Shown here one piece after another: positions 1 to 64,000 of a stretch of 64,000 bases of DNA. How positions within the stretch are numbered: the stretch's first letter is position 1; each line of letters begins with the position of its first letter. Location of the stretch: IMG/VR virus record IMGVR_UViG_3300024239_000013, positions 1 to 64,000 of that record. One strand, 5' to 3'. A program made the translations under genes and the position numbers. The notes below the pieces were generated by a model. The model was not told where the DNA came from. It saw only the letters and a program-made list of their open reading frames with translations, and searched no databases.

Positions 1-61
1 TTCCTGATTTAAATTTTACCCCCTTAACTTTACATCCTTCTAATTCTTTTAAATTTTTCAT
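1..61 (-). CDS. 5' end of a hypothetical protein running off the window (MKNLKELEGCKVKG...)
   Basis: ATG at 61 on minus strand, open to the window edge; TATCTTTA promoter-like box upstream. Confidence 0.5.
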   Translation of the reverse strand, partial: MKNLKELEGCKVKGVKFKSG

Positions 62-325
62 AACTTATATTTTTAATTATATCTAAAGATAAGAACTTTA
101 TTCACATTAGACAACTTTTTTATAACTTTTTCAAGAATTTTTTTTATCTAAACACAGAAGAAGTAAGAGAATGTGGTATTCTCTTACTTCTATTAGGAAA
201 GAATGATCACATCCCTTCTAAGTACTTCCTATAATAAGTTTAGATGAAGTCAGTTTCAGCAAAGGAATAAGCGTTCCTAGACTTAAAAAAACAATCTCTC
301 TATCTTAAGATCTGAAGTAAATCCG

Positions 326-919
326 CTATATAACAAACCTTCTGATCAATTCGGGTATGTATTTAGGATTTATGTATATAGTTATAATACCAAGCAAAAC
401 CCCTAATAAATGAACACCATGAGCAATTCCGTCTTCTGGTTTATTCATTCCTAGAATTTCCCCTAATATAGTTAATGAGAAAACGGAAATTTTCAAAATC
501 CTTAATAAAATTGGTCCATCTTTTGAAAAGAAAAATCTAGACATTAAGAAAAAACAAGTCCCAGATATACCTACGGAGTATCTTGTATACTCCAACAAAC
601 TAACGGGAAGATATGCACAAGACAATATAAAGGTTATCCAAAATAGTTTATTTATGTCATATTTAGAATTTAATTCAGGAAGGGTAAATATAAATATTAA
701 TATTAAATTGTAAAAAAGATGTTCGAACCCAGCATGAATAAATCCACTTGTCACTGGATTTATTATTATGAACATTTCACCAGCTTCTCCAAATATTGCT
801 AGAAAAACCGCTAATGCTAAAAATGATATAGCAGATAAACCAAATACCTGTAGGGTTAATTTTCCAGAGTTTCTAATTTTATGTAGCATCTTATAAATTT
901 TATGTTGCAAATGTATCAA
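326..919 (-). CDS. Rhomboid-family intramembrane serine protease
   Basis: Multiple TM helices; HAGFEHLFYN, catalytic GISG and AHGVHLLG motifs. Confidence 0.85.
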   Translation of the reverse strand: MIHLQHKIYKMLHKIRNSGKLTLQVFGLSAISFLALAVFLAIFGEAGEMFIIINPVTSGFIHAGFEHLFYNLILIFIFTLPELNSKYDINKLFWITFILSCAYLPVSLLEYTRYSVGISGTCFFLMSRFFFSKDGPILLRILKISVFSLTILGEILGMNKPEDGIAHGVHLLGVLLGIITIYINPKYIPELIRRFVI

Positions 920-940
920 TGCACTCCGATATAAAAAAAA

Positions 941-1606
941 TTATTCTAGATTTTTTATCATTTGTCCGATTACTATATTAAATTCACAAATCTTCATAAG
1001 TATTTCTCTTTCTAAATATTTATGTAATTTAAAATTTTTCTCGAGTATCAATGAAAGATAATATTCTCTGGATTCATTGAAGGTGTTCCAGTCCATCTTT
1101 AGAAAAGTATCATACATAACAGATCTTATAGTTCTTATTACCTTATAAGAATCTATGTCATGTGGCCATTTTACCGGTATTTTCGGATTTGGGTGATCAA
1201 CTCTACTGATTTTAAGAAAAAAATCATTTGATATTAAATTAACCCATTCCAAGATACAATCCTCGATAAAATTTTCAATCTCTTTATCACCTTCATAAGT
1301 AAACTTAAAAACCGAGGATGTTCTAAAATCTCTAGAATATTCATATTCAATAAACCTTCCGTCTATTATATCTATAACGTAAGGAAATCCTTCGTCTATA
1401 TAACTTATCGAAAATTCAGGCCAAACTGAATTAATTGAGTCTATAAATTTCCTCATAGGTATATTTGGATTTTCTAGCATTATTTTAAAATGATTATCTT
1501 GAATCTCCTCTATCACGCAAAGTCCCATTCTAAACATTTTTGCATAATTTCCATCTAAAGAAATTAGTTTTTTGTGTGTTTCTAAATCTAAATTAATATG
1601 ATTCAT
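941..1606 (-). CDS. Hypothetical protein
   Basis: 221-aa ORF overlapping the upstream gene by 4 nt in the same operon. Confidence 0.7.
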   Translation of the reverse strand: MNHINLDLETHKKLISLDGNYAKMFRMGLCVIEEIQDNHFKIMLENPNIPMRKFIDSINSVWPEFSISYIDEGFPYVIDIIDGRFIEYEYSRDFRTSSVFKFTYEGDKEIENFIEDCILEWVNLISNDFFLKISRVDHPNPKIPVKWPHDIDSYKVIRTIRSVMYDTFLKMDWNTFNESREYYLSLILEKNFKLHKYLEREILMKICEFNIVIGQMIKNLE

Positions 1607-1854
1607 AGTCTTTCTAACATAAAGTCAATAAACCCGATCTTTTGAGATTCTGAATTTATTGGATATTGATATTTTAGTGTTGTTATATTCCCTTCATTGA
1701 TTATAGATACATCAGAATCGATACCTATTCCATCTGACCAATCTAATTTACTTTTTTCTAATATTTCCAATTCTTCCAAAGTTGGATTCTTTATTGAAAA
1801 ATCATTTATTATAAATTCATCTTTTTTATAAATAGAATATATAACTACCCCCAT
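1603..1854 (-). CDS. Hypothetical protein
   Basis: 83-aa ORF with short overlaps on both sides. Confidence 0.6.
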   Translation of the reverse strand: MGVVIYSIYKKDEFIINDFSIKNPTLEELEILEKSKLDWSDGIGIDSDVSIINEGNITTLKYQYPINSESQKIGFIDFMLERL

Positions 1855-3614
1855 TTTAAATAACTTTTAATTTCATTTTTCATTTGTTTGTATAACAGGT
1901 CTCCTTCCTCATAAACCTCTATTTTATAAACGTCATCTGATACTGGTACATATGCCCACGATCCAATAGAGTTTAATGTGTGATTTACATAGTAATCTGA
2001 ACCATCATCATTTATTAATCTGATACTTCTCTCTCTTTTTTCATTTGTAAAATTCTGAGAATATAGAACAATTCCAAGATTTTGGTCGTCTGCTGAAATC
2101 TTTTTATATAACTCCGATATGCATCCATTATATTTGGGTGGAAGGTTGCTGTTAGAAGTTTCCGTATTCCATACAGTGTCTTTGAAATCTATATCGATAT
2201 CAACAGCCCCATCCCTTTCCATCAATTCACCAGGAAGAGAATTTCTTCTTAGGTTTTCGTATATGTATTTTTCAGCAATTATAAAATTAAGATTACTGTG
2301 GCGTATTAGTAGATATTTTATATAATCTGATTCGTTCTCTATTTTCTCTATTTTATTTTGGAAATATTCAATGTCACAAAAGAAATAATGAAATGATATA
2401 TTCTTCTCTGGTTCATTTTCATTAAAATAGAAAATACCATTTTTATTTTCCAACAAGCACTGAGTTTCTAGAACGTCCATGTTCTCTAGTGTATGCTTTC
2501 CGAAAATATCGTCACATTCAAGTCTTCTGAAATGTGTATATCCCATCATTTTAGCAAATCTTGTAGCATTAAATAGATTAATTAAAACCGATAGTCCATG
2601 TCTCTGTAAACCTGGATTTATATTATGTGCAACGAACTCACCGCAACTAGTGAAAAAGTCAACTTCTTCAATATTGGTATATTCTTTTTCGAATAGCTGA
2701 TTTCTATTATCATAGATATAAAAATTACATCTTTCTATAATAGTTTTGTCAGCAGGTGTATTAGATATTAGTAGTATATCATTACCTCTTTCTCTTAATC
2801 TGTCTATTAAATCGCTTAATTTGGATTCGATTTTTTGATTCCTGATGAAACAGTCTATTATGACTATTTTTTTCGTTTTTTTCATTTCATAAACTTTATC
2901 CATGATAATCTTTCTTGACAATATATTAATTCTTTCTTTCTCTTCTTCTTTTACTGCAGAAAATACTCCAGATTCTGCTATTCTATAAGCACCGGTATAA
3001 TCTTTGTCACATTTTATTTTACCAAGAAGGGAATATTCAAAATTAATAAACCAATCAAGGTATGGTGTTGATGCCATCCATGGTTTTATTATACCTTTTA
3101 CATTTCTCATCAACCTTCCAAATCCAACAAAATTAAATCTTATCAAATGTCGAGTTTCTAAATCTTCATGGATTGGGAAACCCCTCCACATTCCATCTTC
3201 TGGGATATTTCCATTCTGATCAATTTTTATGTTCCCCGTAGAATGCATAACATAATCGGGATTCTTCTCCAGAAAATCAACTTGTTTTTGAGTTTTATGT
3301 TCATCTGTTAGATAATCATCACCGTCAAGATATGAAATATATTTACCTGATGCTTGATCAAAAAGAAATTTGATATTTTCATACCCTCCTATATTTATAT
3401 TTCTTTCGAATATCTTTATTCTAGGATCGTCTCCATATTTTTTATTTAATATTTCTATAGTCCCATCTTGAGAAAAATCATCACTTATTAATATTTCAAT
3501 TTCAAAATTTACTTTTTGGTTGAGTATTGAATCTACGCATTCCTCAATATATTTAGAAAATTTGTAGGTAGGTACTAGAAAACTTACCGTTATTTCATCA
3601 GAAGAATCTATCAT
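1845..3614 (-). CDS. Family 2 glycosyltransferase with a long C-terminal domain of unknown function
   Basis: VSFLVPTY, SDDFSQDGT and YLDGDDY (DxD) GT-A motifs in the N-terminal ~240 aa. Confidence 0.88.
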   Translation of the reverse strand: MIDSSDEITVSFLVPTYKFSKYIEECVDSILNQKVNFEIEILISDDFSQDGTIEILNKKYGDDPRIKIFERNINIGGYENIKFLFDQASGKYISYLDGDDYLTDEHKTQKQVDFLEKNPDYVMHSTGNIKIDQNGNIPEDGMWRGFPIHEDLETRHLIRFNFVGFGRLMRNVKGIIKPWMASTPYLDWFINFEYSLLGKIKCDKDYTGAYRIAESGVFSAVKEEEKERINILSRKIIMDKVYEMKKTKKIVIIDCFIRNQKIESKLSDLIDRLRERGNDILLISNTPADKTIIERCNFYIYDNRNQLFEKEYTNIEEVDFFTSCGEFVAHNINPGLQRHGLSVLINLFNATRFAKMMGYTHFRRLECDDIFGKHTLENMDVLETQCLLENKNGIFYFNENEPEKNISFHYFFCDIEYFQNKIEKIENESDYIKYLLIRHSNLNFIIAEKYIYENLRRNSLPGELMERDGAVDIDIDFKDTVWNTETSNSNLPPKYNGCISELYKKISADDQNLGIVLYSQNFTNEKRERSIRLINDDGSDYYVNHTLNSIGSWAYVPVSDDVYKIEVYEEGDLLYKQMKNEIKSYLKWG

Positions 3615-3618
3615 TATT

Positions 3619-4209
3619 CTATCTTATTTTTTTTGCAGGAATTCCAATATAAGTTCCTGCTGTTTCTATATCTTTAACTACGCCAGCGTTAAGTCCTATC
3701 TTAGATAAACTATGTATAGTAGTCTTTTGTTTTATCGAAGCATTTGTACCTATATACACACAATCATATATTTTGCAATTACCAGAAATGTTTACACCAG
3801 GAGCTGTTGTAAAGTAATTGCCTATTTCACAATCGTGACCTATTGTTGTGTTAAGATTGATATGAGCATGAGATCCTATTTTAATGTTAGTGGTTAATAT
3901 AGATCCTGCACATATAATGCTACCCTCGCCTATTTCAATATCATTTCCTAAAAGCAAAGCTGAAGGATGTATAAATGTGAAATACTTAGTATTTTTTGGT
4001 AGTTTTTGTACTATGTCATATCTATGTCCCGGATCTCCTACTGCAACAAGAGCTTCATACTTTGTAGGATCAAACTTAGAAATGTGGTATATGTGTTCAG
4101 TATTTTCAGAATAATATTCATCATCTACGAAACACTTCATATTATAATCTTTCATGTGAGCTTTAATTTCTCTTGCAAACCCGCCTGCTCCTATTAGTAC
4201 TTTTTCCAT
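3619..4209 (-). CDS. NeuD/PglD-like hexapeptide sugar acetyltransferase
   Basis: IGAGGFARE N-terminus, AVGDP, hexapeptide repeats, IGHDC, terminal GIPAK. Confidence 0.9.
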   Translation of the reverse strand: MEKVLIGAGGFAREIKAHMKDYNMKCFVDDEYYSENTEHIYHISKFDPTKYEALVAVGDPGHRYDIVQKLPKNTKYFTFIHPSALLLGNDIEIGEGSIICAGSILTTNIKIGSHAHINLNTTIGHDCEIGNYFTTAPGVNISGNCKIYDCVYIGTNASIKQKTTIHSLSKIGLNAGVVKDIETAGTYIGIPAKKIR

Positions 4210-4847
4210 TATATATTAGCTTTAGTATAGATTTCAAATTTAGATAGATCTGGATAAGGAAGTTCTAAATCTTCATTATGTTTCTTACTTCCATCCACAT
4301 TATAGAATTGACCCATCAATAACAGGCCTCTTGCAGCCAATTCTGGCATCATATAAAAATTCCAGCCTAGCATATCAAAATGATCGTCATGATAAGAACA
4401 CTCTCTTCTTCCACTATATCTAGCTCTTCTGAACCAAAGATATGCTTCGTAATTATCAGTCAGTATTGCTCCTCCTTTACTTAGTTTAAAATGTTTATAT
4501 GGTCCAGTGAAAGAAACGCACATGTGGGTTCCTGGAATATACATGTCTGTAGTGAATCTTAGTGCAGAATCCCAAACATTTGTCGGATAGAGCTGGTATG
4601 CACCCTTTAGTGTTTTCCCCTCTACTGGAAAGAAATCAACTTTAGCTCCTGCATGTATAATTTCACAAGGGACCGAAGGATATGTTCTTGCTGGAATAGT
4701 TATAGTTTTGCCTGCTACTTTCTCGTACATTAAAGCAAGAAATAGAGCATTACTTTGATTATCAACAGTAACAACATACGGAGCTCCTGTATAGTCGCTA
4801 ATTGATTTTTCGAATTCGTCGGTTATCCTGTAAACACCTGTAGCCAT
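4209..4847 (-). CDS. DegT/DnrJ/EryC1/StrS-family PLP aminotransferase (short form)
   Basis: FE..I..Y.GA, ALFLAL, IPARTY, DSA, SFTGPYK (PLP lysine), GGAILT, GWNFYM. Confidence 0.85.
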   Translation of the reverse strand: MATGVYRITDEFEKSISDYTGAPYVVTVDNQSNALFLALMYEKVAGKTITIPARTYPSVPCEIIHAGAKVDFFPVEGKTLKGAYQLYPTNVWDSALRFTTDMYIPGTHMCVSFTGPYKHFKLSKGGAILTDNYEAYLWFRRARYSGRRECSYHDDHFDMLGWNFYMMPELAARGLLLMGQFYNVDGSKKHNEDLELPYPDLSKFEIYTKANI

Positions 4848-4872
4848 ATAATAAATTTTTTCCTAATTTATT

Positions 4873-4902
4873 ATTTTAGATTCGATTACAGCTTTTATTT
4901 CG
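4873..4902 (-). promoter_or_regulatory. Class II promoter candidate YGAAAY-N18-TA(T/A)AAT (also 9262-9292 -, 34051-34080 -, 49784-49813 +, 61901-61930 +)
   Basis: Same bipartite motif with an 18-19 nt spacer about 20-30 nt upstream of five start codons. Confidence 0.65.
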
Positions 4903-4911
4903 AGATAGAGT

Positions 4912-5133
4912 TTATTTATTTATAGCTCCTTTTTGGTTGAACATGTTATAGTTAACGGTAATTTTTTTACCTCTCTCGTCAATTAATATTAAGACGTCCC
5001 CGGTTTCTGTTACTTTATAATCAATTCCCATATATTTAACACTCTGTCCAGGTTTAAGGGATTTGAAATCTTCTACAGAGATCTTTTCACCGTATTTTTT
5101 GATAAATCCTTCAAATAATTCTAGGTTCTTCAT
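4912..5133 (-). CDS. Small hypothetical protein with CTS-like N-terminus (MKNLELFEGF)
   Basis: Start re-called at 5133, which removes the overlap and exposes the shared N-terminal motif. Confidence 0.7.
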   Translation of the reverse strand: MKNLELFEGFIKKYGEKISVEDFKSLKPGQSVKYMGIDYKVTETGDVLILIDERGKKITVNYNMFNQKGAINK

Positions 5134-5150
5134 AGTTGGTTTAATATTAA

Positions 5151-5378
5151 TTAACAAAATTCTTTTTTTGCTTCCCAAAAATCCTCAGCAGATAGCTTCC
5201 ATCCTTTTTTCTTAGATGCCACGTAAGCCTGTGCATCTTTTAGATTTGGATTGCAGTCATCTTTCTTACATTTTTCAAAGTATGATTTGAGGTCACCGTA
5301 CACTGCTTGACTGATCCCAGTCTTTTCTTGTATTTTGCTTTCGTTAATAAAAGAACTAAATGATTTTATATTTTCCAT
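5151..5378 (-). CDS. Small hypothetical protein with CTS-like N-terminus (MENIKSFSSFINES)
   Basis: Shared N-terminal motif; GATATATA box at 5404-5411. Confidence 0.8.
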   Translation of the reverse strand: MENIKSFSSFINESKIQEKTGISQAVYGDLKSYFEKCKKDDCNPNLKDAQAYVASKKKGWKLSAEDFWEAKKEFC

Positions 5379-5402
5379 AAGGATTCTTTATTTTTTATCT
5401 TT

Positions 5403-5690
5403 CTATATATCCTCATTCATTTCAATTATAAGCTGGAGATCACCGGTTCCTTTTATAATTCTGTGCCAAATCCCCTTTGGAATCTTTATCCTAGTATTTA
5501 TTGGAATTGGTAACTCATTATCCATTTGAAACATCCAATCGGTTTTGTGAACAGGATGTATTGTTCTATTTTCATCGTCCCAGTGCCATTTAAACTCTTC
5601 GTCTCCTGTGGTTTCTCTAAATGTACGAACAACTATCTTATTTGAAGAAGTTGTTAAAACAACTTCTTCAAAAGGAAATTCTTCTACCAT
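5403..5690 (-). CDS. Small cupin-like protein
   Basis: WHWD.E and IPKGIWHRIIKG cupin-like metal motifs. Confidence 0.65.
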   Translation of the reverse strand: MVEEFPFEEVVLTTSSNKIVVRTFRETTGDEEFKWHWDDENRTIHPVHKTDWMFQMDNELPIPINTRIKIPKGIWHRIIKGTGDLQLIIEMNEDI

Positions 5691-6265
5691 GGTCTGCTTG
5701 ATTTAATACCTAAAAGTTTTCTATATCTTGCTACATTGCAAGCCCACCATCTAGGTTTCCATCTAGGTCCTGGATTATCACATCTCATTCTTTTCTGGAA
5801 AGATCTTGCCTTTTCTGGATCGTCGTTATTCACTCTCATACCGGGTTGGCCGAATCCGACCTTAATAACATTACCCTTATCGTTCTTGGTATAAACTGCA
5901 AATTTTCTAGGACCTCCTGGTGTTCTGAATGGTTTATTTAAATTGACATTCTTTCCTCTATATTCAGCTTCGTCGACATCGCCTTCGTAGAATGGCACAT
6001 CCAAAAGAACTCTTTCCCCTTCATATTCCCCGGTTCTCCCCGCATCAGTGGAGACTAGAAAAAGATCGTCTTCGTTAAGATCTATAATGTTTCTCTCCCA
6101 AAGATCTCTAGCTTCGTTAACGATATCTAGCCATGCTTCAGATTCTATTCTATATACGCTCTCCATCAGAGGTAGTTCCCTGTCTATATGATATCGCAAA
6201 CCTTCACTAATTGATGGTTCTTTTTCTTCATAGTGAAGAGATTCGAAATTCTTGATGTATTTCAT
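5684..6265 (-). CDS. Conserved phage protein, CTS-like N-terminus, basic C-terminal domain
   Basis: MKYIKNFES start; KFAVY..KVGFG..RSF..R..C..WWAC domain recalled from phage proteins; GATATATA at 6330-6337. Confidence 0.75.
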   Translation of the reverse strand: MKYIKNFESLHYEEKEPSISEGLRYHIDRELPLMESVYRIESEAWLDIVNEARDLWERNIIDLNEDDLFLVSTDAGRTGEYEGERVLLDVPFYEGDVDEAEYRGKNVNLNKPFRTPGGPRKFAVYTKNDKGNVIKVGFGQPGMRVNNDDPEKARSFQKRMRCDNPGPRWKPRWWACNVARYRKLLGIKSSRPW

Positions 6266-6587
6266 ATGATTTTTTTAAGTTGTCTTATTTATATTTATAT
6301 TAAAATATTGAATGGTGTTATTAGTATTTTATATATCAGAATATTCAGGGGTTTAATTTTTTCTCCCGTATTTTTGGTTTAATTTTGCTCCTGTAATTCT
6401 AAATGAAAAACAAGAAAAGAAGCTATATGATTATCATTTCTATCATTTTATTTAAGTTGGTTTCAACCAGGTTAAAGAACCGAACAAAAAGATTGGGTAC
6501 CTGAAACTATAACCAGATTCACCAATATAGATAGGAGTTAATTTATAAAGTTTCAAAAAAAAAGAGATTATAATGGCATTGAATAGA

Positions 6588-7490
6588 ATGAGACAATTTA
6601 AGATTTCGGATAGATTGACACCGAGATCAACCAAATCAGCTTCAGCTTATTTAACAGAGGTTGAAAGAACATATCCACTTACATTGGACGAAGAAGTTGA
6701 ATTTGGAACCAAAGCAATGAACGGCGACATAGAAGCCAGGGATAAACTAGTAAAGGCAAATCTTAGATTCGTATTATCGGTTGCTAAGATGTACACTAAA
6801 AATCCGGAAGATTATCCAGATTTGATATCTGCAGGAAACATCGGTCTTATAGAAGCTGCCAGCAGATTCGATCCGACTAAAGGATTTAAATTTATTTCAT
6901 ATGCGGTTTGGCATATTAGAAAAGAGATACTAGAACATCTTGGAAACAATAGCAGAATCGTTCGGCTTCCACTGACTCAGGTAAACGTCATTAGAAAAAT
7001 GGTAGATGTTACCAATAAGCTTTCGACTGAACTTGGACGCGAACCAACATTCGAAGAGGCTTTAGAAGCACTTAGAAATTCTGATTCTAGACTGAAAGGA
7101 TTAAAAGCTTCAAGCTTCAAGAGTGCGATGGCAGCTGACATCAGACCGGCATCATTTAACGCACCAGTCACAGAGAACTCCAAAGAAACCCTGCTGGATG
7201 TATTCGATTTCGGATCAATTTCACCTACAACAGATCTTTATAATAGGGAAAAGAGAAAGGTGATATTGGATCTTGTAACAGACCTACCACCAACTTACAA
7301 AGAAATTGTTATGAGAAGACATGGTATTCCAGGGTACTCTGAGGAAGAGGAAACCTTTCAGGAAATAGCTAAGAACGTAGGGGTTTCTCTAGAAACTGTG
7401 AGAAGCCGATATGCTAAAGCGATGAGGATCCTTAGAAGAAGAGCAGCTAATAACAGGAAAGAACTTTATGAGGATGTCATATTAAAATAG
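6588..7490 (+). CDS. rpoD: Phage-encoded sigma-70 factor of the short Bacteroidota RpoD type
   Basis: MRQFKI start like Bacteroidota MRQLKI; ANLRFVLSVAK, GNIGLIEAA.RFD..KGFKFISYAVW, RIVRLP, region-4 HTH; no region 1.1. Confidence 0.9.
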   Translation: MRQFKISDRLTPRSTKSASAYLTEVERTYPLTLDEEVEFGTKAMNGDIEARDKLVKANLRFVLSVAKMYTKNPEDYPDLISAGNIGLIEAASRFDPTKGFKFISYAVWHIRKEILEHLGNNSRIVRLPLTQVNVIRKMVDVTNKLSTELGREPTFEEALEALRNSDSRLKGLKASSFKSAMAADIRPASFNAPVTENSKETLLDVFDFGSISPTTDLYNREKRKVILDLVTDLPPTYKEIVMRRHGIPGYSEEEETFQEIAKNVGVSLETVRSRYAKAMRILRRRAANNRKELYEDVILK

Positions 7491-7537
7491 TTGGTTAAAG
7501 TAAAATAATTTTAAAAAAGGATGCACTCTCCTTATTT

Positions 7538-7577
7538 AAAACGCCAGACTTCTAAATTCATAGTCTGGCGTTTTTTA
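7538..7577. terminator. Bidirectional intrinsic terminator between convergent genes
   Basis: AAAACGCCAGACT...AGTCTGGCGTTTTTT hairpin. Confidence 0.8.
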
Positions 7578-7597
7578 TTATTCATAAATCTATTTTT

Positions 7598-8233
7598 TTA
7601 TCTGTGATCTAGACCTCTCAATTTACTTAATCCTTTTAAAACAACCGGATTGATGCTTAATTTTTGAATAATTGCATTTGCCTTCTCTTGATTCTCTCTC
7701 GCATAGTCAATTATTCTGCTAACGTTGTTAGAAACTGTGATCTCTCCAACACCAACAACATCTTCATTAACATTTTTTCTGTCCATCATAATAGATTTTG
7801 CATTAGAGAAATGCTTCTCAATTTCGCTGGTAATATAATAGGGATTAACATCGGAGACACTTACAAAAGTTTCTGAATGAGTCGAAGGAGTAAATCCAGT
7901 CCAATAATCAATATCAATCGAAAGATCATGTGATGCCATATTTTTAAATTTGGAATTAATGTTCTCTATGTAGCAGAAGTCATCTAGATCTCTTATTTTT
8001 CTTTCATCGAATCCTATATCTTTAGCAATATATTTAACCGCATCCCTTATATCGTAACAAATGCATATATGATAAGCTTGAAATTGACAGTCATCATATT
8101 CGTCATTATATTTAACATCGGTTCTGATCACAAGACCCATCATTTGTTTTTTTGTGCTTGATTCGTTTATGCTTCTGATGTATTTCACTGTGGGTGTTAT
8201 TTTATTTTTTAATTTTGTCTGGAATTCATTCAT
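7598..8233 (-). CDS. Hypothetical protein (KYIRSINES motif near the N-terminus)
   Basis: 211-aa ORF; AATATATA box just upstream. Confidence 0.75.
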   Translation of the reverse strand: MNEFQTKLKNKITPTVKYIRSINESSTKKQMMGLVIRTDVKYNDEYDDCQFQAYHICICYDIRDAVKYIAKDIGFDERKIRDLDDFCYIENINSKFKNMASHDLSIDIDYWTGFTPSTHSETFVSVSDVNPYYITSEIEKHFSNAKSIMMDRKNVNEDVVGVGEITVSNNVSRIIDYARENQEKANAIIQKLSINPVVLKGLSKLRGLDHR

Positions 8234-8847
8234 TCAAATCTATATATTTATACAAGTACATTAATTAAAAAAAACTGATCACTGAGAGATGTACGTTTCA
8301 ATTGCATTGTCATCTCTTTGATTCTCTCCTAGATTTTTCTTAGATGTAAAGCGCGGTCGGGCCCCCCTGAAATCCCTCTGCATCCCCGGGGCCGGCCACA
8401 AGAATCTTTTTTAAAAAAGTTTCGAATTTTTTGAAGTGCTAGATGATCTTAGATAAGATGATAAAGTAGTGAAGTGTGTTAATAGTGAGTAATGAACTGA
8501 TGTCTGGCTATATATGATCGTTTGGGATTGTCAGTGATGATGCTCTTAGATAAAAGTGAACGCAACATAAGTTCTTTTAAAAACTGATGTCTACAGATAC
8601 AATATGCTTTATTAATATTCTTTAATTGACATATATGAGTCGTGCTAGATAGGTGCACAGAGATCTTATATTATATTTTTTTCATTATAACACACGTAGA
8701 CAACCCAAATAAAAACACAGATCTAAACTCCTTATTGAGATCTGTGTTTAGTAAAATACCAACTTTTAAGTGGGCCTGTGTGAGTACACAGAGAGGTTTG
8801 GATGTCTTGGAAGTCTGAGAGACGGAAAATCTAATCTTATTATCATT

Positions 8848-9240
8848 TTAACCTATAATGGGTTCTTCTATACCCAAGTAGCCTAGCAAGGCAGAGACTA
8901 TGGCAGAGGGTGAATTGTTATAGATGGCAGTGAGCATGGGATCACTTGACTCAGCTCCCTCGTTGTTCATTAGACACACTTCCACGTAGCTGTTGTTGAC
9001 CATGGAAGCTAAGATGGTATAGACACTACCGGAATTCGTTTTAAATCTGATCTCGTTATCTACGTTTTCAAGAGACTGAATAGAAGGGATTTTGTTAAAG
9101 ACTACCCATATGGTGTCCATTACAAGATACCAGTCCTCCCAGATTTCTCTGGACACCCCGATTTGCTTTAGCTCGCTGTCTGTTATATAGTTCTTAGATT
9201 CTGGAATCTCGCTGCTTGTTTTGCTTTTCTTCTTACTCAT
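8848..9240 (-). CDS. Hypothetical protein, GC-richer than average
   Basis: 130-aa ORF preceded by a class II promoter (9262-9292). Confidence 0.75.
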   Translation of the reverse strand: MSKKKSKTSSEIPESKNYITDSELKQIGVSREIWEDWYLVMDTIWVVFNKIPSIQSLENVDNEIRFKTNSGSVYTILASMVNNSYVEVCLMNNEGAESSDPMLTAIYNNSPSAIVSALLGYLGIEEPIIG

Positions 9241-9467
9241 ATGCTTTAGAAATTTTATGATGTTATAGATACCTGGAGTGGGTTGTGTTTCGGGTTGCCT
9301 TTGATGACTAGGATATTTTAAAGACCAGGACTGGACTTAGAATGATCTTTAATAGAGTAGAGTAGAGTAGAGTAGTAGGGTGGGATTGCACTTTGTCTTG
9401 ACTCTGTGTTGTGTCTGTTATTAATTCGGCCGGGTTCTTCATCAGAATTTCCTTATTGACCACCGAA

Positions 9468-9523
9468 GGTTCTTTATAGATGGTTCTTTATAGATGGTTC
9501 TTTATAGATGGTTCTTTATAGAT
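9468..9523. repeat. Four perfect 14-bp tandem repeats GGTTCTTTATAGAT (iteron-like)
   Basis: Read directly; follows a (TAGAG)n tract near 9352-9376 and precedes a C-run-rich GC island at 9524-9765. Confidence 0.95.
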
Positions 9524-10337
9524 CCCCCGGCGCTTAAGCGGTTGGACTCCCGAGGTTATTCCCTGTATACGAGGCCCCCTTAAAAAGACCCGTCTGAGGG
9601 ACCCCTAATATGTCCTTTTTGTCTCCTCCACTAAATATGGGACCCCTGCTTAGCGTATATGTCCCCTACATATACCTCCTATACGAGGGGGCTTCATACC
9701 CCCTATTAGAGGACCCCAATTTTACCCCCCTCCACATATTTGGAGGGCCCCGTTTTTCCGGGGAGATAGAGAAGTATTCAGATCTGTTTTTTATTTTTCG
9801 AAACAGGGTTTACACCTCGGAAAGTATCATATACCCTTACATTGAATCAATGTTATCTTTGTTATCTTAATGTTATCACCTCGGAAACCATCTGTACTCT
9901 AAATGCATAAGCATAGATGCTGAAGCAATGATGACACCTCGGAATGTTTATATAAAGGGGTCGTTACTTAGATGTTGAAGCAATGTTATCACCTCGGAAC
10001 CCTTTCTTTGACAGCATGCTGCATCATATATGACATCAGCAACACCGTCGACCGAGGTGTAATCCTTAGACTAGATGCAAAAGTTTCTTTTATTACCTCT
10101 CACAGATTTAGTCTGTTGCTTACAGAAAAATTCCTTAAGGTACATCAGTTATGACATCGTCACCACCGTCGACCTCGTCGACCGAGGTGTAATCTATAGA
10201 CTAGGTGAAAGATTCTTTCACTCATCTTTAGCTACTTACACAAAAATCCCACCGAGAGCATTGTGCATCAGGGTGGGGATTTCTGGTTGGATAATAATTT
10301 ATTATCCGGTATGTCAAGATTAAAAAGTCCTTTGTGC

Positions 10338-10553
10338 TTATGGTTCAGTGTCCAGATCTGTTAATACCTCGGGTTCAGGTAAGAAGAACATTATAAGAAA
10401 AGCTGTTGCGAGTAGGGTCACTCCTATAAAGAATAACAACTCGTTTAACGGTTCATCATTAAAAGGAATATATTCCTGAACTACTCCTGCCATTGTTAGG
10501 TAGGCTATAAAAAATAAAAGGATCGTTGCGATTAGGTAAAATAACTTTTTCAT
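10338..10553 (-). CDS. Small two-TM membrane protein
   Basis: Two hydrophobic helices; followed by a hairpin terminator near 10245-10283. Confidence 0.7.
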   Translation of the reverse strand: MKKLFYLIATILLFFIAYLTMAGVVQEYIPFNDEPLNELLFFIGVTLLATAFLIMFFLPEPEVLTDLDTEP

Positions 10554-10619
10554 GGTGTTGTGCTGTATTATATTGAGATTTATATTATATATTAAGTATA
10601 TTAAAAAGGTCTATTTTTT

Positions 10620-10850
10620 TTAAATGTCGTTTCCGTTTTCATCGCATAGAACAAATCGACCTTCGATTACTGGAGGGAACTCGGTTGATGGTTCGCCCTC
10701 TGATACGTATTTGAAGTTGGCTTTACCTTTTGATATGATTAAGGTGTTATCAGCAGAAACACTTATAACGATTTTCTTTTCCGAAAGGAGATTGAATAAC
10801 TCTTCGAATTCTTTTGCAATTTTAGATTCTGTCTTTAGTAGCTTTGCCAT
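10620..10850 (-). CDS. Hypothetical early protein
   Basis: Directly downstream of a class I promoter. Confidence 0.75.
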   Translation of the reverse strand: MAKLLKTESKIAKEFEELFNLLSEKKIVISVSADNTLIISKGKANFKYVSEGEPSTEFPPVIEGRFVLCDENGNDI

Positions 10851-10875
10851 GTCTTTGTTTGATTAGTTTGATGAT

Positions 10876-10908
10876 GTAAATGTAAGAAAAATAACCCGGA
10901 TAAAAAAA
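10876..10908 (-). promoter_or_regulatory. Class I (early-type) promoter TTTTTTATC-N13/14-TAnnTTT(A/G); ~28 copies at 10.9-36 kb plus variants near 53.1, 56.4, 57.8 and 61.9 kb
   Basis: Plus-strand text (g/c)taaatgtaag...gataaaaaaa recurs near 10876, 11410, 11859, 12694, 13050, 13742, 14011, 15768, 16301, 16591, 17451, 17986, 19094, 19653, 20152, 20620, 21077, 21741, 22504, 22852, 23651, 25093, 26192, 26737, 30448, 32460, 34988, 35913, almost always just upstream of a minus-strand ATG; -7 box matches Bacteroidota TAnnTTTG. Confidence 0.9.
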
Positions 10909-10947
10909 TAATTTAGCCGGGTTATTTTAACTTCTTTTTTATTCCCC

Positions 10948-11355
10948 TTACCAGGTAACTGGATTAGCTTCAATAAACTCCGGGGTATAAAGGTGTTTTG
11001 AGTTATCGTTATATTTAATTACATCCTCCCACCAGCGGATTCCCATTTCTAATCTAACTATTGCAAATTTTGCAATATCATCACTGTGGACGAAAAAGAA
11101 AATGTCGTTTCTATCTCCTGTATCCGGAATTGGATTTCCCATTTCGTCTAGGTCAGGAAGTGTTTGCACCTCGGTATGGTATTTTATCCTCACCCCCAAT
11201 TCACTCTTAAAGAAAGACTCGAATTCTTCAATTGAACTGTCACCTAATATAACCGCGGGCCAAACGCAAAGTTGTGTGAAGTTGTTGGAGGGTTGAGTTT
11301 CAGTAGATGGTATTACTGGTAAGATTCTTTCGGTTGTTTTTTTAGTTGTTTCCAT
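10948..11355 (-). CDS. Hypothetical early protein
   Basis: 135-aa ORF after a class I promoter. Confidence 0.8.
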   Translation of the reverse strand: METTKKTTERILPVIPSTETQPSNNFTQLCVWPAVILGDSSIEEFESFFKSELGVRIKYHTEVQTLPDLDEMGNPIPDTGDRNDIFFFVHSDDIAKFAIVRLEMGIRWWEDVIKYNDNSKHLYTPEFIEANPVTW

Positions 11356-11617
11356 TTTGTTTGATTTTTTTTGGTTAGTTAATTATAATGTTATATTTAA
11401 TTTGATGACGTAAATGTAAGGAAAATAATCCGGATAAAAAAATAATTAAAGCGTTAATTTTTTTTAATTTTTTTAGTTTTTTTATTTCCATGTAAAATAA
11501 TCCACACACCGTCGTCCCTGGTGGGATCATCATTTTCATTTTTTATGTAAAGGGGAAATTCCATAAAAAAATCCGAGTTACCCCGGATTTCCAATTTTCC
11601 ATTTTCACTAACTAATT

Positions 11618-11815
11618 TTATTTCAAACCAATTCCTTTAAAATTAAAATTCCCTTTTTTGATTTGTTCAACATCGGCTTTGACCGCATCCGCATACCTCG
11701 GGTCTTGGATTTCCTTTTCCTTGCAATCCATGCAAATTATTTGTGTATTGAACATTGACATAATGGTTACACCGTTGGTAGGTTTGCTACATCTTTGACA
11801 GTTTTGTACGTTCAT
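11618..11815 (-). CDS. Small Zn-finger-like protein
   Basis: CQRC...CMDC; class I promoter upstream. Confidence 0.75.
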   Translation of the reverse strand: MNVQNCQRCSKPTNGVTIMSMFNTQIICMDCKEKEIQDPRYADAVKADVEQIKKGNFNFKGIGLK

Positions 11816-12194
11816 GATTTTAAGATTTTGTTTGGTTGGTTGATTAAATTTGATGACGTAAATATAAGGAATCTTTTTAAGATAAAAAAATAATTCATGA
11901 ATTATTTTTGAGATTTTTTGTCCGAGGTGTACGTGTGTTGCTGTGCATGAGACTTCTTCGCAAGAAGTGCAATTAGAACCTGATGTTTACCAACAGGTTC
12001 CGATCAACTACACCGTCGCTTAGTCGTCCAAGGTGTAGCTGATAAAGCACTAGCACTTCTTAGTTATACTGGTATGATTTTTTTTATCTTAACCTATAGC
12101 CAAAAAAAACCCGAAAGATTTAACAATCTTCCGGATCTTCAAACTCAACTTAGAAACCTATAGAAATTTAACCTTCGAACCTATAGAAACCTTG

Positions 12195-12314
12195 TGGACA
12201 GAGCAGGACTCGAACCTGCAATAGTACCATACTTGCTTCGGATGCCTCCTACAACAACGGAATCGAACCGTATCTCTCGATGCCTCGAGCGCTTTACCAC
12301 TTCGCCACCTGTCC
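12195..12314 (-). ncRNA. tRNA-Leu-like RNA, 69-nt insert replacing the anticodon/variable arms
   Basis: Acceptor GGACAGG/TCTGTCC-A, D arm TGGCGAAGTGGTAAAGCGC, T arm GCAGG-TTCGAGT-CCTGC; extra internal ACGG-TTCGATT-CCGT. Confidence 0.75.
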
Positions 12315-12345
12315 TTATTTTATTTTTTTTATATATTTGTTATGA

Positions 12346-12381
12346 CCCTCGCGGGCGGAGTATCTTAGTAACATAGTATGT
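12346..12381. repeat. 36-bp dispersed motif CCCTCGCGGGCGGAGTATCTTAGTAACATAGTATGT (copies 15532-15567, 23918-23953; partial 20206-20227, ~35977-36011, ~37806-37852)
   Basis: First two copies identical; all intergenic and in the same orientation. Confidence 0.85.
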
Positions 12382-12391
12382 TATAGATCCC

Positions 12392-12658
12392 TTAATCCCA
12401 CCAATTATGAGCCCCAATGTTTACTTTTTTAAATCCAACCAGAAGTGAAAATAAATCTGAAGGAATGTTAACGGTAATGTATGATTCATTAGCCACCCTT
12501 TTCGTAAACATCACAACTGGATATGTGTTGAGAATCGTTTCAATTCCTTCCTCGTTAAAAGAACTGAGATTGATGTTTTCCAATGCAATTAAATTTGGGA
12601 GGTCTTTGATATTTATATCAACAGCAACAGTAATGTTGGTAACCATTTCTTTGTTCAT
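12392..12658 (-). CDS. Hypothetical early protein
   Basis: ORF after a class I promoter. Confidence 0.75.
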   Translation of the reverse strand: MNKEMVTNITVAVDINIKDLPNLIALENINLSSFNEEGIETILNTYPVVMFTKRVANESYITVNIPSDLFSLLVGFKKVNIGAHNWWD

Positions 12659-13169
12659 AACGTTTAGTTTTAGTAATTATTATTTTTTGATGATGTAAAT
12701 GTAAGAAAAATAAACGGGATAAAAAAAATAATTAGAGGATTATTTAATTTTTAATGTTTATTTAATTCCTTTTCGATTTCAATAGACATGCTATCTATAA
12801 ACTTTTTAGTTTTCTGATGTTCTATTGTTTCGTTCAGTCTTAAAAGAGATTCCTTTTCTGTGATTCTATTCATTCTGGAATTGTGTTTATTTGATTCGTG
12901 AATGAATGTAAATATCTTTATATCTCAAATCCAACTATTCTTCCAAGTATTAATACTATCGTTACCGCTAGTCCTACTAACACATACAAATATTGTATCT
13001 TTTTTATCATTTTAAATTATATTTAGATTCATTAATTTTATTTGATGACGTAAATGTAAGAAAAGTAAACCAGATAAAAAAATAATTTGATGGTTATTTT
13101 TGGATTTTAACTTTCTTTTATTTCCGAGGTATTTTACCCTAGATAGCTCTAGAATACTTGAGATTAAAA

Positions 13170-13262
13170 AAAACTAACATGGATACCGACATGCTTCCAC
13201 CGTCGACCGTCGACATCAAAACTAACATGGATACCGACATGTTTCCACCGTCGACCTCGGTG
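13170..13262. repeat. 48-bp-period direct duplication containing CACCGTCG sites
   Basis: AAAACTAACATGGATACCGACATG(C/T)TTCCACCGTCGACC twice. Confidence 0.9.
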
Positions 13263-13360
13263 GGCTCGATCTGCTTACTCCTTTTGCTTAGCATCTCACA
13301 CAAAAAAAGAGCCTCACGCTTGCGAGGCCCCTTTCAAACTAATTGTATAACCAAACTAAA

Positions 13361-13702
13361 CTAAACTTCTATTTCAACTTTCCATTCGTTTTTAATTTCA
13401 ATTCTTAGATTGTACATCATTGTAACGTAAAATGGAAGTACTTTTTGATTTATGTGATCTGCTCTTCCCACCGCGGCAGAAAGGTCATTATCCAAAATCG
13501 ATTTTACGAAACTTCCGGGGTATGTGTCGATACCAACCTTATTTAGCATTATGGAAGTTCCTATGTTTATTATATGCTCATTTGCTTCTTCGTTATGAAG
13601 AAATTCAAATGGGATTAAATTCTTATTTGAGTTTAAGTAGTCTTCTACTTGTTTTCTTACTCCTTGTTCTGCGAGTTGTCTGTCAATTTTTTGTGTTTCC
13701 AT
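13361..13702 (-). CDS. Hypothetical early protein
   Basis: ORF after a class I promoter; PGSFV.SIL.NDL..A..RAD motif. Confidence 0.8.
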   Translation of the reverse strand: METQKIDRQLAEQGVRKQVEDYLNSNKNLIPFEFLHNEEANEHIINIGTSIMLNKVGIDTYPGSFVKSILDNDLSAAVGRADHINQKVLPFYVTMMYNLRIEIKNEWKVEIEV

Positions 13703-13774
13703 TTTTGTTTAGTTTTAAGTTATTTGAATAATTTTGATGGTGTAAATGTAAGGAATATTTTCGAGATAAAAAAA

Positions 13775-13993
13775 TTAACTGGATAAATATTCCTGAAATC
13801 TTTCGTTATAATTCGATTTTCCAAACCCCTTGTTATTCTCGTGGCACCATTTTAAGAATGGAACGACTACAGCATATTCTTTAGAGGTTAGATCCTCTTC
13901 GAATAGATATAGAATTTCGTCTGGGTTAAAAGTTCCCTCGATGTTTACTGCTTTACTGATTAAAGTGTAGAGTCTTTGTGAAAGTTGTTTCAT
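13775..13993 (-). CDS. Hypothetical early protein
   Basis: Start re-called to MKQLSQ, downstream of the promoter at ~14011. Confidence 0.75.
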   Translation of the reverse strand: MKQLSQRLYTLISKAVNIEGTFNPDEILYLFEEDLTSKEYAVVVPFLKWCHENNKGFGKSNYNERFQEYLSS

Positions 13994-14086
13994 TTTAGTT
14001 GATTTTATACCACAAATATACAAAATCTCGTTTAGATAAAAAAAAATAATTTTATAATTTAAGATTATAATTTATTTTTATCCCGG

Positions 14087-14176
14087 GGTGTAGCTGATAG
14101 AGATCTCAGAGAAAGAGAATGTGTAATTTCATGTTTTTCTTTAATATAACACTCTGAGCTCTCTATCAACTACACC
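14087..14176. repeat. Long imperfect inverted repeat flanked by CACC sites
   Basis: GGTGTAGCTGATAGAGA..CTCAGAG / CTCTGAG..TCTCTATCAACTACACC; the same arms occur in swapped order near 12003-12043. Confidence 0.8.
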
Positions 14177-14287
14177 GTTGCCCGGGGTGAAAATGAAGTT
14201 AAGAGAGTGCAAAAAAAGGATCCTTCATCTTGAAGGATCCCCACTCTTTCTTTATTGTAAAATTCTTCCGTGATTTTATACGTACAT

Positions 14288-14818
14288 TTACTTTGTACTG
14301 TAAAATATCTTTCTATTGTAATCGAACACCACCTTATGTTCGGAAAAGAAATCTGAACCGAGTATGCCTATGATCTCCACCCCGGATCCGTTTTTAATGG
14401 TGTTGATAACATTTGATAGGTTACTTGCCTTTAAACTTATATTAAATTGCTTATCCTTTATCTTTATAGTTCTTATATTAACCACGTCTTTCATAAAGTT
14501 AGAACCTCCGATCCCAACAAAGTCTGTGTCTGAATCCATTGTGACTAGACCAATCTCCTCGGATCTATTATAGTCAATCACGCTCACATTAGCACCGGTG
14601 TCAAGTAACATATACTCTTTTTTACCTCCTATCTCCACCTCAGCAAATAGAAGATTACTGTCATTTGTTGTTAGATAATGGAAAGCTCCGATCGGCTCAC
14701 CGTCGTAAACTACTTGTTGGCTGTTTCTTAAGTCCTCTATCTTCTTGTTCTGATTGAATATAAACACCGATGATGTTAATAACAAAACACCTAATAGAAT
14801 GTAATAAATCGATTTCAT
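14288..14818 (-). CDS. Retropepsin-like aspartyl protease with N-terminal membrane anchor
   Basis: LLDTGA and GILGSDF motifs; hydrophobic N-terminus. Confidence 0.85.
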   Translation of the reverse strand: MKSIYYILLGVLLLTSSVFIFNQNKKIEDLRNSQQVVYDGEPIGAFHYLTTNDSNLLFAEVEIGGKKEYMLLDTGANVSVIDYNRSEEIGLVTMDSDTDFVGIGGSNFMKDVVNIRTIKIKDKQFNISLKASNLSNVINTIKNGSGVEIIGILGSDFFSEHKVVFDYNRKIFYSTK

Positions 14819-14989
14819 GTTAATTTTTTGTTTTGTTTTTTGTATTTAATTAAATTATTCTAAGGTATCTATCTTCTTTTTACTTTATGTGCAAATATAC
14901 TAAAAAATACCAAGGAAAAAAAATTCTCTGCATTTGAACTTTATTTAGAGTTCCTACCGTGGATATAATTAATCATCCAAATCTCAATT

Positions 14990-15290
14990 CTGTTTTTCCA
15001 ACTGTTTTTCCAACTGTTTTTCCAACTGTCTCTCTTCTGTTTTTTAGTGTCTACACCGTGGGACGAAAAATCACATGACGTTTAAACAATTGCTAATTGC
15101 TTAGTGGTCATCACCTAGCAATTGCATCTACCGTGGGATAGAAATCTCTTAGAAACCACCCAGTATTACTTAAACAATTGCTTAGCAAGATGCTAAGCAT
15201 CACACACACCTCGGAATGTGAACCACCAGCATTTAAACAATTGCTTAGTAGACATCACCTAGCAATTGCACCTACCGTGGGATAGTTATA
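14990..15290. repeat. Non-coding repeat cluster: (CTGTTTTTCCAA)x3, TTAAACAATTGCT x3, CATCACCTAGCAATTGCA.CTACCGTGGGATAG x2
   Basis: Read directly. Confidence 0.85.
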
Positions 15291-15581
15291 AACCTCTTTT
15301 CTGTTGCTACTTTATTGTCAAATCCACCGGACCAATGTTATAAACCTCGGGCTGCCTTTGATTAATAAAATGTCACTCACACACATATTAAAAAATCCCG
15401 ATAATAGATTATCGGGATTGAAGTAGAATTATTCAAGCTCTACTAAAACTAAACTAATGATGTAAACAAACTAATAACTATTTTATAACCAAAGATATTT
15501 ATATTACGTATTATTTTTCTTAGCATATCTGCCCTCGCGGGCGGAGTATCTTAGTAACATAGTATGTATAGGGGTGCTTAA

Positions 15582-15743
15582 TTAATTTAAGCAAACCTTA
15601 GCCCTAATATTACGATTTTCAAGTGTTGCAAAAGCTCTCTCTTCCTTTTCTGCTGCTTTTAAATCCATTTCCAATTTGGCTAGCATTGCCATCATTAAAA
15701 GCATTCCTAAATTTTTTTCGTTGTTGTTTAGTGGTGTTTCCAT
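15582..15743 (-). CDS. 53-aa hypothetical early protein (METPLNNNEK...), missing from the ORF track
   Basis: ATG 15743 to TAA 15582; class I promoter at ~15768. Confidence 0.6.
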   Translation of the reverse strand: METPLNNNEKNLGMLLMMAMLAKLEMDLKAAEKEERAFATLENRNIRAKVCLN

Positions 15744-15800
15744 TTTTTTTCGTTTTTTAATTATGGTGTAAATGTAAGAAAAATAAACCAGATAAAAAAA

Positions 15801-16052
15801 TTATTTAGCTGGTTTGTTTATATTTTTTAACCACCATTCCTTTAATCTACCTAATTCCCTTTCACCCATATTCATTTCCATAAAATCAACTATTCCCTTA
15901 TATTCTCTCTTCTCCTCCTTATAAAAACCTGGGGTGTCAATGTACTCTTCTCCCATTATTTCTCTAATCGAATATTCAGACATGCTGTCTATCTCTACTA
16001 AGAATCTCTCGAAATTCTTTTTGTTTCTAAATGTGGGTTTTTTATCCTTCAT
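15801..16052 (-). CDS. Hypothetical early protein
   Basis: Start re-called to MKDKKP; short overlap with the upstream gene. Confidence 0.7.
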   Translation of the reverse strand: MKDKKPTFRNKKNFERFLVEIDSMSEYSIREIMGEEYIDTPGFYKEEKREYKGIVDFMEMNMGERELGRLKEWWLKNINKPAK

Positions 16053-16257
16053 GGTCGATGTAAATATTATTCTCCTCGTCATCCTTGTCGTCCTCGTCAT
16101 TCAATTCATACTCGTCTAATAAAGCATCCATGGCATCATTTGCATCATCAGCTGATAGCCAGTTCTTAACAAGATAATCAAGGATAGAAGAGTCCTTGAT
16201 ACCCTCCTCTCTTAACTTTTCTAATTTCTCTATTGGTGTTTTGCGGTCTGTAGCCAT
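16042..16257 (-). CDS. Small acidic early protein
   Basis: Class I promoter upstream; D/E-rich tail. Confidence 0.75.
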   Translation of the reverse strand: MATDRKTPIEKLEKLREEGIKDSSILDYLVKNWLSADDANDAMDALLDEYELNDEDDKDDEENNIYIDHEG

Positions 16258-16359
16258 TTTGATTTTTTTAATTGAGTTATTGTTATTTTTTTATTATGAA
16301 GTAAATGTAAGAAAAATCCACCAGATAAAAAAATAATTTGGTCGAATTTTTTTGCTGAA

Positions 16360-16557
16360 TTAACCCTTCACCCTTACAAAGGTTTCACCGCTGTTCTCTG
16401 AATAAATAACTATTAAATAAAGCCCACCATTTTGTCTTGAAACTAAATTTTTAATTTCTATTATGTTGATTTTACCCACCTCAATTTTCTCTAACCATTC
16501 GTTTAATTTAACCTCCATATCGGCTGCGTAGTCGGCATAAAAAATCTTGGTCTTCAT
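16360..16557 (-). CDS. Small hypothetical early protein
   Basis: Class I promoter upstream. Confidence 0.7.
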   Translation of the reverse strand: MKTKIFYADYAADMEVKLNEWLEKIEVGKINIIEIKNLVSRQNGGLYLIVIYSENSGETFVRVKG

Positions 16558-16654
16558 ATATTCACTATTTATAATTTTTTATTTATACTTCAAATATAAA
16601 AAATCCCAGCCAGATAAAAAAATAATTCGGCTGGGATTTTTTATGAAATTATTG

Positions 16655-17419
16655 TTACCAATATTTTTCTTTATTGATTTTTTTATACGTTCTTGAATCC
16701 CATATATTTTCTCTGTCCTCTAATACACCGTTGTCTAATAAATCTAGAAGTTGAGCTTTGATTAAATCAGCGTCTCTTCCCAATCTATCCTCAATGCATG
16801 TTGAAATTTTACCGTCATAATTAAGATTTTCTAAAACGGGTTCTTTGAATTCGAAATAGTATTCACCTCGGGATTCATTATACGAGGCATGTGAATAGTT
16901 CAGCAGATCAACCTGTGATAGTACGAAAATATATGATTCGAATGGAGGTGTTCCAATCACAAAGAAATCATCACCGTCGTTGAATGCACGATATTGTATG
17001 TAATTGATTGCTCTGAATATTTCTCCGATTAAGGTTTTTGCCGGACCACTAGATGGGATATTTCCTGACTCAAATTTTCCAATTCTGGTTTTCAAATCTT
17101 CATAAAACTCCTCTTCGAATATTCGAAATCTGTCTGGACCTTTGGGACCTTTGATTTTTTCATACGTCGCTTCATGCTCTAATATGTCTTGAGTGATTAC
17201 TATATGGTCAGACAAATCAACGCTTCCTGCTTCTGGATATGAGCAGACGCTAACCCCGGTTTTCTTTGATATTTTGTCAAGCTTACCACTTTCAAAATAT
17301 CTATCTTCTGAGTTTAGATAAAGAAATCTTTTACAGTCTTCGTGAAGTTCTTTTACAGAATTAAGGGTGTTTACTAAAAATCTTAGTTTCTGAATTTTTG
17401 ATAGTTGTGTAATTTCCAT
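16655..17419 (-). CDS. Hypothetical early protein
   Basis: 254 aa; IP.SG.A.T..GE..RA...I.YR..NDGD motif; class I promoter. Confidence 0.8.
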   Translation of the reverse strand: MEITQLSKIQKLRFLVNTLNSVKELHEDCKRFLYLNSEDRYFESGKLDKISKKTGVSVCSYPEAGSVDLSDHIVITQDILEHEATYEKIKGPKGPDRFRIFEEEFYEDLKTRIGKFESGNIPSSGPAKTLIGEIFRAINYIQYRAFNDGDDFFVIGTPPFESYIFVLSQVDLLNYSHASYNESRGEYYFEFKEPVLENLNYDGKISTCIEDRLGRDADLIKAQLLDLLDNGVLEDRENIWDSRTYKKINKEKYW

Positions 17420-17656
17420 TGTAGTTGATTGTTTGTTTGTTAATTATAGTGTAAATTTATGAAAACCAAACCAGATAAAAAAATAATTTAGAGGGTTTAT
17501 TAAAAAAAATATTTTATCGTCTTTATAAAAAATACCACCGGGGTCCGAGGTGTATAGCTTACAGCGATCCCGATTTAAAAAAAAGTATTCTATTACAAAA
17601 AAAACCAGATATATTTTTTTATATCTGGTTTTTTTAGATTTTCTAGAAACTGTTTC

Positions 17657-17962
17657 CTATTCAATTTCAGCTAAAGCTTTTAGAATTTCGTCTAACGCTT
17701 TTACTGTTGCGTTGTTCGTGTGTCCTCCTATGTGGAATTCTACCCTTTCATTTTCGTCGATTCTTTTATATTCCTTCCAATCATAAACTGTAAATACGTC
17801 TCCTGATTCGGTCTCGGCCTGCCATTCGAAGTTGACTTTATCTTCTCCGTCATTCGCAGAATACTTAGGCTCTCCTAATACCATTCTTAGTTTTTTAACT
17901 GATGTTGTGATTGTGGTTCCATGGAAGCTTGTTCCATTTGCTGATTTAGTTGTTGTTCTCAT
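17657..17962 (-). CDS. Conserved phage hypothetical protein
   Basis: GTSFHG, DKV..EW, FTVYDWK, FHIGG motifs; class I promoter. Confidence 0.8.
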   Translation of the reverse strand: MRTTTKSANGTSFHGTTITTSVKKLRMVLGEPKYSANDGEDKVNFEWQAETESGDVFTVYDWKEYKRIDENERVEFHIGGHTNNATVKALDEILKALAEIE

Positions 17963-18019
17963 TTTTTGTTGATTTTTTTATCTGGTGTAAATGTAAGAAA
18001 AATAAACCAGATAAAAAAA

Positions 18020-18322
18020 TTATTTATTGATTATTTTTACGATCGGAAAGTCGACAAATCCATTATTAACCCATCTAACTGGATTTGAGGTTATTTTATT
18101 TTCTATTAAAAATTCAAGAACACCCTCATTTTCGGAATAGTTCTTAATGATGATTTCATTCTCTTCTAATTCGACTTCTGGTAGATTCACCGTTGCCGTC
18201 ATAACCGGACACCCGTCCTCTGCATCAATTAGTTCTAGAGCTAATCTTCCGTTTCGATACCTCCCACTTTCTATTATCACATTATAATCTGAATACTGTG
18301 TTTTTAATTTGTAGGTTTGCAT
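18020..18322 (-). CDS. Hypothetical protein (DUF4313-like)
   Basis: Y.NG.LAL.L...G.P....TVNL, IKNYSENEG; family recalled from memory. Confidence 0.6.
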   Translation of the reverse strand: MQTYKLKTQYSDYNVIIESGRYRNGRLALELIDAEDGCPVMTATVNLPEVELEENEIIIKNYSENEGVLEFLIENKITSNPVRWVNNGFVDFPIVKIINK

Positions 18323-18326
18323 AATT

Positions 18327-18626
18327 CTATAGATTGTTTAATTTTTCGATAAATTCATTCTCCAGCTCTTCGTCATCCAAATCATTTCTTCTGTGTAATT
18401 CAAAAGCCCACTTTGCAATTTTTCTAACCTCATCTTCGCTGTACATTCTCTCTTGCTGCAATTTAGCACCGTGGACCATTCCTTTTTGTAATGCTGCAAC
18501 TATCAATTCATGTTGCGGGTTCCCCTCAATAATTTCTGGGTCATACCCGTAAATTTCTCTAAATAACTTTTCTGCTAGCTTATAAGATTCAGAGTCTTCT
18601 TTAAGCATTTCTTTTTTCTCCCCCAT
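18327..18626 (-). CDS. Hypothetical protein
   Basis: Operon member; GAK.QQERMYSE.EV motif. Confidence 0.75.
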   Translation of the reverse strand: MGEKKEMLKEDSESYKLAEKLFREIYGYDPEIIEGNPQHELIVAALQKGMVHGAKLQQERMYSEDEVRKIAKWAFELHRRNDLDDEELENEFIEKLNNL

Positions 18627-18629
18627 CTT

Positions 18630-19058
18630 TTAGAAGTTTTCGTCATCGTCATATTCCTCATCCTCATCCTCATACTCATCCTCATCCTCATCAGAGTAGA
18701 AAAAACCTTGGGCTCTGCAAGATTTTGGATTTGGTAAACTGTTATATTGCTCGATTACATTTTCCGGGTCTAGATCCTCTACTAATTTAGGATAAATGAC
18801 ACCTTGGGTATCATCACCCACTGGATTTCCTTCAAAAGATAAATCTATACCAGCATCCCTGTTTGACCCTAGTCCGTTTAATTCTGCTAGAAGTTCATAA
18901 AAATCTTTTCCTCCAAATTCTCCGTATCCATCATAATCGTTCTCTGTGAATACTCTTCCGTCTGGGGTAATCATGTGTACTGTGAATGTTTGTTTCCCTG
19001 AATATTTGTTAGCGATAGATCTATCGGTATCGCAAGTATGCCAGCTAAAGAATCCCAT
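18630..19058 (-). CDS. Hypothetical protein with acidic tail
   Basis: MGFFSW...YDGYGEFGGKDFYELLA; class I promoter. Confidence 0.8.
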   Translation of the reverse strand: MGFFSWHTCDTDRSIANKYSGKQTFTVHMITPDGRVFTENDYDGYGEFGGKDFYELLAELNGLGSNRDAGIDLSFEGNPVGDDTQGVIYPKLVEDLDPENVIEQYNSLPNPKSCRAQGFFYSDEDEDEYEDEDEEYDDDENF

Positions 19059-19188
19059 AATATTTTTTTTTAGATTGTTTAATTAATTATGGTGTAAATG
19101 TAAGAAAAATAAACCAGATAAAAAAATAAAATTGGATCAATTTTTCGTTTATTTATTTTGTGTGGATTGGAGTTCGTCTGCACACTAG

Positions 19189-19221
19189 GCACACTACACC
19201 TCGGACCGAGGTGTAGTGTGC
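19189..19221. repeat. Perfect 33-bp palindrome centred on a 17-bp CACC site
   Basis: GCACACTACACCTCGG-A-CCGAGGTGTAGTGTGC. Confidence 0.95.
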
Positions 19222-19338
19222 AGACTACCTGCATAGGAAAACCTAATAACACAATAAAAAAAAAGGACCTCTTTATGAGATCCTTTCCAACTTGCTTAGA
19301 GCTTAAAGCTGTATGTGATTATATAATTAAAAGTCTTC

Positions 19339-19617
19339 TTAGATTATTTCCTCCTCTGTTGTATAGAAAGTTCTTGTGGAATTCTCTTTCTTAATCCTCA
19401 CAACGTGGGTTCCTGTTGGACCGATGTCTGAGATTTTTTCTAAAATAACATTAGCTCCCTGTGGCATTAAACTCGGTTTACCTGAAATGTCTTTCTTTCC
19501 GAATACCTTAATTGGAGATTCTAATATTTTGTTGATTTTTTCTCCTAATGATAAATTTTCATTTTTTTTAGGTTTAGGTAAAAATCTACCTGTTCTTGGG
19601 TCTCTTAATACGTTCAT
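19339..19617 (-). CDS. Basic hypothetical early protein (RDPRTGRF motif)
   Basis: Class I promoter upstream. Confidence 0.75.
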   Translation of the reverse strand: MNVLRDPRTGRFLPKPKKNENLSLGEKINKILESPIKVFGKKDISGKPSLMPQGANVILEKISDIGPTGTHVVRIKKENSTRTFYTTEEEII

Positions 19618-19904
19618 GATATTTTTGTTTTAGATTGTTAATTAATTACTGTACAAATGTATAAAATCTTTTTTAGATAAAAAAATAATTTGTCTAATTT
19701 ATAATTAATTTTTTGATAGTCGATAAAAAATGAATTCGTGGATTATATTTTATCTAGATGTGTGAATTATACTTCAGCAGATGCTTCCACCGTTGACGAC
19801 GGTGTATGTATTTGGATACTGTCAGATAATCCAGATTCTAGAGCAAATAAAAAAACCTCCGGAACTTCCAGAGGTTTATCAAAAAACTTAACAACTACAA
19901 AATA

Positions 19905-20117
19905 TTACGGAACAACAGTAACAAGTTCCTGTGATACAACATAATCATATAACAGGTTCATCTTATATCTAAAATCTCTTTCTTTACCATCACAGTCTTC
20001 TTTAACATATGATTGGTTTAGAAAGGTTTCTATTTCTAAATCGCTTATCTCTGAAATAGCAACATGTGGATAATTTTCGGAAAAGAATCCCTTTACTTCT
20101 TTAATTTGTTCTGTCAT
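19905..20117 (-). CDS. Small hypothetical early protein
   Basis: Class I promoter upstream, terminator near 19850-19876. Confidence 0.75.
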   Translation of the reverse strand: MTEQIKEVKGFFSENYPHVAISEISDLEIETFLNQSYVKEDCDGKERDFRYKMNLLYDYVVSQELVTVVP

Positions 20118-20363
20118 TTTAGTTTGGTATTTTTTTATTATTATTTACTTTGCAAATGTAAGAATAAAATTCGAGATAAAAAATAAATTCGCGCATATAT
20201 GAGTGGTATCTTACTAACATAGTATGTACCGGGGTTTTAGGATTAAGTGCTTAAGTAGATTTTATTAAAACAAAAAAGAGCCTCTTACGAGGCCCCGACT
20301 CCAATTTTTTTAAGAGTCTAAATTAAACACAACCAAACTTTACCAATTTTATTTTATTTTATT

Positions 20364-20597
20364 TTATTTATTAACCTCATCTACTTCTATAATTGTATCA
20401 ACCTCAACGACAATATAATCAATAGCACCGTTGGATAACATAATTTTCATATCAATCTCCTCAACATCATATCCCATTGATTCGAATGCTATCTTTGAAG
20501 CCTCGTAGGAGTTGGTTGCTCTAGCGTGCATTATTGTTGGGCTGTCCCATTCTTCGGGATTTGTTAGAACTATGCAGTACAATTTTTTAGATTCCAT
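20364..20597 (-). CDS. Small hypothetical early protein
   Basis: Class I promoter upstream. Confidence 0.75.
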   Translation of the reverse strand: MESKKLYCIVLTNPEEWDSPTIMHARATNSYEASKIAFESMGYDVEEIDMKIMLSNGAIDYIVVEVDTIIEVDEVNK

Positions 20598-20656
20598 CTT
20601 TTCTAGTTTTTTTCTTATTATAAATGTAAGAATAAAATTCCGGATAAAAAAATAAT

Positions 20657-21046
20657 TTACCCGAAAATCACATCCTCAAATAGAACGGTTTGTAAAATAC
20701 AATCTGCTGTGATCGCATCATCTTCTTCGTTTTCCATTTCAATTAGTCTTTCTTGAGGTGAATGCTGTACTCTTTCGTGGACATCAGCAAGGGTTATTAC
20801 ACCGTTGTATTCGTCTCCTTCTTCGTCTATAATCTGAAGCTCTCCACCATCTTTAAGTATTCTCATTAAAATATCTTCGTAGCATACAATCTGATTGCTC
20901 TCAGACTTTAAAGCTTCTTTAGCCTTTTTATAATCTGCTGAATCGTAATCTAGAACTATACCGTGGGAGTTTAAATAACTTAACCCGTTACATAATGCTC
21001 TGTAAAAGAATTCTTCTGATTCTAAGTTCGTAAGTTTAATTTCCAT
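20657..21046 (-). CDS. Acidic hypothetical early protein
   Basis: C-terminal DA.TAD..LQ..LF.DVIFG motif; class I promoter. Confidence 0.8.
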   Translation of the reverse strand: MEIKLTNLESEEFFYRALCNGLSYLNSHGIVLDYDSADYKKAKEALKSESNQIVCYEDILMRILKDGGELQIIDEEGDEYNGVITLADVHERVQHSPQERLIEMENEEDDAITADCILQTVLFEDVIFG

Positions 21047-21143
21047 TGTTGTTTTATGTTGTTATGAATTACACATCAAATGTAAGAAATCATTTCCAGA
21101 TAAAAAAATATTATATAGATATTTTTTTATCTGGAAATATTAA

Positions 21144-21713
21144 TTAAGTGAATATAACTACACCTTCTTCTTTAGCTAGTTCAAAAGCATTTTTGAAATG
21201 CACATATGTTCCTAAATAAAAATTGAGTGAGGGCTTGGTTAATATACCATCAGCTACCAGACTCTCTAAATACACCTTGAATTTTTCCTCGTTCTGTACC
21301 ATATCGTTATAAAGTTTTCCCGCGATGCTCCAGCTAATTTCACCTTCACAGTCACTAAAATCTATAAGTTCATAACAGGGTGAATTCAAATAGTTTTCGG
21401 GATTCCTCCAAATCACATCTGGTATTACTCCAATCAAAGCTTCGCTTAGGTACCTTCTGAAAGCATTATAGTACCCATAAGAACCTGCACCGAAATGATA
21501 AGTTTTAGTCTCGATTGATTTGTACCAGTCACCTTTTGTTAGGTCAGGAGCTCTGTAGTGAAGATCTTCTCTCGTTTTTTCGAAATGTTCATCAACTTCA
21601 ATAAGAATATTATCCTTATTGTAAGTTCTTAATAGTGCTTTTTCCAGAATCTCAGCTACTCTATCGTCTGGTTTTTTATTAATTTTCGAATATGTTACTA
21701 TATCTAGTCCCAT
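21144..21713 (-). CDS. Conserved phage hypothetical protein
   Basis: MGLDI start, GSY..Y..FR..L, ELI.FSDCEG; class I promoter. Confidence 0.8.
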   Translation of the reverse strand: MGLDIVTYSKINKKPDDRVAEILEKALLRTYNKDNILIEVDEHFEKTREDLHYRAPDLTKGDWYKSIETKTYHFGAGSYGYYNAFRRYLSEALIGVIPDVIWRNPENYLNSPCYELIDFSDCEGEISWSIAGKLYNDMVQNEEKFKVYLESLVADGILTKPSLNFYLGTYVHFKNAFELAKEEGVVIFT

Positions 21714-21800
21714 TTTAATTTGTATTTTTTTAATTATGGAGTAAATATAAGAAAAATAAACAAGATAAAAAATTATTTCCTGGTAAAATATTTATTTTTT

Positions 21801-21970
21801 TGAGGCCCCGATCTTTTATTAATCCAGACCACCTCGGCCCACGGTATGAGGTATCCGACTAGTCGGTAAAGAAAATTCTTTTTTTTAATCCAACAGCTGA
21901 GGTCCCGATCTTTTATTAATCCATACACCTCGGCCCACGGTATGATGTATCCGACTAGTCGGTAAAGAAA
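21801..21970. repeat. Two ~74-bp direct repeats, each with a 17-bp CACC site and a CCGACTAGTCGG palindrome
   Basis: 21801-21874 vs 21898-21970, near-identical. Confidence 0.9.
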
Positions 21971-22052
21971 CCTCATAAAAAAATCTGGGTCTTTTAAGAT
22001 CCGGATTTTTTTTATTATTGTTGTACGGTAAAAATTTTAAATTTGTATTTTT

Positions 22053-22475
22053 CTATAAATCCTGCTCGACAATCTCTGGTGTTAGATCTGTTATTCTATT
22101 TTTACCGCGGATCAATTTCCATTTATTTTCCTTTGTGAATATGTAACCAAATTCTTCTGAATAAGAATTAATAAACCCATTTAAGGAAAAATTTTCTCTA
22201 GGTTGATTAAAAGCATCTCCTCTGTCTCTAGAGTAAGCTACCGTTACAACAGGTGATCTATTATCAAAGGAATGCTCGACTCCTTCACCTGGAGCTAATT
22301 CCTTTCCTAAAACGCTGATGTCACCAAGGGCTATTAAACCCTCAACCTTTTCTCTATTTGTGTAGTTCTCCAATAAAATTCTTCCATTGTATGCAGGGTA
22401 ACCATCCCAATGGCAGTAAATTGAGCGTATAGTTCCGTCCTCTTTTTCTATTCCGATTCTTGATCTTGTTGCCAT
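22053..22475 (-). CDS. Conserved phage hypothetical protein
   Basis: MATRSRIGI...SIYCHWDGYP...G..L..NY; class I promoter. Confidence 0.8.
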   Translation of the reverse strand: MATRSRIGIEKEDGTIRSIYCHWDGYPAYNGRILLENYTNREKVEGLIALGDISVLGKELAPGEGVEHSFDNRSPVVTVAYSRDRGDAFNQPRENFSLNGFINSYSEEFGYIFTKENKWKLIRGKNRITDLTPEIVEQDL

Positions 22476-22544
22476 GATATTTTTTCCTTTTAAATTATTA
22501 TGGTGTAAATTTACAAAAAATAAATCAGATAAAAAAATTATTTG

Positions 22545-22835
22545 CTACTTTATTTTCACAAATTCAATGTTGTTCGAATTATAGGCAACATCAGCATAGT
22601 ATTTAAAGAATCTTCTCTCCCTGGATAATATCACAGCTAACTGATGATCCGAAGCATCGTGTAGGTTTTTGATGACTCCATCCTCGATTCTCTTCTGCAT
22701 TAAACCCTCATCAACACTTCTGAAGTGACCCTTCTCTACTCTCTCCAACACCTCGGCTAACTCCCGACTTGAATTCATTATATAAGCTAGTTCCTGTAAT
22801 GAATCAATTATCTCTTTGTTGTCTGAATCTTTCAT
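22545..22835 (-). CDS. Hypothetical early protein
   Basis: Class I promoter upstream. Confidence 0.75.
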   Translation of the reverse strand: MKDSDNKEIIDSLQELAYIMNSSRELAEVLERVEKGHFRSVDEGLMQKRIEDGVIKNLHDASDHQLAVILSRERRFFKYYADVAYNSNNIEFVKIK

Positions 22836-22900
22836 ATTTTAGATTTTTGGTGTAAATTTACAAAAAATAAATCAGATAAAAAAATTATGTGGTGGAAAAT

Positions 22901-23629
22901 TTAATCCCACCACATAATTAATTCAATCCCAAAGTAATTGTTTCCGTGACTAGTCTCTTCGAATCTCACACTGTCGGCTTTGATTCTTTGACCCTTTGGT
23001 ACCCATTGGGTTTTATAAAATTCTTTAACCCTTTCTAAAGTATGTGCATCAATAAAATCAAATTCCATTATAACATATTCGCAACCGTGAACGGTTTTCC
23101 ATTTGTGCATAATGTTTCCTGTGTTGGGATTATTTGGACCATAATCAATTCTCGGTGCTAATGTATCCAATTTCCAAAGTGCTAAATTTACGTCTGGTGC
23201 TTTGAATCCATTCCAGGAGCCACATGCTTTAATGTATCCCTGGAGTCTGTCAATATCCAATGTTAGCATACCCCCAAATTTCAATTCTTTCTGCATCTCG
23301 TAGATTCTCTTACCCAATCCAACCCGATGGTTGGCTGTTAGAGTTCTCATTAAGTTGTAATGTGTTTTCTGTTCCTTCTTAACTTTATCGAACAACTCAT
23401 CTAGTTCTTCCACCTCGGTATTCCGTACATCCTTATAATCGATAGAATGCTGTGGAGCTTTAAACACATCACCGTCAATGTCCTGGTAACAGTGTGGATA
23501 TTGCATTGAAACCAACACGTTCCAAATAACTGAACGTTTCGTTTCAGGATTAAGAGTTTTGAACAATTCTGGGGTTAGCCTTGGGTTTACTGAACCGTTA
23601 ATGATAGGCTTAATTTCTGTTGTTTGCAT
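22901..23629 (-). CDS. Hypothetical early protein
   Basis: 242 aa ending in WWD; promoter with perfect TATATTTG. Confidence 0.8.
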   Translation of the reverse strand: MQTTEIKPIINGSVNPRLTPELFKTLNPETKRSVIWNVLVSMQYPHCYQDIDGDVFKAPQHSIDYKDVRNTEVEELDELFDKVKKEQKTHYNLMRTLTANHRVGLGKRIYEMQKELKFGGMLTLDIDRLQGYIKACGSWNGFKAPDVNLALWKLDTLAPRIDYGPNNPNTGNIMHKWKTVHGCEYVIMEFDFIDAHTLERVKEFYKTQWVPKGQRIKADSVRFEETSHGNNYFGIELIMWWD

Positions 23630-23958
23630 ATCTGGTTAAATTTTATATTGCAAATATACAGAAAATAGTTTGGATAAAAAAATTAACGGTCAGGTTTTTT
23701 TTCACCTCGAGAGATTCTATATTTTATAATATCCTTAATATGTCTATCGTGTTATTTTATATCTTCCAGGTACGAGTATCTAATTTTTTATGCAAAATTA
23801 ATAACACAAATACAATCAATATATTCAGCATAAAAAATATTCAGCATAAAAAACCCGGATCTCTCCGGGAATTTCTCAACTTAATTTCTTTTTTATCTAT
23901 TCTTTCCGCGTGAATTACCCCCGCGGGCATAGTATCTTAGCAACATAGTATGTTTTGA

Positions 23959-25056
23959 TTATGCAAATGGACTGGCAACAATGTTTGCCATATCTAAATT
24001 CTTAGTTAGAAGCTTACCTGCTTGAACCTGAATTTTTCTACGGTCGTAATCCGAAATCTCGAACCCATTGTCGTGAGATGCGAAATGTGTTAGTCCGTTA
24101 ACCAGATCCCAAACACTGGTTCCGGTTTTTGCAGTTTTCTTTTGAGCGTTGCTCAACATAAGAGCGTCAATGTTTGCAGCATAGAACCTTTCTCTTGTGG
24201 TGTGAAGTGGTACCCAAGCTTCTAGTTCCTTGTGTTCTGCATCAGATAGGAACTGAAGTGTTTTGTGTGCTGTTTCTAATTCCATTAAAGAGGCACGGGT
24301 TTCTGCTGCTAGCTTAACGTTAGTCTCGAAGGATAGTGGCATAAAGGCTCTTTCAGCAAGGGCATTCAACTGAGCCCAAAAGCTCTCCATGTAAGCTGGT
24401 TCCATTTGTCCTAATGTGAATGTTTCTGAGAAGGCTGTTCCAATCATACCGTTGGCGCAAACCAATCTGTGTACATATGGGCTAACATTAAACCCACCGT
24501 TGGGACTATTCATGAATGAAATACCTCCGAAGTACGACTCGTCAGTCATACCTTTAATCTCCCATTCATTTTTAGGAGAAGCTGCATTGATAACAACTCC
24601 ACCGTCTCTTCCCACTGAAATGTTATTCACCTCCAACCCATACTTATCTATAATGGATGTAGATGTATTGATGAAGGTTTGATTGCTGATGAGACTCTTG
24701 TTGTCTTTTTGTATACTGACAATCTCTCTGGTATCCGGGTTAACTGCTAGGGATAGAGTGGTAGCACCCTTTGCTTGAATAGCAACCTTTAACCTGTTAA
24801 CTAAAGCCTGTCTAGCCTTGTCACCGAATGCAGATGCGAAGGTTTTATCAAAGCCTACGGGAAGACCTACAATTTTGCAAATCCCCCTGAAAGCATCAGA
24901 ATTCATTTTAATGTGTCTTTCGCCTAATTTTAGGATGTCGTTTTTGATAACTTCAACGTCTTTTAGACTCACCTCTTTACGGATTGGTGTTTTTTCTATT
25001 GCCTCTTTACATTTTAAATCGAATAGAGACTGGGAGATAGTTTCGTACCTTGGCAT
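23959..25056 (-). CDS. DUF932-like phage protein
   Basis: RLVCANGM motif and C-terminal W.LVN.LT..ASH. Confidence 0.6.
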   Translation of the reverse strand: MPRYETISQSLFDLKCKEAIEKTPIRKEVSLKDVEVIKNDILKLGERHIKMNSDAFRGICKIVGLPVGFDKTFASAFGDKARQALVNRLKVAIQAKGATTLSLAVNPDTREIVSIQKDNKSLISNQTFINTSTSIIDKYGLEVNNISVGRDGGVVINAASPKNEWEIKGMTDESYFGGISFMNSPNGGFNVSPYVHRLVCANGMIGTAFSETFTLGQMEPAYMESFWAQLNALAERAFMPLSFETNVKLAAETRASLMELETAHKTLQFLSDAEHKELEAWVPLHTTRERFYAANIDALMLSNAQKKTAKTGTSVWDLVNGLTHFASHDNGFEISDYDRRKIQVQAGKLLTKNLDMANIVASPFA

Positions 25057-25136
25057 ATTGTATTATGTTTTTTTATATTGATTAATAATGATGCAAATAT
25101 AAGAAATCTTTTTGAGATAAAAAAATAATATGGGGG

Positions 25137-26141
25137 TTAATCTTCATCTTCCCCCATGTTTATCGCAAATAGCGCATCAAATGCAGACTCTTCCGAAGAT
25201 AGAATATTTCTCTCCTCCTCTAGTGTATTTCTCGCATCCTCATCGTTACTGAAACGTCTCAAGTCATACTCGACGTCTCCGCTTTTAGAAAGGGAAAAAT
25301 ACATTTTCTTAGCAACTGGTCCTCTTCTGTTTTTAGTGAATATCATATAACTATCCCCGCTATCTGTATCGTAACGAAGTTCGAGCATACCTGTAGTGTT
25401 GTGTTTCAGTTTGTTGGATCCCACGAAAACACCCCCTTTGGTAACCTGTTGAATAGCTATAAATGTCGTGTTTTTACCTTCGTCATTTTTTCCTAGGTTA
25501 TGGTTAATCATCAAGTCAATTAACCATTTCTCGGAAGAAGAAGTGCTCACTCTTAAAGCCTCCTTAATGTCCTCCTGAACCTCAACAAATGAGTCTATTA
25601 AAACCACGTCATATCCTGGGGCAAGAGCTTGTTCTATAACTGTTTTAGGATTGCTTTCGCAGTACTCCCCGGTAAATATCGTGTCAACTTCTCCAAATTT
25701 AGGAAATCTCTGAACGTATCCGTATAGATCAATTCGGGTCATTTCAGCACAAATGAAAAGTACTTTATTTCCTGCTATAGCCAGATCCGATAGAATGTCT
25801 AATGATACTGTGGATTTACCGATCCCTGGATCCCCTATAAGCATAATGTTACAAGCTTTAGGAACCCCACCATCTTTAGTGAATAAAAGGTCTATCGGTT
25901 TCCCTGTTGTCATTGGAACGAATAGATCCGGTGAAAAACTTTGATCCCTCATCTTAACCAACTCGATTGGTTTTTCGATGTAGGTTGGAGCAACAGAATT
26001 TACATTATTTCCAGATTGGATTGGGGGTAATCCCATTTCCTCTCTTTTTCTAGCTGCTGCTCTTCTAACTGCTTCTGCTATTTTAGCCTTAGCCTCTGGT
26101 GTCATTGGTTTTCTCGCTCCTGTTGGTTCTTGGTAAGCCAT
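25137..26141 (-). CDS. RecA-superfamily ATPase, RadA/Sms-like
   Basis: Walker A GDPGIGKST, Walker B VVLIDS, QVTK.G.F.G...LKH, KNRRG (RadA KNRFG); lacks the Zn finger and Lon-like domain. Confidence 0.8.
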   Translation of the reverse strand: MAYQEPTGARKPMTPEAKAKIAEAVRRAAARKREEMGLPPIQSGNNVNSVAPTYIEKPIELVKMRDQSFSPDLFVPMTTGKPIDLLFTKDGGVPKACNIMLIGDPGIGKSTVSLDILSDLAIAGNKVLFICAEMTRIDLYGYVQRFPKFGEVDTIFTGEYCESNPKTVIEQALAPGYDVVLIDSFVEVQEDIKEALRVSTSSSEKWLIDLMINHNLGKNDEGKNTTFIAIQQVTKGGVFVGSNKLKHNTTGMLELRYDTDSGDSYMIFTKNRRGPVAKKMYFSLSKSGDVEYDLRRFSNDEDARNTLEEERNILSSEESAFDALFAINMGEDED

Positions 26142-26223
26142 ACTTAAATTGGTTTTTTGTTGTTAAATTTTTTATTTTATTGATTATGTCGCTAATTTAT
26201 GAAAAATAAACCAGATAAAAAAA

Positions 26224-26691
26224 TTATTCGAGGGTTAATTTATTAAATTCTACGTCCCAACAATTGCCCTCGCCGTCCTCCACTGTGCAGTAGTCTTCTC
26301 TAACCTTTAGGACAATTCCAGAAAATTCAAAAATCCAAAGGTCTCCTGGTTCTGGTGGAGCAACCGAAACATATGCACCTATGTAAAAATCTTCCGCCTT
26401 CATTTCATTTTCTGGTTTCTTAGGTTCCGCTAGTTCTTTAGCCTTATTAAGCTCCTCTATTAGCTGAGGTAGCTGTTCTTCTTTAATAACCATTGTTGAA
26501 GAGAATCCCTGTTCAAATTCTGCAACCACCTCTTTTATGCGGTAGTCAACATATTCACCAAAGTCATTATCAAAATCATCCAATACGTCATCATCCAAAT
26601 CATCTTCGTCAAAAACTAATCTAACCACCTTAACCTCATCATTTAGGTATCCTCCAGTAGCTATTAAAATGTGTGTTTCTTTTTGTCCCAT
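26224..26691 (-). CDS. Acidic hypothetical early protein
   Basis: Class I promoter at ~26737. Confidence 0.75.
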   Translation of the reverse strand: MGQKETHILIATGGYLNDEVKVVRLVFDEDDLDDDVLDDFDNDFGEYVDYRIKEVVAEFEQGFSSTMVIKEEQLPQLIEELNKAKELAEPKKPENEMKAEDFYIGAYVSVAPPEPGDLWIFEFSGIVLKVREDYCTVEDGEGNCWDVEFNKLTLE

Positions 26692-26800
26692 GATGCTTTT
26701 ATTTTTTTTTAATTAAGTTGTTGTTATTATTATGACGTAAATTTACAAAATCCTTTTCAGATAAAAAAATATTATGTGATTTATTTTTTATTAAAAAGTT

Positions 26801-26808
26801 GATATATA
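26801..26808 (+). promoter_or_regulatory. Class III (late-type) box GATATATA (also 5404-, 6330-, 38597, 48958, 50809, 51297, 53188, 62990; AATATATA variants near 8241-, 37027-, 59337)
   Basis: Recurs 5-65 nt upstream of genes with CTS-like N-termini and lytic genes. Confidence 0.7.
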
Positions 26809-26832
26809 ATCCAATATAGATTATTTAATAAA

Positions 26833-27630
26833 ATGGATAAAATAAAATCATTTGACCAGTTTTTAAACGAAGCTCAGTTCAATATAAAAAACCCCGGTGA
26901 GACTGCTGACGCATTAGCAAATATCATTAAGGCTAATAGGAATGTTAAGGAAACCCCAAAGGGTAGTAACGCTGGAACCGAGGTGGCAAAATATCTGAAG
27001 AGTGTGGGTCTTCCCCCAGGTTTACCTTGGTGTGCAGCCTTTGTTTACTACATATTTTCTGAGTTATCTAAAAAACTTAACGTACCTAATCCTTTATCTA
27101 AGACCGGCGGTGTAATGCAGCAATGGGAATCTGCATCAAATGACATTAAGATAACAGCAGATAGAGCTAGAATGGATCACAAACTAATCAGACCAGGTCA
27201 GGTTTTCATTATGAGAAGACCTGGAAGAGGCTTGGGCCACATGGGGATAATAATAAATGTTAACCTTTCTAAAGGAACATTCACCTCTATAGAAGGTAAC
27301 ACCAATGATAAATTATCAGGGGAAGGGGATAGAGTTGGAGTTAATGTTAGAAGAATTGATTCTAAGGATTTAGTTGGATTCATAGACTATTTTAAGAACC
27401 AGAGAGATACTGGATTTGAAAATAAGCTATCCAAAGCAGTTGACGGTAAGGCATCGATGTTACCCCCGGTGGAAGGCGGACCTGAAGATGATGTTGTAGG
27501 AAAGGGTGAATTTGGATCAGCAGGAGATGATGCTATAGATAAAAGCTTCGGAGGAATGCTACTTAGTACTCTTGGAGGAAAGGATCTAACCGTCGGTGAG
27601 GTTAGTAACATGTTAAGCAAATTGAGATAG
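26833..27630 (+). CDS. CHAP-type peptidoglycan hydrolase with CTS-like N-terminus
   Basis: PWCAAFV, GHMGII, IEGNT; MDKIKSFDQFLNE start. Confidence 0.85.
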   Translation: MDKIKSFDQFLNEAQFNIKNPGETADALANIIKANRNVKETPKGSNAGTEVAKYLKSVGLPPGLPWCAAFVYYIFSELSKKLNVPNPLSKTGGVMQQWESASNDIKITADRARMDHKLIRPGQVFIMRRPGRGLGHMGIIINVNLSKGTFTSIEGNTNDKLSGEGDRVGVNVRRIDSKDLVGFIDYFKNQRDTGFENKLSKAVDGKASMLPPVEGGPEDDVVGKGEFGSAGDDAIDKSFGGMLLSTLGGKDLTVGEVSNMLSKLR

Positions 27631-27659
27631 TCAATAGGAAAGAATAAGATAAGACAATT

Positions 27660-27697
27660 AAAAAAAGGCTGAGAATGAAATTCTCAGCCTTTTTTTT
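27660..27697. terminator. Bidirectional intrinsic terminator
   Basis: AAAAAAAGGCTGAGAAT-GAA-ATTCTCAGCCTTTTTTTT. Confidence 0.9.
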
Positions 27698-27723
27698 GTT
27701 TGCTATATAAGTATAGTTTACCC

Positions 27724-28002
27724 TTACCCTGCATCTTCATAAAGTTCAGGGTAATTCTCCATTATATCTTCTCTTGTATACCCAAATTTTTCTTTGAGCA
27801 TATTAGATAGAGATACTACACCTCCGGAATATTGAAGCAAAGGATAGTCTCTTAAGTAATTGGTTGATTTGGATGCTTCTTCTACATCCAATACTTTGTA
27901 TTCTATAGAGTATTCTTCGAGATAGTCTGTAAATATCTTATCTGCAGATTCGTCTTTTCCAAATACCGTGGGCACTAATATTTTTTTAACTACTAATCGC
28001 AT
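27724..28002 (-). CDS. Hypothetical protein
   Basis: Operon-terminal ORF. Confidence 0.7.
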   Translation of the reverse strand: MRLVVKKILVPTVFGKDESADKIFTDYLEEYSIEYKVLDVEEASKSTNYLRDYPLLQYSGGVVSLSNMLKEKFGYTREDIMENYPELYEDAG

Positions 28003-28208
28003 AATCTGATTTCTTTTCCTTTCCTATGAATCTTTTCCAGTAAGGATAGTATAGCATCCTCTAAAATAAAGTTTAAAGATTTCGGTTCCTCTCTTAGACA
28101 TTTTTCTATAAAAAGATCAATGTACTTAGAAGCTATTTTAATGTGGTCTATCGATTTACATGAATCTATAACCGAGCTAACTTTTTTGTATTCAAAATCA
28201 TCTTCCAT
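27993..28208 (-). CDS. Hypothetical protein
   Basis: Short overlap with the neighbouring gene. Confidence 0.7.
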   Translation of the reverse strand: MEDDFEYKKVSSVIDSCKSIDHIKIASKYIDLFIEKCLREEPKSLNFILEDAILSLLEKIHRKGKEIRLCD

Positions 28209-28230
28209 TATAAATTGTTTTTTTTTATTC

Positions 28231-28788
28231 TTATTTAATATTATCTATGTATATAATCTCGTCTTTATCACCTCGGTAACTTTCTATTATAAGTTTCCAT
28301 TTACCTTTAAAGATTTTTTTGAAAACCGATTTACCCACTTCGATAACATCATCTTCTTCCCAAAACCCTCGGGTTAAATCACCAATCTCGTATCCTAACC
28401 ATCTATCTCTCCCATGACGTACATCATTAGATTTATCATTTTCATCATAAGGTCTTTTTAGTTCTAATTTAAAAAATTCCAAGTAAATCTCAGGTATTCC
28501 CTTTAAGAAGGATCCAGAAATGCTATTTTTACCAATTTTTTCTAAATCATCTGTAAAATTAAGATCATAACACTTTAAAGACCCGTAATAGTGATCAACA
28601 CCATACGAAGTCACTCTGAGAGTTACTTCACGATATCCATCCCTTCGATAGCCTATCCAACTAATGGCGTCCCTACCTTCGGAGTTTTTTAAATGAAGAT
28701 CTTTCCCAAAATCGTCATTGATTGGAAATTTCCAGAAATTTAAGTCCGCTTTACTTATGTGATTTTCTATATTAAACTCTTTGTTCAT
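28231..28788 (-). CDS. Hypothetical protein
   Basis: 185-aa ORF in operon. Confidence 0.75.
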   Translation of the reverse strand: MNKEFNIENHISKADLNFWKFPINDDFGKDLHLKNSEGRDAISWIGYRRDGYREVTLRVTSYGVDHYYGSLKCYDLNFTDDLEKIGKNSISGSFLKGIPEIYLEFFKLELKRPYDENDKSNDVRHGRDRWLGYEIGDLTRGFWEEDDVIEVGKSVFKKIFKGKWKLIIESYRGDKDEIIYIDNIK

Positions 28789-28799
28789 ATTTAATTGTT

Positions 28800-29648
28800 T
28801 TATAAATTTTCTTCAATCCATTTATTTAAAAATCTCTTTTCTATTAGACCAATAGAATGGATGTCATTATTTTCATTTGACCAATCGTGAGACTCGGATA
28901 CTGCTCGAACTATCAAATCAATAACATCATCTTTACTTTTATAACCTTTAAATTTTTCTAGCATTTCAGCAGTAGTTTTTGATGCTTGTTCATCTAACAG
29001 TCTATCTACTTCTTCTCTGGTATAACTATCTTTTACTTTTTTAATTGTAATAGTGTTGTCTTCCGGATTTACTTTTAATCTTTCAAAATCTAAAGGAGAT
29101 GAATCTCTTAATGATTCATGTAAAGGTTTATTTAAACCTTTTTCATACTCAACCAATACATCAGTAATAATATTACCTTTATTATATTCTTCAACAAATT
29201 TTTGAATAAATTGTTGAGAGGGTTGAGGTAATAATGCTCCATCTAATTTCCATACAGAATTAGGATGTGAATTTTTTCTTGGAAATCTTAAAGAAGTATC
29301 TGTTGTTGCGATGACTTTTTTACAATAATCATCTATGAACTTTAAACCATTATTTTTTAATAATTCAGGTATACCATCTATAATATAATAATCGTCCTCT
29401 TCTATTTTATCATCTGAAATAATATATAAATGTTGGTGTTTAAAGAGTTCTACATTTGGAATGGTGATGGCACATGAATTGTGATTAGATGAGTTATTTA
29501 AAAAAAACCAACCTTCAGTGTATCTTTCAATCTCTATTTTAGATGTCCAAAATAAAGAGGCTGATAAGAGTAATTGATATTCTTTTGTATTTATTACTTT
29601 TTCATTGGTAGGTAACATAACTACTTTTGCTTTTTTAAACGTACTCAT
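28800..29648 (-). CDS. Phage hypothetical protein, paralogue A
   Basis: QHLYIISDDKI, KVIATTD, PQPSQQFI shared with the next gene. Confidence 0.85.
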   Translation of the reverse strand: MSTFKKAKVVMLPTNEKVINTKEYQLLLSASLFWTSKIEIERYTEGWFFLNNSSNHNSCAITIPNVELFKHQHLYIISDDKIEEDDYYIIDGIPELLKNNGLKFIDDYCKKVIATTDTSLRFPRKNSHPNSVWKLDGALLPQPSQQFIQKFVEEYNKGNIITDVLVEYEKGLNKPLHESLRDSSPLDFERLKVNPEDNTITIKKVKDSYTREEVDRLLDEQASKTTAEMLEKFKGYKSKDDVIDLIVRAVSESHDWSNENNDIHSIGLIEKRFLNKWIEENL

Positions 29649-29699
29649 TGTATTTGTTTTTAAAATTATACCTAAAGATAAGGAAAAAAAACTAACATT

Positions 29700-30422
29700 T
29701 TATAGATTTTCTTCAATCCATTTATCTTCTTTTTCTTTAGTAGATTTTATTAAACCGGGATAACCATAATTATCTGATTTATATAATAAAAATGCTTTTC
29801 TACATAAGTCTTCAACTTCTTCTCTTTTCCAACTATCTTTTACTTTTTTAATCGTAATAGTATTGTCTTTTGGATTGATTTTTACTGTATTATTTAAAAC
29901 TTCACATTGTTTTAATCTCGATGCCCAGCTACCTGTTAGTGTAATATTGTCGGAATATTTTGTGCTAAAACCATCTTTTTGTGGGGTAGGATAATTAATA
30001 TACTCAACCATAACATCAGTAATAATATTACCTTTATTATACTCTTCAATAAATTGTTGAATAAATTGTTGAGATGGTTGAGGTATTTCTGTTCTACTTG
30101 TTTGTGATAATTTTTTATCTGTTGTAGCAATAATTTTTTTAAAAGTTTGATTTTCTTTATTTTCTTCTAATACAAAAATTAGTTGTGTTTTTGAATTAAT
30201 TTGTTCTACAATATTTTCTTTATTGTTATAAACCCAATCAAATAATTTTATTTTATCATCTGAAATAATATAAAGATGTTGATATTCTTTATATTCATCA
30301 TTTTTTAATCCATTTAAAATTAGTTTACCTTTTGTTTTTTCAACATCAGAATAAACCATTAAATATTTAGTTTGTTGATTATTAGGTAACATTACCGCTT
30401 TTGCTTTTTTAAACGTACTCAT
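29700..30422 (-). CDS. Phage hypothetical protein, paralogue B
   Basis: Same MSTFKKAK start and KWIEENL end as 28800-29648; start re-called. Confidence 0.85.
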   Translation of the reverse strand: MSTFKKAKAVMLPNNQQTKYLMVYSDVEKTKGKLILNGLKNDEYKEYQHLYIISDDKIKLFDWVYNNKENIVEQINSKTQLIFVLEENKENQTFKKIIATTDKKLSQTSRTEIPQPSQQFIQQFIEEYNKGNIITDVMVEYINYPTPQKDGFSTKYSDNITLTGSWASRLKQCEVLNNTVKINPKDNTITIKKVKDSWKREEVEDLCRKAFLLYKSDNYGYPGLIKSTKEKEDKWIEENL

Positions 30423-30543
30423 TGTATTTGTTTTTAAAATTTGCATTACAAATATAAAAAAAAAATCGCAGGATAAAAAAATAATACCGTGAATATTCCC
30501 TTATCCTGCGATTTTCCCCTTATTAAAGGAGAATTTGTCAATA

Positions 30544-30852
30544 TTATTTTCTCACTCTGTCTCCCACTGCATCATAGATTTGTAATCTAGATATCGAATC
30601 ACTTTTAACATTTAGACTATCAAGGATTTCTGGGGTTAGCCTACTGTCCGGATTATTATAAAGGTATCTCTTAACCTCGATTGCTAGTGAAGCAGAGCCC
30701 AATTCAGTTGCAACTATCAACGACTCTCTTCTTAGTTCTTTTGAACTTAATTCTTTAACCTCTATACCGTCACTTTCCTTGGTGTCGGAGCAGCTACCTA
30801 ATCCGATTAGTAAAGACAAAATAACAAACCCTAATAAAATTTTATTTCCCAT
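30544..30852 (-). CDS. Putative lipoprotein
   Basis: Signal peptide with LGSC lipobox. Confidence 0.65.
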   Translation of the reverse strand: MGNKILLGFVILSLLIGLGSCSDTKESDGIEVKELSSKELRRESLIVATELGSASLAIEVKRYLYNNPDSRLTPEILDSLNVKSDSISRLQIYDAVGDRVRK

Positions 30853-30921
30853 TTTTTTTAAAATTAATTTTTTTTTCATTCTTTTGAATTCAGCTTACAA
30901 ATTTTCTCAATCAGTTCTCTG

Positions 30922-31245
30922 TTATCGATTCTCAATTGAGCGATTTTTTTTATTTAGATTCCTTATCACAGATTCTTTCTCTTTTATCACAGCTTCTTTT
31001 TCCTTCCACTTAGCACTCTCTTTAATCTGACGATTGACTTCATTTTGAATGGTAAGTGGTCTCTTCTTTTCATACCTCTCTATGAACTTTTTCATCTTAA
31101 GAATCTCGTTGTTGAGATAATCTATCTCTGATTGCAACTTACCGTTCTCAATTTCTAACGATTTGCATCTAGTTTCCAAAGCAGCAAAGATCTCATCTTT
31201 ACCGTATTTTCTTCTTAGTTTTAGTAAAACCTCATCGTCACTCAT
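30922..31245 (-). CDS. Coiled-coil hypothetical protein
   Basis: Heptad-rich ORF overlapping the upstream gene by 4 nt. Confidence 0.7.
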   Translation of the reverse strand: MSDDEVLLKLRRKYGKDEIFAALETRCKSLEIENGKLQSEIDYLNNEILKMKKFIERYEKKRPLTIQNEVNRQIKESAKWKEKEAVIKEKESVIRNLNKKNRSIENR

Positions 31246-31511
31246 AACACCTCGGCTTCTTTTAACTGTTCGTAGACATTGAGCACCTTGTGGTGGTCAG
31301 AGTTTTCTATTTCGTTGATAAGAGTTTCTATCACCGAGGATCCTAGATCATTTTCAACGTCCTCCTTCCTACGGTGTTTACCCTGAATTATGAATGATAG
31401 AGTGGTTAAAGCATCACAGTCCGAAGATGCTATGAATTCACATATCTTCTTTCTCATTCTGTGACCTTCGACCATCTTGGTCTGGTTGAGATAAAGACTA
31501 TTTACTCCCAT
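31242..31511 (-). CDS. Hypothetical protein
   Basis: Operon member. Confidence 0.65.
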   Translation of the reverse strand: MGVNSLYLNQTKMVEGHRMRKKICEFIASSDCDALTTLSFIIQGKHRRKEDVENDLGSSVIETLINEIENSDHHKVLNVYEQLKEAEVL

Positions 31512-31734
31512 TGATCAGCAGTAAATAAACTATAATTACTAAAACTGATCCCATCCAGCTTTTTAGAGAAGGTTCCACGTCGAATCCGATTAGCATTAAT
31601 CCAGCTACCAGAAGCATTGGCAACCCTACAAAAAAAAGCAACGAAAACATAGCCAGAAAAATTAAAGCTGATGTTCCCATAGATTGGAGATCCCCCCTTG
31701 ATAGTTTTCTAAAAAATTCTCTTACTCTTTCCAT
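31498..31734 (-). CDS. Small membrane protein
   Basis: Two hydrophobic segments. Confidence 0.7.
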   Translation of the reverse strand: MERVREFFRKLSRGDLQSMGTSALIFLAMFSLLFFVGLPMLLVAGLMLIGFDVEPSLKSWMGSVLVIIVYLLLINGSK

Positions 31735-31805
31735 ATTAATGTACCTGATTTATTTTTTTTTATTTTTATTATCTATTATATAATTTTTCTTTCCGTTTTT
31801 CTTTT

Positions 31806-32054
31806 TTAGATTTCCCACGGTTGTTTATCGCCGATACCTCTTTGCCACTTAATCTCGTTGTTAACCAAGATCCCGACAATTTCACCGTTGGTGGTAGGTT
31901 TAAGTGCAATGCTTTTAACATAACTACCTGGTTTCTTAACTTTATCGTAGATAAACCTTTTCCCATTTTCGTAAACCACAGTGACCTCATAGCCTCCTGG
32001 TTGTAGACTCAGTTCATTTGTTCTGTAATCATCAGATACCCTTAGATCGCTCAT
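31806..32054 (-). CDS. Hypothetical protein
   Basis: TN.LSL.PGG..V.V.Y..G....YD.VK.P..Y motif. Confidence 0.75.
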   Translation of the reverse strand: MSDLRVSDDYRTNELSLQPGGYEVTVVYENGKRFIYDKVKKPGSYVKSIALKPTTNGEIVGILVNNEIKWQRGIGDKQPWEI

Positions 32055-32095
32055 AATGAATTATTTTTTTTATTAAATTTTTTTTTATTTTGAGT

Positions 32096-32434
32096 TTATG
32101 TAGAAAATATATCCAGATCCGGGTTAGGTATAAGTCTCCAGCTTTTCTCTACCCCAGGTCCTCTTGCTAGACTAACCGTAATAGCCTCTTCCTTTAGCTT
32201 ATTCAAAGCTTCTATATAATCCCCTTTTTTATATAGTTCTTGTATCCCCTTTGCAGTAGTCCCGTTGATGTCTGCCATATAAACAACAGCGTGTCTGGTT
32301 CTATTTGCATTTGCTCTTAGCACCATCATGGAGAGTTCCTTTTCATCAAACTTGGGTTCTCCAGTTTCCACATTATATGGTGCAACTCTAAAAGACTCTA
32401 AACCATATGCGTCTGCTATTCCGTAAACTTTCAT
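32096..32434 (-). CDS. Hypothetical early protein
   Basis: GIAD.YGLESF...RA.AN..RHA...W..IPNP.LD; class I promoter. Confidence 0.8.
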   Translation of the reverse strand: MKVYGIADAYGLESFRVAPYNVETGEPKFDEKELSMMVLRANANRTRHAVVYMADINGTTAKGIQELYKKGDYIEALNKLKEEAITVSLARGPGVEKSWRLIPNPDLDIFST

Positions 32435-32842
32435 AAAATTTCTTTTTGGTTTTAATGACGTAAATGTAAGAATAAAGATCGAGATAAAAAAATTATTTTA
32501 CAATATAAAAAAAAAGGAGGAACTCAAGTAATGAATCCACTCCTATTTAGAAATTGGGCATATAATTTTTTTTATACCCTCTATATATTCTCATTCCTAT
32601 ACTTTTTTTGTAACGAAAGTAAATATTCCCAGGTTAATTTCCTGCTGCCATCAACTGAATTAACTGCATCATATTCATCCTTAGTTGGGTCTTTTATCTC
32701 TCCAAATTTCCAGCTTATGATAAGGTCCAATATAATGCTGGATTTAGTAATGCTTATGTGAAGTTGTCTATTCGACCGATTTATCCTTCTAACCTCTTCT
32801 CCTCCTAGCCTATCAGTTTCCTTTCTGATGATCCATTGCTTC

Positions 32843-33049
32843 TTAAGCCTCCTCGCCTTCTTCTTTATCCAGTTTATCATTGGCATTGTAGAATTTGATT
32901 CTGGATTCAATATCACCGGGGTTTATGCGAATCCCTATAGATTCCAGGTTCTTTACAACCTTGTCGGAATCCACTTCACCGTTGTTTTCTTCTGCAAATC
33001 TTTTTATCTCTTTATAGATAAGATCAGATTTGAATTCGTGTGATTTCAT
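32843..33049 (-). CDS. Small hypothetical protein
   Basis: ATG-started ORF with protein-like composition. Confidence 0.6.
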   Translation of the reverse strand: MKSHEFKSDLIYKEIKRFAEENNGEVDSDKVVKNLESIGIRINPGDIESRIKFYNANDKLDKEEGEEA

Positions 33050-33094
33050 ATTAGATTTTTAATAATAATTATATTATGATTTTTTTTAATCTGC

Positions 33095-33364
33095 TTAACC
33101 ATTATCCGAAGATTCCTGTTTGGCTAAAAGACTTATGCAATGTAGAATAATCCTTTGTTTGTCCTCTAGATTAATCTTACTTGAATCCAATTCTTTCTTA
33201 GCAGCCATAACTTGTAAATAAACTCCTCTTGCTAGTTTTTCAACCTCCTTTCTGTAGGTGACTAGTAGTTCGCTTGTCTTAGCATCCATGCTTAATTCTA
33301 TAATATTTTTTTTTATTAGTGTTTTAATTTCCCGTTCGATAGTTTGATAACACATTTCCAACAC
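33095..33364 (-). CDS. Hypothetical protein (true start probably MDAKT)
   Basis: Operon member. Confidence 0.55.
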   Translation of the reverse strand: MLEMCYQTIEREIKTLIKKNIIELSMDAKTSELLVTYRKEVEKLARGVYLQVMAAKKELDSSKINLEDKQRIILHCISLLAKQESSDNG

Positions 33365-33482
33365 GTAACTGCTGTTGCTTGGTAATCAACCTTATCAACT
33401 GGTTCCCCACATAGTTTACAATTTAATCTCTTAAATGTTTTTTGAATTCTGGATTTAATTTTATCCTTTAATTTAGCCATGA

Positions 33483-33797
33483 TTAGTATCCCATTTCAAT
33501 TTTAACTGAAGGATCCGGTTTTATCTCGTGTCCGGGAATGTTTCTTTTAACATAATCTGCTAGGAATTGACATCTCTCATACTCCTCATTGATTATGAAA
33601 AGACTTGTCATTCTATCTATAGCCTTACATACTGAATCCAGATCAACATCAACTATTGCTGAATCTCCTTTCGATACCAACATATCGTAAGCCATATAAC
33701 ATCCATCAACAAACTCTTTTCTTGATATCTCTTTTAGCTTCTCCTGAATTTCTTTTGAGTGTGCTTCAAACTCTTCGTCGTCAAAGTCTTCGTGCAT
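33483..33797 (-). CDS. Hypothetical protein with UVR-like EEYERC motif
   Basis: F...EEYERC..L. Confidence 0.7.
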   Translation of the reverse strand: MHEDFDDEEFEAHSKEIQEKLKEISRKEFVDGCYMAYDMLVSKGDSAIVDVDLDSVCKAIDRMTSLFIINEEYERCQFLADYVKRNIPGHEIKPDPSVKIEMGY

Positions 33798-33801
33798 AAC
33801 G

Positions 33802-34023
33802 TTATTCTATTATATGTGCTGTTTTACTTAATCCTGTTTCTTTAACCTCTCTGTATAAAGTACTGCCTTCTGAAATGATTTCCATTTCTCCCTCAAATTC
33901 GCTACTGGTGTCTCTTCTGATTTTCTCCCTAATGATAACACCGCCGGCGAGATATACCTTGTTCTGTATATCGTAATGCTTAGCCTTGTTATCCGTGGTA
34001 CATATAAATTTTACCGCTGCCAT
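33802..34023 (-). CDS. Small hypothetical protein
   Basis: Class II promoter at 34051-34080. Confidence 0.7.
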   Translation of the reverse strand: MAAVKFICTTDNKAKHYDIQNKVYLAGGVIIREKIRRDTSSEFEGEMEIISEGSTLYREVKETGLSKTAHIIE

Positions 34024-34332
34024 TTTTATGGTTTTATTTTAGATTTATATATTATAGTGAAAATCCAGACAAAGATTTCAGACAAATTGGTGGTAGGCTT
34101 TACTTCATATTAAGCTTTCACCCCGGGAGTTTTTCTTTTTTCATCCAGCCAATTTTTAAACATGGCTCTTTCCTCCTCGTTCATTTCATTGTGGAATTTT
34201 TCAAATTCTCCAGCTGCTTCCTTAAAATCTTGAATCAATTGTTCAATGCTTCTTGTTGTTCTCATAATCTTTTATTTTAAATTGTTAAATGTATTAATAT
34301 TCTTTTTTTCCTTCCTTTCCTTCCCTTAATTA

Positions 34333-34965
34333 CTATACATACTCGTATTTTTTTTCAGCGGTCCCATTGTACTTAAGCCCATTCTCATAGAATTCCATTT
34401 CGTTCTCAGAGATTCTAATTTCCATTTCAGCATCTGAAAAATAATCACTATAAGATCTTTCTATTCTGTTTTTTATTTCTTCTACGTGGGTTTTGAATTT
34501 TTCCTCTGCGTTTTTAACTAGGACTTTAACGTAGTTGTACCTTGGATCAGATTCTAAAAATTCATTATCAATTGTAAGTGTCGTTGAAGTATAATGGCTT
34601 TCATGAAAACTAAAGCTAATGTACTTCTGGTATTTTTTCGGAAAGCCAAGCCATTCGAGAAACATTTCTTCGTTGGTTATCTCTAGGGCTTCCTTAATAT
34701 TAATTGTTCCAAATTCTCCTTCATACTCCAGTCCCTTTCTGTGGTTTTTGAAAACGAAATTGTCATGGTTCTTTTCATAATAATCCTCTCCGAATAACTC
34801 CGCCATTTCTTTGTGTTGGGGTTCGAATAATGCGCAGTCATCAATTGCCCAGTCATAAGCCTCGTCGGAATTTGTGTGCTTTAGTCTTTCCCTCATTTTT
34901 TCGATAGCAACTTTTTTTGCTTCTTCTGAAAGTTCGTTGAATTGGTAAATGTTTATTGTTCTCAT
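34333..34965 (-). CDS. Conserved phage hypothetical protein
   Basis: Y.F.ELSEEAK..AIE N-terminus and N..EF.ENG C-terminus; class I promoter. Confidence 0.8.
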   Translation of the reverse strand: MRTINIYQFNELSEEAKKVAIEKMRERLKHTNSDEAYDWAIDDCALFEPQHKEMAELFGEDYYEKNHDNFVFKNHRKGLEYEGEFGTINIKEALEITNEEMFLEWLGFPKKYQKYISFSFHESHYTSTTLTIDNEFLESDPRYNYVKVLVKNAEEKFKTHVEEIKNRIERSYSDYFSDAEMEIRISENEMEFYENGLKYNGTAEKKYEYV

Positions 34966-35049
34966 TGTTGTCCTATTTTTGATGAGGTAAAATTACAAAA
35001 TCTTATTTAGATAAAAAAATAATTTACAAATTTTTTTAAGAAAAATAAT

Positions 35050-35529
35050 TTAATCTCGAATATTTTCCAACCTCACACTTTCGTTGATTCTTGTATTCAG
35101 CTCTCCAACCTTTAAATTAATCCAGTTGTCAACCCTGGCAGTTATTTCATTTTTAACCAATTCCAGGTCTATATCCACTTTCACATCAAACCCAAAGGAG
35201 ATTTCAATGTTTTCCGAAAATATCCATGTTTTATTACTATTCGGTTTGTAGTTCAATTTTTCAGGTTCGTCAAAGTATTCTATGTAGATTGCGGTTTTCT
35301 CTGCCACTTGGTCGAGTATACTCATACCCAAAGAATTTTTCAAAAAAGCTTTTATTGTTTCAGTTCTACTTATCTCTGCGAGAAACTTGCACACAAAAAG
35401 CTTATCCCTCGACAACTTTTCGGAAGGGAATAAAAATGAATATCTAACATCAATTTCGACATTCTCTAAACCAAGAGATTCCACCTCGGAAATGAATTCT
35501 TCTATCAATCTATCTAACATTTTACACAC
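35050..35529 (-). CDS. Hypothetical protein
   Basis: 159-aa ORF. Confidence 0.7.
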   Translation of the reverse strand: MCKMLDRLIEEFISEVESLGLENVEIDVRYSFLFPSEKLSRDKLFVCKFLAEISRTETIKAFLKNSLGMSILDQVAEKTAIYIEYFDEPEKLNYKPNSNKTWIFSENIEISFGFDVKVDIDLELVKNEITARVDNWINLKVGELNTRINESVRLENIRD

Positions 35530-35609
35530 ATATGAGACTATTATAAACGTGGGTTAAAAAAATGCAATTTCCCAAAAAGCATTTGTGTCTAATGGGTAAC
35601 ACCTCGGAT

Positions 35610-35876
35610 CTATTGCTGTTCCTTGTCCTTAGCCTTTTTACCGGACTCATTTCTTCCCTTTCTCTTAGCAGCTTCTGGATCGGGTCTAGTGACGTACAAC
35701 GAAACCCCTGCAACAACGCAGGTTAGGATCAATAGCATTGGCTTCATGAATCCAGGCCACTCCACAGGATTAAAAGAATCCAATAAGAAACTGAGGTTGA
35801 TATAAACCAGTAATAATGATATAAGGAAAACCTTTCCCTGATACTCGAACGAATTGTTGTTTTTTTGATCAGCCAT
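35610..35876 (-). CDS. Small two-TM membrane protein with basic tail
   Basis: Hydrophobic pair around SFNPVEW; class I promoter. Confidence 0.75.
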   Translation of the reverse strand: MADQKNNNSFEYQGKVFLISLLLVYINLSFLLDSFNPVEWPGFMKPMLLILTCVVAGVSLYVTRPDPEAAKRKGRNESGKKAKDKEQQ

Positions 35877-36160
35877 CTTCTATTCTATTTTATTATATTA
35901 TATTTTTTTTATACAAATATAGAAAATCTTTGCGGAATAAAAAAATTAAATTGGGTTCTAAGAGTTTTTTTTAAACGCCCGGCCACATAGTATATTAGCA
36001 CCTTACTATGTTTTTTTTTGCTGAATCATTTTTTTCCTTCGAGAAAATTTCATAAATTTACATTGGGGAATTGTGGTCAAAAAAATACACCGAGAAAATA
36101 TTCCGCGGTGTAAAATAAAGAATAGGTTGTTTATTATTTAAGTTTATCTTATATTACGTA

Positions 36161-36991
36161 TTAGGGAGTGTAGTTGTCTAGGAAGTGAATAGCCCTTCTC
36201 GCCGAATTCCTATTAAATGTTTCTCTGCTCTTAGTGTGTTTTCTGTAGTATTCACCTCTTCCGAATTCTCTATCGTAGTCATATCCAGGAGAGAGGTAGG
36301 ATTCCAATTCATCTATGAGTTCGCTCACTATTTCCTTAGTATCTATGGGAGCGAGGTCTGTTTCTAGATCCAGCCAGTCCTGAGATGACTTAGGAACCAA
36401 AGGATCATTTAGTAGATCTGTGGCGTAGTTGATTGCAGAGTCTGCGTCGTTTTGTAGTTCGATCTCGGAGCTCGGGTAGGTTAGCTGTAAAGCATATTCC
36501 TCCGGGAGGTCCAGTGTTCTAACCACCCACTTATCAGCTTTGAGCTTATCCTGAGGTCTCTTAGGTGTAAGGATAGTGAATAGTGGGATCCCAATGAAAA
36601 GCTCGAACAACTGCTCGTCATCATCGTAGTCTATTTCTCTGTATAGATCGGGTTCGCCGTCGTAATAGCTTTCCTTCAGACCTTCACCCTCACCTTTATC
36701 CTTACTCATCTCCTTATAAAGAGAAAGAGCCGAGGGTTCGTCAACCAACCCAGCCTTTACGAGTTTGGTGTAGTATGCAGGATCTTCCCATAGGTGATCC
36801 AATGCTATCTCTTCTGCAATCCCTTTGTTGTCGGCGTGTTCAGATTCTACTGCCACCCCGAGTTCCAGTTGCTTATTTTTTAGACTAAGTAGCGTGGCTT
36901 CATCTGAGATGCCATGTCTTTTGGCTACCGCGGGTAGGGTTGGGGGTTTGGAGGCTCCGCCCTGTAAGAACGATTCGAACTTTTGTATCAT
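36161..36991 (-). CDS. DUF5661-like protein with CTS-like N-terminus, GC-rich
   Basis: QL..G..VE.EH...A.EIA.DHL.E.P.YY.KL; MIQKFESFL; family name from memory. Confidence 0.7.
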   Translation of the reverse strand: MIQKFESFLQGGASKPPTLPAVAKRHGISDEATLLSLKNKQLELGVAVESEHADNKGIAEEIALDHLWEDPAYYTKLVKAGLVDEPSALSLYKEMSKDKGEGEGLKESYYDGEPDLYREIDYDDDEQLFELFIGIPLFTILTPKRPQDKLKADKWVVRTLDLPEEYALQLTYPSSEIELQNDADSAINYATDLLNDPLVPKSSQDWLDLETDLAPIDTKEIVSELIDELESYLSPGYDYDREFGRGEYYRKHTKSRETFNRNSARRAIHFLDNYTP

Positions 36992-37059
36992 GTTATGTTA
37001 GGTTATGTTATATTGTATTGTTCCTTGTATATATTTACATGCGTGTTAAAGAGGATGAG

Positions 37060-38140
37060 AGTTAAGACTAAGACTAAGACTAAGACTAAGGTTTCTCTGG
37101 GGAATTTTGGGGAGAATCCCAGAGAGGGCCCGGCCTCCAAATAGATAATAGATATAGTAAAGCTAAGTATACTAAGACTAAGACTAAGTATAAAGCTAAA
37201 GCTAAAGCTAATTAGACTAAGGCTAAGACTAAGACTAAGTATAGACATAGGTATACTAAGAAGACATCCACTATCCAGACTAAGACTAAGACTTGTTCCG
37301 TTCCTAGTTCAGCTAAGAGAACTAATCTGAGTGGTGGGCTCGCGTGCCTCTTGTGGAACCCGGGGCGAGGCGAAGGGTAAAGGGGTACAGAGGGGGTAAA
37401 CGGGGCGATTATCGGGGCGGGGAAATCGGGGCGAGATTCGGGGTCGGACTACGGGGGAAGAAACCAAGTTTTTTTCCAGTTTTTTCCAGTTTTTTCCACT
37501 TCGTTACACTCTGCCAACTTGGTGGGGAAACCCCGGGGGTAAACGGGGATTTCTTAGAATCTCCCAGAAACACCCTGGGTGGTGGGCTCGGCCCTAAAGA
37601 GGGGCTTCCACAAGGGCCCTTTTTACGAGAAAACCCCCGGTTGGATATGGATAAGTACCTGGATACTCTCTGGTTGGGTACGACTAAGTGATAGGGATAC
37701 TCTCTGGTTGGATATGGATAAGTACCTGGATACTCTCTGGTTACGTAACGATTGGGGAATGTGTCTACGTCTCTCTATGTACTAATGACTGAAGCGTCTT
37801 GAATTCCTTACGCGGGTATGCGTCCATGTAGTAACTTACTATCATACTATGTTTCTTTAGATAGTGTGGTTATTGTACTTAGTCTTAGTCTTTCTTATCT
37901 CTTCTCACTCTACTTGACTACTGAGAATTGGTTTGTTATGCTACGTAACTTATCTAGTAGTATAATGAGATAGATGTGGATATTATGCTTACTGTGCATC
38001 ACCCTGGGTAGTCTTAGTCTTAGTCTTAGTCTACCACCTACATTTATGCTTAGCTTTATACTTAGTCTTAGTGACGGAAAATGTATGAGCTATTTGGAGG
38101 CCGGGCCCTCTAGGAGAAAGGAGCCCGAAATCCCCCTCGA
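37060..38140. repeat. ~1.1-kb non-coding element with inverted arms, (ACTAAG)n tracts, a G-run tract and internal direct repeats
   Basis: Perfect inverted repeats 37123-37144/38090-38111 (22 bp) and 37177-37199/38050-38072 (23 bp); GGTTGGATATGGATAAGTACCTGGATACTCTCTGGTT twice (~37639, ~37706). Confidence 0.9.
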
Positions 38141-38667
38141 GCTCTCATTTCACCCAATTGCCTGATCCATGTTAACCGACATGATATAGAATGGATCTTT
38201 TTAAAGTAATATACAGAAAATAAAAGAAACCCATTAAAATTTTTGAGAATTTCAACTCAAATAAATCTGTTGATATGATCTTGATGGTTTCCCCGAGATC
38301 AAAGCGGGGGTGATCGAAAGGACTGGTATGGGATCTTCCTAGAATTGCAGCACTAAAAAGAATCGGAATGCTTTAATGTCGCATTCAGCATTTAATTAAA
38401 AGGCAGGTTGATTCCTGCTTTTTTTGCGCAGATTCCATAGGTCTGAGAGTTTTTATTCAAATTCATATATCACAATAAAACAATCAGTATGGTATTTATT
38501 ATACGCATTCTTAAATGCAGCAAAGTGATTTACAGAAACTCGCTAAAAAAAGATCTCTATGTCTTTATCCTAACAAAAACCGGACAATGTTTTAGAGATA
38601 TATAAAACAGAACAAAATAAAAGGTGAATTGTATAAAAAGGCGGACAATAAAAAAATCCCAAAAAAT

Positions 38668-39495
38668 ATGAGCATTAAGAATTATAAAACATTCATAAGT
38701 GAAAGTTCGGATGCAAGTACACTGACAACTGAACAAATAGATTTCCTTGACAAGTATGTTATCGGTAAATGGCATATGAATGATGATGGATTTGTTGATG
38801 TTGATGGCGTGTTTGATTGTTCTAATAAAGGGATATCTGATTTTAAAGGAATAAAGTTTGGTAATGTTGATAGACATTTTAATTGTGCTGATAACAAATT
38901 AACCTCATTAGAAGGCGGTCCAAAAGAGGTTGGTGGTAGTTTTTATTGTAGTCATAACAAAATAACCTCATTAGAATTTGGTCCGAAAGAAGTTGGTGGT
39001 CATTTTTATTGTAATCATAACAACATAACCTCATTAGAAGGTTGTCCAAAAGAGGTCGGCGGTAGTTTTAATTGTTCGTATAACAACTTAATCTCATTAG
39101 AATTTGGTCCAAAAGAGGTGAAAGGATATTTTAATTGCTCAGATAACAACTTAATCTCATTAGAAGGAGCTCCGAAAGAAGTTGACGGTAGTTTTAATTG
39201 CTCAGATAACAACTTAATCTCATTAGAAGGAGCTCCAATAGAAATTGGGCGGGAATTTTATTTGGATCATAACGAAGGTGCATCAGCAGAAACTCTAAAA
39301 TCGATATACAGTAAAATGAAAGAAGCCAAATCTGATTATAAAACAGTTTTAAAATCTTTATGGAAAGGAATATCAATAGGAGATAAAATACTTTTATACA
39401 CACCAGATCTGGATTGGGTTGAAGAAGATGAAGCGGCTAAATTATATAACCTAAAGAAGTACAATAGCATAAAGAAAATGCTCTATTTCATATAA
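38668..39495 (+). CDS. LRR array paralogue 1 (6 x 21-aa repeats)
   Basis: LTSLEGxPxEVxGxFxCxxN repeats with conserved caps; start re-called to MSIKNYKTFISES. Confidence 0.95.
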   Translation: MSIKNYKTFISESSDASTLTTEQIDFLDKYVIGKWHMNDDGFVDVDGVFDCSNKGISDFKGIKFGNVDRHFNCADNKLTSLEGGPKEVGGSFYCSHNKITSLEFGPKEVGGHFYCNHNNITSLEGCPKEVGGSFNCSYNNLISLEFGPKEVKGYFNCSDNNLISLEGAPKEVDGSFNCSDNNLISLEGAPIEIGREFYLDHNEGASAETLKSIYSKMKEAKSDYKTVLKSLWKGISIGDKILLYTPDLDWVEEDEAAKLYNLKKYNSIKKMLYFI

Positions 39496-39509
39496 TATAA
39501 AGAAGCATA

Positions 39510-40205
39510 ATGAAAAGAATCTCAAATTATAAAACATTCATAAATGAAAGTACAGGTGCAAGTACATTGACTGCAGAACAGATCGATTTCCTTGATAGAT
39601 GTGTTAGAGGAACGTGGAAGCTGAATGATGAAGAATTTGTTGATGTTGATGGGAATTTTGATTGTTTCAATAAAGGAATATCTGACTTTAAAGGAATAAA
39701 GTTTGGTAAGGTTAATGGAGATTTTGATTGTTCATATAATAATTTAAGTTCTTTGGAAGGATGTCCAAAAGAAGTTGTTGGACATTTTGATTGCTCACAT
39801 AACAAATTATCTTCATTAGAATTTGCTCCGGAAAGGGTGAGAAGTAGTTTTTATTGCTCACACAACAACTTAACCTCATTAGAATTTGCTCCGGAAAGGG
39901 TGAAAAATAGTTTTTATTGTCAGAATAACAGCTTAACCTCATTAGATGGGGTTCCTAAAAAAGTTGGAGGATTTTTTTATTTTGATCATAATGAAGGGAT
40001 TTCTTCAGAAACCTTAAAAATGATATCCATCCAAATGAAAGTAATCAAATCTGATTATAAAACAGTTTTAAAATCTTTATGGAGTGAAATACCAGTAGAA
40101 GACAAAGTACTTTTATATTCATCAGATCTAGATTGGGTTGAAGAAGATGAAGGATCTAAATTATCTAATCTAAAGAAGTATAAAAACATAAAGAAAATGA
40201 TCTAA
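39510..40205 (+). CDS. LRR array paralogue 2 (4 repeats)
   Basis: Same caps and repeat. Confidence 0.95.
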   Translation: MKRISNYKTFINESTGASTLTAEQIDFLDRCVRGTWKLNDEEFVDVDGNFDCFNKGISDFKGIKFGKVNGDFDCSYNNLSSLEGCPKEVVGHFDCSHNKLSSLEFAPERVRSSFYCSHNNLTSLEFAPERVKNSFYCQNNSLTSLDGVPKKVGGFFYFDHNEGISSETLKMISIQMKVIKSDYKTVLKSLWSEIPVEDKVLLYSSDLDWVEEDEGSKLSNLKKYKNIKKMI

Positions 40206-40221
40206 TATAATATAAAGCAAC

Positions 40222-41106
40222 ATGATGAAAAGAATCTCGAATTATAAAACATTCATAAACGAAAGCTCGAGTGAAAATAAGCTGACTCAGAAACAACTTG
40301 ATTTTCTTAACAACCACGTTAAGGGATATTGGAAGTTGAATGCTGGAGTTGTTGATGTTGATGGCGATTTTGATTGTTTTAGTAAAGGGATATCAGACTT
40401 TAAAGGAATAGTGTTTGGAAAGGTTAGCGGAGATTTTGATTGCTCACGTAATAATTTAAGTTCTTTAAAAGGTGCTCCTAAAGAGGTTGGTGGACATTTT
40501 GATTGTTCACATAACAACTTAAAATCATTAGAAGGAGCTCCAAAACAGGTTAGTGGAGATTTTGATTGCTCACGTAATAATTTAAGTTCTTTGGAAGGTG
40601 CTCCTAAAGAGGTTGGTGGACATTTCCATTGTTCATACAACAAATTAACATCATTAGAAGGTTGTCCTAAAGAAGTTGGTGGACATTTTTATTGTTATGT
40701 TAACAAATTAACCTCATTAGAATTTGGTCCTAAAGAAGTTGGTGGAGATTTCGATTGCTCTGACAACAAATTAACCTCATTAGAATTTGGTCCCGAAGAG
40801 GTTGGGAGAAGCTTTAATTGCTCAAATAACAAATTAACATCATTAGAAGGAGCTCCTAAAGAAGTTGGTGGAGATTTACGATTTTCTCATAATGAGGGAA
40901 TATCAACCAAAACGATAGGTCTTATATTTGACAAAATGAAAAAGTCCAAATTGGACTATTCTGATGCTTTAAAATCTTTATGGAAAGAAATACCAGTAGA
41001 AGACAAAGTACTTTTATATTCATCAGATCTAGATTGGATTGAAGAAGATGAAGCGTCTAAATTAGTTAAGTTAAAGAAGTATAATAGCATAAAGAAAATG
41101 ATCTAA
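40222..41106 (+). CDS. LRR array paralogue 3 (7 repeats)
   Basis: Same caps and repeat. Confidence 0.95.
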   Translation: MMKRISNYKTFINESSSENKLTQKQLDFLNNHVKGYWKLNAGVVDVDGDFDCFSKGISDFKGIVFGKVSGDFDCSRNNLSSLKGAPKEVGGHFDCSHNNLKSLEGAPKQVSGDFDCSRNNLSSLEGAPKEVGGHFHCSYNKLTSLEGCPKEVGGHFYCYVNKLTSLEFGPKEVGGDFDCSDNKLTSLEFGPEEVGRSFNCSNNKLTSLEGAPKEVGGDLRFSHNEGISTKTIGLIFDKMKKSKLDYSDALKSLWKEIPVEDKVLLYSSDLDWIEEDEASKLVKLKKYNSIKKMI

Positions 41107-41125
41107 TATAATATAAAGAAGCATA

Positions 41126-42010
41126 ATGAAAAGAATCTCAAATTATAAAACATTCATAAACGAAAGCTCGAGTGAAAGTACGCTAACACCTGAACAAATT
41201 AATTTCCTTAACAATTATGTTAAGGGATATTGGAAGTTGAATGCTGATGGAGTTGTTGATGTAGATGGCCATTTTAGTTGTTTCAATAAAGGGTTATCAG
41301 ACTTTAAAGGAATAGTGTTTGGAAAGGTTAATAGAGATTTTGATTGTTCAAACAACAACTTAACCTCATTAGAAGGCTGTCCAAAAAAAGTTGGGGGAGA
41401 TTTTTTTTGTTATGTTAACAAATTAACCTCTTTAAAAGGATCGCCAAAAGAGGTTGGTGGTAGTTTTATTTGTTCAGGTAATAACATAATCACATTGGAA
41501 GATGCACCTAAAAAAACCAGAAGAAGCTTTGATTGCTCACATAATAAATTAACATCATTAGAATTCGGTCCAAAAGAGGTTGGAGGCAATTTTAACTGCT
41601 CGCATAATAAATTAACATCATTAGAAGGTGCTCCTGAAGAAGTTGGTGTGGATTTTTATTGTTATTATAACGAATTGAATAATCTAAAGGGTTCCTCGTA
41701 TGTAGTTGGAAGAGATTTTAACTGCTCGGATAATAAATTAACATCATTAGAAGGAGCTCCAAAAGAAATTGGAGATGATTTCATATTAGAAGATAATGAA
41801 GGTGTTTCTTCAGAAATCTTAAAAGAGATATTTAGAAAAATGTTAGAATCCAAATTGGACTATAAAACAGTTTTAAAATCTTTATGGAAAGAAATCTCAA
41901 TAGAAGATAAAATACTTTTATACACACCAGATCTAGACTGGGTTGAAGAAGATGAAGGGTCCAAATTAGTTAAGCTAAAGAAGTATAGCAACATAAAGAA
42001 AATGATCTAG
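41126..42010 (+). CDS. LRR array paralogue 4 (7 repeats)
   Basis: Same caps and repeat. Confidence 0.95.
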   Translation: MKRISNYKTFINESSSESTLTPEQINFLNNYVKGYWKLNADGVVDVDGHFSCFNKGLSDFKGIVFGKVNRDFDCSNNNLTSLEGCPKKVGGDFFCYVNKLTSLKGSPKEVGGSFICSGNNIITLEDAPKKTRRSFDCSHNKLTSLEFGPKEVGGNFNCSHNKLTSLEGAPEEVGVDFYCYYNELNNLKGSSYVVGRDFNCSDNKLTSLEGAPKEIGDDFILEDNEGVSSEILKEIFRKMLESKLDYKTVLKSLWKEISIEDKILLYTPDLDWVEEDEGSKLVKLKKYSNIKKMI

Positions 42011-42024
42011 TATAAATCAGCATA

Positions 42025-42969
42025 ATGAAAAGAATAATAAATTATAAAACATTCGTAAATGAAAGTTCAGGTGCAAGTACACTGACAACTGAACAAATAG
42101 ATTTCCTTAACAGGTATGTTAGGGGGAAATGGAAGTTGAATGCTGGAGTTGTTGATGTTGATGGCGATTTTGATTGTTTTAGTAAAGGGATATCAGACTT
42201 TAAAGGAATAGTGTTTGGAAAGGTTAGCGGAGATTTTGATTGCTCACGTAATAATTTAAGTTCTTTAAAAGGTGCTCCTAAAGAGGTTGGTGGACATTTT
42301 GATTGTTCACATAACAACTTAAAATCATTAGAAGATGCACCTAAAAAAACTGGACGTAGTTTTTATTGTTCGTATAATAAATTAACCTCATTAGAATTTG
42401 CTCCGGAAAGGGTGAGAAGTAGTTTTCATTGTCAGAATAACAGCTTAACCTCATTAGAAGGAGCTCCTAAAGAAGTTGGAGGGTATTTCGATTGCTCAAG
42501 CAACAACTTAACCTCATTAGAAGGAGCTCCAAAAGAGATTGGGTATGATTTCGATTGCTCACACAACAACTTAACCACATTAGAAGGCTGTCCAAAAGAA
42601 ATTGTTGAAGATTTCGATTGCTCACACAACAACTTAACCACATTGGAATTCTCTCCAGAGAAAGTTGGTGTTAATTTTTATTGCTTCAATAACAACTTAA
42701 TTTCATTAAAAGGAGCTCCAAAAGAGATTGGATATGATTTCATATTAAAAAATAATGAAGGAGCATCATCAGAAATCTTAAAAGAGATATTTAGAAAAAT
42801 GTTAGAATCCAAATTGGACTACTCTGATGTTTTAAAATCCCTTTGGGATGAAATACCAATAAAAGATAAAATAGTTCTATATACCCCTGATCTAGACTGG
42901 GTTGAAGAAGATGAAGCGTCTAAATTATCTAAGTTAAAGAAGTATAGCAACATAAAGAAAATGATCTAG
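42025..42969 (+). CDS. LRR array paralogue 5 (8 repeats; mosaic)
   Basis: Same caps and repeat; blocks identical to paralogues 2, 3, 4, 6 and 7. Confidence 0.95.
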   Translation: MKRIINYKTFVNESSGASTLTTEQIDFLNRYVRGKWKLNAGVVDVDGDFDCFSKGISDFKGIVFGKVSGDFDCSRNNLSSLKGAPKEVGGHFDCSHNNLKSLEDAPKKTGRSFYCSYNKLTSLEFAPERVRSSFHCQNNSLTSLEGAPKEVGGYFDCSSNNLTSLEGAPKEIGYDFDCSHNNLTTLEGCPKEIVEDFDCSHNNLTTLEFSPEKVGVNFYCFNNNLISLKGAPKEIGYDFILKNNEGASSEILKEIFRKMLESKLDYSDVLKSLWDEIPIKDKIVLYTPDLDWVEEDEASKLSKLKKYSNIKKMI

Positions 42970-42983
42970 TATAAATCAGCATA

Positions 42984-43868
42984 ATGAAAAGAATAATAAA
43001 TTATAAAACATTCGTAAATGAAAGTTCAGGTGCAAGTACACTGACAACTGAACAAATAGATTTCCTTAACAGGTATGTTAGGGGGAAATGGAAGTTGAAT
43101 AATGATGGGGTTGTTGATGTAGATGGGGATTTTAATTGTTTTAATAAAGGGTTATCAGACTTTAAAGAAATAAAATTTGGAAAAGTTACAGGATATTTTG
43201 ATTGCTCTAAGAACAACTTAACCTCATTAGAGGGTTCACCAAAAAAAGTTGGTGTAGATTTTTATTGTAGTCATAACAAATTAACCTCATTAGAAGGAGC
43301 GCCTATAGAAGTTTATAGAAGTTTCGATTGCAAGGGTAACAAATTAACCTCGTTAGAATTCGGTCCAAAAAAGGTGGAGGGAAATTTTATTTGTTCAATT
43401 AACAAATTAACCTCGTTAGAATTCGGTCCAAAAGGAGTTCCTGGAACTTTCAATTGTTCATTTAACAAATTAACCTCGTTAGAATTCGGTCCAAAAGAAG
43501 TCGGAAGTAGTTTTAATTGCTCATTTAACAACTTAACCTCATTAGAATTCTCTCCAGAGAAAGTTGATGTTGATTTTTATTGCTCGAATAATAAATTAAC
43601 ATCATTAGAAGGTGTCCCAAAAGAAATTGGTGGATATTTCTGGTGTTCTTATAATGTTGGACTATCGACAGATATAATAAATCTTATATTCAGAAAAATG
43701 ATAAAGTATAGATCTGATTATAAAACAGTTTTAAAATCTTTATGGAAAGAAATCTCAATAGAAGACAAGATACTTTTATATTCATCAGATCTAGATTGGA
43801 TTGAAGAAGATGAAGCGGCTAAATTAGCTAAGTTAAAGAAGTATAGCAACATAAAGAAAATGATCTAG
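42984..43868 (+). CDS. LRR array paralogue 6 (7 repeats)
   Basis: Same caps and repeat. Confidence 0.95.
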   Translation: MKRIINYKTFVNESSGASTLTTEQIDFLNRYVRGKWKLNNDGVVDVDGDFNCFNKGLSDFKEIKFGKVTGYFDCSKNNLTSLEGSPKKVGVDFYCSHNKLTSLEGAPIEVYRSFDCKGNKLTSLEFGPKKVEGNFICSINKLTSLEFGPKGVPGTFNCSFNKLTSLEFGPKEVGSSFNCSFNNLTSLEFSPEKVDVDFYCSNNKLTSLEGVPKEIGGYFWCSYNVGLSTDIINLIFRKMIKYRSDYKTVLKSLWKEISIEDKILLYSSDLDWIEEDEAAKLAKLKKYSNIKKMI

Positions 43869-43882
43869 TATAAATCAGCATA

Positions 43883-44830
43883 ATGAAAAGAATAATAAAT
43901 TATAAAACATTCATAAACGAAAGCTCGAGTGAAAATAACTTGACACCTGAACAGATATATTTCCTGAACAAGCAGATTAAGGGGAAATGGAAGTTGAATG
44001 CTGATGGGGTTGTTGATGTTGTTGGAAATATCCATTGTTCACATAGAGAAATATCGGACTTCAAGGGAATAAAATTCGGAAAAGTTACTGGGTATTTTGA
44101 TTGCTCAAATAACAACTTAACATCATTAGAGGGTTGTCCAAAAGAGGTTGGTGGACATTTTTATTGTTCATATAACAGCTTAACATCATTAGAGGGTTGT
44201 CCAAAAGAGGTTGGGGGACATTTTTATTGTCAACGTAACAACTTAACCTCATTAGAAGGTGGTCCAGAAAGAGTGAATGGAGATTTCATTTGTTATGGTA
44301 ACAAATTAGCTTCATTAGAATTTGGACCCAAGGAGGTTAGAGGTACTTTCGATTGCTCAAATAACAAATTAACATCCTTAGAAGGATGCTCTAAAGAGGT
44401 GAATGGAGATTTCGATTGCACATATAACAAATTAACATCATTAGAATTCTCTCCAGTTAAAGTTGGTGGTACTTTCGATTGTTCAGATAATAACTTAACC
44501 TCATTAGAATTTGGACCTGAAGATGTTGGGGGAGGCTTTAATTGTTCCCGTAATAAATTAACCTCATTAGAAGGAGCTCCTAAAGAAGTTGGAGGTACTT
44601 TACGATGTTTTTATAATGAGGGTTTATCAAACGAAACAATAGGTCTTATATTTGAAAAAATGATAAAATCCAGATTGGATTATAAAACAGTTTTAAAATC
44701 TTTATGGGGAGAAATACCAATAAAAGATAAAATAGTTCTATATACCCCTGATCTGGATTGGGTTGAAGGAGATGAAGCGGCTAAATTATCTAATCTAAAG
44801 AAGTATAGCAACATAAAGAAAATGATCTAA
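43883..44830 (+). CDS. LRR array paralogue 7 (8 repeats)
   Basis: Same caps and repeat. Confidence 0.95.
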   Translation: MKRIINYKTFINESSSENNLTPEQIYFLNKQIKGKWKLNADGVVDVVGNIHCSHREISDFKGIKFGKVTGYFDCSNNNLTSLEGCPKEVGGHFYCSYNSLTSLEGCPKEVGGHFYCQRNNLTSLEGGPERVNGDFICYGNKLASLEFGPKEVRGTFDCSNNKLTSLEGCSKEVNGDFDCTYNKLTSLEFSPVKVGGTFDCSDNNLTSLEFGPEDVGGGFNCSRNKLTSLEGAPKEVGGTLRCFYNEGLSNETIGLIFEKMIKSRLDYKTVLKSLWGEIPIKDKIVLYTPDLDWVEGDEAAKLSNLKKYSNIKKMI

Positions 44831-44846
44831 TATAATATAAAAAAAC

Positions 44847-45794
44847 ATGATGAAAAGAATAGTAAATTATAAAACATTCATAAACGAAAGCTCTGGTGAA
44901 AATAACCTGACCCCAGAACAAATTGATTTCCTTAACAACTATGTTAAGGGGAAATGGAAGTTTAATGTTGGAGTTGTTGATATTGATGGCGATTTTAGTT
45001 GTTTCGATAGAGGAATATCTGACTTTAAAGGAATAGTGTTTGGAAGGGTTACCGGTCATTTTGACTGTTCGGATAACAACTTAACATCATTAGAAGGTTG
45101 TCCAAAAGAGGTTGGTGGAAATTTTTATTGTCATTATAACAACTTAACCTCATTAGAAGGTTGTCCAAAAGAGGTTGGCGGACATTTTTATTGTCATTAT
45201 AACAACTTAACATCATTAGAAGGTTGTCCAAAAAAAGTGAATGGAGATTTCGATTGCACAGATAACAACTTAACCTCATTAGAATTCGGTCCAAAAGAGA
45301 TTAATGGACATTTTTATTGTTATGATAACAGCTTAACCTCATTAGAATTTGGTCCCGAAAGAGTGAATGGAGATTTTGATTGTTCGAATAACAACTTAAC
45401 CTCATTAGAATTTGGACCCAAAGAGGTTGGTGGTACTTTCGATTGCTCACGTAATAACTTAAGCTCGTTAGAAGGTGTTCCTGAAAAGCTGAACGGAGTT
45501 TTTTATTTCTCATGTAACAAATTAACCTCATTAGAAGGTGCTCCTAAAAAACTAGGATCACAATTTTTTTGTGAGAATAATGAAGGGATATCAACCAAAA
45601 CGATAAATCTTATATTTGACAAAATGGAAACCTCCAAATCTGATTATAAAACAGTTTTAAAATCTTTATGGAAAGAAATACCAATAGAAGATAAAATACT
45701 TTTATACACCCCAGATCTTGATTGGGTTGAAGAAGATGAAGGGTCTAAATTAGCTAAGTTAAAGAAGTATAGCAACATAAAGAAAATGATCTAA
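44847..45794 (+). CDS. LRR array paralogue 8 (8 repeats)
   Basis: Same caps and repeat. Confidence 0.95.
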   Translation: MMKRIVNYKTFINESSGENNLTPEQIDFLNNYVKGKWKFNVGVVDIDGDFSCFDRGISDFKGIVFGRVTGHFDCSDNNLTSLEGCPKEVGGNFYCHYNNLTSLEGCPKEVGGHFYCHYNNLTSLEGCPKKVNGDFDCTDNNLTSLEFGPKEINGHFYCYDNSLTSLEFGPERVNGDFDCSNNNLTSLEFGPKEVGGTFDCSRNNLSSLEGVPEKLNGVFYFSCNKLTSLEGAPKKLGSQFFCENNEGISTKTINLIFDKMETSKSDYKTVLKSLWKEIPIEDKILLYTPDLDWVEEDEGSKLAKLKKYSNIKKMI

Positions 45795-45812
45795 TATAAT
45801 ATAAAGAGCACA

Positions 45813-46508
45813 ATGAAAAGAATAGTAAATTATAAAACTTTCATAAATGAAAGTGCAGGTGCAAGTACACTGACTTCAGAACAGATAGATTTCCTTAACA
45901 ACTATGTTAAGGGGAAATGGAAGCTGAATGGTGAAGGATTTATTGATATAGATGGTGATTTTAGTTGTTTCGATAAAGGGTTATCAGACTTTAGATGGAT
46001 AAAATTTGGAAAAGTTACAGGGTATTTTTATTGTTCATATAATGGATTGACATCATTAGAGGGAGCACCAAAAAAAGTTGGTTTGAGTTTTTATTGTCAT
46101 AATAACAAATTAACATCATTGGATGGCTCTCCTAAAGAGATTGGTGGAAATTTCGATTGCTCTGACAACAAATTAACCTCATTAGAATTCTCACCCGAAA
46201 GTGTAAAGGGGAGCTTTGATTGCTCATATAACAACTTAACATCATTAGAATTTGGTCCTAAAGAAGTTGGCGGAGATTTACGATTTTCTCATAATGAGGG
46301 ATTGTCAACCAAAACGATAGGTCTTATATTTGACAAAATGGAAAAGTCCAAATTGGACTATAAAACAGTTTTAAAATCTTTATGGAAAGAAATACCAATA
46401 GAAGATAAAATACTTTTATACAATGCGGATCTAGATTGGATTGAAGGAGATGAAGCGGCTAAATTAGCTAAGTTGAATAAATATAGCAACATAAAGAAAA
46501 TGATCTAA
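45813..46508 (+). CDS. LRR array paralogue 9 (4 repeats)
   Basis: Same caps and repeat. Confidence 0.95.
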   Translation: MKRIVNYKTFINESAGASTLTSEQIDFLNNYVKGKWKLNGEGFIDIDGDFSCFDKGLSDFRWIKFGKVTGYFYCSYNGLTSLEGAPKKVGLSFYCHNNKLTSLDGSPKEIGGNFDCSDNKLTSLEFSPESVKGSFDCSYNNLTSLEFGPKEVGGDLRFSHNEGLSTKTIGLIFDKMEKSKLDYKTVLKSLWKEIPIEDKILLYNADLDWIEGDEAAKLAKLNKYSNIKKMI

Positions 46509-46527
46509 TATAATATAAAGAAACATA

Positions 46528-47412
46528 ATGAAAAGAATAGTAAATTATAAAGCATTCATAAACGAAATCTCGAGTGAAAATAACTTGACACCAGAACAGA
46601 TAGATTTCCTTAACAGGTATGTTGAGGGGAAATGGAAGTTGAATGCTGATGGAGCTGTTGATGTAGATGGCGATTTTAGTTGTTTCGATAAAGGGTTATC
46701 AGACTTTAAAGGAATAGTGTTTGAGAAGATTAGTGGAGATTTTGACTGTTCGGCTAACAGCTTAATATCATTAGAAGGTTGTCCAAAAGAGGTTAATGGA
46801 TATTTTTATTGTCATTATAACAAACTAACCTCATTAGAATTTGGTCCTGAAAGTGTAGATGGAGATTTCGATTGTTCGAATAACAATTTAACTTCATTAG
46901 AATTTGGACCCAAAGAGGTTGGTGGAAATTTTGACTGTTCATACAACAAATTAACCTCATTAGAAGTCTGTCCAAAAAAAGTTGGGGGAACTTTCAATTG
47001 TTCATTTAATAAATTAACATCATTAGAATTCAGTCCAAAAGAGGTTGGTGGTAGTTTCAATTGCTCATTTAACAACTTAACATCGTTGCAATTCTCTCCA
47101 GAGAAAGTTGATGCTTATTTTCATTGTTCAAATAACAACTTAACCTCATTAGAAGGGGTATCAAAAGAAGTTGGAGGGAATTTAAGATGTTTTTATAATG
47201 AAGGGCTATCAACCGAAACAATAAATCTTATATTTGACAAAATGATAAAGTCCAAATTGGACTATTCTGATGCTTTAAAATCTTTATGGAAAGAAATACC
47301 AGTAGAAGACAAAGTACTTTTATACACACCCGATCTAGATTGGGTTGAAGAAGACGAAGCGTCTAAATTAGCTAAGCTAAAGAAGTATAGCAGCATAAAG
47401 AAAATGATCTAG
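46528..47412 (+). CDS. LRR array paralogue 10 (7 repeats)
   Basis: Same caps and repeat. Confidence 0.95.
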   Translation: MKRIVNYKAFINEISSENNLTPEQIDFLNRYVEGKWKLNADGAVDVDGDFSCFDKGLSDFKGIVFEKISGDFDCSANSLISLEGCPKEVNGYFYCHYNKLTSLEFGPESVDGDFDCSNNNLTSLEFGPKEVGGNFDCSYNKLTSLEVCPKKVGGTFNCSFNKLTSLEFSPKEVGGSFNCSFNNLTSLQFSPEKVDAYFHCSNNNLTSLEGVSKEVGGNLRCFYNEGLSTETINLIFDKMIKSKLDYSDALKSLWKEIPVEDKVLLYTPDLDWVEEDEASKLAKLKKYSSIKKMI

Positions 47413-47426
47413 TATAAAGAAGAATA

Positions 47427-48374
47427 ATGAAAAGAATAGTAAATTATAAAACTTTTATAAACGAAAGTTCAGGTGCAAGTACACTGACAACTGAACAGAT
47501 AGATTTCCTTAACAGGTATGTTAAGGGGAAATGGAAGTTGAATGATAATGGAGTTGTTGATGTTGATGGTGATTTTAGTTGTTCCGATAAAGAAATATCA
47601 GACTTTAAAGGAATAATATTTGGAAAAGTTACCGGTCATTTCTATTGCTCAAGTAACAACTTAAGATCATTAGAAGGTTGTCCCAAAGAGGTTGGAGGGG
47701 GTTTCAATTGCTCACGTAATGAATTAACATCATTGGAAGGTTGTCCAGAAAGGGTGAATGGAGATTTCATTTGTTATGGTAACAACTTAACCTCATTAGA
47801 AGGTTGTACAGAAAGAGTGAATGGAGATTTCATTTGTTCGGCTAACAACTTAACCTCATTAGAAGGCTGCCCTAAGGAAGTTGAGGGATTTTTCAATTGT
47901 TCATTTAATAAATTAGCTTCTTTAGAAGGATGTCCTGGAGAAATTGGAAGTAGTTTTTATTGTTCGTATAACAAATTAACCTCATTAGAATTTGGCCCAG
48001 AAATGGTGAATGGAGATTTCGTTTGTTCAGATAACAAATTAACCTCGTTAGAATTCAGTCCAAAAGAAGTTGGTGGTAATTTTATTTGTTCAGATAACAA
48101 CTTAACATCATTAGAGGGAATATCAAAAAAAGTTGGGGGATCTTTATGGTGTTCTTCTAATGAAGGACTATCAACCGAAACGATAGATCTTATATTTGAT
48201 AAAATCATAAAGTTCAAATTGGACTATTTGGATGCTTTAAATTTTTTATGGGAGGATATCCCAATAGAAGATAAAGTACTTTTATACACACCCGATTTAG
48301 ATTGGATTGAAGGAGAGGAAGCGGTTAAATTATCTAATCTAAAGAAGTATAGTAAAATAAAGAAAATGATATAA
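47427..48374 (+). CDS. LRR array paralogue 11 (8 repeats)
   Basis: Same caps and repeat. Confidence 0.95.
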   Translation: MKRIVNYKTFINESSGASTLTTEQIDFLNRYVKGKWKLNDNGVVDVDGDFSCSDKEISDFKGIIFGKVTGHFYCSSNNLRSLEGCPKEVGGGFNCSRNELTSLEGCPERVNGDFICYGNNLTSLEGCTERVNGDFICSANNLTSLEGCPKEVEGFFNCSFNKLASLEGCPGEIGSSFYCSYNKLTSLEFGPEMVNGDFVCSDNKLTSLEFSPKEVGGNFICSDNNLTSLEGISKKVGGSLWCSSNEGLSTETIDLIFDKIIKFKLDYLDALNFLWEDIPIEDKVLLYTPDLDWIEGEEAVKLSNLKKYSKIKKMI

Positions 48375-48418
48375 TACGGGGATTATAGAATACATAATAG
48401 AAAAAAATAATAAACGAT

Positions 48419-48877
48419 ATGAGATATATTCAACTTTACGAGAACTTCTCGGTATTAAATGAGACTACCATTGATAGATTTAGTCCTGATGTTATTAGAG
48501 GTCAAGATGCAATCGATTCTCAATTTTTTAATAAATTGATGCCAAAAACAGCAAAAACAACATCAGAAGCTCAGAACAGGATATTATCATTTTCTGGCGG
48601 TACTATGTTTGTACATTATCAATACTTCATTGTTACACCAAAGGGAAATACCCCCGATAGACCTATTTATAGAATACATAATAGCCAATATTGGTTAAAT
48701 GACTACCAATTAATTAGGCAGGGTAAAAATGGACAGGATGTAAACGTAACCGAGATTTACATAACCGACATTACAGATCCCAAAAACGAGATTAGACTCG
48801 GATCGGTTTATGTTGATACTAGAATTTATTTAGATGAACAAAAAATTGTTTTTGATGTACTCAAGAGTCATTCATAA
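48419..48877 (+). CDS. Hypothetical protein with CTS-like N-terminus (MRYIQLYENFSVLNE)
   Basis: Shared N-terminal motif. Confidence 0.8.
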   Translation: MRYIQLYENFSVLNETTIDRFSPDVIRGQDAIDSQFFNKLMPKTAKTTSEAQNRILSFSGGTMFVHYQYFIVTPKGNTPDRPIYRIHNSQYWLNDYQLIRQGKNGQDVNVTEIYITDITDPKNEIRLGSVYVDTRIYLDEQKIVFDVLKSHS

Positions 48878-48969
48878 AAAGATAATAAAAATTGAATGAA
48901 TTAAATTTAAGTATTCAGACAATATTTAAAGAAGATCTTAAGTGTTTATATTTTAATGATATATATAAA

Positions 48970-49476
48970 ATGAATAAAATATTAACATTAAGCGCATTGA
49001 TAGCTCCGGTTATTTATGAAGCTCAGATCACAGTGATGAACCAGAGTTCCATAGAATCGGGACTAAAGATAGTAAAAGGATTAATCAAAAGAGGGTTTAC
49101 TCCTAAAGCTGCAGCTGCAATAGCAGGAAATATGTGGCAGGAATCTAGGTTTAATCCAAAGATTAGCCACAAAAACTCTCAGCACGTTGGTATAGTACAA
49201 TGGGGTGGTAAGAGAAAGCAAAACCTAATGAAAAGATCTGGATGGAGCAGATTAGAAACACAATTAGATTTTGTTAAACATGAATTTGATACAAACGATC
49301 AGTTTAAAAAGCTACTAAAGAACATCGAAAAGGTGTCATTGAAAAAAGCAACCGAAGCAGTTGCAAGAACCTATGAGGGATGCAGAGATCCTCATCACCC
49401 AAATAGGAATTCGGCTGCACAAAAACTGTTTGAAGCATATAAAAAAGAAAAACAGACAGTAGATATAATAGAATAA
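48970..49476 (+). CDS. Phage tail lysozyme (Phage_lysozyme2-like)
   Basis: AAAIAGNMWQESRFNP, GIVQW...R, QLDF; start re-called after GATATATA. Confidence 0.85.
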   Translation: MNKILTLSALIAPVIYEAQITVMNQSSIESGLKIVKGLIKRGFTPKAAAAIAGNMWQESRFNPKISHKNSQHVGIVQWGGKRKQNLMKRSGWSRLETQLDFVKHEFDTNDQFKKLLKNIEKVSLKKATEAVARTYEGCRDPHHPNRNSAAQKLFEAYKKEKQTVDIIE

Positions 49477-49495
49477 AAATTAAAAATATAAGGAT

Positions 49496-49771
49496 ATGAA
49501 AAACATAAAACTATATGAAAATTTCATTAACGAAAAAATTTCATCCGAAGCTGTTTATATTCACAATATAACCGGTGCTGGACAACAATCTATTCAAAAC
49601 TTTATTGACGACAATAATATAGACGCTGATAAATTAGCGGAATATGTGAAAGTAAATAAGGATCATAAAGAAAAGTATGATGTAAGAGATATGATTTCAG
49701 GAACTGGACTAGGATCAGATAAAAATAGAAGAGAAAATTTTATTAAAAAATTCAAGAGAGGTAAAAAATAG
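49496..49771 (+). CDS. Small protein with CTS-like N-terminus (MKNIKLYENFINE)
   Basis: Shared N-terminal motif. Confidence 0.8.
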   Translation: MKNIKLYENFINEKISSEAVYIHNITGAGQQSIQNFIDDNNIDADKLAEYVKVNKDHKEKYDVRDMISGTGLGSDKNRRENFIKKFKRGKK

Positions 49772-49839
49772 AACTATTTAATTCGAAACACATTAAAAAA
49801 TCATATCTATAATTTAGATATGATTTTTTTTAGGATATT

Positions 49840-50802
49840 ATGACAGAAGAAAAACTTTTTAGATGGACTAATTATTCAGTAAAGTCACTAGAAAATTTAA
49901 TTGAAGGGATGGAAAAACATCATCCGGAAGATTATAAAAAGATAAAGGAAATAAGTGATCGTTTACTATTGTATTATAGGGGAGATAATATATTAACAGA
50001 AAAACAAAAAAATACTCTAGATTCTTTATCTAAAGATTGGTACATATCACCAGAAAACGGAGGGGTTAATATTGGATATATGTATGCTTCGGATTGGGGA
50101 TTATCCATTAAAAATTATTGGGAAGAGGATACGGAATCTGCGAGAAAAAAAAGACTAAAGCTTTTTGAGGATCTTAAAAAAATAAAATTTAATGAGGTTT
50201 ATTCTCTTTCTTTGAGATCGTGTGGATTAGAAGAATTTTGGCCAAATATGCCAAAAAGAACTTCTAGATTTGATTGTTCCTATAATAAGATAGAAAGTCT
50301 AGTTGGAGGTCCAGAATATGCTAGTGAATACGATTTCTGTGGGAATAATATTAAAAGCTTTGATGGGTTACCTGACAATGTTAAAGAATTAGATTGCAGT
50401 CATAACCCAATAGAGGATTTTTCAACCCTAAAAGTTAAAGAATTATTAAGGTTTAGATGTCGGGATACACATATAAAAAATCTAATAGGTTGTCCTAAAG
50501 TTACAACCTTTTTAGACGTATCAGGATGTAAGTTAACCTCAGTTGAAGGAGCCCCGTTAAATTTAACCTTAAGAGAGGTTAATTTTGGGGAAAATGTGGT
50601 TAGTGAAAAAACATTAAAACTTGCTTTCAATGCAATGAAAAAAGCTAAAGGAGATTATGGTAAAGGATTGGATAAAATATGGAAAAAAATACCTATAGAA
50701 GACCAAATACAAATGTATAAGGACAATCCAAATCTTACTAATGATGAGGTAAAAAAATATTACAATTTAAAAAAATATTTTGATATAAAAACTTTTATAT
50801 AA
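49840..50802 (+). CDS. Divergent LRR protein related to the array, lacking the CTS-like N-terminus
   Basis: FDCSYNKIESLVGGP-type repeats; C-cap VSEKTL...DY...L..IWK.IPIED...LKKY; class II promoter. Confidence 0.85.
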   Translation: MTEEKLFRWTNYSVKSLENLIEGMEKHHPEDYKKIKEISDRLLLYYRGDNILTEKQKNTLDSLSKDWYISPENGGVNIGYMYASDWGLSIKNYWEEDTESARKKRLKLFEDLKKIKFNEVYSLSLRSCGLEEFWPNMPKRTSRFDCSYNKIESLVGGPEYASEYDFCGNNIKSFDGLPDNVKELDCSHNPIEDFSTLKVKELLRFRCRDTHIKNLIGCPKVTTFLDVSGCKLTSVEGAPLNLTLREVNFGENVVSEKTLKLAFNAMKKAKGDYGKGLDKIWKKIPIEDQIQMYKDNPNLTNDEVKKYYNLKKYFDIKTFI

Positions 50803-50840
50803 GGATTGGATATATATGTTTTAAATATAAATAAAAACGT

Positions 50841-51197
50841 ATGAAAAACCTAAAAGTTTATGAAAACTTCCTAATCAAATCTCCCGGATTAGATATCGAT
50901 ACAAATAAAAAAGAAATTAATCCAGGTTTTAATGACTATACAAAAAAACCAAATGTGACCCCTGAACAAGAAGCCATCAGAAATAAACTAGAATCTGATG
51001 TAAAGAGAATGTACCCAAAAATAGTTATAAAACATTCACCAGACGGACAATCAGGTGCATCTGTAGATAATATAGTTATTTACGCTACTGATCATTACGA
51101 CTCATTTAACGCATTCTTATTTGGTTTGGTGATGGGTAAGATTCATGGAAGCGAAATGCCAGCTAAAATGGCATCTAGAATAGGCGAAGATTTATAA
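50841..51197 (+). CDS. Hypothetical protein with CTS-like N-terminus (MKNLKVYENF)
   Basis: Shared motif; GATATATA at 50809. Confidence 0.8.
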   Translation: MKNLKVYENFLIKSPGLDIDTNKKEINPGFNDYTKKPNVTPEQEAIRNKLESDVKRMYPKIVIKHSPDGQSGASVDNIVIYATDHYDSFNAFLFGLVMGKIHGSEMPAKMASRIGEDL

Positions 51198-51327
51198 CAA
51201 ATATTTTATCCGGCGGGCTCAGTGCCCCATTTTAGGACCGGAATAGTTACGACTATTTAAAAAAGGGTGGAATTTCGTTACTTCCACCTTTTATTTGATA
51301 TATAATGAATAAATTAATTTTTCTAAT

Positions 51328-52131
51328 ATGAAAAAAATAGCATCATTTAATGAGTTTGTAAATGAGGATAACGGGCTTCTAGGACACATAGCTCCATTAT
51401 TGGGTAGCATTGAAATAGATGGTAAAAAAAAAGCAGAGGAAATTAGAAGCCAGGATACAGGTTCTGAGATTGATCAAGGTGATCTTTTACCGTCCGATTT
51501 TAATCCATTTCCAGGTAATGATGATTTCACTCTTTATATGCAACATCAGCAAGGAGTAGCTGGAGCAAAGGGATTAATAGAAGCATCTTTAGGAACTGGT
51601 AAATTAGCATCAGATACGATCAAAACCAAGAATGGTAAAAAATATGCAAATTTAATTTCAAATGTTCCTAGCGACAAACCTCAAATTAAAAATTCCATAA
51701 TAAAAGCATTAGACTCGGGTGATCAAAAAACTGCATCGGTTTTATTCCTAAATATGTGGAAGGAAAAATGGAACCGAGCATATAAAGATGCAAAGATCGA
51801 AATAGAAAAGCCACAAAACTCTACTGCTAAATCAGCTATAAAAAAATACAGTTCAGCATATGGGGTTCCTTTTGATTTTGCTATAACCGTAGCAAAATTG
51901 GAATCCGGATTTAAGCCTAATGTAGGAAACAATACCTATAAAGGATTATTTGCTCTAAGTCAAAATGGATTTAATAAATATGTTCCTGGAGGAAATATTT
52001 TTAACCCAGATGATAATGCTAAAGCAGGAATTCAAAGTCTAAGAGATAATATAAAAGAATTCAAAAAACAACTAGGTGATAAAACTCTAGCCTCTCTTAA
52101 TATTGCTCAATGGGCAAAAAATATAGCTTAA
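51328..52131 (+). CDS. SLT-type lytic transglycosylase with CTS-like N-terminus
   Basis: AKLESGFKP, YKGLF, FNPDDNAKAG; MKKIASFNEFVNE. Confidence 0.8.
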   Translation: MKKIASFNEFVNEDNGLLGHIAPLLGSIEIDGKKKAEEIRSQDTGSEIDQGDLLPSDFNPFPGNDDFTLYMQHQQGVAGAKGLIEASLGTGKLASDTIKTKNGKKYANLISNVPSDKPQIKNSIIKALDSGDQKTASVLFLNMWKEKWNRAYKDAKIEIEKPQNSTAKSAIKKYSSAYGVPFDFAITVAKLESGFKPNVGNNTYKGLFALSQNGFNKYVPGGNIFNPDDNAKAGIQSLRDNIKEFKKQLGDKTLASLNIAQWAKNIA

Positions 52132-52155
52132 TAAATTAAATCAAATTAAATAAAT

Positions 52156-52446
52156 ATGTTACAAGGAAATAATAGTTATAGATTAGTCGCAGACAAGGAT
52201 TACCGACCAGGTTCTTTAGATTCTAGTAATGGACCAACCTCTCTAGAAGGACCAATAACTCTAGTTTATGTTGCTCCAGGAGCTGCAGTATTAGATTTTT
52301 ATGATGCTAAAAATAACAGAAGCATAATAGAGATTGGACCTAATAATACCGGAATTCTTTTACCGATAACAGTAATGGCAACTGGTAGTAATTTATCCGG
52401 TGAAATCTTTGGATTCTCGCAAGGAGGAATCTATGCAAATAGATAA
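52156..52446 (+). CDS. Small beta-rich hypothetical protein (possibly structural)
   Basis: ORF co-transcribed with the SLT gene. Confidence 0.7.
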   Translation: MLQGNNSYRLVADKDYRPGSLDSSNGPTSLEGPITLVYVAPGAAVLDFYDAKNNRSIIEIGPNNTGILLPITVMATGSNLSGEIFGFSQGGIYANR

Positions 52447-52469
52447 AAATAAAATATAATAAGATAGCA

Positions 52470-52502
52470 AAAAAACTCTAGTGAAAACTAGAGTTTTTTT
52501 TT
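52470..52502. terminator. Bidirectional intrinsic terminator
   Basis: AAAAAACTCTAGT-GAAA-ACTAGAGTTTTTTTT. Confidence 0.9.
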
Positions 52503-52520
52503 ATTGATTGACAATATTTA

Positions 52521-53102
52521 TTATTCCAGAGTAATGGTAATTTTGGATCCCGTCGATTTAACTAATTTTTGTAAATTAGAGAAAAATTCAACTAGTTCTA
52601 AAGATTTGTCTAATGTTTTTTCCGGCCCTAAATTTACCTGTACCTTTCTATTTTCCATCAATTTTTTTCTAAGAATGATTGATGTTTTTGTTCTGTTTAG
52701 AGATTTGGCCATATCACCAACCGACATTTTATTTGACATCATTTGTTCTAAAGCTAAAATTTCACTGTCTGTCCATCTTCTTCTTCTTATAGACTGATCA
52801 TTTTTTAAAGGCGTTCCGTTTTCATTAGAATCCCTATCCTGAAATTTTCTCAAGTTTTTTGCAAACTTCATAGCAGAAACTGCAGCAAAACTTCTACCTA
52901 ATTTCTTTGAAATTTCATTAACCGTCATTTTTTCATCTACCATTTTTTTCAATTCTGCTAACTCGCTATCTGACCATCTTCTCGATTTAGCCCTTTTTGA
53001 AATCTTTTTTGTTTTAGCAGATTTTACTTTAGCATTTCCGTGATTCAAAACTGAATGGTAGTTTTTTACTGATGAAGGTTTTGATGATTTTCTTGTTCTC
53101 AT
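52521..53102 (-). CDS. Basic DNA-binding protein with two tandem HTH (Myb/GcrA-like) repeats
   Basis: RRWSDSE...MTVNEISKKLGRS and RRWTDSE...MSVGDMAKSLNRT; class I promoter. Confidence 0.75.
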   Translation of the reverse strand: MRTRKSSKPSSVKNYHSVLNHGNAKVKSAKTKKISKRAKSRRWSDSELAELKKMVDEKMTVNEISKKLGRSFAAVSAMKFAKNLRKFQDRDSNENGTPLKNDQSIRRRRWTDSEILALEQMMSNKMSVGDMAKSLNRTKTSIILRKKLMENRKVQVNLGPEKTLDKSLELVEFFSNLQKLVKSTGSKITITLE

Positions 53103-53199
53103 TTTTTAATGTATTTAAAATTTATGTTGCAAATATATTAAAATAAATCGGATAAAAAAAATAAATCGGATAAAAAAAATTTATTTTGATATATAAAAC

Positions 53200-53556
53200 A
53201 TGGAAAAAATGATAAAAAATTACAATAATTTTATTAATGAGTCCAAAAAAGAATCTTTTGAAGAGTTTTCTTTAATTAGATTAAACGGGGCTAAAAAAAT
53301 AGCAGAAAATGCTAAAGAAAAAGGTGGTGATGCTCTACTTACTTACCATCATTTTAAAGTTAAGATACCAACTTATAAAAAAGCTAAAGATGGTGAATTT
53401 GATATGATAAATTCTAAAAAAGAATATGAAACCCTTTTAGAAAAATTATATAAATCAACCAAGGATAATATGAAAATAAGCCAAGTTGAATTTCAGGAAT
53501 TGGTTGGTAGAATAGAAGTATTAGGAGAACTTATTATCAGAAAGGAGATAGAATAA
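53200..53556 (+). CDS. Hypothetical protein with CTS-like N-terminus (MIKNYNNFINES)
   Basis: Shared motif; GATATATA at 53188. Confidence 0.8.
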   Translation: MEKMIKNYNNFINESKKESFEEFSLIRLNGAKKIAENAKEKGGDALLTYHHFKVKIPTYKKAKDGEFDMINSKKEYETLLEKLYKSTKDNMKISQVEFQELVGRIEVLGELIIRKEIE

Positions 53557-53557
53557 A

Positions 53558-53854
53558 CTATTCGCCCTCCTTTCTTATTGTTACCCAATTTGGATTGTTT
53601 AATATATCTCTTAATTTTTCTGCAACTGTTAATTTAGTTCCAATTTTTTCTGGGTGCATCTCATCCAGAAGTTTATGCATCTGCTCAATTTCTCTATTTA
53701 ACTTTCTAAGAATTTCTTCGTTATCCTCTGCTTTGGATTTTGATGTAGTAGTTGTATTAAAATCAGGTAATGAGAATAATTCATATGGACGGGTTATAGA
53801 AGAATCTGACCTTCCGTACATTGGAATATGCATGTTAAAAATATCGTCTTCCAT
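53558..53854 (-). CDS. Hypothetical protein
   Basis: ORF abutting its neighbours. Confidence 0.65.
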   Translation of the reverse strand: MEDDIFNMHIPMYGRSDSSITRPYELFSLPDFNTTTTSKSKAEDNEEILRKLNREIEQMHKLLDEMHPEKIGTKLTVAEKLRDILNNPNWVTIRKEGE

Positions 53855-53855
53855 A

Positions 53856-54110
53856 TTAATAGATTTTAGAATTATCGATTAATTTATCATTTCTTAAAAC
53901 TTGTATGACTGAAACTATTTCCTCGACTGTATTTTGATCTTTGACCTCATTTCCACTAAAGTCAATTATAGTCCAAGATTCCTTCCCTAAATTAAAGTCG
54001 TTTACCACAGTGACGTTATATGATGAATCTTCTTTTTTAACCGTATAAAAGGTTTTTTTGGATTCTACCATATAAGTATTTTTCTCTACTATTTTTTCTA
54101 TCTTTATCAT
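53856..54110 (-). CDS. Hypothetical protein
   Basis: ATG-started ORF. Confidence 0.65.
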   Translation of the reverse strand: MIKIEKIVEKNTYMVESKKTFYTVKKEDSSYNVTVVNDFNLGKESWTIIDFSGNEVKDQNTVEEIVSVIQVLRNDKLIDNSKIY

Positions 54111-54579
54111 ATTTGGAATTTTAAATTATTTTTTCATTTACCTCGTATAAGTAATTAGAATCCATCCAATTACTTGTTCTCTAAAACCAATATCATTCAT
54201 TCCCTACTCATCTGCCAAATGTTTTAAATGAAGAGGAAGTTTTTGTGAAAGATTTTCTAGCTGAAGCCTAGTTGGTATCCCCCGGGAGAGAGCGTATAAA
54301 GATTGTAAGTCATCTAATAAAAATGATCAAGATTATTAAGGACATGGACCATCTGGATCTATAATTTCCATATTATCATATTCTTCCTCCGTAATTATTA
54401 CATATCCTTTATTCATAATCCACAAATGTACAGATTGCCAATCTAAATCATTTTCTTCGAGAATTCTCTCCATTTTTTCGTTTAATTCTTCTTTTGACAT
54501 TTTCTAAAAATTCACTTACATCAAGTGATAAGCTTTTAATTAATAATATTTTTTCTAATAGTTTATGTTGTTATAAAAT

Positions 54580-54975
54580 CTATTTTTCGTAATAAAAAAT
54601 CGTATAACCCTCTCCTTCAAAAGCACCTTTGCTTGTTATTGAAACTATTTCTATTCTATCCTCTTGTTCATTAACCCAATTGACTAGTGTTCCTGCATAT
54701 TTAAAAGAATCAACCCTTAATTTTCTTATAATTATTAATTCCCCACTCCCATTTCCCTCTTCAGATTTCGTAAAATGCCTTCTTGTTAATTCAGTTAAAA
54801 TTAAATTACGCAAACCCATTACTCCAGTAATAAAATCATTTGTTGAGATTTTATAATGACTCACTAAGAATCTAATATGAGAATCATCAGGAAAGTTTGA
54901 AGAATCGCTTTCCCTTGATAATTCTATTAAGGAATCAGTATCCAATTTTGATAGATATTCGAAAATATTTTCCAT
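54580..54975 (-). CDS. Hypothetical protein
   Basis: Starts 16 nt after the tRNA-like RNA. Confidence 0.7.
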   Translation of the reverse strand: MENIFEYLSKLDTDSLIELSRESDSSNFPDDSHIRFLVSHYKISTNDFITGVMGLRNLILTELTRRHFTKSEEGNGSGELIIIRKLRVDSFKYAGTLVNWVNEQEDRIEIVSITSKGAFEGEGYTIFYYEK

Positions 54976-54990
54976 TTTTTTTAATTTTTG

Positions 54991-55152
54991 TAATCAGGAC
55001 AGGGTTCGAACCTGTACGATTAAGTTTTTCCTAGTGAATATCTAAATTAACTTTTGGTTTTGCTAATCTCTGAATTCACCTTGGTTACGTCTGCCTACCC
55101 ACTTAATCTAAAAACCATATTAAATAGCGTCTACCAATTCCGCCACCTGATC
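54991..55152 (-). ncRNA. tRNA-Leu-like RNA with 111-nt branched insert
   Basis: GATCAGG/CCTGATT-A acceptor, Leu-type D arm TGGCGGAATTGGTAGACGC, T arm ACAGG-TTCGAAC-CCTGT; insert stems GATTAAGT/ACTTAATC and GTGAAT/ATTCAC. Confidence 0.8.
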
Positions 55153-55222
55153 TTATTTTATTATTGTTAATTCTTTTTATAATAAAATCCTAGAAATTTT
55201 TATTTAATTTATTTTTATTATT

Positions 55223-55471
55223 CTATGATTCGAATTTTAAATAATCGCCATCTCTCTGATCTAGGATAAGATTAACTTTACTCCATCCGGCTTTTATGTA
55301 TCTGTCTCTAAGAACATAAAAATGAGTATGATCTAGACCAGATGGGATTCGTATGTATATGCTCTGACCTTTTGATATTGATTTTTTAGATAATCTGGAA
55401 TCTATCTCTTTTTCGTATAGATCTACATCTTCTTGAAATTTTTCTATTAATTTTATTGGTGATATTGCCAT
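55223..55471 (-). CDS. Small hypothetical protein
   Basis: MAISP...Y..AGW..V....DQRDG motif. Confidence 0.75.
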   Translation of the reverse strand: MAISPIKLIEKFQEDVDLYEKEIDSRLSKKSISKGQSIYIRIPSGLDHTHFYVLRDRYIKAGWSKVNLILDQRDGDYLKFES

Positions 55472-55596
55472 TTTTTATCTATTTTTTTATATTTTATTAA
55501 GAAACCCATATTCGATTTCTTACATATATTAATACATTTCTAACTTAGCCAAAACAAAATTATGTATTATGATAAATGTGACTTATATTTTTAATT

Positions 55597-55893
55597 ATAA
55601 TTCACTGTTAAATCTACTTAAATCCTGAGAATAGTCTATTTCTGTGTGGGGATAAATAGGAAATTCTGGTACATTGTATTCTAAATCCAATTCAGAAAGA
55701 TAAGCGATCCCTCCGTTTGTCAAACTACCTCCTTTGATGTAAACATAATGTCACCTTTCGTCATTGTAGACATGTTCGTCTGAGATAAAAATAATAGGTT
55801 CACACGCCAAATATTGGTCTGATAAGCTTTTGATTGTAAATTTTGAATTTAATCTGACTCTAACCCCTCTTGCAATTTGATTAGATTTTATCA
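55597..55893 (-). pseudogene. Probable decayed small gene
   Basis: ATG at 55893 hits a stop after 14 codons; a shifted frame continues VRLNSKF...DER*HYVYIKGG... with an internal TGA. Confidence 0.4.
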
Positions 55894-55912
55894 TAAATGT
55901 TTTTTTTTTATA

Positions 55913-56041
55913 TTACCAGGACAGGATTCGAACCTGCATCTCCTTATCAATGGCACCTGGAACTTTCACACATCAATGTGACTGATAAATTCACACTCTG
56001 AAGCTACTCCTTCTTGCGTCTTCCGATTCCGCCACCTGGAT
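55913..56041 (-). ncRNA. tRNA-Leu-like RNA with 78-nt insert
   Basis: CCAGG/CCTGG acceptor core (top 2 bp mismatched), D arm TGGCGGAATCGGAAGACGC, T arm GCAGG-TTCGAAT-CCTGT; insert stem TTATCA/TGATAA. Confidence 0.7.
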
Positions 56042-56057
56042 ATTTTATAATTAACTA

Positions 56058-56405
56058 TTAATCCCTACTTAAAAATTTGATATAATAGCCTTCTCTGTTT
56101 ATGTGCAATTTTTCTAAAAGCCCCAAGTCCATTAATTTATTAATCTGGTCCTGATTTGGTTCTTTTTCCATAACAGCTCCCCCATAGACCCTGCTACCTA
56201 TCTTAATCCACCCTAGATCCTCTACATGTTTTTCTGGGTTTGATTTTTCTGGAAATATCTCTTCTACTATCTCGTAATGAAAGGATACATATTCGGAATC
56301 CATGTCTCCTTTAAATCTGTGAATTTTCCCGTACGTATCAATCCAGAATTCTCTTTCTACTCTTTTAAGATTACTTTTCCTTATCATAACAATTTCCTCT
56401 TCCAT
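56058..56405 (-). CDS. Hypothetical protein
   Basis: WID..G..H...H...LGWIKI...N.DQ motif; class I-like promoter. Confidence 0.75.
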   Translation of the reverse strand: MEEEIVMIRKSNLKRVEREFWIDTYGKIHRFKGDMDSEYVSFHYEIVEEIFPEKSNPEKHVEDLGWIKIGSRVYGGAVMEKEPNQDQINKLMDLGLLEKLHINREGYYIKFLSRD

Positions 56406-56499
56406 ATAATTCCATTTTAACTTAATTGCATTTATAATTTTTTCTCTAGCAAATATATGTCAATAAATCGTTTTAAAAAAATAATAACAATAGAAAAAT

Positions 56500-56724
56500 T
56501 TATTTATTTTCTATTATTTCGCCTTTCCAGTCCACCATATCGAAATTCTCCCAGTCAATTTCCTTTAGATTTTTAATCATTTCATCAACTTTCTTTTTCA
56601 ACTCGAGTATAGATTCTTCTAGATTAGCACCATATCCTGATAAATCTGAATATTCTTCGATTAGTCTGGCTTCAAATGATTGATACCTTTCCTTTCCGTC
56701 GTTATGTATTTGTAATTTGTACAT
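56500..56724 (-). CDS. Small HicB-like hypothetical protein
   Basis: GYGANLEE.I.EL pattern. Confidence 0.55.
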   Translation of the reverse strand: MYKLQIHNDGKERYQSFEARLIEEYSDLSGYGANLEESILELKKKVDEMIKNLKEIDWENFDMVDWKGEIIENK

Positions 56725-56826
56725 TCCTATAGATATTTTTGCTTATTTTAAATATTTCTTTGGGTTCATATTCATATTATCGTGTCAATTCCTCGTTTCT
56801 ATATAGTTTTAAGAATCCTTTACCTG

Positions 56827-57012
56827 TTAAATGAAAGTTAATTTTAGATCAGAAGCAGGGTATTTTATCCTCGTTGTGCTACTTGATTTTATCTCTCCTA
56901 CAACTATAATATAATTTCCTTGTCTGTATGCCCCCTTGGCCTCGTAATTTTTACCGTAGGGTATCGGGTATTTTGGAGATTCGTTAATAATCTCTACTAT
57001 TACTTTTTCCAT
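56827..57012 (-). CDS. Small hypothetical protein
   Basis: ATG-started ORF in a minus-strand run. Confidence 0.6.
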   Translation of the reverse strand: MEKVIVEIINESPKYPIPYGKNYEAKGAYRQGNYIIVVGEIKSSSTTRIKYPASDLKLTFI

Positions 57013-57134
57013 AATGAATTATTTACAAGAAGGAAAGTTTTGATGTATATGCAATAGAATAACCAATGCACAAATTATTGAAAATGTCATAGAGAAAACC
57101 ATAGCTAACATCATGGCTTTAAATGGGCTTAATT

Positions 57135-57407
57135 TCATAATTTAATTTTTTTATGTAATTTATTAAATCCTTTTTTTATGTCTGAAAGTATTTTACTAGG
57201 AGTTGATAGTTCCAAATCCCATCTTTTTACTTTTTCCTCACTTTCTAGAACAATTTTATCGTGGAGATAATCAGTAATTAAAGAATCTAGTTCTTTTCTA
57301 ATTAATTCTTTGCAATCTTCACATGATAAAATAAAAAGAGGTTTATCTTGATCAGTTGTAAATTTATATTTGGCCTTATTTCCACATTTACATTTATGTT
57401 CATCCAT
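57135..57407 (-). CDS. Small Cys-containing protein
   Basis: CKCG...CEDC. Confidence 0.65.
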   Translation of the reverse strand: MDEHKCKCGNKAKYKFTTDQDKPLFILSCEDCKELIRKELDSLITDYLHDKIVLESEEKVKRWDLELSTPSKILSDIKKGFNKLHKKIKL

Positions 57408-57430
57408 GATAACTCTATTTAAGGTTGTTT

Positions 57431-57742
57431 TTAAACTAATCTATAGGGTTTTGCTATAGCATTAATCTTAGTTATAACTTCATTTGGAAGTTGGTAATAT
57501 GATCCTTCTAGAGCCTTTAGTGAATCTATAAAGACAGAATGATCTAACGAGAGGTTTCCTGGAATTTTTAATTCTTCTTCAATAAACTCCTCCTCTATCA
57601 AAGATTTCAGATGATCCCTTAATTTTTCGTTAGATGAGCATTCATAGACTAGTGTTGATAAAAGCTCTTTCTTTTCCTTTTGTGTACACTCATAGACGAA
57701 TTCGTCAATGTCAATACTAACAGATGTTTCAAAATCCGGCAT
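57431..57742 (-). CDS. Acidic hypothetical protein
   Basis: Class I-like promoter near 57780. Confidence 0.75.
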   Translation of the reverse strand: MPDFETSVSIDIDEFVYECTQKEKKELLSTLVYECSSNEKLRDHLKSLIEEEFIEEELKIPGNLSLDHSVFIDSLKALEGSYYQLPNEVITKINAIAKPYRLV

Positions 57743-57918
57743 AATTTATTTTTTTTAATTAATTAAATGTAATTTTTATATAAATGTAATATTTATATTC
57801 GAAAATAAAAAAAAATTCCAAATATATAGATTGGATAACTCGAATCCCTTTAAATTTTTAAATTCATAAGAATTTAAAGAAAAAAATTCCATTATGGACA
57901 CGAATAGCAATAAACAAA

Positions 57919-58149
57919 ATGCAAAAAAAGAATATCCAGACGATTCTGTTGGTATTGGCTACGTTTTTCAATCCACTTGGATTCGATGCTCTCTTCGCTA
58001 TTGTGATGAAGTGGACCGGATCTTATTGGATAACAGATGGAATTTTCTATTGCCTATCAGCACTATTTTTTGGTCTATATTACTGGGTCTCTAAAAAATC
58101 CCCAAGATTTATAATATTTGGACCAAAAAAGAAAAAGATTAGCCAATAA
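57919..58149 (+). CDS. Small membrane protein
   Basis: LATFFNPLGFDALF..VM.WTGSYW hydrophobic motif. Confidence 0.65.
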   Translation: MQKKNIQTILLVLATFFNPLGFDALFAIVMKWTGSYWITDGIFYCLSALFFGLYYWVSKKSPRFIIFGPKKKKISQ

Positions 58150-58330
58150 CATTGGCTTTTTCTTTTTCTTTTGTTTTATTGATTTTTTTAAAAGCCATTT
58201 CGTATGATTCGACCAAGGAATTTCCGTCTTTGATATATTCCATAGCTAGATCCATAACCTCTTTTTGTATACCCAACTTATAACATTCATAGAGGATTTC
58301 TTCTATTATTTCTGAACCAGTTAAACTCAT
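58139..58330 (-). CDS. Small hypothetical protein
   Basis: IEEILYE...LGI..EV pattern. Confidence 0.65.
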   Translation of the reverse strand: MSLTGSEIIEEILYECYKLGIQKEVMDLAMEYIKDGNSLVESYEMAFKKINKTKEKEKANVIG

Positions 58331-58538
58331 TTTATTAATTTTTTTTAATATCGATTTTTCATTATGATTAAAAAAACATTCTCTTTTTTCTACATCCAGT
58401 TCATTTAATAAGATGTCTGGATGCTAACCTTTCATTTTTTTTCAAATATAACATCAACAATTTTCTTACCGTACTTATTCATTGCCTCTTCTATGAATTC
58501 TTTTTTTATTACTATTGCTCCTATCATAATAGTCTTTT

Positions 58539-59288
58539 TTAATATCTAACTATAGGAACTAAAACCTCAGATACAAATTCCTCCATGTCATTTATTGATA
58601 TTTTATCTAGTGTATCATCATCACTATGACAAAGCCACCATGAAGAGTTATCTAGATAACCCTCGCTCGTTTTTATACTAGATTCACCCTCTAATAAAAT
58701 AGGAAGAGGATTTATAACATTCGTGTCTATACCATATCTTGATAAAATATAACAATCACTACCCGGTGTTGGGTGGATTGGAGGATCAAATAAGTTTTTT
58801 ATGTGTTCTGTTAGTTTTCCTTGATGTGAACCTATCATAAAATTTTTACCTCCCTTACCAGAAAGCTCTAGATTAAGAACCCATTCAATTTCACCAAATT
58901 CTCCTTCCGTTATTTGTTCTGCCAATCTTTTTGCACCTCTAAAACCAACTTCTTCCGCATCGGTTATTACTACATTTATCTCAGGGACTAAGTATTTAAG
59001 ATATATTGCATTTATGACTGAAGCTGAATTATCGTTGGCATTCTGTGAATTTGGATTAATTATATCATGATGTGCTATCACCATTCTTTTACTTTCTCCC
59101 TTCATAACTATATTATAAAGCTTTGTACCAAGATCGTCAAACTCATCTATTACGTATTCTATCCCATATCTTTCCAAAAGATCTGAGATGAATTTTACTC
59201 TTGGTGTAGGTTCTAAAGTATTATAAAATGCATTGCCAACATTTTTAACCTGACAAAATTCATTTATTGATTGGAGTATTGGATGCAT
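58539..59288 (-). CDS. M28-family zinc peptidase
   Basis: AHHD, ANDNSASV, DAEEVG..G, NLE, SD, H...D; start re-called to MHPILQ. Confidence 0.85.
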   Translation of the reverse strand: MHPILQSINEFCQVKNVGNAFYNTLEPTPRVKFISDLLERYGIEYVIDEFDDLGTKLYNIVMKGESKRMVIAHHDIINPNSQNANDNSASVINAIYLKYLVPEINVVITDAEEVGFRGAKRLAEQITEGEFGEIEWVLNLELSGKGGKNFMIGSHQGKLTEHIKNLFDPPIHPTPGSDCYILSRYGIDTNVINPLPILLEGESSIKTSEGYLDNSSWWLCHSDDDTLDKISINDMEEFVSEVLVPIVRY

Positions 59289-59371
59289 ATAAAAATTATT
59301 TTCTGTAAATGTATGATATGAATGCGAAATTAAAAAATATATATATAGAAAAATTAATTTTTTTATATAAT

Positions 59372-59944
59372 ATGTTAAATTTAAAAACTTTCGCTCTTTT
59401 TGAATCAAATAATTATAACTTTACTCTAGAAGATGTAAGAAAACTACCACTATATTCACGTTTAGTTAAAATGGGATTTGAAGACACCACCACTGATAGA
59501 ATATGGAATAATGGGAATATGAGATTTTATAATTATCAACTAAGAATGACTAATCCTGAATATTCACTAACCATATATGGTAATGGACCGATCAGAAAAA
59601 CGACTATGGGCAATCCTTATATTCTTAAAAGATTTCCTGAAATAAAAAGTTTGGAAGATTTTAATCTAAGATTCTATTATGTGATGAAATGGGGTAAAAA
59701 ACTTTATAAAAAAATTCATAAAAAAGAAATTGATTTTCAATTATCACCAGACGAGAAAAAATCAATTACCAAGGTTCTAGTAGATATATATAAAGAAATA
59801 GGAGCTATTCCATTTTTACCCACTTATAATTCTTTATCTGATGATGAAAAGGATGATTTTTTAAAGGAAATAAATCAAACAAAAGAAAGATTTGAAAAAA
59901 ATATAAAAAGTTATTTAAGAATTAGAAAAATAGCTTTTCTATAA
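59372..59944 (+). CDS. Hypothetical protein with CTS-like N-terminus (MLNLKTFALFES)
   Basis: Start re-called; AATATATA box upstream. Confidence 0.75.
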   Translation: MLNLKTFALFESNNYNFTLEDVRKLPLYSRLVKMGFEDTTTDRIWNNGNMRFYNYQLRMTNPEYSLTIYGNGPIRKTTMGNPYILKRFPEIKSLEDFNLRFYYVMKWGKKLYKKIHKKEIDFQLSPDEKKSITKVLVDIYKEIGAIPFLPTYNSLSDDEKDDFLKEINQTKERFEKNIKSYLRIRKIAFL

Positions 59945-60009
59945 AATAATATAATTGAATAAAAAAATAGCCATAATTTACTGTGGCTATTTTTTTAATA
60001 ATTTTTATA

Positions 60010-61197
60010 TTATCTTCTTTTTCCGAAAATTGGATCATTATTTCCTTCTATGTCATTATATATTGCCCAATAACAAATTCCCACTGTTATCACCAGGGTG
60101 AAAAAGAAAGTAACCCAAATTGCCCAATTTGGTGGGTCTACAGTGATGTAAGAAAATTCCTTAAAATCCCTTCTAGTGTAAGATTTTTCTACGTTATTCT
60201 TAATAGATTTTCCAATAATATCGACATTGAATCTAGGATTTTTCATTAAATCTTCTCTTATATCAGGTATAATCTTACTTGTTTTTGACCAAGAAAATGG
60301 CTTAACCCATTGAATATCCTTAGTTTTACTACTAAGACCTATACAAACAATAACTTCGTTATCATTCCCTCCTTTCCAATAAGCTTCCTGCATATTGGCA
60401 GATAGAATAGACCTATCGACAAAGAATAGAACATATATTCTGGCGTGCTTATTAACCCCAAGATAACCATTTAGGAATTTATTCCACTGTTTAAGTTTTT
60501 CTATTTCAGAATTATGTATCCATTTAATTTTTTCTGCACCTAAAACAGTTTCCTGCATAATACCTTCTATCTTAGGATAGTTATAAAGGTCATAATTCTT
60601 AACATCTTCATCGGTTACTTTTATGAAATCAAATGATGAATGTGCTGCCTGTACTCTGTTTTCGTACCAGTGGTCTGTTGTAGTAGATTCAGCAGACATA
60701 GGATCACCGTCCCATTTTATACTGTACATGTCTCCATCTTTACCACAGCTATATGTATAATCTATATCTCTATTTAGCTCAACAAACTTTGGTTTATCTT
60801 TCCATTTTTCCATTAAAAAATTGTAAAATTCTCTAGAGATTTCAAATTCCTGACCCAAAGAATTTAGAACCGTCCATCTTTCTCTATTATAGTCACAATA
60901 TGAACAATCGTATGTAACTGTGGTCGTACAATTTTTTCCGCAGCTAACTGTTCGAGTACATGTTCTATGAACGTAAGTCTCCCATGGTTCATAATATCTA
61001 GCCTCTATTATGATTGCCCCGTGATATTCGGTGTCATTTACCTGTATCTTCTCGACCATTAATTTAAAGCCTAAAATGAAAATTGAACAAATAATAGCTG
61101 GTATTACAACTTCCCACCAAACTAAATTTCTTCTAAACCATTTTAACATTACGAAAGCCCCCAATAAAGGTATTAATAAAGATAACCAAATTGACAT
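60010..61197 (-). CDS. Membrane protein with Cys-rich periplasmic domain (partner of the LemA-like gene)
   Basis: Two N-terminal and one C-terminal TM; YYEPW..., YENRV, W.GGN.NE. Confidence 0.8.
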   Translation of the reverse strand: MSIWLSLLIPLLGAFVMLKWFRRNLVWWEVVIPAIICSIFILGFKLMVEKIQVNDTEYHGAIIIEARYYEPWETYVHRTCTRTVSCGKNCTTTVTYDCSYCDYNRERWTVLNSLGQEFEISREFYNFLMEKWKDKPKFVELNRDIDYTYSCGKDGDMYSIKWDGDPMSAESTTTDHWYENRVQAAHSSFDFIKVTDEDVKNYDLYNYPKIEGIMQETVLGAEKIKWIHNSEIEKLKQWNKFLNGYLGVNKHARIYVLFFVDRSILSANMQEAYWKGGNDNEVIVCIGLSSKTKDIQWVKPFSWSKTSKIIPDIREDLMKNPRFNVDIIGKSIKNNVEKSYTRRDFKEFSYITVDPPNWAIWVTFFFTLVITVGICYWAIYNDIEGNNDPIFGKRR

Positions 61198-61269
61198 ATT
61201 TGTAATTTTTGAAGTTTATAGAAAAAGCCAGCTTTATAACTGGCTTTATTTTATTATTTTATTATTATT

Positions 61270-61827
61270 TTAGAATACGTTTACTTCGTTATCCTTTCCT
61301 GTTTTGATCACGCCGTCCGTTCTATCTGAGGTAATTGGTTTATATTCTAATTTTTTTCTACCCATCATTGTAGATAATATAAAACCAGACGGAAACTTAT
61401 CTAATAAATTGTCATGTTCATAAACAATGCCCTGTATCATTTTTTCCTCCATGAAAAAATCGTTTCTCTGTCCTTCGATGGCTCTACTCAAATCTCCATA
61501 TAAAGCGGATACTGATTCGAAGTTTGCGTTAGGATTGCTCTCCTGAACCCATTTCATAAATAACTGGTCGGAGTCCTTACGTCCTGCCATAATCATATCA
61601 ACGTTTCTTGCGAAAGAACTGTCATTTTTAACAGCAACCTGAGATTTCTGACTAATTGTTTTCCACATCTTGTCATAGAATGCAGTTCTTTCGTCCATTT
61701 TTTGCTTGAATCTATTCCTTAAGTCGACTTCTTGGTTTGATGTTGAGATAAGCCCTGAAATTAACCAGATTAAGATAAATCCTCCAAGTGCTAGACTTGC
61801 ATAGCGAATAATTTGTTTAGTGTCCAT
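61270..61827 (-). CDS. LemA-like membrane-anchored coiled-coil protein
   Basis: N-terminal TM, N.EV.LR, ESNP, FP...I motif. Confidence 0.65.
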   Translation of the reverse strand: MDTKQIIRYASLALGGFILIWLISGLISTSNQEVDLRNRFKQKMDERTAFYDKMWKTISQKSQVAVKNDSSFARNVDMIMAGRKDSDQLFMKWVQESNPNANFESVSALYGDLSRAIEGQRNDFFMEEKMIQGIVYEHDNLLDKFPSGFILSTMMGRKKLEYKPITSDRTDGVIKTGKDNEVNVF

Positions 61828-61955
61828 TCTTTAAAAATTTTTATTTTATATTTATAAAGGCAAATTTATATTAAAATAACGAAAGAAAAAAATAATTCAT
61901 CGAAATTATTTTAAAAAATTGCAATATAATTAACATCACTTTAAATTTATAAAGA

Positions 61956-62525
61956 ATGTCAAAGTTAGTTTCAGTAATGGGTGCTCCAAGTTCAGGTAAG
62001 AGTACTTTAGCAACCTCAGTTCATCACGGACTAAAGATAAGAAAAAAGAATTCTGTTTTTGTAGGAGAGGCTGCAACGGACTATATAGCGGAATGGGGAG
62101 TTCCTGACAGTCCAACAGATCAGATAGTTATTTTTTATAAGCAGCTCAGTAGAGAAAATATGTACAAAGATTCCAAGGAATGGGTTATTTGTGACTCTAG
62201 CTCTATATTAAATTATTTCTATTTTAGATCTTTGTTTAATTCTAAATTAAGTTTAAAGGATATTGCGACAATTAATCATATACAGAAGGAAATTCTAAAA
62301 TCCATAAACCAATGGCACAAAATTTATTACGTTCCCCCTTTTTTAGATGACGAAGATCCTGTAGATGGTATAAGATTCCATGATAGAGAGGATATAATTA
62401 AGATAGACGGAATGATTCGAAATTATTTAGATCTGGAAAATATAGAATATACTGATTTGACAAATATACCCATAGATGAAAGGGACCAGTGGGTAATAAA
62501 TGATCTATTAAAATCTAGAAAATAG
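61956..62525 (+). CDS. NadR/AAA_28-type P-loop kinase
   Basis: GAPSSGKST, E.A, ICDSS, DGIR; class II promoter. Confidence 0.8.
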   Translation: MSKLVSVMGAPSSGKSTLATSVHHGLKIRKKNSVFVGEAATDYIAEWGVPDSPTDQIVIFYKQLSRENMYKDSKEWVICDSSSILNYFYFRSLFNSKLSLKDIATINHIQKEILKSINQWHKIYYVPPFLDDEDPVDGIRFHDREDIIKIDGMIRNYLDLENIEYTDLTNIPIDERDQWVINDLLKSRK

Positions 62526-62969
62526 TTATCTTACTGGTATTACAATGTCTGGCGAATTCTTTAAAAAGTATTCGCTATTTTTTATGGCTTTATTTAACGA
62601 AGTTTCTTTTATAGTTTCTCTCCAATTGATTGTTTTATTCTTATTTAAACCAATCTTAAGATTCTTTATACTGGTCCATTTTTCTATATAAGTTGGATCA
62701 TATGGAAGTTTTTTAGATTTCATATTTCCTTCCTCGTCTTTAACTATACCATAAAATTCTGGATATAATGTAGCCATATTAACCGGAATCCCTTCTTTAC
62801 CTCCAACCTTATATCGGGAAAGCTCATTTACACTTTTTACCTGAGCAGCAAAAATGTTACATTTGCCCTCCTTGTTTTTCTTACCTTTTATTAAAAGCCA
62901 TCCACCAAGAGACCATTTTATCCCTTGGTTGTTCCATTGGTTATATTCTAATATATTCTCCATATCCAT
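62526..62969 (-). CDS. Hypothetical protein (MENILEYNQW, weak CTS-like start)
   Basis: 147-aa ORF. Confidence 0.7.
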   Translation of the reverse strand: MDMENILEYNQWNNQGIKWSLGGWLLIKGKKNKEGKCNIFAAQVKSVNELSRYKVGGKEGIPVNMATLYPEFYGIVKDEEGNMKSKKLPYDPTYIEKWTSIKNLKIGLNKNKTINWRETIKETSLNKAIKNSEYFLKNSPDIVIPVR

Positions 62970-63018
62970 ATATATTTAATAAAATATTGGATATATAAAT
63001 AAAATAAGTGAATATGAA

Positions 63019-63282
63019 ATGAAAAAGTTTTTTATAGATTTGTTATCAGGGCAAACTGAGGTGTCAAGTAAGAGATTTGCTGCTCTTTTTGCATTAGTAA
63101 ATTTGGTGATTCTAACTTGGATTGCCACTTTAAATGATGATAATTTAATTACACCTGAATTTATGTTTGATGCATTACTAATGATCGCGGGAGGTGGTTT
63201 CGGTCTAAGCGTTGTGGAAAAAGTTCTGACTACAAAAAATTCTAAAAAAACTGATTCAAACGAACAAAACCCTACAATATGA
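63019..63282 (+). CDS. Holin-like two-TM protein
   Basis: SSKRF + TM + TM + charged tail; GATATATA at 62990. Confidence 0.55.
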   Translation: MKKFFIDLLSGQTEVSSKRFAALFALVNLVILTWIATLNDDNLITPEFMFDALLMIAGGGFGLSVVEKVLTTKNSKKTDSNEQNPTI

Positions 63283-63545
63283 AAAATTTAAAACCGTTTG
63301 AAGATTATAACATTTCGAATTTAGACGAGGCTCTAGAAGAGTCTTCATGTTTAAGCGAGAATGCTAAGAATGAATTGAAAAGAATCTGTGAAGAGTATTT
63401 AGTTAAAGAAGCTATCGATTATGATGAAGATGATTATGATGAGCATACATACGATGGGTATGTAGAAGAGACCGCTAATTATATTAAAGAATGTTTAGGT
63501 AGACCCGGATATTCATCTTTAGATAAACCATACACAACACAATAA
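63279..63545 (+). CDS. Acidic protein with CTS-like N-terminus (MKNLKPFEDY)
   Basis: Shared motif. Confidence 0.75.
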   Translation: MKNLKPFEDYNISNLDEALEESSCLSENAKNELKRICEEYLVKEAIDYDEDDYDEHTYDGYVEETANYIKECLGRPGYSSLDKPYTTQ

Positions 63546-63546
63546 T

Positions 63547-64000
63547 ATGAGTAGATTGGTAAAATTTGATAAATATAAATCAGAAATCAAAGAATCTGAG
63601 GAGGAAGAATTTACATATAGCCTTGATGAAATTTCGGATGCTCTTGATTCAGTGGAAGATGATCTAATTAATTACATAGAAATTCATAATATAGAAATTT
63701 TAGATGTTGACCACGACGAAACTCGCGACGGAGAGGTGGTATTAAAGCCGATAATTGGTGAACATTCTGACCTTGTCTATGACTATAATACAGACCTAAA
63801 TGATTTAATTTTAAAAGAGCTTTCAAAATCAGGTAATGACGGACTTAAACCCCGATTTAATTCTGACGTTATATTTAATGCTATAGATTTAGTTTCTTCT
63901 TACATTGGAAAATATGTAAATGATGTATCGATGGATGATATAGAAATAGAATATGAAACAAGGTCCGGAAATTTTAATGAGATAACTGTAACATTCCTGA
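63547..64000 (+). CDS. Partial acidic protein (MSRLVKFDKYKSEIKES), runs off the window
   Basis: ATG at 63547, frame appears open to the end. Confidence 0.7.
   Translation, partial: MSRLVKFDKYKSEIKESEEEEFTYSLDEISDALDSVEDDLINYIEIHNIEILDVDHDETRDGEVVLKPIIGEHSDLVYDYNTDLNDLILKELSKSGNDGLKPRFNSDVIFNAIDLVSSYIGKYVNDVSMDDIEIEYETRSGNFNEITVTFL

Follow-up and report, generated by a model that had tools for sequence, protein, structure and literature searches.

The question raised by this locus is why proteins with mutually unrelated mature parts, for which Pfam gives CHAP, SLT, LRR, ADK, ATP-grasp, or nothing, begin with the same short peptide. The window (the whole stretch analysed, 64,000 nucleotides) is part of a 319-kb genome; the clade consists of uncultivated jumbo phages of about 300 kb with a T4-type head, and their hosts are probably Bacteroidota. 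An earlier note on this DNA had described a shared N-terminal motif on about 25 proteins, all LRR paralogues included, and had read it as a capsid-targeting sequence (CTS) of the T4 kind. The translations and the enrichment bear out the motif itself, while the count proves too low: by the gapped model, about 40 of the 437 genes of the genome are tagged, and tagging characterises the whole clade. Our reading, to which we assign a probability of about 0.75, is that the peptide is, by analogy, a T4-type CTS, i.e., a short, unstructured, cleavable leader; since the four residues that matter for function in the T4 CTS are all present in it, it probably marks proteins that are taken up into the head and processed by the head protease.

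The consensus of the tag is M-K-x-I-K-x-[FY]-x-x-F-[ILV]-N-E, 13 residues long. In strong tags, [FY]-x-x-[FW] is invariant and [ILV]-N-E directly follows the second aromatic residue; the aromatic half is the most conserved part. The core [YF]xxF[ILV]NE, three to nine residues past the start Met, is found in 21 genes (11 LRR paralogues and 10 unrelated genes). When paralogues are collapsed and an offset of at most 10 is allowed, the strict core is present in 11 proteins, versus a mean of 1.1 and a maximum of 4 in 200 shuffles. The gapped model places 23 non-LRR N-termini above all 1104 internal-Met control windows, and the aromatic half alone is seen at 37 of 413 N-termini (7.5 expected). The leader is A/T-rich.

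Within the window, the contiguous full pattern [IV]-K-x-[FY]-x-x-F-[ILV]-N-E is present in the 11 LRR genes and at five other starts named in the earlier note, 5378(-), 26833(+), 49496(+), 51328(+), and 53209(+). The first of these is a 75-aa gene (5151..5378, minus strand; tag codons 5340-5378) with the tag MENIKSFSSFINE/S, the slash denoting the predicted cut; its mature part (7 kDa, pI 8.8) is T4 internal protein-like. The CHAP peptidoglycan hydrolase (26833..27630, plus strand; PF05257, E 1.6e-8) carries MDKIKSFDQFLNE/A at 26833-26871, and the SLT lytic transglycosylase (51328..52131, plus strand; PF01464, E 1.1e-7) carries MKKIASFNEFVNE/D. A 91-aa gene (49496..49771, plus strand) has MKNIKLYENFINE/K ahead of a mature part of 8.9 kDa and pI 9.4. 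The top PSSM score belongs to a gene of 115/118 aa (53200..53556, plus strand) with (MEK)MIKNYNNFINE/S and a mature part of 12 kDa and pI 8.7; a mature start like that of its product (KETFEEF...RLAGATKI) is seen on tagged proteins of relatives.

Four more of the named starts have variant tags, with the aromatic half kept and [LIV]xE displaced: a 152-aa gene at 48419..48877 (plus strand; MRYIQLYENFSVLNE/T, gapped-model score 16.6), a 193-aa gene at 5684..6265 (minus strand; MKYIKNFESLHYEE...SISE/G, score 10.5, above all controls), an 88-aa gene at 63279..63545 (plus strand; MKNLKPFEDYNISNLDE/A), and, more weakly, a gene at 63547..64000 (plus strand; MSRLVKFDKYKSEIKE/S), which continues past the window to 64116. 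The claim fares worse at 5133, 36991, and 50841, where the aromatic half lacks the Glu site, so that these proteins may be uncleaved or false members: a 73-aa gene at 4912..5133 (minus strand; MKNLELFEGFIKK, by translation), a DUF5661 protein at 36161..36991 (minus strand; MIQKFESFLQGG, a weak candidate), and a 118-aa gene at 50841..51197 (plus strand; MKNLKVYENFLIKS). The start at 59372 is also weak (59372..59944, plus strand; MLNLKTFALFES, MLNLKTFALFE/S).

The 11 LRR paralogues form an array at 38668..48374 on the plus strand, with starts at 38668 (a Met within ORF 38629), 39510, 40225, 41126, 42025, 42984, 43883, 44850, 45813, 46528, and 47427. All have the full tag, M-K-R-I-x-N-Y-K-T-F-[IV]-N-E/S-S-G, with M1, I4, N6, Y7, K8, F10, and E13 invariant among the paralogues. 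In the structure model of the LRR protein, residues 1-16 have pLDDT below 50, versus 91.5 overall, and the fold begins near residue 20; the tag is thus modelled as a disordered extension. The closest folds are the LRR domains of SspH1/IpaH/YopM, a conserved domain of about 65 residues, helical in structure, forms the C-terminus, and Pfam finds LRR matches only, with no NEL E3-ligase or other catalytic domain. Most members of the family have an acidic pI of about 5, in contrast to the basic T4 internal proteins. The family probably binds host proteins, and its members, if delivered by the virion, may be effectors; the packaging reading gives the array a testable role.

Further copies of the tag outside the window are located at 77565, 172567 (ATP-grasp), 186452 (adenylate kinase), 204663, 192717, 200599, 203183, 264873, 271290, and other positions. 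The ADK Pfam domain begins at residue 27, so that the tag lies outside, and N-terminal to, the adenylate-kinase fold; an adenylate kinase of housekeeping type is unexpected as head cargo. In the protein encoded at 75135-75533 a hydrophobic segment directly follows the tag. Most of the small tagged proteins have no function assigned in PHROGs. The likely cargo comprises small basic proteins similar to T4 internal proteins; three possible aids to crossing the cell wall, namely CHAP, SLT, and a further protein that is hydrolase-like; adenylate kinase; a RimK-type ATP-grasp protein; and the LRR family. With about 40 species, this cargo far exceeds the handful of T4 and may be more than the head can accommodate, which counts against the packaging reading. 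A homologue of the ATP-grasp protein in the Yersinia phage YerA41 (34% identical) is annotated as "structural protein"; as even ribonucleotide reductase is listed in the same record as a particle protein, this hint of particle residence was too weak to be counted.

Timing points in the same direction as the leader. The most enriched upstream 8-mer in the genome, GATATATA, is located upstream of the genes for protease, portal, sheath, neck, and fibre and, judging by the identity of these genes, would be the late promoter; a gp55-like late sigma factor is encoded in the genome. It is present upstream of 13 of 21 independent tagged genes, versus 29 of 406 others (odds ratio 21, p = 1.4e-9). In the window, boxes are seen at 5404-5411 (33 nt upstream of the gene at 5151..5378), 6330-6337 (gene at 5684..6265), 26801-26808 (CHAP), 38597-38604 (first LRR gene), 50809-50816 (gene at 50841..51197), 51297-51304 (SLT), and 53188-53195 (gene at 53200..53556). 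The motif is not equally common on early genes: none of the 21 genes with the early promoter (TTTTTATC...TTACATTTAC) is tagged, in agreement with the earlier note, which had not seen the tag on class I-promoter genes. No tag is seen on the genes for portal, sheath, and fibre, which are also late, hence the tag is not a general property of late genes.

The earlier note had proposed to look for a gp21-like protease elsewhere in the genome, and one is indeed encoded there (PF03420, 33.8 bits, above the cut-off; phrog_207, E 8e-39), adjoining a gp23-type capsid gene (PF07068, E 2.5e-41). BLASTP aligns it with T4 gp21 at 27% identity, pairing GELDHP with GELNHP and ISSR with VSSR, and places His78 and Ser133 opposite T4 H85 and S140, which we take to be the catalytic positions. 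As the identity is only 27%, its specificity is deduced from putative sites in presumed substrates. The protease shares its ORF, as a fusion, with a scaffold in which the unit Y-x-x-Y-[LIV]-A-E is repeated 14 times in tandem, alongside other candidate sites, probably with a nested start for the scaffold; the repeat is kept at 10-14 copies in 53 relatives, and relatives with 51-55% protease identity have units of the form Y-x-E-H-[VL]-A-E. At the capsid N-terminus, MKLINE, P[IL][IV]E, and SLNE/SAG sites are invariant in 52 relatives, paralleling MAKINE.. of T4 gp24 and PLLE and FGSFLTE65/A of T4 gp23. The tag was also considered as a mimic of one scaffold unit; however, with a PSSM built from the 14 units only one of the top 40 matches is N-terminal, and since the two share just a generic skeleton and [LIV]-x-E, mimicry was dropped as a specific claim.

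The T4 CTS is MKTYQEFIAE (PMC8442874), as the earlier note had correctly quoted. Mutagenesis has assigned its residues 4 and 7 to targeting and residues 8 and 10 to processing, and gp21 cleaves after L/I-X-E (PMC9026906). The invariant [FY]-x-x-F-[ILV]-x-E of the tag coincides with Y4 and F7 (targeting) and I8 and E10 (cleavage), a correspondence at the level of sequence. All checks proposed in the earlier note that can be made in silico favour the capsid-targeting reading. By analogy with T4, core binding, cleavage, virion residence, ejection, and cargo function might be connected as follows. Late in infection, the gp55-like sigma factor would direct transcription from GATATATA promoters, so that tagged and head proteins are made together; the aromatic half of the tag would bind the prohead core formed by the protease–scaffold protein, and the cargo would be trapped on closure of the gp23-type shell. 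The gp21-family serine protease would then cut after Glu of [ILV]-x-E, freeing the mature cargo in the head, degrade the scaffold at its 14 [LIV]-A-E repeats, and strip a capsid propeptide of about 44 residues (SLNE/SAG). The cargo would remain with the DNA in the head and exit with it at infection.

The leader is portable well beyond this genome. In the IMG/VR scan, MKHIKLFEQFINE has at least 144 matches; among the matches listed, nearly all are at most 25 codons from an upstream in-frame stop, in some leaders xNE recurs a few residues downstream, and the 120 unique proteins fall into at least 93 unrelated clusters, i.e., protein families of related metagenomic phages. The same protease–scaffold fusion is found in four of four tag-carrying contigs tested, and the ADK and ATP-grasp orthologues of relatives keep the tag. 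Literature queries with leader strings (imprecise terms, one swamped by a common English word) gave no match, and a comparison of jumbo phages mentions neither LRR nor propeptides (PMC7824862). The ATP-grasp homologue of Mosig, a T4-like Pelagibacter phage, begins with MQVQPFKNYLEE/A. In PTm1, LR756500, Lak-A1, LR756502, and Flavobacterium phage MaF61, which have homologous proteases, FxxF[ILF]NE is at background level, and the head module and scaffold of PTm1 show no such leader or repeat. A looser pattern does no better than control on T4, Mosig, PTm1, and YerA41, although it recovers both T4 YQEFIAE copies. The tag in its present form is confined to the closer clade, and since more distant protease-bearing relatives are not enriched in it, the link to T4 crosses a gap where the motif is untraceable.

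In other phages, enzymes that cut peptidoglycan are often associated with the tail. Together with the hydrophobic segment in the 75135-75533 protein and the absence of the motif from distant relatives with the same protease family, this would fit a leader that signals another destination (tail or baseplate, membrane, chaperone, or secretion) and resembles the CTS by convergence. We regard such a signal as improbable: the leader has no signal-peptide-like hydrophobic core, those sheath and fibre-like tail genes that were checked have no tag, several tag-like genes lie within the head module beside the capsid and protease genes, and all four functional positions of T4 match. Similarly improbable is a propeptide removed by the protease that keeps CHAP and SLT inactive or regulated without directing entry into the head. 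Although the [ILV]-N-E site fits the inferred protease specificity, and several cargoes are hydrolases that would be harmful in the cytoplasm, for the LRR proteins and the small basic ones there is no activity to mask. T4 gp21 acts on assembled proheads (PMC9026906), and by this analogy cutting would require that a substrate be in the prohead already; the aromatic half, the best conserved part of the tag, corresponds to the targeting half in T4 (PMC9026906), and some members keep that half only.

Still less probable is conservation at the nucleic-acid level, either as a promoter–leader cassette spread by recombination or as an A/T-rich start boosting late translation. Promoter, spacing, and an A/T-rich leader are indeed common to many tagged genes, but promoter and start are separated by anything from 12 to 72 nt, the leader is missing from other late genes, and diverged orthologues in relatives retain it. 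The tag is conserved at the peptide level, with synonymous codon choice free: at conserved residues, AAC/AAT for Asn stand at 5:5, TTT/TTC for Phe at 5:4, Ile uses three codons, and Ser switches between the TCN and AGY families.

A packaging tag is a known kind of system; the one proposed here would be unusual in its scale and cargo. Should the tag act as its T4 counterpart does, a motif search could list the proteins carried in, without culturing or proteomics, and would yield for an abundant uncultured jumbo clade a catalogue of candidates, among them effectors that act early, anti-defence proteins, and enzymes of entry. The broader claim, that a 13-residue label makes the head-borne, injected proteome of the clade readable from sequence (about 40 proteins in each genome and over 90 unrelated families, including tandem arrays of diversified LRR binders as injected anti-host or anti-defence effectors and enzymes such as adenylate kinase and RimK-type ATP-grasp acting on the host directly upon entry, at a scale far beyond T4), is tentative, with the odds slightly against it. 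The tag would also be a second natural packaging tag for foreign proteins in large capsids, and the T4 rule, under which diverse internal proteins have the CTS alone in common, would extend to a distant lineage with a larger and different cargo.

The closest known system is that of T4 IPI/IPII/IPIII and the Alt propeptide. Both leaders run from the initiator Met over 10-19 residues, have the form aromatic-x-x-aromatic-[I/L]-x-Glu, and are cut after Glu (predicted here); both phages have homologous S77-family proteases, a gp22-like scaffold rich in L/I-A-E, a gp23-type shell, and unrelated cargo, some of it small and basic, with the leader alone in common. The tag differs in three extra residues (I-K-x) before the first aromatic and in an almost invariant Asn at P2, where T4 has Ala. 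Unlike in T4, protease and scaffold are in one ORF; the tagged genes, known here from genes alone, number about 40 rather than a handful, and the cargo includes the 11-member LRR family, CHAP, SLT, adenylate kinase, and ATP-grasp.

T7 gp16, a protein of the internal core whose N-terminal domain is a lytic transglycosylase, is ejected and aids DNA entry; the tagged SLT and CHAP proteins may play a similar role in capsid-borne peptidoglycan cutting, while gp16 itself is large, forms part of the core structure, and is incorporated with no T4-type leader to be cleaved off. The phiKZ, 201phi2-1, and SPN3US phages are also jumbo, with many head-packaged proteins (inferred here) and a diverged gp21 homologue cutting after Glu. 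However, their propeptides, borne by ejection and inner-body proteins, are 80-160 residues long with no shared short consensus, the cleavage motif is S/A/G-X-E or A-X-E, and the capsid lineage differs; their cargo is unreadable from a short N-terminal motif, whereas here it apparently is readable. Redundant sites are held by phiKZ-type propeptides (PMC5694885, PMC9026906), and multiple cleavage sites are described for T4 and phiKZ propeptides (PMC5694885). The type III effectors IpaH/SspH/YopM share with the phage LRR proteins short repeats of 20-22 residues, and their LRR recognises the target; the likeness is limited to this part, as Pfam finds in the phage proteins no C-terminal NEL ubiquitin-ligase domain like that of IpaH/SspH/SlrP, and their proposed delivery would be via the phage head, not a secretion system, to bacterial targets.

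Translation from the gene starts reproduces the shared N-terminal peptide, here called the tag (consensus M-K-x-I-K-x-[FY]-x-x-F-[ILV]-N-E, its aromatic half being the part before [ILV]-N-E). The strict core [YFW]xx[FWY][ILVM]xE, located 3–9 residues past the start, is found in 21 genes: the 11 LRR paralogues (starts 38668–47427, plus strand) plus 10 genes for unrelated proteins, of which the window contains five and the rest of the genome the other five. With paralogues collapsed, 11 strict-core cases are observed vs. a mean of 1.1 and a maximum of 4 in 200 shuffles of the proteins. A position matrix built from strong tags places seven of its nine best non-seed matches in the whole proteome within five residues of the start. 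When the aromatic half (I-K-x-F-x-x-F) may be separated from the [ILV]-N-E site by a gap, 23 non-LRR N-termini score above all 1104 internal-Met control windows, and 28 N-termini pass with 0.4 false positives expected; the aromatic half alone occurs in 37 of 413 N-termini (7.5 expected). Hence, the tag family comprises about 40 of the 437 ORFs of the genome, so that the earlier note, with about 25 tagged proteins, correctly recognized the tag but underestimated its spread. The genes that it listed at 5378, 26833, 49496, 51328, and 53209 indeed carry full tags by translation; at 48419, 6265, 63279, and 63547 the tag is present but the [ILV]-N-E site is displaced; at 5133, 36991, and 50841 the aromatic half is retained, while the Glu site is missing; and 59372 (plus strand) is only a weak tag candidate.

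The tag is an add-on to cargo domains. Across the aligned LRR paralogues the tag positions do not vary, whereas the linker after them does; in the AlphaFold model of the LRR gene at 41126 (mean pLDDT 91.5), residues 1–16 score below 50 and the fold begins near residue 20; and the Pfam ADK domain of adenylate kinase (185832–186452) starts from residue 27, being preceded by MENIIKSFSGFLNE/RELPDKQGK (here and below, the slash marks the predicted cleavage point). One could suppose that what has spread is a nucleotide-level cassette; however, in ten non-paralogous tags the codons of the conserved residues vary freely, with Asn encoded by AAC and AAT (5:5), Phe by TTT and TTC (5:4), Ile by three codons, and Ser changing between TCN and AGY. 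Given this synonymous variation, what is conserved is the peptide rather than a DNA element or a cassette that was copied recently. A conserved peptide might also be a regulatory propeptide without a targeting role, or a tag for some other destination. We consider a T4-type capsid-targeting and cleavage leader to be the best explanation, with a probability of roughly three in four; by analogy with T4, the tagged proteins would then be packaged, cleaved, and injected.

The source, an IMG/VR virus record of 319,334 bp with 31% G+C whose first 64 kb make up the window, has genes for a major capsid protein of the T4 type (PF07068, E 2.5e-41), for a tail sheath and a neck protein, for a late sigma factor resembling gp55, and for two portal paralogues in tandem (289775–291442 and 291447–293036, minus strand; 555 and 529 aa, both matching phrog_213). 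The gp21-like protease that the earlier note proposed to look for elsewhere in the genome is found (PF03420; phrog_207) outside the window, in a protease–scaffold fusion ORF of 662 aa (276072–278060, minus strand), whose first ~230 residues contain the S77 protease domain. Aligned to T4 gp21, this domain has GELDHP and ISSR opposite GELNHP (H85) and VSSR (S140); the aligned His and Ser are presumably the catalytic residues. The C-terminal half is scaffold-like and carries a 14-residue unit, I-x-Y-[ST]-[EK]-Y-[LIV]-A-E-N-[LV]-D-K-x, repeated 14 times in tandem; the repeats look like an amplified form of the T4 gp22 motif (KLAE, KIAE, EWLAEN...DKGI); 10–14 copies are kept in 53 relatives, and fewer in more distant ones. 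The possibility that the tag is a copy of the scaffold repeat was tested and is unsupported. Inside the ORF, at about codon 208, a late-promoter box AGATATATAAAG is followed by the in-frame Met234, which suggests a nested scaffold product, as in other phages whose protease and scaffold genes overlap.

The capsid protein starts with MKLINE..P-I-I-E-S...Y-H-S-L-N-E/S-A-G, and none of its three [LIV]-x-E sites varies among 52 relatives. In T4, gp24 starts with MAKINELLRE/S, and gp23 (precursor of 521 residues, mature chain in PDB of 456) contains PLLE and is cut after FGSFLTE65. From these sites and parallels we infer that the protease specificity covers I-N-E and L-N-E. A homing/HNH endonuclease gene (272503–274239, minus strand; 578 aa) directly adjoins the major capsid gene; likewise, in PTm1 a Hef-like homing endonuclease lies close downstream of the capsid gene.

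The top enriched 8-mer upstream of genes, GATATATA (13.6-fold), occurs 55 times, in 45 cases no more than 150 nt ahead of a same-strand start. Since it precedes the protease–scaffold, portal, tail sheath, neck, and fibre-like genes, and the genome has a gp55-type sigma factor, it is best read as a late promoter. It is found upstream of 13 of 21 independent tagged genes vs. 29 of 406 others (odds ratio 21, p = 1.4e-9), in the window at 5378, 6265, 26833, the first LRR gene, 50841, 51328, and 53200. The leader is not general to late genes, as the portal, sheath, and fibre genes checked are late, yet lack the tag. Another, highly conserved upstream element, very unlike GATATATA, is long (TTTTTATC...TTACATTTAC) and stands ahead of about 21 mostly small genes genome-wide; in the window, the element (containing AATTATTTTTTTATCTGGTTTATTTTTCTTACATTTACACCATAATTAA) is seen at 11618–35876 (minus strand), 52521–53102, and 61270–61827, and it probably corresponds to the early promoters previously called class I. 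No tag had been noticed on class I-promoter genes, and none of the 21 genes with this element is tagged.

Several other features were observed in the window. An Rfam tRNA match at 12195–12314 (minus strand; 37 bits vs. the gathering score of 29) spans 120 nt without an ARAGORN call and could represent a degenerate tRNA or one with an intron; the surrounding stretch (8.4–13 kb) is poor in ORFs and higher in G+C. A perfect 14-bp tandem repeat in four copies (GGTTCTTTATAGAT) occupies 9468–9523. The region 36000–38500 is also ORF-poor (43% G+C), with 26-bp and 33-bp repeats (37393–37742) as well as CTTAGT-type simple repeats.

The tagged cargo includes a CHAP hydrolase (26833), an SLT transglycosylase (51328), a RimK-type ATP-grasp enzyme (172567), adenylate kinase (186452), and several products of genes neighbouring those for the capsid and protease (264873, 270398, 271290, and 280714); weaker tags are seen in a protein with an endolysin-like segment (82818–83567) and, as a candidate, in a DUF5661 protein. 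Small basic proteins (5378, 49496, 53200, and 270136; 7–12 kDa, pI 8.7–9.4) resemble T4 internal proteins. The 11 LRR proteins are mostly acidic; the closest folds to the LRR model are LRR domains of SspH1, IpaH, and YopM, and no NEL or other catalytic domain is detected in them by Pfam. An untagged Phage_lysozyme2 protein (48892–49476, plus strand), amid the island of tagged genes, probably starts at the internal Met27 with a hydrophobic N-terminus and is a better endolysin candidate than the tagged hydrolases, which are thus left as candidate entry enzymes. Another gene of this island (49840–50802, plus strand) encodes an LRR protein of 320 aa, which is of another type and has no clear tag. 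At 75135–75533 (minus strand), a hydrophobic segment of membrane-like character comes right after a short tag-like leader, MKKFSAFLME/S; this recalls gp47, an ejection protein of SPN3US that in its mature form begins with a transmembrane helix (PMC5694885).

By the capsid protein, the nearest named relatives (45–48% identity) are the huge 'uncultured phage' LR756500 and Prevotella Lak phages, with weaker matches (<60% identity) in Tenacibaculum, Chryseobacterium, Sphingomonas, and Flavobacterium phages; hence, the host is likely from Bacteroidota. At least 80 IMG/VR loci have capsid proteins that are 72–91% identical. A DNA-level search of five large relatives for [YF]xx[FLCW]xNE yields 48 matches vs. 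11 with the reversed control, and most of the 48 open an ORF, including adenylate-kinase and ATP-grasp orthologues. The stricter M-x-x-I-K-x-F-x-x-F-[ILFM]-N-E has at least 144 matches in IMG/VR; among the matches listed, nearly all lie within 25 codons of an upstream in-frame stop, the free positions converge on MKHIKLFEQFINE/S, and at least 120 unique proteins form at least 93 unrelated clusters. On a 34-kb contig (IMGVR_UViG_3300031566_000207, ~7500–12500), seven consecutive small genes (94–165 aa) within 5 kb all start with MK[HNY]IK[TS]FE[DQS]FINE and form a counterpart of the LRR array with different proteins as cargo. The same protease–scaffold fusion is present on four of four contigs tested (protease domain identity 51–55%). 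In PTm1, LR756500, Lak-A1, LR756502, and MaF61 the tag pattern is only at the background level; therefore, the exact tag is a trait of a defined clade. A CTS-like leader (CTS, capsid-targeting sequence) with the same skeleton, MQVQPFKNYLEE/A, is also found in the T4-like Pelagibacter phage Mosig (MT647606.1, Kyanoviridae), at the start of its ATP-grasp homologue ('glutathione synthetase'; 1519–2904), which suggests that this enzyme is carried in the head there as well.

The T4 CTS is MKTYQEFIAE (PMC8442874), and its Y4, F7, I8, and E10 are exactly opposite the invariant [FY], F, [ILV], and E of the tag, e.g., Y-E-N-F-I-N-E at 49496. By amber-suppressor mutagenesis, residues 4 and 7 of the T4 CTS are assigned to targeting, and 8 and 10 to processing; Asp at position 10 blocks cleavage, while targeting is kept; and gp21 cleaves after L/I-X-E (PMC9026906). 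Given the Asp10 result, we speculate that window genes with the aromatic half but without Glu could encode targeted yet uncleaved proteins. The internal proteins of T-even phages are a diverse set with the conserved CTS as the sole common feature (PMC3012670). This kind of leader is already known; the novelty here lies in the lineage, in how the consensus is built, in how many genes are tagged, and in what the cargo is.

What the first reader, a model, noticed from the sequence alone, without database searches (positions are those of the whole stretch)
8240..38600. ~27-kb early-gene module bracketed by two oppositely oriented GC-rich elements: possible long terminal repeat / host-takeover region
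Seen: nearly all class I promoters, CACC sites and 36-bp motifs lie between two long non-coding regions. The left one is C-run-rich on + (9524-9765) and the right one G-run-rich on + (37360-37460). They share TATTTGGAGG (9737, 38091, reverse complement at 37134) and loosely related GGGGGTAAA/TTTACCCCC words (37392, 37535 vs ~9721). The adjacent genes (8848, 36161) are also GC-richer. Known: T5 and SPO1 carry small early host-takeover genes in long direct terminal repeats, and T5 has a repeat- and palindrome-rich injection-stop signal. Inference: the two regions are genome-end/terminase or injection-control sites, or replication origins.
Basis: inference. Interest (0 to 1): 0.65.

Follow-up and report, generated by a model that had tools for sequence, protein, structure and literature searches.

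The report
Early-gene module with conserved boundary elements
A 27-kb block of about 60 small early genes in an uncultivated 319-kb jumbo phage is fenced by two conserved, unrelated non-coding DNA elements, and partial read-depth evidence suggests the block may be a long terminal repeat collapsed by the assembler, as in phages T5, SPO1, PA5oct and XacN1.

Summary
The window is the first 64 kb of a 319,334-bp jumbo-phage contig with 31% GC. Between 9.8 and 37.9 kb lie all 22 genome copies of CACCTCGG/CCGAGGTG, 23 of 26 copies of GATAAAAAAAT (29 Bacteroidota-type promoters) and all 6 copies of the 36-bp motif. The densest C-run window of the genome is at 9524 and the densest G-run window at 37362. 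The two elements are not related to each other: shared words are at chance level. Each is conserved at the same syntenic place in four phage lineages. They share only a layout: a G-run block, read outward from the module, followed by 3-4 AT-rich tandem repeats. There is no Rfam match, no covariation, no recombinase gene and no inverted copy. Contig depth drops across the right element (36.6 to 16.1 in one run, about 8.3 to 5.0 in another). This fits a collapsed direct terminal repeat of about 27.5 kb, but only one boundary could be examined, and the large terminase is closest to T4-type enzymes. My best reading is a terminal-repeat-borne early module with packaging or end signals at its edges (about 0.4). 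Replication origins and purely regulatory boundaries remain open.

The parts
10338..36991 (-). Early-gene module: about 60 small, mostly ORFan genes, all leftward except a CHAP-domain gene. It carries 29 promoters with the consensus ATTTTTTTATC-N14-TTACATTTAC, many overlapping a terminator hairpin.
   Evidence: Pfam/PHROGs mostly blank
9813..10200 (.). Left boundary array: four direct CACCTCGG half-sites (9813, 9877, 9935, 9990) and two units of about 130 bp, each with the palindrome CACCGTCGACCGAGGTG plus TAATCTATAGACTAG. Copy number varies between strains, and homology to all relatives breaks at 9821.
   Evidence: (D12, D19)
10240..10280 (-). Intrinsic terminator of the last module gene (CCCACC...GGTGGG stem followed by a T-run on the minus strand).
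   Evidence: read; inference
9524..9765 (-). Core of the left element: C-runs on the plus strand, so G-rich on the gene-sense strand. Its blocks GGAGGGGGGTAAAA, GGGG(T/A)CCC x3 and CCTCGTATA x2 are conserved in four lineages.
9468..9523 (.). 14-bp tandem repeat GGTTCTTTATAGAT x4 next to the core; copy number varies between relatives.
9353..9375 (.). TAGAG x4.6 simple repeat.
8848..9240 (-). 130-aa ORFan gene (GC 0.42) immediately downstream of the left element; 84-95% identical homologues in close relatives and a weak (26%) syntenic homologue in G002.
8340..8400 (.). Third short GC-rich non-coding block (GGGCCC and GGCCGGCC palindromes), conserved at the syntenic place in G002.
36161..36991 (-). 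First gene of the module: 276 aa, N-terminal DUF5661 domain, GC 0.46.
37053..37300 (.). Proximal arrays of TAAGAC/TAAAGC hexamers with the proximal inverted-repeat arm (37123-37153, core GGGCCCGGCCTCCAAATAG).
   Evidence: (I3, I5, I14)
37360..37460 (+). G-run iterons: CGGGGCG at 37361, 37401, 37413 and 37427, which are all four copies in the genome, plus degenerate copies at a period of 12-13 bp.
37467..37498 (.). 10-bp AT-rich tandem repeat (TTTTTTCCAG x3); degenerate equivalents are present in G002 and G001.
37500..37640 (.). Conserved GC-rich block: 95-99% identical in close relatives whose neighbouring gene is 88-91% identical, and recognisable in G002 and G001.
37639..37742 (.). 33-bp tandem repeat x3.1, each unit with TGGATA words (TATGGATAA is one mismatch from a DnaA box). 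Assembly contigs of many runs break here.
37821..37858 (-). Sixth copy of the 36-bp motif (sense-strand consensus ACATAGTATGnTnnTAAnATACT followed by a GC-rich stretch); kept at the same place in G002, G005 and G001.
38002..38111 (.). Distal inverted arrays (TAGTCT x4) and the distal inverted-repeat arm (38081-38111).
38112..38628 (+). Conserved non-coding stretch before the first LRR gene. Together with 37743-38111 it is about 96% identical to L001, counting two indels, against 91% for the LRR gene. It includes a stem at 38403-38418 followed by a run of seven T on the plus strand.

Best explanation
The stretch from about 9.8 to 37.5 kb is the early (host-takeover) transcription module of an uncultivated jumbo myovirus-type phage, probably of a Bacteroidota host. 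It is most likely a long direct terminal repeat of about 27.5 kb that the assembler collapsed to one copy.

The two non-coding elements are different cis-acting DNA sites that mark its two edges. Each presents a G-run block, read outward from the module, followed by 3-4 AT-rich tandem repeats. The right one is additionally enclosed by a conserved 19-bp inverted repeat about 960 bp apart. They would act as protein-binding sites for the end-making machinery (terminase recognition or cutting, duplication of the repeat) and possibly for control of DNA entry.

Shown: the module, its promoters and motifs; the uniqueness and conservation of the elements; a depth step inside the right element.
Inferred: early timing, the terminal repeat, the left boundary, and any role in packaging or injection.
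For: 1. Module identity. There are 29 promoters of one type, with a TAnnTTTA/G -7 box as in Bacteroidota (consensus recalled from the literature), confined to 10.9-35.9 kb. The genes are small ORFans. The octamer CCGAGGTG is confined to the module and strand-biased 16:6. The same confinement holds in G002 (11 of 13 copies in 28 kb) and G005 (12 of 17).

2. The elements are functional. They are the genome-wide extremes of C-runs and G-runs. Both are conserved block by block at syntenic places in G001, G002 and G005, whose flanking proteins are only 25-70% identical.

3. Depth. In run X9 the contig covering 33000-37668 has depth 36.6 and the contig covering 37718-38850 has 16.1. In X2, which is identical in sequence to the window, contigs at 33000-37404 have depth 7.2-11.3 (length-weighted about 8.3), and contigs at 37466-38741 have 4.3-5.2. 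No second strain was laid on the low side. The low side is at least as conserved between strains as the module, so a strain mixture does not predict the drop.

4. Precedent. PA5oct has a 39-kb terminal repeat with 105 genes, many highly transcribed early (PMC7318152). XacN1 has a 66-kb repeat that was collapsed in assembly and found by 2x coverage, and the same paper notes that SPO1's repeat encodes host-takeover functions (PMC5852040).
Against: - Only the right boundary could be laid, because one call of at most 6 kb was allowed.
- The runs were Logan contigs, so depth is one mean figure per contig and no read starts or ends are visible. X5 is very uneven (28 to 352) and X12 shows no step.
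- The large terminase is nearest to huge-phage, PAU, Lak and PTm1 enzymes and then to T4-type enzymes (28-40% identity). T4 itself packages by headful without fixed ends (established knowledge).
- The contig is not closed, and IMG/VR classes it as linear without end repeats. The terminal repeats flagged for relative G002 are only a 127-nt assembly overlap.
- A unidirectional origin in the right element, or a tandem duplication, could also give a depth step.
Confidence: 0.4

Rival explanations
1. The right element, and perhaps the left, is a replication origin. Iterons (CGGGGCG x4-5, 33-bp x3 with DnaA-box-like TGGATAA words) next to AT-rich tandem repeats would serve as an unwinding element. 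G-rich outward transcripts might prime synthesis through an R-loop. The depth step would then be a copy-number discontinuity at a unidirectional origin in replicating DNA.
For: The iteron and AT-repeat layout. Three near-DnaA boxes lie at 37646, 37713 and 37975. The element sits at the only large switch of gene orientation and at the local minimum of cumulative skew. X2 contig depth rises towards the element from the left (7.3, 7.2, 8.4, 11.3) and then drops.
Against: - The skew pattern is fully explained by gene orientation: the whole genome is negative except the plus-strand LRR block.
- DnaA-box matches in the window are only modestly above chance (33 against 22 expected).
- No initiator gene is adjacent.
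- Iteron spacing and number are not conserved in G002 or G001, and the G-runs are broken in close relatives.
- The 11.3 figure covers the hexamer repeats and the GC island and is probably inflated.
Confidence: 0.2
2. The elements are only transcriptional and regulatory boundaries. They would be long upstream regions of the two GC-richer genes (DUF5661 and the 130-aa gene) and insulators of the early module, carrying binding sites for a module-specific dimeric regulator (the CACC-N9-GGTG palindromes). They would have no role in genome ends or replication, and the depth step would be noise.
For: - Each element lies directly upstream, in the sense direction, of a gene that has no class I promoter.
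- A copy of the 36-bp motif lies at the head of the right element, and other copies precede genes and a tRNA-like gene, as a second promoter class would.
- Palindromic CACC...GGTG sites sit 60-170 nt upstream of several early promoters.
- X12 shows no depth step.
Against: Ordinary promoter regions do not need 1-1.6 kb containing the genome's most extreme G/C-run blocks, tandem arrays and a conserved 960-bp inverted-repeat frame. The depth step is seen in two independent runs at the same place.
Confidence: 0.2
3. The GC-rich blocks encode large structured non-coding RNAs, like the ncRNAs reported in the PA5oct terminal repeat.
For: Non-coding blocks are conserved across distant lineages. In the possibly RNA-derived run X5, the contig at 36684-37609 has depth 352 against 22-110 for its neighbours. 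The left core folds slightly better than shuffles (z -2.0 and -2.6).
Against: - No Rfam family matches, even at permissive E-values.
- The right core folds no better than shuffles (z +0.2 and +1.2).
- RNAalifold on four lineages of the left core gives a positive (unfavourable) covariation term and one compensatory pair out of 42. The right-element alignment gives 3 of 182.
- Conservation falls on short primary-sequence words with variable spacers.
- The X5 excess coincides with the only GC-rich island and can be amplification bias.
Confidence: 0.08
4. The right element is an invertible or formerly mobile segment. The 960-bp core between the conserved 19-bp inverted repeats would flip to switch expression between the LRR gene array and the early module.
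For: The inverted-repeat arms are 90% complementary over 31 nt, with a core conserved in G001 and G002 and one arm in G005. The element sits between divergent gene blocks.
Against: The internal block order and orientation are the same in the window, L001-L004, G002 and G001. No strand-changing joints were seen in four runs. No serine or tyrosine recombinase gene was found in the genome, while the controls rang in 12 and 14 of 14 genomes.
Confidence: 0.05

Closest known systems
Long direct terminal repeats carrying early genes in jumbo phages (PA5oct, 39 kb; XacN1, 66 kb)
   Same: A block of tens of kilobases holding about 60-130 small, mostly uncharacterised genes. It is transcribed early in PA5oct, collapsed in first assemblies and detected by 2x coverage in XacN1, and contains a cell-wall hydrolase gene, as XacN1's repeat does (PMC7318152, PMC5852040).
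   Different: Here the repeat is not demonstrated: there is one boundary, contig depth only, and no termini. The boundary elements described here have no reported counterpart in those papers as far as I read them. The terminase was not compared with theirs.
T5 pre-early region with injection-stop signal, and the SPO1 host-takeover module, both in terminal repeats
   Same: Small early genes each with a strong host-type promoter, grouped in one block next to a long non-coding region full of direct repeats and palindromes (and DnaA boxes in T5). This rests on my knowledge of T5 and SPO1. The SPO1 point is also stated in PMC5852040.
   Different: There is no sequence or protein homology to T5 or SPO1 genes. 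The terminase is nearest to T4-type enzymes. Two-step DNA transfer cannot be tested. There are two different elements, one at each edge.
Iteron-type replication origins of plasmids and phages
   Same: Tandem short binding-site-like repeats next to AT-rich repeats and DnaA-box-like words.
   Different: There is no adjacent initiator gene. Iteron spacing of 12-13 bp is not in helical phase and is not conserved in relatives. There is no independent skew signal.
Herpesvirus pac1/pac2 and T7 SRL/SRR arrays at concatemer junctions (recalled from memory, not tested)
   Same: Runs of G or C flanking T-rich elements, and regular arrays of short repeats beside a terminal repeat, read by terminases of the same broad enzyme lineage.
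   Different: This is a resemblance of layout only. No cleavage site is known here.

Membership tests
Terminal-repeat-borne early module (T5 / SPO1 / PA5oct / XacN1 type) | The region is present twice per virion genome, giving a 2x coverage plateau with two sharp edges. | tested here: inconclusive
   A step of 2.3x (X9) and about 1.4-1.7x (X2) at the right edge only; X5 is noisy and X12 flat; the figures are contig mean depths.
Terminal-repeat-borne early module (T5 / SPO1 / PA5oct / XacN1 type) | Fixed physical termini, seen as read-start pile-ups or by end mapping. | not testable with these tools
   Only Logan contigs were available; table 6 lists no such places.
Terminal-repeat-borne early module (T5 / SPO1 / PA5oct / XacN1 type) | A dense cluster of small genes with strong host-type early promoters. 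| tested here: met
   29 promoters of one consensus in 26 kb and ORFan genes. Early timing itself is inferred.
Terminal-repeat-borne early module (T5 / SPO1 / PA5oct / XacN1 type) | The large terminase groups with enzymes of phages that make long exact terminal repeats. | tested here: inconclusive
   The nearest characterised hits are T4-type (28-34% identity), along with PAU, PTm1 and Lak phages, whose ends are unknown to me. No tree was built with PA5oct, XacN1, T5 or SPO1.
Iteron-type replication origin | Tandem iterons plus an adjacent AT-rich unwinding element. | tested here: inconclusive
   CGGGGCG x4 and 33-bp x3 next to TTTTTTCCAG x3, but spacing and number are not conserved in relatives.
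Iteron-type replication origin | A strand-composition switch that is independent of transcription. | tested here: not met
   Skew follows gene orientation throughout the 319 kb.
Curated structured RNA families (Rfam) or a new structured ncRNA | A match to a covariance model, or covarying base pairs. | tested here: not met
   No Rfam hit in either element. Covariation is absent. Folding z-scores range from -2.6 to +1.2.
Invertible DNA switch (Hin/Gin type or Bacteroides invertons) | Flanking inverted repeats, a cognate recombinase, and both orientations present in populations. | tested here: not met
   Inverted repeats are present. No resolvase or integrase domain is in the genome. One orientation is found in all assemblies, and no strand-changing joints were seen.

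The most novel reading that the evidence does not exclude
The octamer CCGAGGTG is confined to the module, strand-biased 16:6 and kept so in G002 and G005. It is stacked four times in direct repeat exactly at the left edge, and also occurs there as CACC-N9-GGTG palindromes. It may be an end-protection or entry-control signal for a linear genome end. One possibility is a Chi-like sequence oriented to stop a host RecBCD/AddAB-type nuclease entering from that end. Another is the binding site of a protein that halts or resumes DNA transfer. In that reading the two mirror-image 'G-run block then AT-rich repeats' elements would be a previously undescribed kind of terminal-repeat boundary signal, shared by a family of 290-375-kb phages.
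Probability: 0.12. Interest if true: 0.75.

Novelty: new member of a known kind. Interest (0 to 1): 0.45.

Why it matters
If the module is a collapsed terminal repeat, the true virion genome is about 27 kb longer than the record. The same would apply to a whole family of metagenomic jumbo phages (IMG/VR contigs of 290-375 kb and relatives in many wastewater runs) that are catalogued as linear or circular without long repeats.

It would also give this uncultivated group a defined first-entering, host-takeover block and two candidate cis-acting sites for end formation. That would help with annotation, with estimating completeness, and with choosing which ORFan genes to test for host shut-off.

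If it is not a repeat, the finding is still a clean example of deeply conserved non-coding elements delimiting an early regulon. That outcome would be of ordinary interest.

Tried and rejected
- Nucleotide searches of both elements against GenBank phages found nothing.
- IMG/VR scans with the two flanking ORFan proteins found nothing. The module's ATPase did find relatives.
- Homology between the two elements: rejected.
- Structured RNA: no support.
- G-quadruplex as the conserved feature of the right block: rejected, because close relatives interrupt the G-runs.
- Inverton: no support.
- A T7-like RNA polymerase to explain the 23-nt conserved motif: none found. The control genomes did not ring either, so this negative is weak.
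- The 'direct terminal repeats' flag of relatives G002 and G003: for G002 it is a 127-nt assembly overlap, not a biological repeat. G003 was not checked.
- Closing the contig: relatives carry genes beyond window position 1 that are absent from this genome, and the contig ends in a paralogue array, so the record is not a closed circle.
- Candidate small RNA at 38255-38440 and the tRNA-like gene: folding is no better than shuffles.
- Not done: a terminase tree with PA5oct, XacN1, T5 and SPO1, and structure prediction of the two flanking proteins.

Full report
WHAT THE WINDOW IS

The window is bases 1-64000 of a single 319,334-bp virus contig. The contig has 31.5% GC, and nearly all genes lie on the minus strand, with negative GC skew throughout. 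The exception is 37-52 kb, where eleven paralogous leucine-rich-repeat genes lie on the plus strand. IMG/VR classes the record as linear, and CheckV rates it 100% complete.

The record is not closed. A relative's contig runs 1,158 nt beyond window position 1, carrying two genes that have no counterpart in this genome. The contig also ends inside a paralogue array.

The large terminase (311 kb) is nearest to those of metagenomic huge phages, Sphingomonas phage PAU, the Lak phages and Tenacibaculum phage PTm1, and then to T4-type enzymes, at 28-40% identity. The phage carries its own sigma-70-family gene at 6573-7490. The source is a subsurface metagenome. Close relatives (about 90-95% nucleotide identity) occur in wastewater runs from several studies.

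CHECK OF THE OBSERVATION

- Genome-wide, all 22 copies of CACCTCGG/CCGAGGTG lie between 9813 and 35607, where about one copy is expected by chance in 319 kb.
- 23 of 26 copies of GATAAAAAAAT lie between 10899 and 35010.
- All six copies of the 36-bp motif lie between 12346 and 37858, on one strand.
- The promoter behind GATAAAAAAAT reads, on the gene-sense strand, ATTTTTTTATC-N14-TTACATTTAC. There are 29 copies, each 25-45 nt before a start codon and often overlapping the previous gene's terminator hairpin.
- Its TAnnTTTA/G box matches the -7 element of Bacteroidota promoters. That consensus is recalled from the literature. Host assignment and early timing are inferences.
- The left block 9524-9765 has 9 C-runs in 250 nt (next best in the genome: 4). 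The right block from 37362 has 13 G-runs (next best: 3). The only island above 48% GC in the genome is 36650-37800.
- The two adjacent genes have GC 0.42 and 0.46, against 0.33 for the module.

ANATOMY OF THE TWO ELEMENTS

Left element, read leftward on the sense strand:
- the terminator of the last module gene (10240-10280);
- two units of about 130 bp, each with the palindrome CACCGTCGACCGAGGTG;
- four direct CCGAGGTG half-sites (9997 down to 9813);
- a 240-nt G-run block (9765-9524);
- a 14-bp repeat x4 and a TAGAG repeat;
- the 130-aa gene.

Right element, read on the plus strand:
- the start of the DUF5661 gene (36991);
- TAAGAC/TAAAGC hexamer arrays with the proximal arm of an inverted repeat (core GGGCCCGGCCTCCAAATAG);
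- CGGGGCG iterons, which are all four copies in the genome;
- TTTTTTCCAG x3;
- a GC-rich block;
- a 33-bp repeat x3;
- a copy of the 36-bp motif;
- the inverted hexamer arrays and the distal arm, 927 nt from the proximal arm (I3).

Read outward from the module, both elements therefore show a G-run block followed at once by 3-4 AT-rich tandem repeats. That is a resemblance of layout. In sequence they share nothing beyond chance (best E 0.09; TATTTGGAGG E 4.2).

RELATIVES

Close relatives (L001-L014) keep both elements. Tandem-repeat copy numbers vary. Homology breaks at 9821, where one relative has at least three half-sites and five palindromic units in place of four and two.

Among these strains, the right-hand blocks 37300-37370 and 37467-37640 are 95-99% identical, while the neighbouring gene is 88-91% identical. 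The iterons and hexamer arrays are less conserved (77-90%). The left core (94-97%) is about as conserved as its flanking genes.

More telling are the distant relatives G001, G002/G004 and G005 (290-375 kb, found through the module's ATPase). Their flanking proteins are only 25-70% identical to those of the window. They nevertheless keep:
- the gene order: LRR genes, element, DUF5661, module, element, 130-aa gene, sigma gene (DUF5661 was not detected in G001; the 130-aa gene only weakly in G002);
- the promoter core, confined to the module;
- CCGAGGTG confined and sense-biased in G002 (11 of 13 copies in 28 kb) and G005 (12 of 17), but not in G001;
- the left core, block by block;
- the right element's arms, 36-bp motif, GC block, AT-rich repeats and CGCCCCG words, in the same order and orientation.

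Both elements are thus old, selected features of this phage family.

TESTS OF WHAT THE ELEMENTS ARE

RNA. There is no Rfam match in either element. Folding z-scores are -2.0 and -2.6 (left) and +0.2 and +1.2 (right). Covariation is essentially absent: 1 of 42 pairs across four lineages on the left, with an unfavourable covariation term, and 3 of 182 on the right. Conservation sits on short words with variable spacers, which is the pattern of protein-binding DNA.

Inversion. All assemblies show one orientation, no strand-changing joints were seen, and the genome has no resolvase or integrase domain.

Origin. The iteron, AT-repeat and DnaA-like-word layout is suggestive. However, skew follows transcription, the iterons are not conserved in spacing, and no initiator gene is adjacent.

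Terminal repeat.
- In X9, one 7.5-kb contig covering 33000-37668 has depth 36.6. The next unique contig (37718-38850) has 16.1. The short contigs inside the 33-bp array have 37 and 59, as expected for words repeated two or three times at a base depth of about 16-19.
- In X2, whose contigs are identical to the window, depth is 7.3, 7.2, 8.4 and 11.3 up to 37404, and 4.3, 5.0 and 5.2 from 37466 on.
- X5 is too uneven to use, and X12 (depth 2-7) shows no step.
- The sum of all contigs laid on the low side is still low. That side is at least as conserved between strains as the module. A strain mixture therefore does not explain the drop.

The step lies inside the right element, between about 37.40 and 37.65 kb. 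This is what a collapsed repeat predicts. It is also how XacN1's 66-kb repeat was discovered (PMC5852040). PA5oct's 39-kb repeat likewise holds 105 genes, many highly transcribed early, together with ncRNAs (PMC7318152).

Against this, only one edge was seen, no termini were seen, and the terminase is closest to T4-type enzymes.

MOST LIKELY MECHANISM

My estimate is 0.4 that the module is a direct terminal repeat of about 27.5 kb, carrying the genes that host RNA polymerase transcribes first. The two elements would then be the cis-acting sites at its edges where the packaging or end-duplication machinery, and possibly a DNA-entry control, act. The CACC...GGTG array would mark the left edge, and the G-run iterons with the AT-rich repeats the right edge.

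The rivals are replication origins (0.2), purely regulatory boundaries (0.2), structured RNAs (0.08) and an invertible or mobile segment (0.05).

COMPARISON AND NOVELTY

The closest known systems are the early-gene-bearing long terminal repeats of T5, SPO1, PA5oct and XacN1. Membership is not established, because the defining 2x plateau and fixed ends were only half tested. If it is true, this is a new member of a known kind, found in an uncultivated phage family, and its boundary elements have no described counterpart that I know of. The module-confined, strand-biased octamer is the most unusual detail.

Interest is moderate. The finding matters mainly for correct genome length, for end structure, and for picking out the host-takeover genes of a widespread but uncultured phage group.

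Noticed in passing
window 12195-12314 (-): A tRNA-like gene (Rfam tRNA, 37 bits, above the gathering score). It has good acceptor and T arms but an insertion of about 54 nt that itself contains a second T-loop-like GGTTCGATTCC. ARAGORN does not call it. It lies 32 nt downstream of a 36-bp motif copy.
   Followed up: partly
window 12346-12381, 15532-15567, 20192-20227, 23918-23953, 35976-36011, 37821-37858: The 36-bp motif is a conserved 23-nt word (sense strand ACATAGTATGnTnnTAAnATACT) followed by a short GC-rich stretch, always in sense orientation. G002, G005 and G001 have 5, 5 and 7 copies in or beside the module. It may be a second promoter class (for the phage sigma factor?) or an RNA-end signal. 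No T7-like RNA polymerase gene was found.
   Followed up: partly
window 38629-48374 (+): Eleven tandem paralogues of 231-315 aa built of 21-aa (63-bp) leucine-rich-type repeats, 75-80% identical to each other at DNA level. This is the only large plus-strand gene block of the genome. Relatives have similar arrays on both sides of the module.
   Followed up: partly
window 37743-38628: A non-coding stretch that is about 96% identical to L001, counting two indels, and more conserved than the genes beside it. It probably accounts for the near-identical third of the searched stretch found in wastewater runs from several studies (shares 0.35-0.37). It contains hairpins and a stem at 38403-38418 followed by a T-run on the plus strand. 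A candidate small RNA at 38255-38440 has an unremarkable folding energy.
   Followed up: partly
window 1-60 and genome end 319334: The contig is truncated at both ends. Relatives continue beyond position 1 with a 173-aa gene and a 457-aa PG_binding_1 gene that are absent from this genome. The far end stops inside a repeated paralogue array, which is the same place where relative G002's circular assembly was opened.
   Followed up: yes
window 21800-21950 (-): Two copies of a non-coding unit of about 95 nt, each ending in ...CCGTGGGCCGAGGTG, between small genes. This is another setting of the module-specific octamer.
   Followed up: no
window 28800-29648 and 29700-30446 (-): Adjacent paralogous genes of 282 and 248 aa (phrog_15656, unknown function) with stretches of 82-89% DNA identity. 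This region is variable or absent in relatives L001, L003 and L004.
   Followed up: no
window 14288-14818 (-), 25137-26141 (-), 26833-27630 (+): The few recognisable module genes are a retropepsin-like aspartyl protease, a RecA/DnaB-like P-loop ATPase (71% identical in distant relatives, and next to an equally conserved 365-aa protein), and a CHAP-domain peptidoglycan hydrolase on the opposite strand.
   Followed up: partly
window 10289-10307 and 37639-37742: The word TCTGGTTGGATA occurs at the inner end of the left non-coding region, running into a perfect palindrome (GGATAATAA T TTATTATCC), and again in the 33-bp repeats of the right element. A 12-nt match is not significant on its own (E 0.31).
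   Followed up: no

What the first reader, a model, noticed from the sequence alone, without database searches (positions are those of the whole stretch)
9813..35607. A 17-bp palindrome CACCnnnG-n-CnnnGGTG and its half-site CACCTCGG saturate only the 9.8-35.6 kb module
Seen: 22 exact CACCTCGG/CCGAGGTG copies (9813, 9877, 9935, 9990, 10052, 10182, 11167, 11922, 15207, 16864, 17545, 19197, 19206, 21830, 21926, 22749, 23411, 26978, 28269, 31248, 35482, 35600), and none noticed elsewhere in the window. A rough estimate at ~30% GC expects fewer than one. Nine full 17-mers lie in spacers between transcription units, one inside a perfect 33-bp palindrome. Half-sites also persist inside coding sequence and are densest at the left boundary. 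Inference: binding sites for a dimeric protein that marks a DNA domain (parS-like loading, protection, ejection or packaging) rather than simple operators. It does not match canonical parS.
Basis: partly seen in the sequence, partly recalled or inferred. Interest (0 to 1): 0.7.

Follow-up and report, generated by a model that had tools for sequence, protein, structure and literature searches.

The report
Oriented motif marking phage early genes
A short DNA word, present singly on the coding strand of genes and as back-to-back pairs in the gaps between them, saturates only the early-gene block of an uncultivated giant phage and its relatives; it is clearly kept by selection, but what reads it is still unknown.

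Summary
All 22 CACCTCGG/CCGAGGTG copies of the 319-kb genome lie in 9813-35607, where shuffles expect 0.37. The word belongs to a wider family, C[CAG][AG][AC]GGTG on the coding strand, with 56 copies in the module and 5 elsewhere. Two copies head to head form the 17-bp dyad: 7 exact and 2 near-exact, all between transcription units.

The genome is a jumbo phage with Bacteroidota-type promoters, and the module looks like its early region. It holds about 27 small transcription units, each with a conserved promoter and a hairpin terminator.

- In-gene copies are 30-fold enriched over a codon-preserving null and are all on the sense strand. They flip with the one inverted gene.
- A 93%-identical relative shows 1 change in 120 motif positions against a 6.5% background.
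- Related phages have the same architecture (terminator, 17-46 nt, dyad, 54-190 nt, promoter). Their dyads differ symmetrically in the outer bases: CACC..GGTG, AACC..GGTT, GAAC..GTTC.

The dyads are not hairpin-driven, so they best fit a dimeric, phage-specific DNA-binding factor. The strict co-orientation with transcription argues against parS, packaging or ejection roles. It points to a transcription-polar or RNA-level function. The reader protein was not identified.

The parts
9813..35607 (-). Motif-bearing module: about 27 small transcription units, nearly all on the - strand (putative early region)
   Evidence: All 22 exact copies and 56 of 61 family copies of the genome lie here. There are 27 distinct composite promoters on the - strand. 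The block is syntenic in G001, G002 and G004.
9813..9997 (-). Distal boundary array: four co-oriented single sites (9813, 9877, 9935, 9990), 55-64 bp apart
   Evidence: The last site, (T/C)CCGAGGTG, aligns positionally in W, G1 and G2, about 50 nt before a conserved GC-rich element.
10043..10059 (.). 17-bp dyad CACCGTCG-A-CCGAGGTG
   Evidence: Part of a 130-bp direct repeat with 10164-10189 (families D12 and D20).
10164..10189 (.). Expanded dyad: two inverted half-sites with 10 nt between them
11507..11523 (.). 17-bp dyad
   Evidence: It lies 88 nt before the -7 box of the next promoter.
13246..13262 (.). 17-bp dyad, with a further single site at 13198
14173..14189 (.). 17-bp dyad, 21 nt behind the T-run of terminator 14216-14242
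17536..17552 (.). 17-bp dyad followed directly by a T-run
19189..19221 (.). 17-bp dyad (19197-19213) inside a 16+1+16 perfect inverted repeat
   Evidence: It is the only dyad with a significantly stable fold (z = -5.7). It lies behind terminator 19260-19288.
19788..19804 (.). 17-bp dyad
   Evidence: It is tandemly duplicated (88 bp) in the 93%-identical relative L037.
21830..21942 (.). Two near-dyads (CACCTCGGCCCACGGTA) in a 96-bp tandem repeat
11167..35489 (-). Single sites inside - strand genes, all on the sense strand
   Evidence: Sites start at 11167, 11770, 13469, 14378, 14698, 16726, 16864, 16972, 18188, 18467, 20426, 20800, 22749, 23411, 24495, 28269, 31248, 31332, 31883, 32914, 32977, 33939, 34119 and 35482. 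Enrichment: 27 observed against 0.86 expected.
26892..27471 (+). Four single sites on the + strand inside the only + strand gene of the module (CHAP-domain gene 26833-27630)
   Evidence: Sites at 26892, 26978, 27105 and 27464, all sense for that gene.
10876..35020 (-). Companion element: 27 copies of the module promoter box. The -7 element is TAnnTTT(A/G), with TTTTTTTATC upstream.
   Evidence: The -7 consensus of Bacteroidetes sigma-A is TAnnTTTG (PMC7366714).

Best explanation
Element. The unit is an oriented 8-bp recognition element, 5'-C[CAG][AG][AC]GGTG-3' on the coding strand. It is specific to the roughly 26-kb early-gene block of a jumbo phage with Bacteroidota-type promoters. Two units head to head with one base between them make the 17-bp dyad.

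Proposed mechanism. A phage-lineage-specific, dimeric, sequence-specific DNA-binding protein occupies the dyads. These are high-affinity sites in the untranscribed gaps, just behind each intrinsic terminator and ahead of the next early promoter. There it acts as a boundary, roadblock or timed repressor of early transcription units. A multi-site complex forms at the distal end of the block (9813-10189). The many single half-sites inside genes are weaker sites of the same protein. They are kept only in the orientation in which RNA polymerase meets the bound protein from its permissive side, so the interaction with transcription is polar.

Shown: the motif family, its restriction to the module, enrichment over a codon-aware null, purifying selection, sense-strand rule, junction architecture, conservation, and symmetric change in relatives.

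Inferred: the protein, duplex binding, and the polar effect on transcription.
For: Dyad properties.
- Spacing is fixed in all 31 dyads of three genomes, with G8 and C10 invariant. The two halves are drawn from the same variant set without being kept complementary: at pair 7:11 only 7 of 31 are Watson-Crick.
- Six of 7 dyads do not fold better than shuffles.
- Outer bases change on both halves together between lineages. W, G001 and G002 have CACC..GGTG. G003 has AACC..GGTT. G004 has GAAC/AACC..GTTC.
- Each variant is enriched only in that genome's own module. This suggests a co-evolving, phage-encoded reader.

Position.
- The position is constant in four genomes: 17-46 nt after a terminator T-run and 54-190 nt before the next -7 box.
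- Arrays with about 55-75 bp spacing at the distal end of the block occur in W and G002, and a dyad-plus-site pair in G001. Dyad-bearing segments are tandemly duplicated.

Selection.
- 1 difference in 120 motif positions against 6.5% background in a 93%-identical relative, P = 0.003.

Polarity.
- 27 sense and 0 antisense in genes, against 0.86 and 0.56 expected.
- Sites in inverted genes follow those genes in 9 of 12 cases across three genomes.
Against: - No reader protein was identified. Pfam and PHROG give nothing for the small conserved proteins. The AlphaFold model of the best positional candidate (19339-19617) is unusable, with pLDDT 53.
- A duplex-binding dimer does not by itself predict strictly sense-oriented single sites. 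The 'permissive orientation' idea is an added assumption with no direct precedent in phages.
- It also does not explain why in-gene sites are positively selected rather than merely tolerated.
- In G004 the sense-strand 3' half is invariant and the 5' half is degenerate. The oriented half, not the dyad, may therefore be the functional core.
- Contigs from RNA libraries cover two dyad-bearing spacers, so the dyads may be transcribed. DNA carry-over cannot be excluded.
Confidence: 0.4

Rival explanations
1. RNA-level or non-template-strand tag. The 8-mer is read as CNNNGGUG in early transcripts, or on the displaced non-template strand, by an RNA-binding protein or endoribonuclease. That factor marks early messages for timed decay, translational control or factor loading. 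The logic is that of T4 RegB/GGAG or of RfaH/ops. Dyads would be the same signal made readable in both directions.
For: This rival most directly explains three results:
- The strict sense-strand rule (27:0).
- Flipping with inverted genes.
- Even scatter of sites within genes.

Further support:
- Solitary sites show no flanking conservation.
- Selection acts at synonymous positions: ACC GAG GTG-type codons in a 31% GC genome.
- The sense 3' half of G004 dyads is invariant.
- RNA-library contigs span dyads 11507 and 13246.
Against: - Dyads lie behind intrinsic terminators and upstream of promoters, where little RNA is expected.
- A single-strand reader gives no reason for an exact head-to-head geometry with one base between, in more than 50 sites of five genomes.
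- No RegB, RegA or NusG-like gene was found. The RegB and RegA searches had no positive control.
- ops-like signals sit once per operon in leaders, and these do not.
Confidence: 0.3
2. Structural hairpin element. The dyads would be small stem-loops (CACCG/CGGTG stem) acting as auxiliary terminators, RNase III-type processing sites or REP-like elements.
For: - The outer 5 positions are complementary in 24 of 31 dyads.
- Outer-base changes between lineages keep complementarity.
- Two G003 dyads have a T:G pair that is valid only on the sense strand.
- Two W dyads are followed by T-runs.
- One dyad is a 33-bp perfect palindrome.
Against: - Six of 7 dyads do not fold better than shuffles.
- Inner positions are not kept complementary, and there is no G:U over A:C preference for either strand.
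- G004 left halves mostly break pairing.
- About 50 solitary half-sites cannot form the hairpin, yet they are selected.
Confidence: 0.08
3. Domain marking for DNA handling: a parS-like centromere, a packaging or ejection-stop signal, or Chi/KOPS-like polar guide sequences.
For: - The motif is restricted to one block of about 8% of the genome, with a dense array at one boundary.
- 8-mers with strand polarity recall Chi and KOPS.
- A KaiC/DnaB-like ATPase is encoded in the block.
Against: - No ParB_N domain is found and there is no parS-like sequence.
- Polarity follows gene orientation, not DNA-wide polarity. Four of the 9 opposite-strand sites of W lie in the single inverted 0.8-kb gene.
- The inversion is shared by all relatives while the sites are not positionally conserved, so the sites arose after the inversion.
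- No terminal repeat is detected in this record.
- In G001 and G002 the block is not at the record ends, although those coordinates may be arbitrary.
Confidence: 0.05
4. Promoter or pause element for the phage-encoded sigma factor (6573-7490), read on the non-template strand like the 8-nt Bacteroidetes -7 element.
For: - The element is oriented, 8 nt long and sense-directed.
- The sigma gene adjoins the block in all four genomes.
- Bacteroidetes promoters depend mainly on a single -7 element (PMC7366714).
Against: - The motif is virtually absent from the other 293 kb, where middle and late promoters should be (5 copies).
- Most in-gene copies would start useless truncated transcripts.
- This idea gives no reason for the dyad geometry.
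Confidence: 0.05

Closest known systems
Dyad-symmetric operators of phage repressors and regulators (lambda/P22-type)
   Same: - A 17-bp dyad with fixed spacing.
- Half-site variants of graded match.
- Lineage-specific specificity changes on both halves.
- Multiple sites and arrays.
   Different: - Sites do not overlap promoters; they lie 54-190 bp upstream, just behind terminators.
- There are dozens of sites rather than a few.
- There are many solitary, strictly sense-oriented half-sites inside genes.
- No cognate protein has been identified.
T4 RegB endoribonuclease and its GGAG targets in early mRNAs (from my own knowledge)
   Same: - A short sense-strand word concentrated in early transcripts.
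- A possible means of timed shut-off of early expression.
   Different: - The word is 8 nt rather than 4.
- Sites are not tied to ribosome-binding sites.
- It has a dyad form in gaps that are apparently not transcribed.
- No RegB homologue was found (without a positive control).
Polar over-represented octamers (Chi for RecBCD/AddAB, KOPS for FtsK; from my own knowledge)
   Same: - An 8-bp, strand-specific word that is strongly over-represented.
- It tolerates coding sequence through synonymous choices.
   Different: - It is restricted to 8% of the genome rather than spread genome-wide.
- Polarity follows individual gene orientation rather than replichore or DNA-end polarity.
Polar DNA-bound transcription or replication barriers (Tus-Ter, mTERF, Reb1/TTF-I; from my own knowledge)
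   Same: - Orientation-dependent behaviour towards a tracking polymerase.
- Placement at the ends of transcription units.
   Different: - Those systems use a few sites and have no enriched 'permissive' sites inside genes.
- None is known from phage early regions.
- The polar effect here is only inferred.
parS/ParB centromeres
   Same: Palindromic sites clustered in one chromosomal domain, some inside genes.
   Different: - No ParB is encoded.
- The sequence is unrelated.
- parS sites show no co-orientation with transcription.
RfaH/ops and other NusG-paralogue recruitment signals
   Same: Read on the non-template strand, so sense-specific. The CGGTG core loosely resembles the CGGTAG core of ops (from my own knowledge; a lead only).
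   Different: - ops occurs once per operon, in the leader.
- No NusG-like gene is present in the phage.
- The CCGAGGTG variant lacks the CGGT core.

Membership tests
parS/ParB partition site | A ParB (ParB_N domain) protein encoded by the replicon | tested here: not met
   PF02195 search of the whole 319-kb genome gave no match at E <= 0.1. The control genomes rang in 11 of 14.
parS/ParB partition site | Sequence related to the 16-bp parS consensus TGTTNCACGTGAAACA | tested here: not met
   One match with 3 mismatches at 45504, outside the module. Shuffles expect 1.79.
Dyad-symmetric protein operator | Fixed half-site spacing, with the two halves independent of base-pairing | tested here: met
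   All 31 dyads have 17-bp geometry. Inner pairs are mostly not complementary. Six of 7 have no excess folding energy.
Dyad-symmetric protein operator | Symmetric change of both halves when specificity changes between lineages | tested here: met
   CACC..GGTG in W, G001 and G002. AACC..GGTT in G003. GAAC..GTTC in G004, whose left half is often degenerate.
Dyad-symmetric protein operator | An identified cognate DNA-binding protein | tested here: inconclusive
   No family hits for the conserved small proteins. The AlphaFold model of 19339-19617 has pLDDT 53. HTH protein 52521-53102 is absent from G001.
Dyad-symmetric protein operator | Overlap with, or close proximity to, the core promoter | tested here: not met
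   Dyads end 54-190 nt upstream of the -7 box.
Intrinsic terminator / REP-like hairpin | Stable stem-loop kept by complementary arms | tested here: not met
   z-scores are -0.5, -0.3, +0.1, -1.1, +0.2, -5.7 and -1.9. At pair 7:11 only 7 of 31 are Watson-Crick.
Chi/KOPS-type polar guide sequences | Polarity set by DNA-wide direction, independent of gene orientation | tested here: not met
   Sites flip in inverted genes: W 4:0, G001 3:2, G002 2:1, sense to antisense.
Chi/KOPS-type polar guide sequences | Distribution over the whole replicon | tested here: not met
   56 copies in 26.5 kb against 5 in 293 kb.
RegB-like early-mRNA tag | Motif restricted to the sense strand of early transcripts | tested here: met
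   27 sense and 0 antisense in genes. 'Early' is inferred from the promoter type.
RegB-like early-mRNA tag | A cognate endoribonuclease encoded by the phage | tested here: inconclusive
   PF10715 gave no match, but no control genome rang either.
RegB-like early-mRNA tag | RNA ends at the motif | not testable with these tools
   Only assembled contigs of RNA libraries were available. There are no raw stranded reads and no end mapping.
RfaH/ops-type recruitment signal | A specialised NusG paralogue, with the signal in the operon leader | tested here: not met
   No PF02357 match in the phage. No site lies in the 40-60 nt leaders. The host genome is unknown.

The most novel reading that the evidence does not exclude
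The 8-mer is a transcription-polar tag of a kind not yet described. A phage-encoded factor would read it on the duplex, on the non-template strand or in the RNA, only in the direction of early transcription. It would use it to time, insulate or shut off the whole early regulon. The head-to-head dyads would be the bidirectional form that seals each transcription unit. The tag and its reader would co-evolve between phage lineages (CACC, AACC and GAAC variants).
Probability: 0.3. Interest if true: 0.8.

Novelty: new variant of a known kind. Interest (0 to 1): 0.62.

Why it matters
Giant phages of Bacteroidota are abundant in gut, wastewater and aquatic samples but are almost wholly uncultivated, and nothing is known about how they time their gene expression. 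This analysis gives a sequence-level handle on that question.

It yields a defined early-gene block with about 27 promoters and terminators. It also yields a second, independent cis-code that is under demonstrable selection, is strictly co-oriented with transcription, and changes in step between lineages.

If the reader protein is found, it would define a new regulator-and-site pair with a tunable specificity. It could also mark early regions in metagenomic phage genomes by sequence alone. In addition, the finding shows that a codon-aware null combined with orientation analysis can separate DNA-polarity signals from transcription-polarity signals in uncultivated viruses.

Tried and rejected
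Database and literature searches that found nothing:
- Near-identity search of the phage collection: no match.
- Full-text literature search for the six 8-mers: nothing relevant.
- Rfam at gathering and at E-value thresholds: no family at the dyads, only a tRNA-like hit.

Explanations rejected:
- Shine-Dalgarno role. Only 31248 sits next to a start codon; other contexts are heterogeneous, and the CRACGGTG variants lack the complementarity.
- Extended palindromes as the conserved feature. Only 19197 extends beyond the 17-mer.
- Avoidance of the motif outside the module. There are 5 copies against 6-10 expected.
- Preferred position of in-gene sites within genes. They are evenly spread.
- Flanking conservation around solitary sites. 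None was found.
- Terminal redundancy. No end repeats are present in the record.

Search for the reader protein:
- ParB, NusG, RegB and RegA domain searches were all negative.
- The protein atlas gave no usable hit for 19339-19617.
- The AlphaFold model of 19339-19617 is low-confidence (pLDDT 53), so no fold search was run.
- A wider search for relatives, meant to correlate dyad variant with protein content, yielded only one further record.

RNA evidence:
- Contigs from RNA libraries cover some spacers and genes. They cannot show transcript ends or exclude DNA carry-over.

Full report
**Observation**

CACCTCGG/CCGAGGTG occurs 22 times in the window, at exactly the coordinates given. Dinucleotide shuffles give a mean of 0.37 and a maximum of 2. 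The window is the first 64 kb of a single 319,334-bp, 31.4% GC contig. That whole genome also holds exactly 22 copies, all between 9813 and 35607. The pattern CACCNNNGNCNNNGGTG has 7 exact matches, with 0.00 expected, and 9 with one mismatch. The site at 19189-19221 is a perfect 16+1+16 inverted repeat.

**What the genome is**

- Pfam and PHROG hits include a sigma-70-family factor (6573-7490), a GT2 glycosyltransferase, a tandem array of LRR paralogues (38.6-50.8 kb), a CHAP-domain protein and a KaiC/DnaB-like ATPase.
- Distant tblastn relatives are Tenacibaculum jumbo phages and Lak phages.
- The record is a virus record from a subsurface metagenome. Relatives that are 90-95% identical occur in wastewater, gut, salt-marsh and freshwater runs.
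- The region 10-36 kb consists of small, mostly family-less ORFs on the - strand.
- An unbiased k-mer contrast of module against the rest of the genome found the motif and also a second module-specific element. This is a roughly 45-nt promoter box, present in 10 near-identical and about 17 diverged copies, all on the - strand, 40-60 nt before start codons.
- Its downstream element is TAnnTTT(A/G). This matches the -7 consensus TAnnTTTG of Bacteroidetes sigma-A (PMC7366714).
- Many units end in hairpin plus T-run terminators.
- I infer that the module is the early region, transcribed by a Bacteroidota host polymerase. This was not shown directly.

**The motif is broader and oriented**

- The enriched family is C[CAG][AG][AC]GGTG. 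Counts in the module against the rest of the genome are: CCGAGGTG 22 and 0, CAACGGTG 10 and 0, CGACGGTG 9 and 2, CCGGGGTG 4 and 1, CCCCGGTG 4 and 1.
- In total there are 56 family copies in the module and 5 outside. Between 6 and 10 are expected outside, so the motif is not avoided elsewhere.
- Outside the dyads, the GGTG form lies overwhelmingly on the coding strand.
- In 47 module genes the family occurs 27 times in sense and 0 times in antisense orientation.
- Permuting synonymous codons, which keeps protein sequences and module codon usage, expects 0.86 sense and 0.56 antisense copies. None of 2000 permutations reached the observed value.
- In-gene copies use codons ending in C or G (for example ACC GAG GTG and xxC AAC GGT G) in an AT-rich genome. 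They occupy two reading frames and are evenly spread along genes.
- The one + strand gene of the module (CHAP, 26833-27630) carries four copies, all on its own sense strand.
- That inversion is shared by all relatives, while the sites are not positionally conserved.
- Across W, G001 and G002, sites in inverted genes are sense in 9 of 12 cases.
- Polarity therefore follows transcription, not a DNA-wide direction.

**Selection**

Two metagenome contigs (L036 and L037) are about 93% identical to 15.3-21.5 kb of the window. All 12-13 motif sites are retained in them. There is 1 difference in 120 motif positions against 354 in 5477 elsewhere (P = 0.003). That single difference turns CAACGGTG into CGACGGTG, which is another family member.

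**Relatives**

The module is syntenic in four IMG/VR records.

| Record | Size | Dyad form | Distribution |
|---|---|---|---|
| G001 | 373 kb | same as W (CACC..GGTG) | 8 dyads, all in 296-306 kb; 32 of 35 CRACGGTG copies in its 27-kb module |
| G002 | 430 kb | same as W | 16 dyads in 134-136 kb and 158-170 kb |
| G004 | 348 kb | RAMCGYTG-T-CAACGTTCC | no CACC..GGTG dyads; about 25 copies of its own variant in its module against 3-4 elsewhere |
| G003 | fragment | AAC(C/T)GYTG-Y-CAACGGTT | enriched at its module |

G004 is as close to W in protein identity as G001 is. The inner CG-YY-G-N-C-RR-CG is shared by all lineages. The outer bases change on both halves together.

**Architecture**

In all four genomes the order on the coding strand is:
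1. gene;
2. intrinsic terminator (hairpin followed by a T-run, often TTTTTTGTGG);
3. 17-46 nt;
4. dyad;
5. 54-190 nt;
6. promoter, then the next gene.

Dyads occur only in the long junctions of the distal half of the module. The compact junctions of 20-36 kb fuse the terminator T-run with the promoter's upstream element and have no dyad. At the distal end there is an array: an expanded dyad, a dyad and four single sites, 55-64 bp apart. The last single site aligns positionally in W, G001 and G002, just before a conserved GC-rich element of about 270 nt.

**Hairpin or protein site?**

- The two halves of a dyad are drawn from the same set of variants but are not kept complementary. At pair 7:11 there are 7 Watson-Crick, 6 G:U, 8 A:C and 10 other combinations. 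There is no strand preference for wobble pairs.
- Only the 19197 dyad folds better than shuffles (z = -5.7). The other six have z between -1.9 and +0.2.
- Palindromic extension beyond the 17-mer is not general.
- This favours recognition of sequence by a symmetric dimer on duplex DNA over a structural hairpin.
- A short CACCG/CGGTG stem cannot be fully excluded.

**Mechanism**

No single known system accounts for both facts, namely exact dyad geometry in gaps that are apparently untranscribed and strictly sense-oriented, selected single sites in genes.

- Best explanation (0.4). A phage-lineage-specific dimeric DNA-binding factor occupies dyads as boundary or roadblock elements, or as timed repressor sites of early units. 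It also occupies single half-sites, only in the orientation compatible with transcription. The protein and the polar effect are inferred.
- Main rival (0.3). The 8-mer is read in the transcript or on the non-template strand, in the manner of RegB or ops. This explains the polarity best but not the dyad geometry or its position.
- parS-like, packaging, ejection or Chi/KOPS-like roles are disfavoured. There is no ParB and no parS-like sequence. Polarity flips with gene orientation. No end repeats were found.
- A promoter role for the phage sigma factor is unlikely, because the motif is missing from the other 293 kb.

**Reader protein**

The reader protein was not identified.
- Six proteins are shared only by the three genomes with the CACC-type motif: 13361-13702, 18020-18322 (DUF4313), 19339-19617 (basic, 92 aa), 20364-20597, 26224-26691 and 33316-33480 (zinc ribbon).
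- For 19339-19617, homologues exist only in similar phage contigs, and the AlphaFold model is unusable.

**Verdict**

This is a real, selected, conserved and apparently undescribed cis-code of a jumbo-phage early region. The literature search was negative. Its class, a phage regulatory site set, is known. Its combination of transcription-polar single sites with terminator-adjacent dyads is not.

Noticed in passing
window 10876-35020 (- strand): About 27 copies of a roughly 45-nt promoter box (AATTATTTTTTTATC, about 13 nt, CTTACATTTAC, then TCATCAAA). Ten copies are near-identical, and the exact 11-mer occurs nowhere else in the genome. The -7 part fits the Bacteroidetes TAnnTTTG type. Strain-to-strain deletions of 0.3-1.2 kb have their end points in these boxes (joints 11896>13089 and 12727>13111), which suggests cassette gain and loss by recombination between promoters.
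   Followed up: partly
window 12346-12381, 15532-15567, 20192-20227, 23918-23953, 35976-36011, 37821-37858: A second repeat of 36 nt (two copies are 100% identical) lies just downstream of genes or upstream of the next unit. On the coding strand it reads ACATACTATGTT.CTAAGATACT..GC..GCG.GGG. Similar elements sit in G004 spacers about 40 nt after its dyads. It may be a second promoter class or another protein site.
   Followed up: no
window 12195-12314 (- strand): A tRNA-like gene (Rfam tRNA, 37 bits against a gathering score of 29) with a roughly 50-nt insertion in the variable region and a short anticodon loop. ARAGORN does not call it. Contigs from two RNA libraries cover it.
   Followed up: partly
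window 9500-9775: A GC-rich noncoding element of about 270 nt, made of GGGG(T/A)CCC and CCCCCTCGTATAGG-like blocks, in a 31% GC genome. It is conserved in W, G001, G002 and G004 directly after the last motif site of the module. There is no Rfam match. The consensus fold has 35 pairs but almost no covariation among four sequences. One RNA-library contig covers 9554-9812.
   Followed up: partly
window 37053-38111: At the other edge of the module, AGACTAAG-type tandem repeats and 30-nt arms that are 84-90% complementary (37071-37206 against 38002-38111) flank about 0.9 kb of 43% GC sequence. This may be an invertible or hairpin-forming segment.
   Followed up: no
window 38629-50802 (+ strand): A tandem array of at least 12 paralogous leucine-rich-repeat genes (231-320 aa each), head to tail with 15-20 nt spacers. 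G004 has only 3-4 copies.
   Followed up: no
window 28800-29648 and 29700-30446: Two adjacent paralogous genes (282 and 248 aa; DNA segments 82-89% identical), indicating a recent tandem duplication inside the module. Neither carries a motif site.
   Followed up: no
window 14288-14818 (- strand): A 176-aa protein with a retropepsin-like aspartyl protease domain (Asp_protease_2, E = 2e-10) among the putative early genes.
   Followed up: no
window 9500-15400; runs X5-X18: Relatives 90-95% identical to this subsurface phage occur in wastewater (assembler word depth about 700), animal gut, salt-marsh and freshwater metagenomes. This is an unusually wide distribution for one jumbo-phage lineage.
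   Followed up: partly
L017-L034 (G004) 72-97 kb; L007 (G003) 11.5-16.2 kb: Sister phages carry different versions of the dyad at the same junction position (GAACGYTG-T-CAACGTTCC and AACCGTTG-T-CAACGGTT). In G004 the dyad is strongly oriented, with an invariant 3' half.
   Followed up: yes
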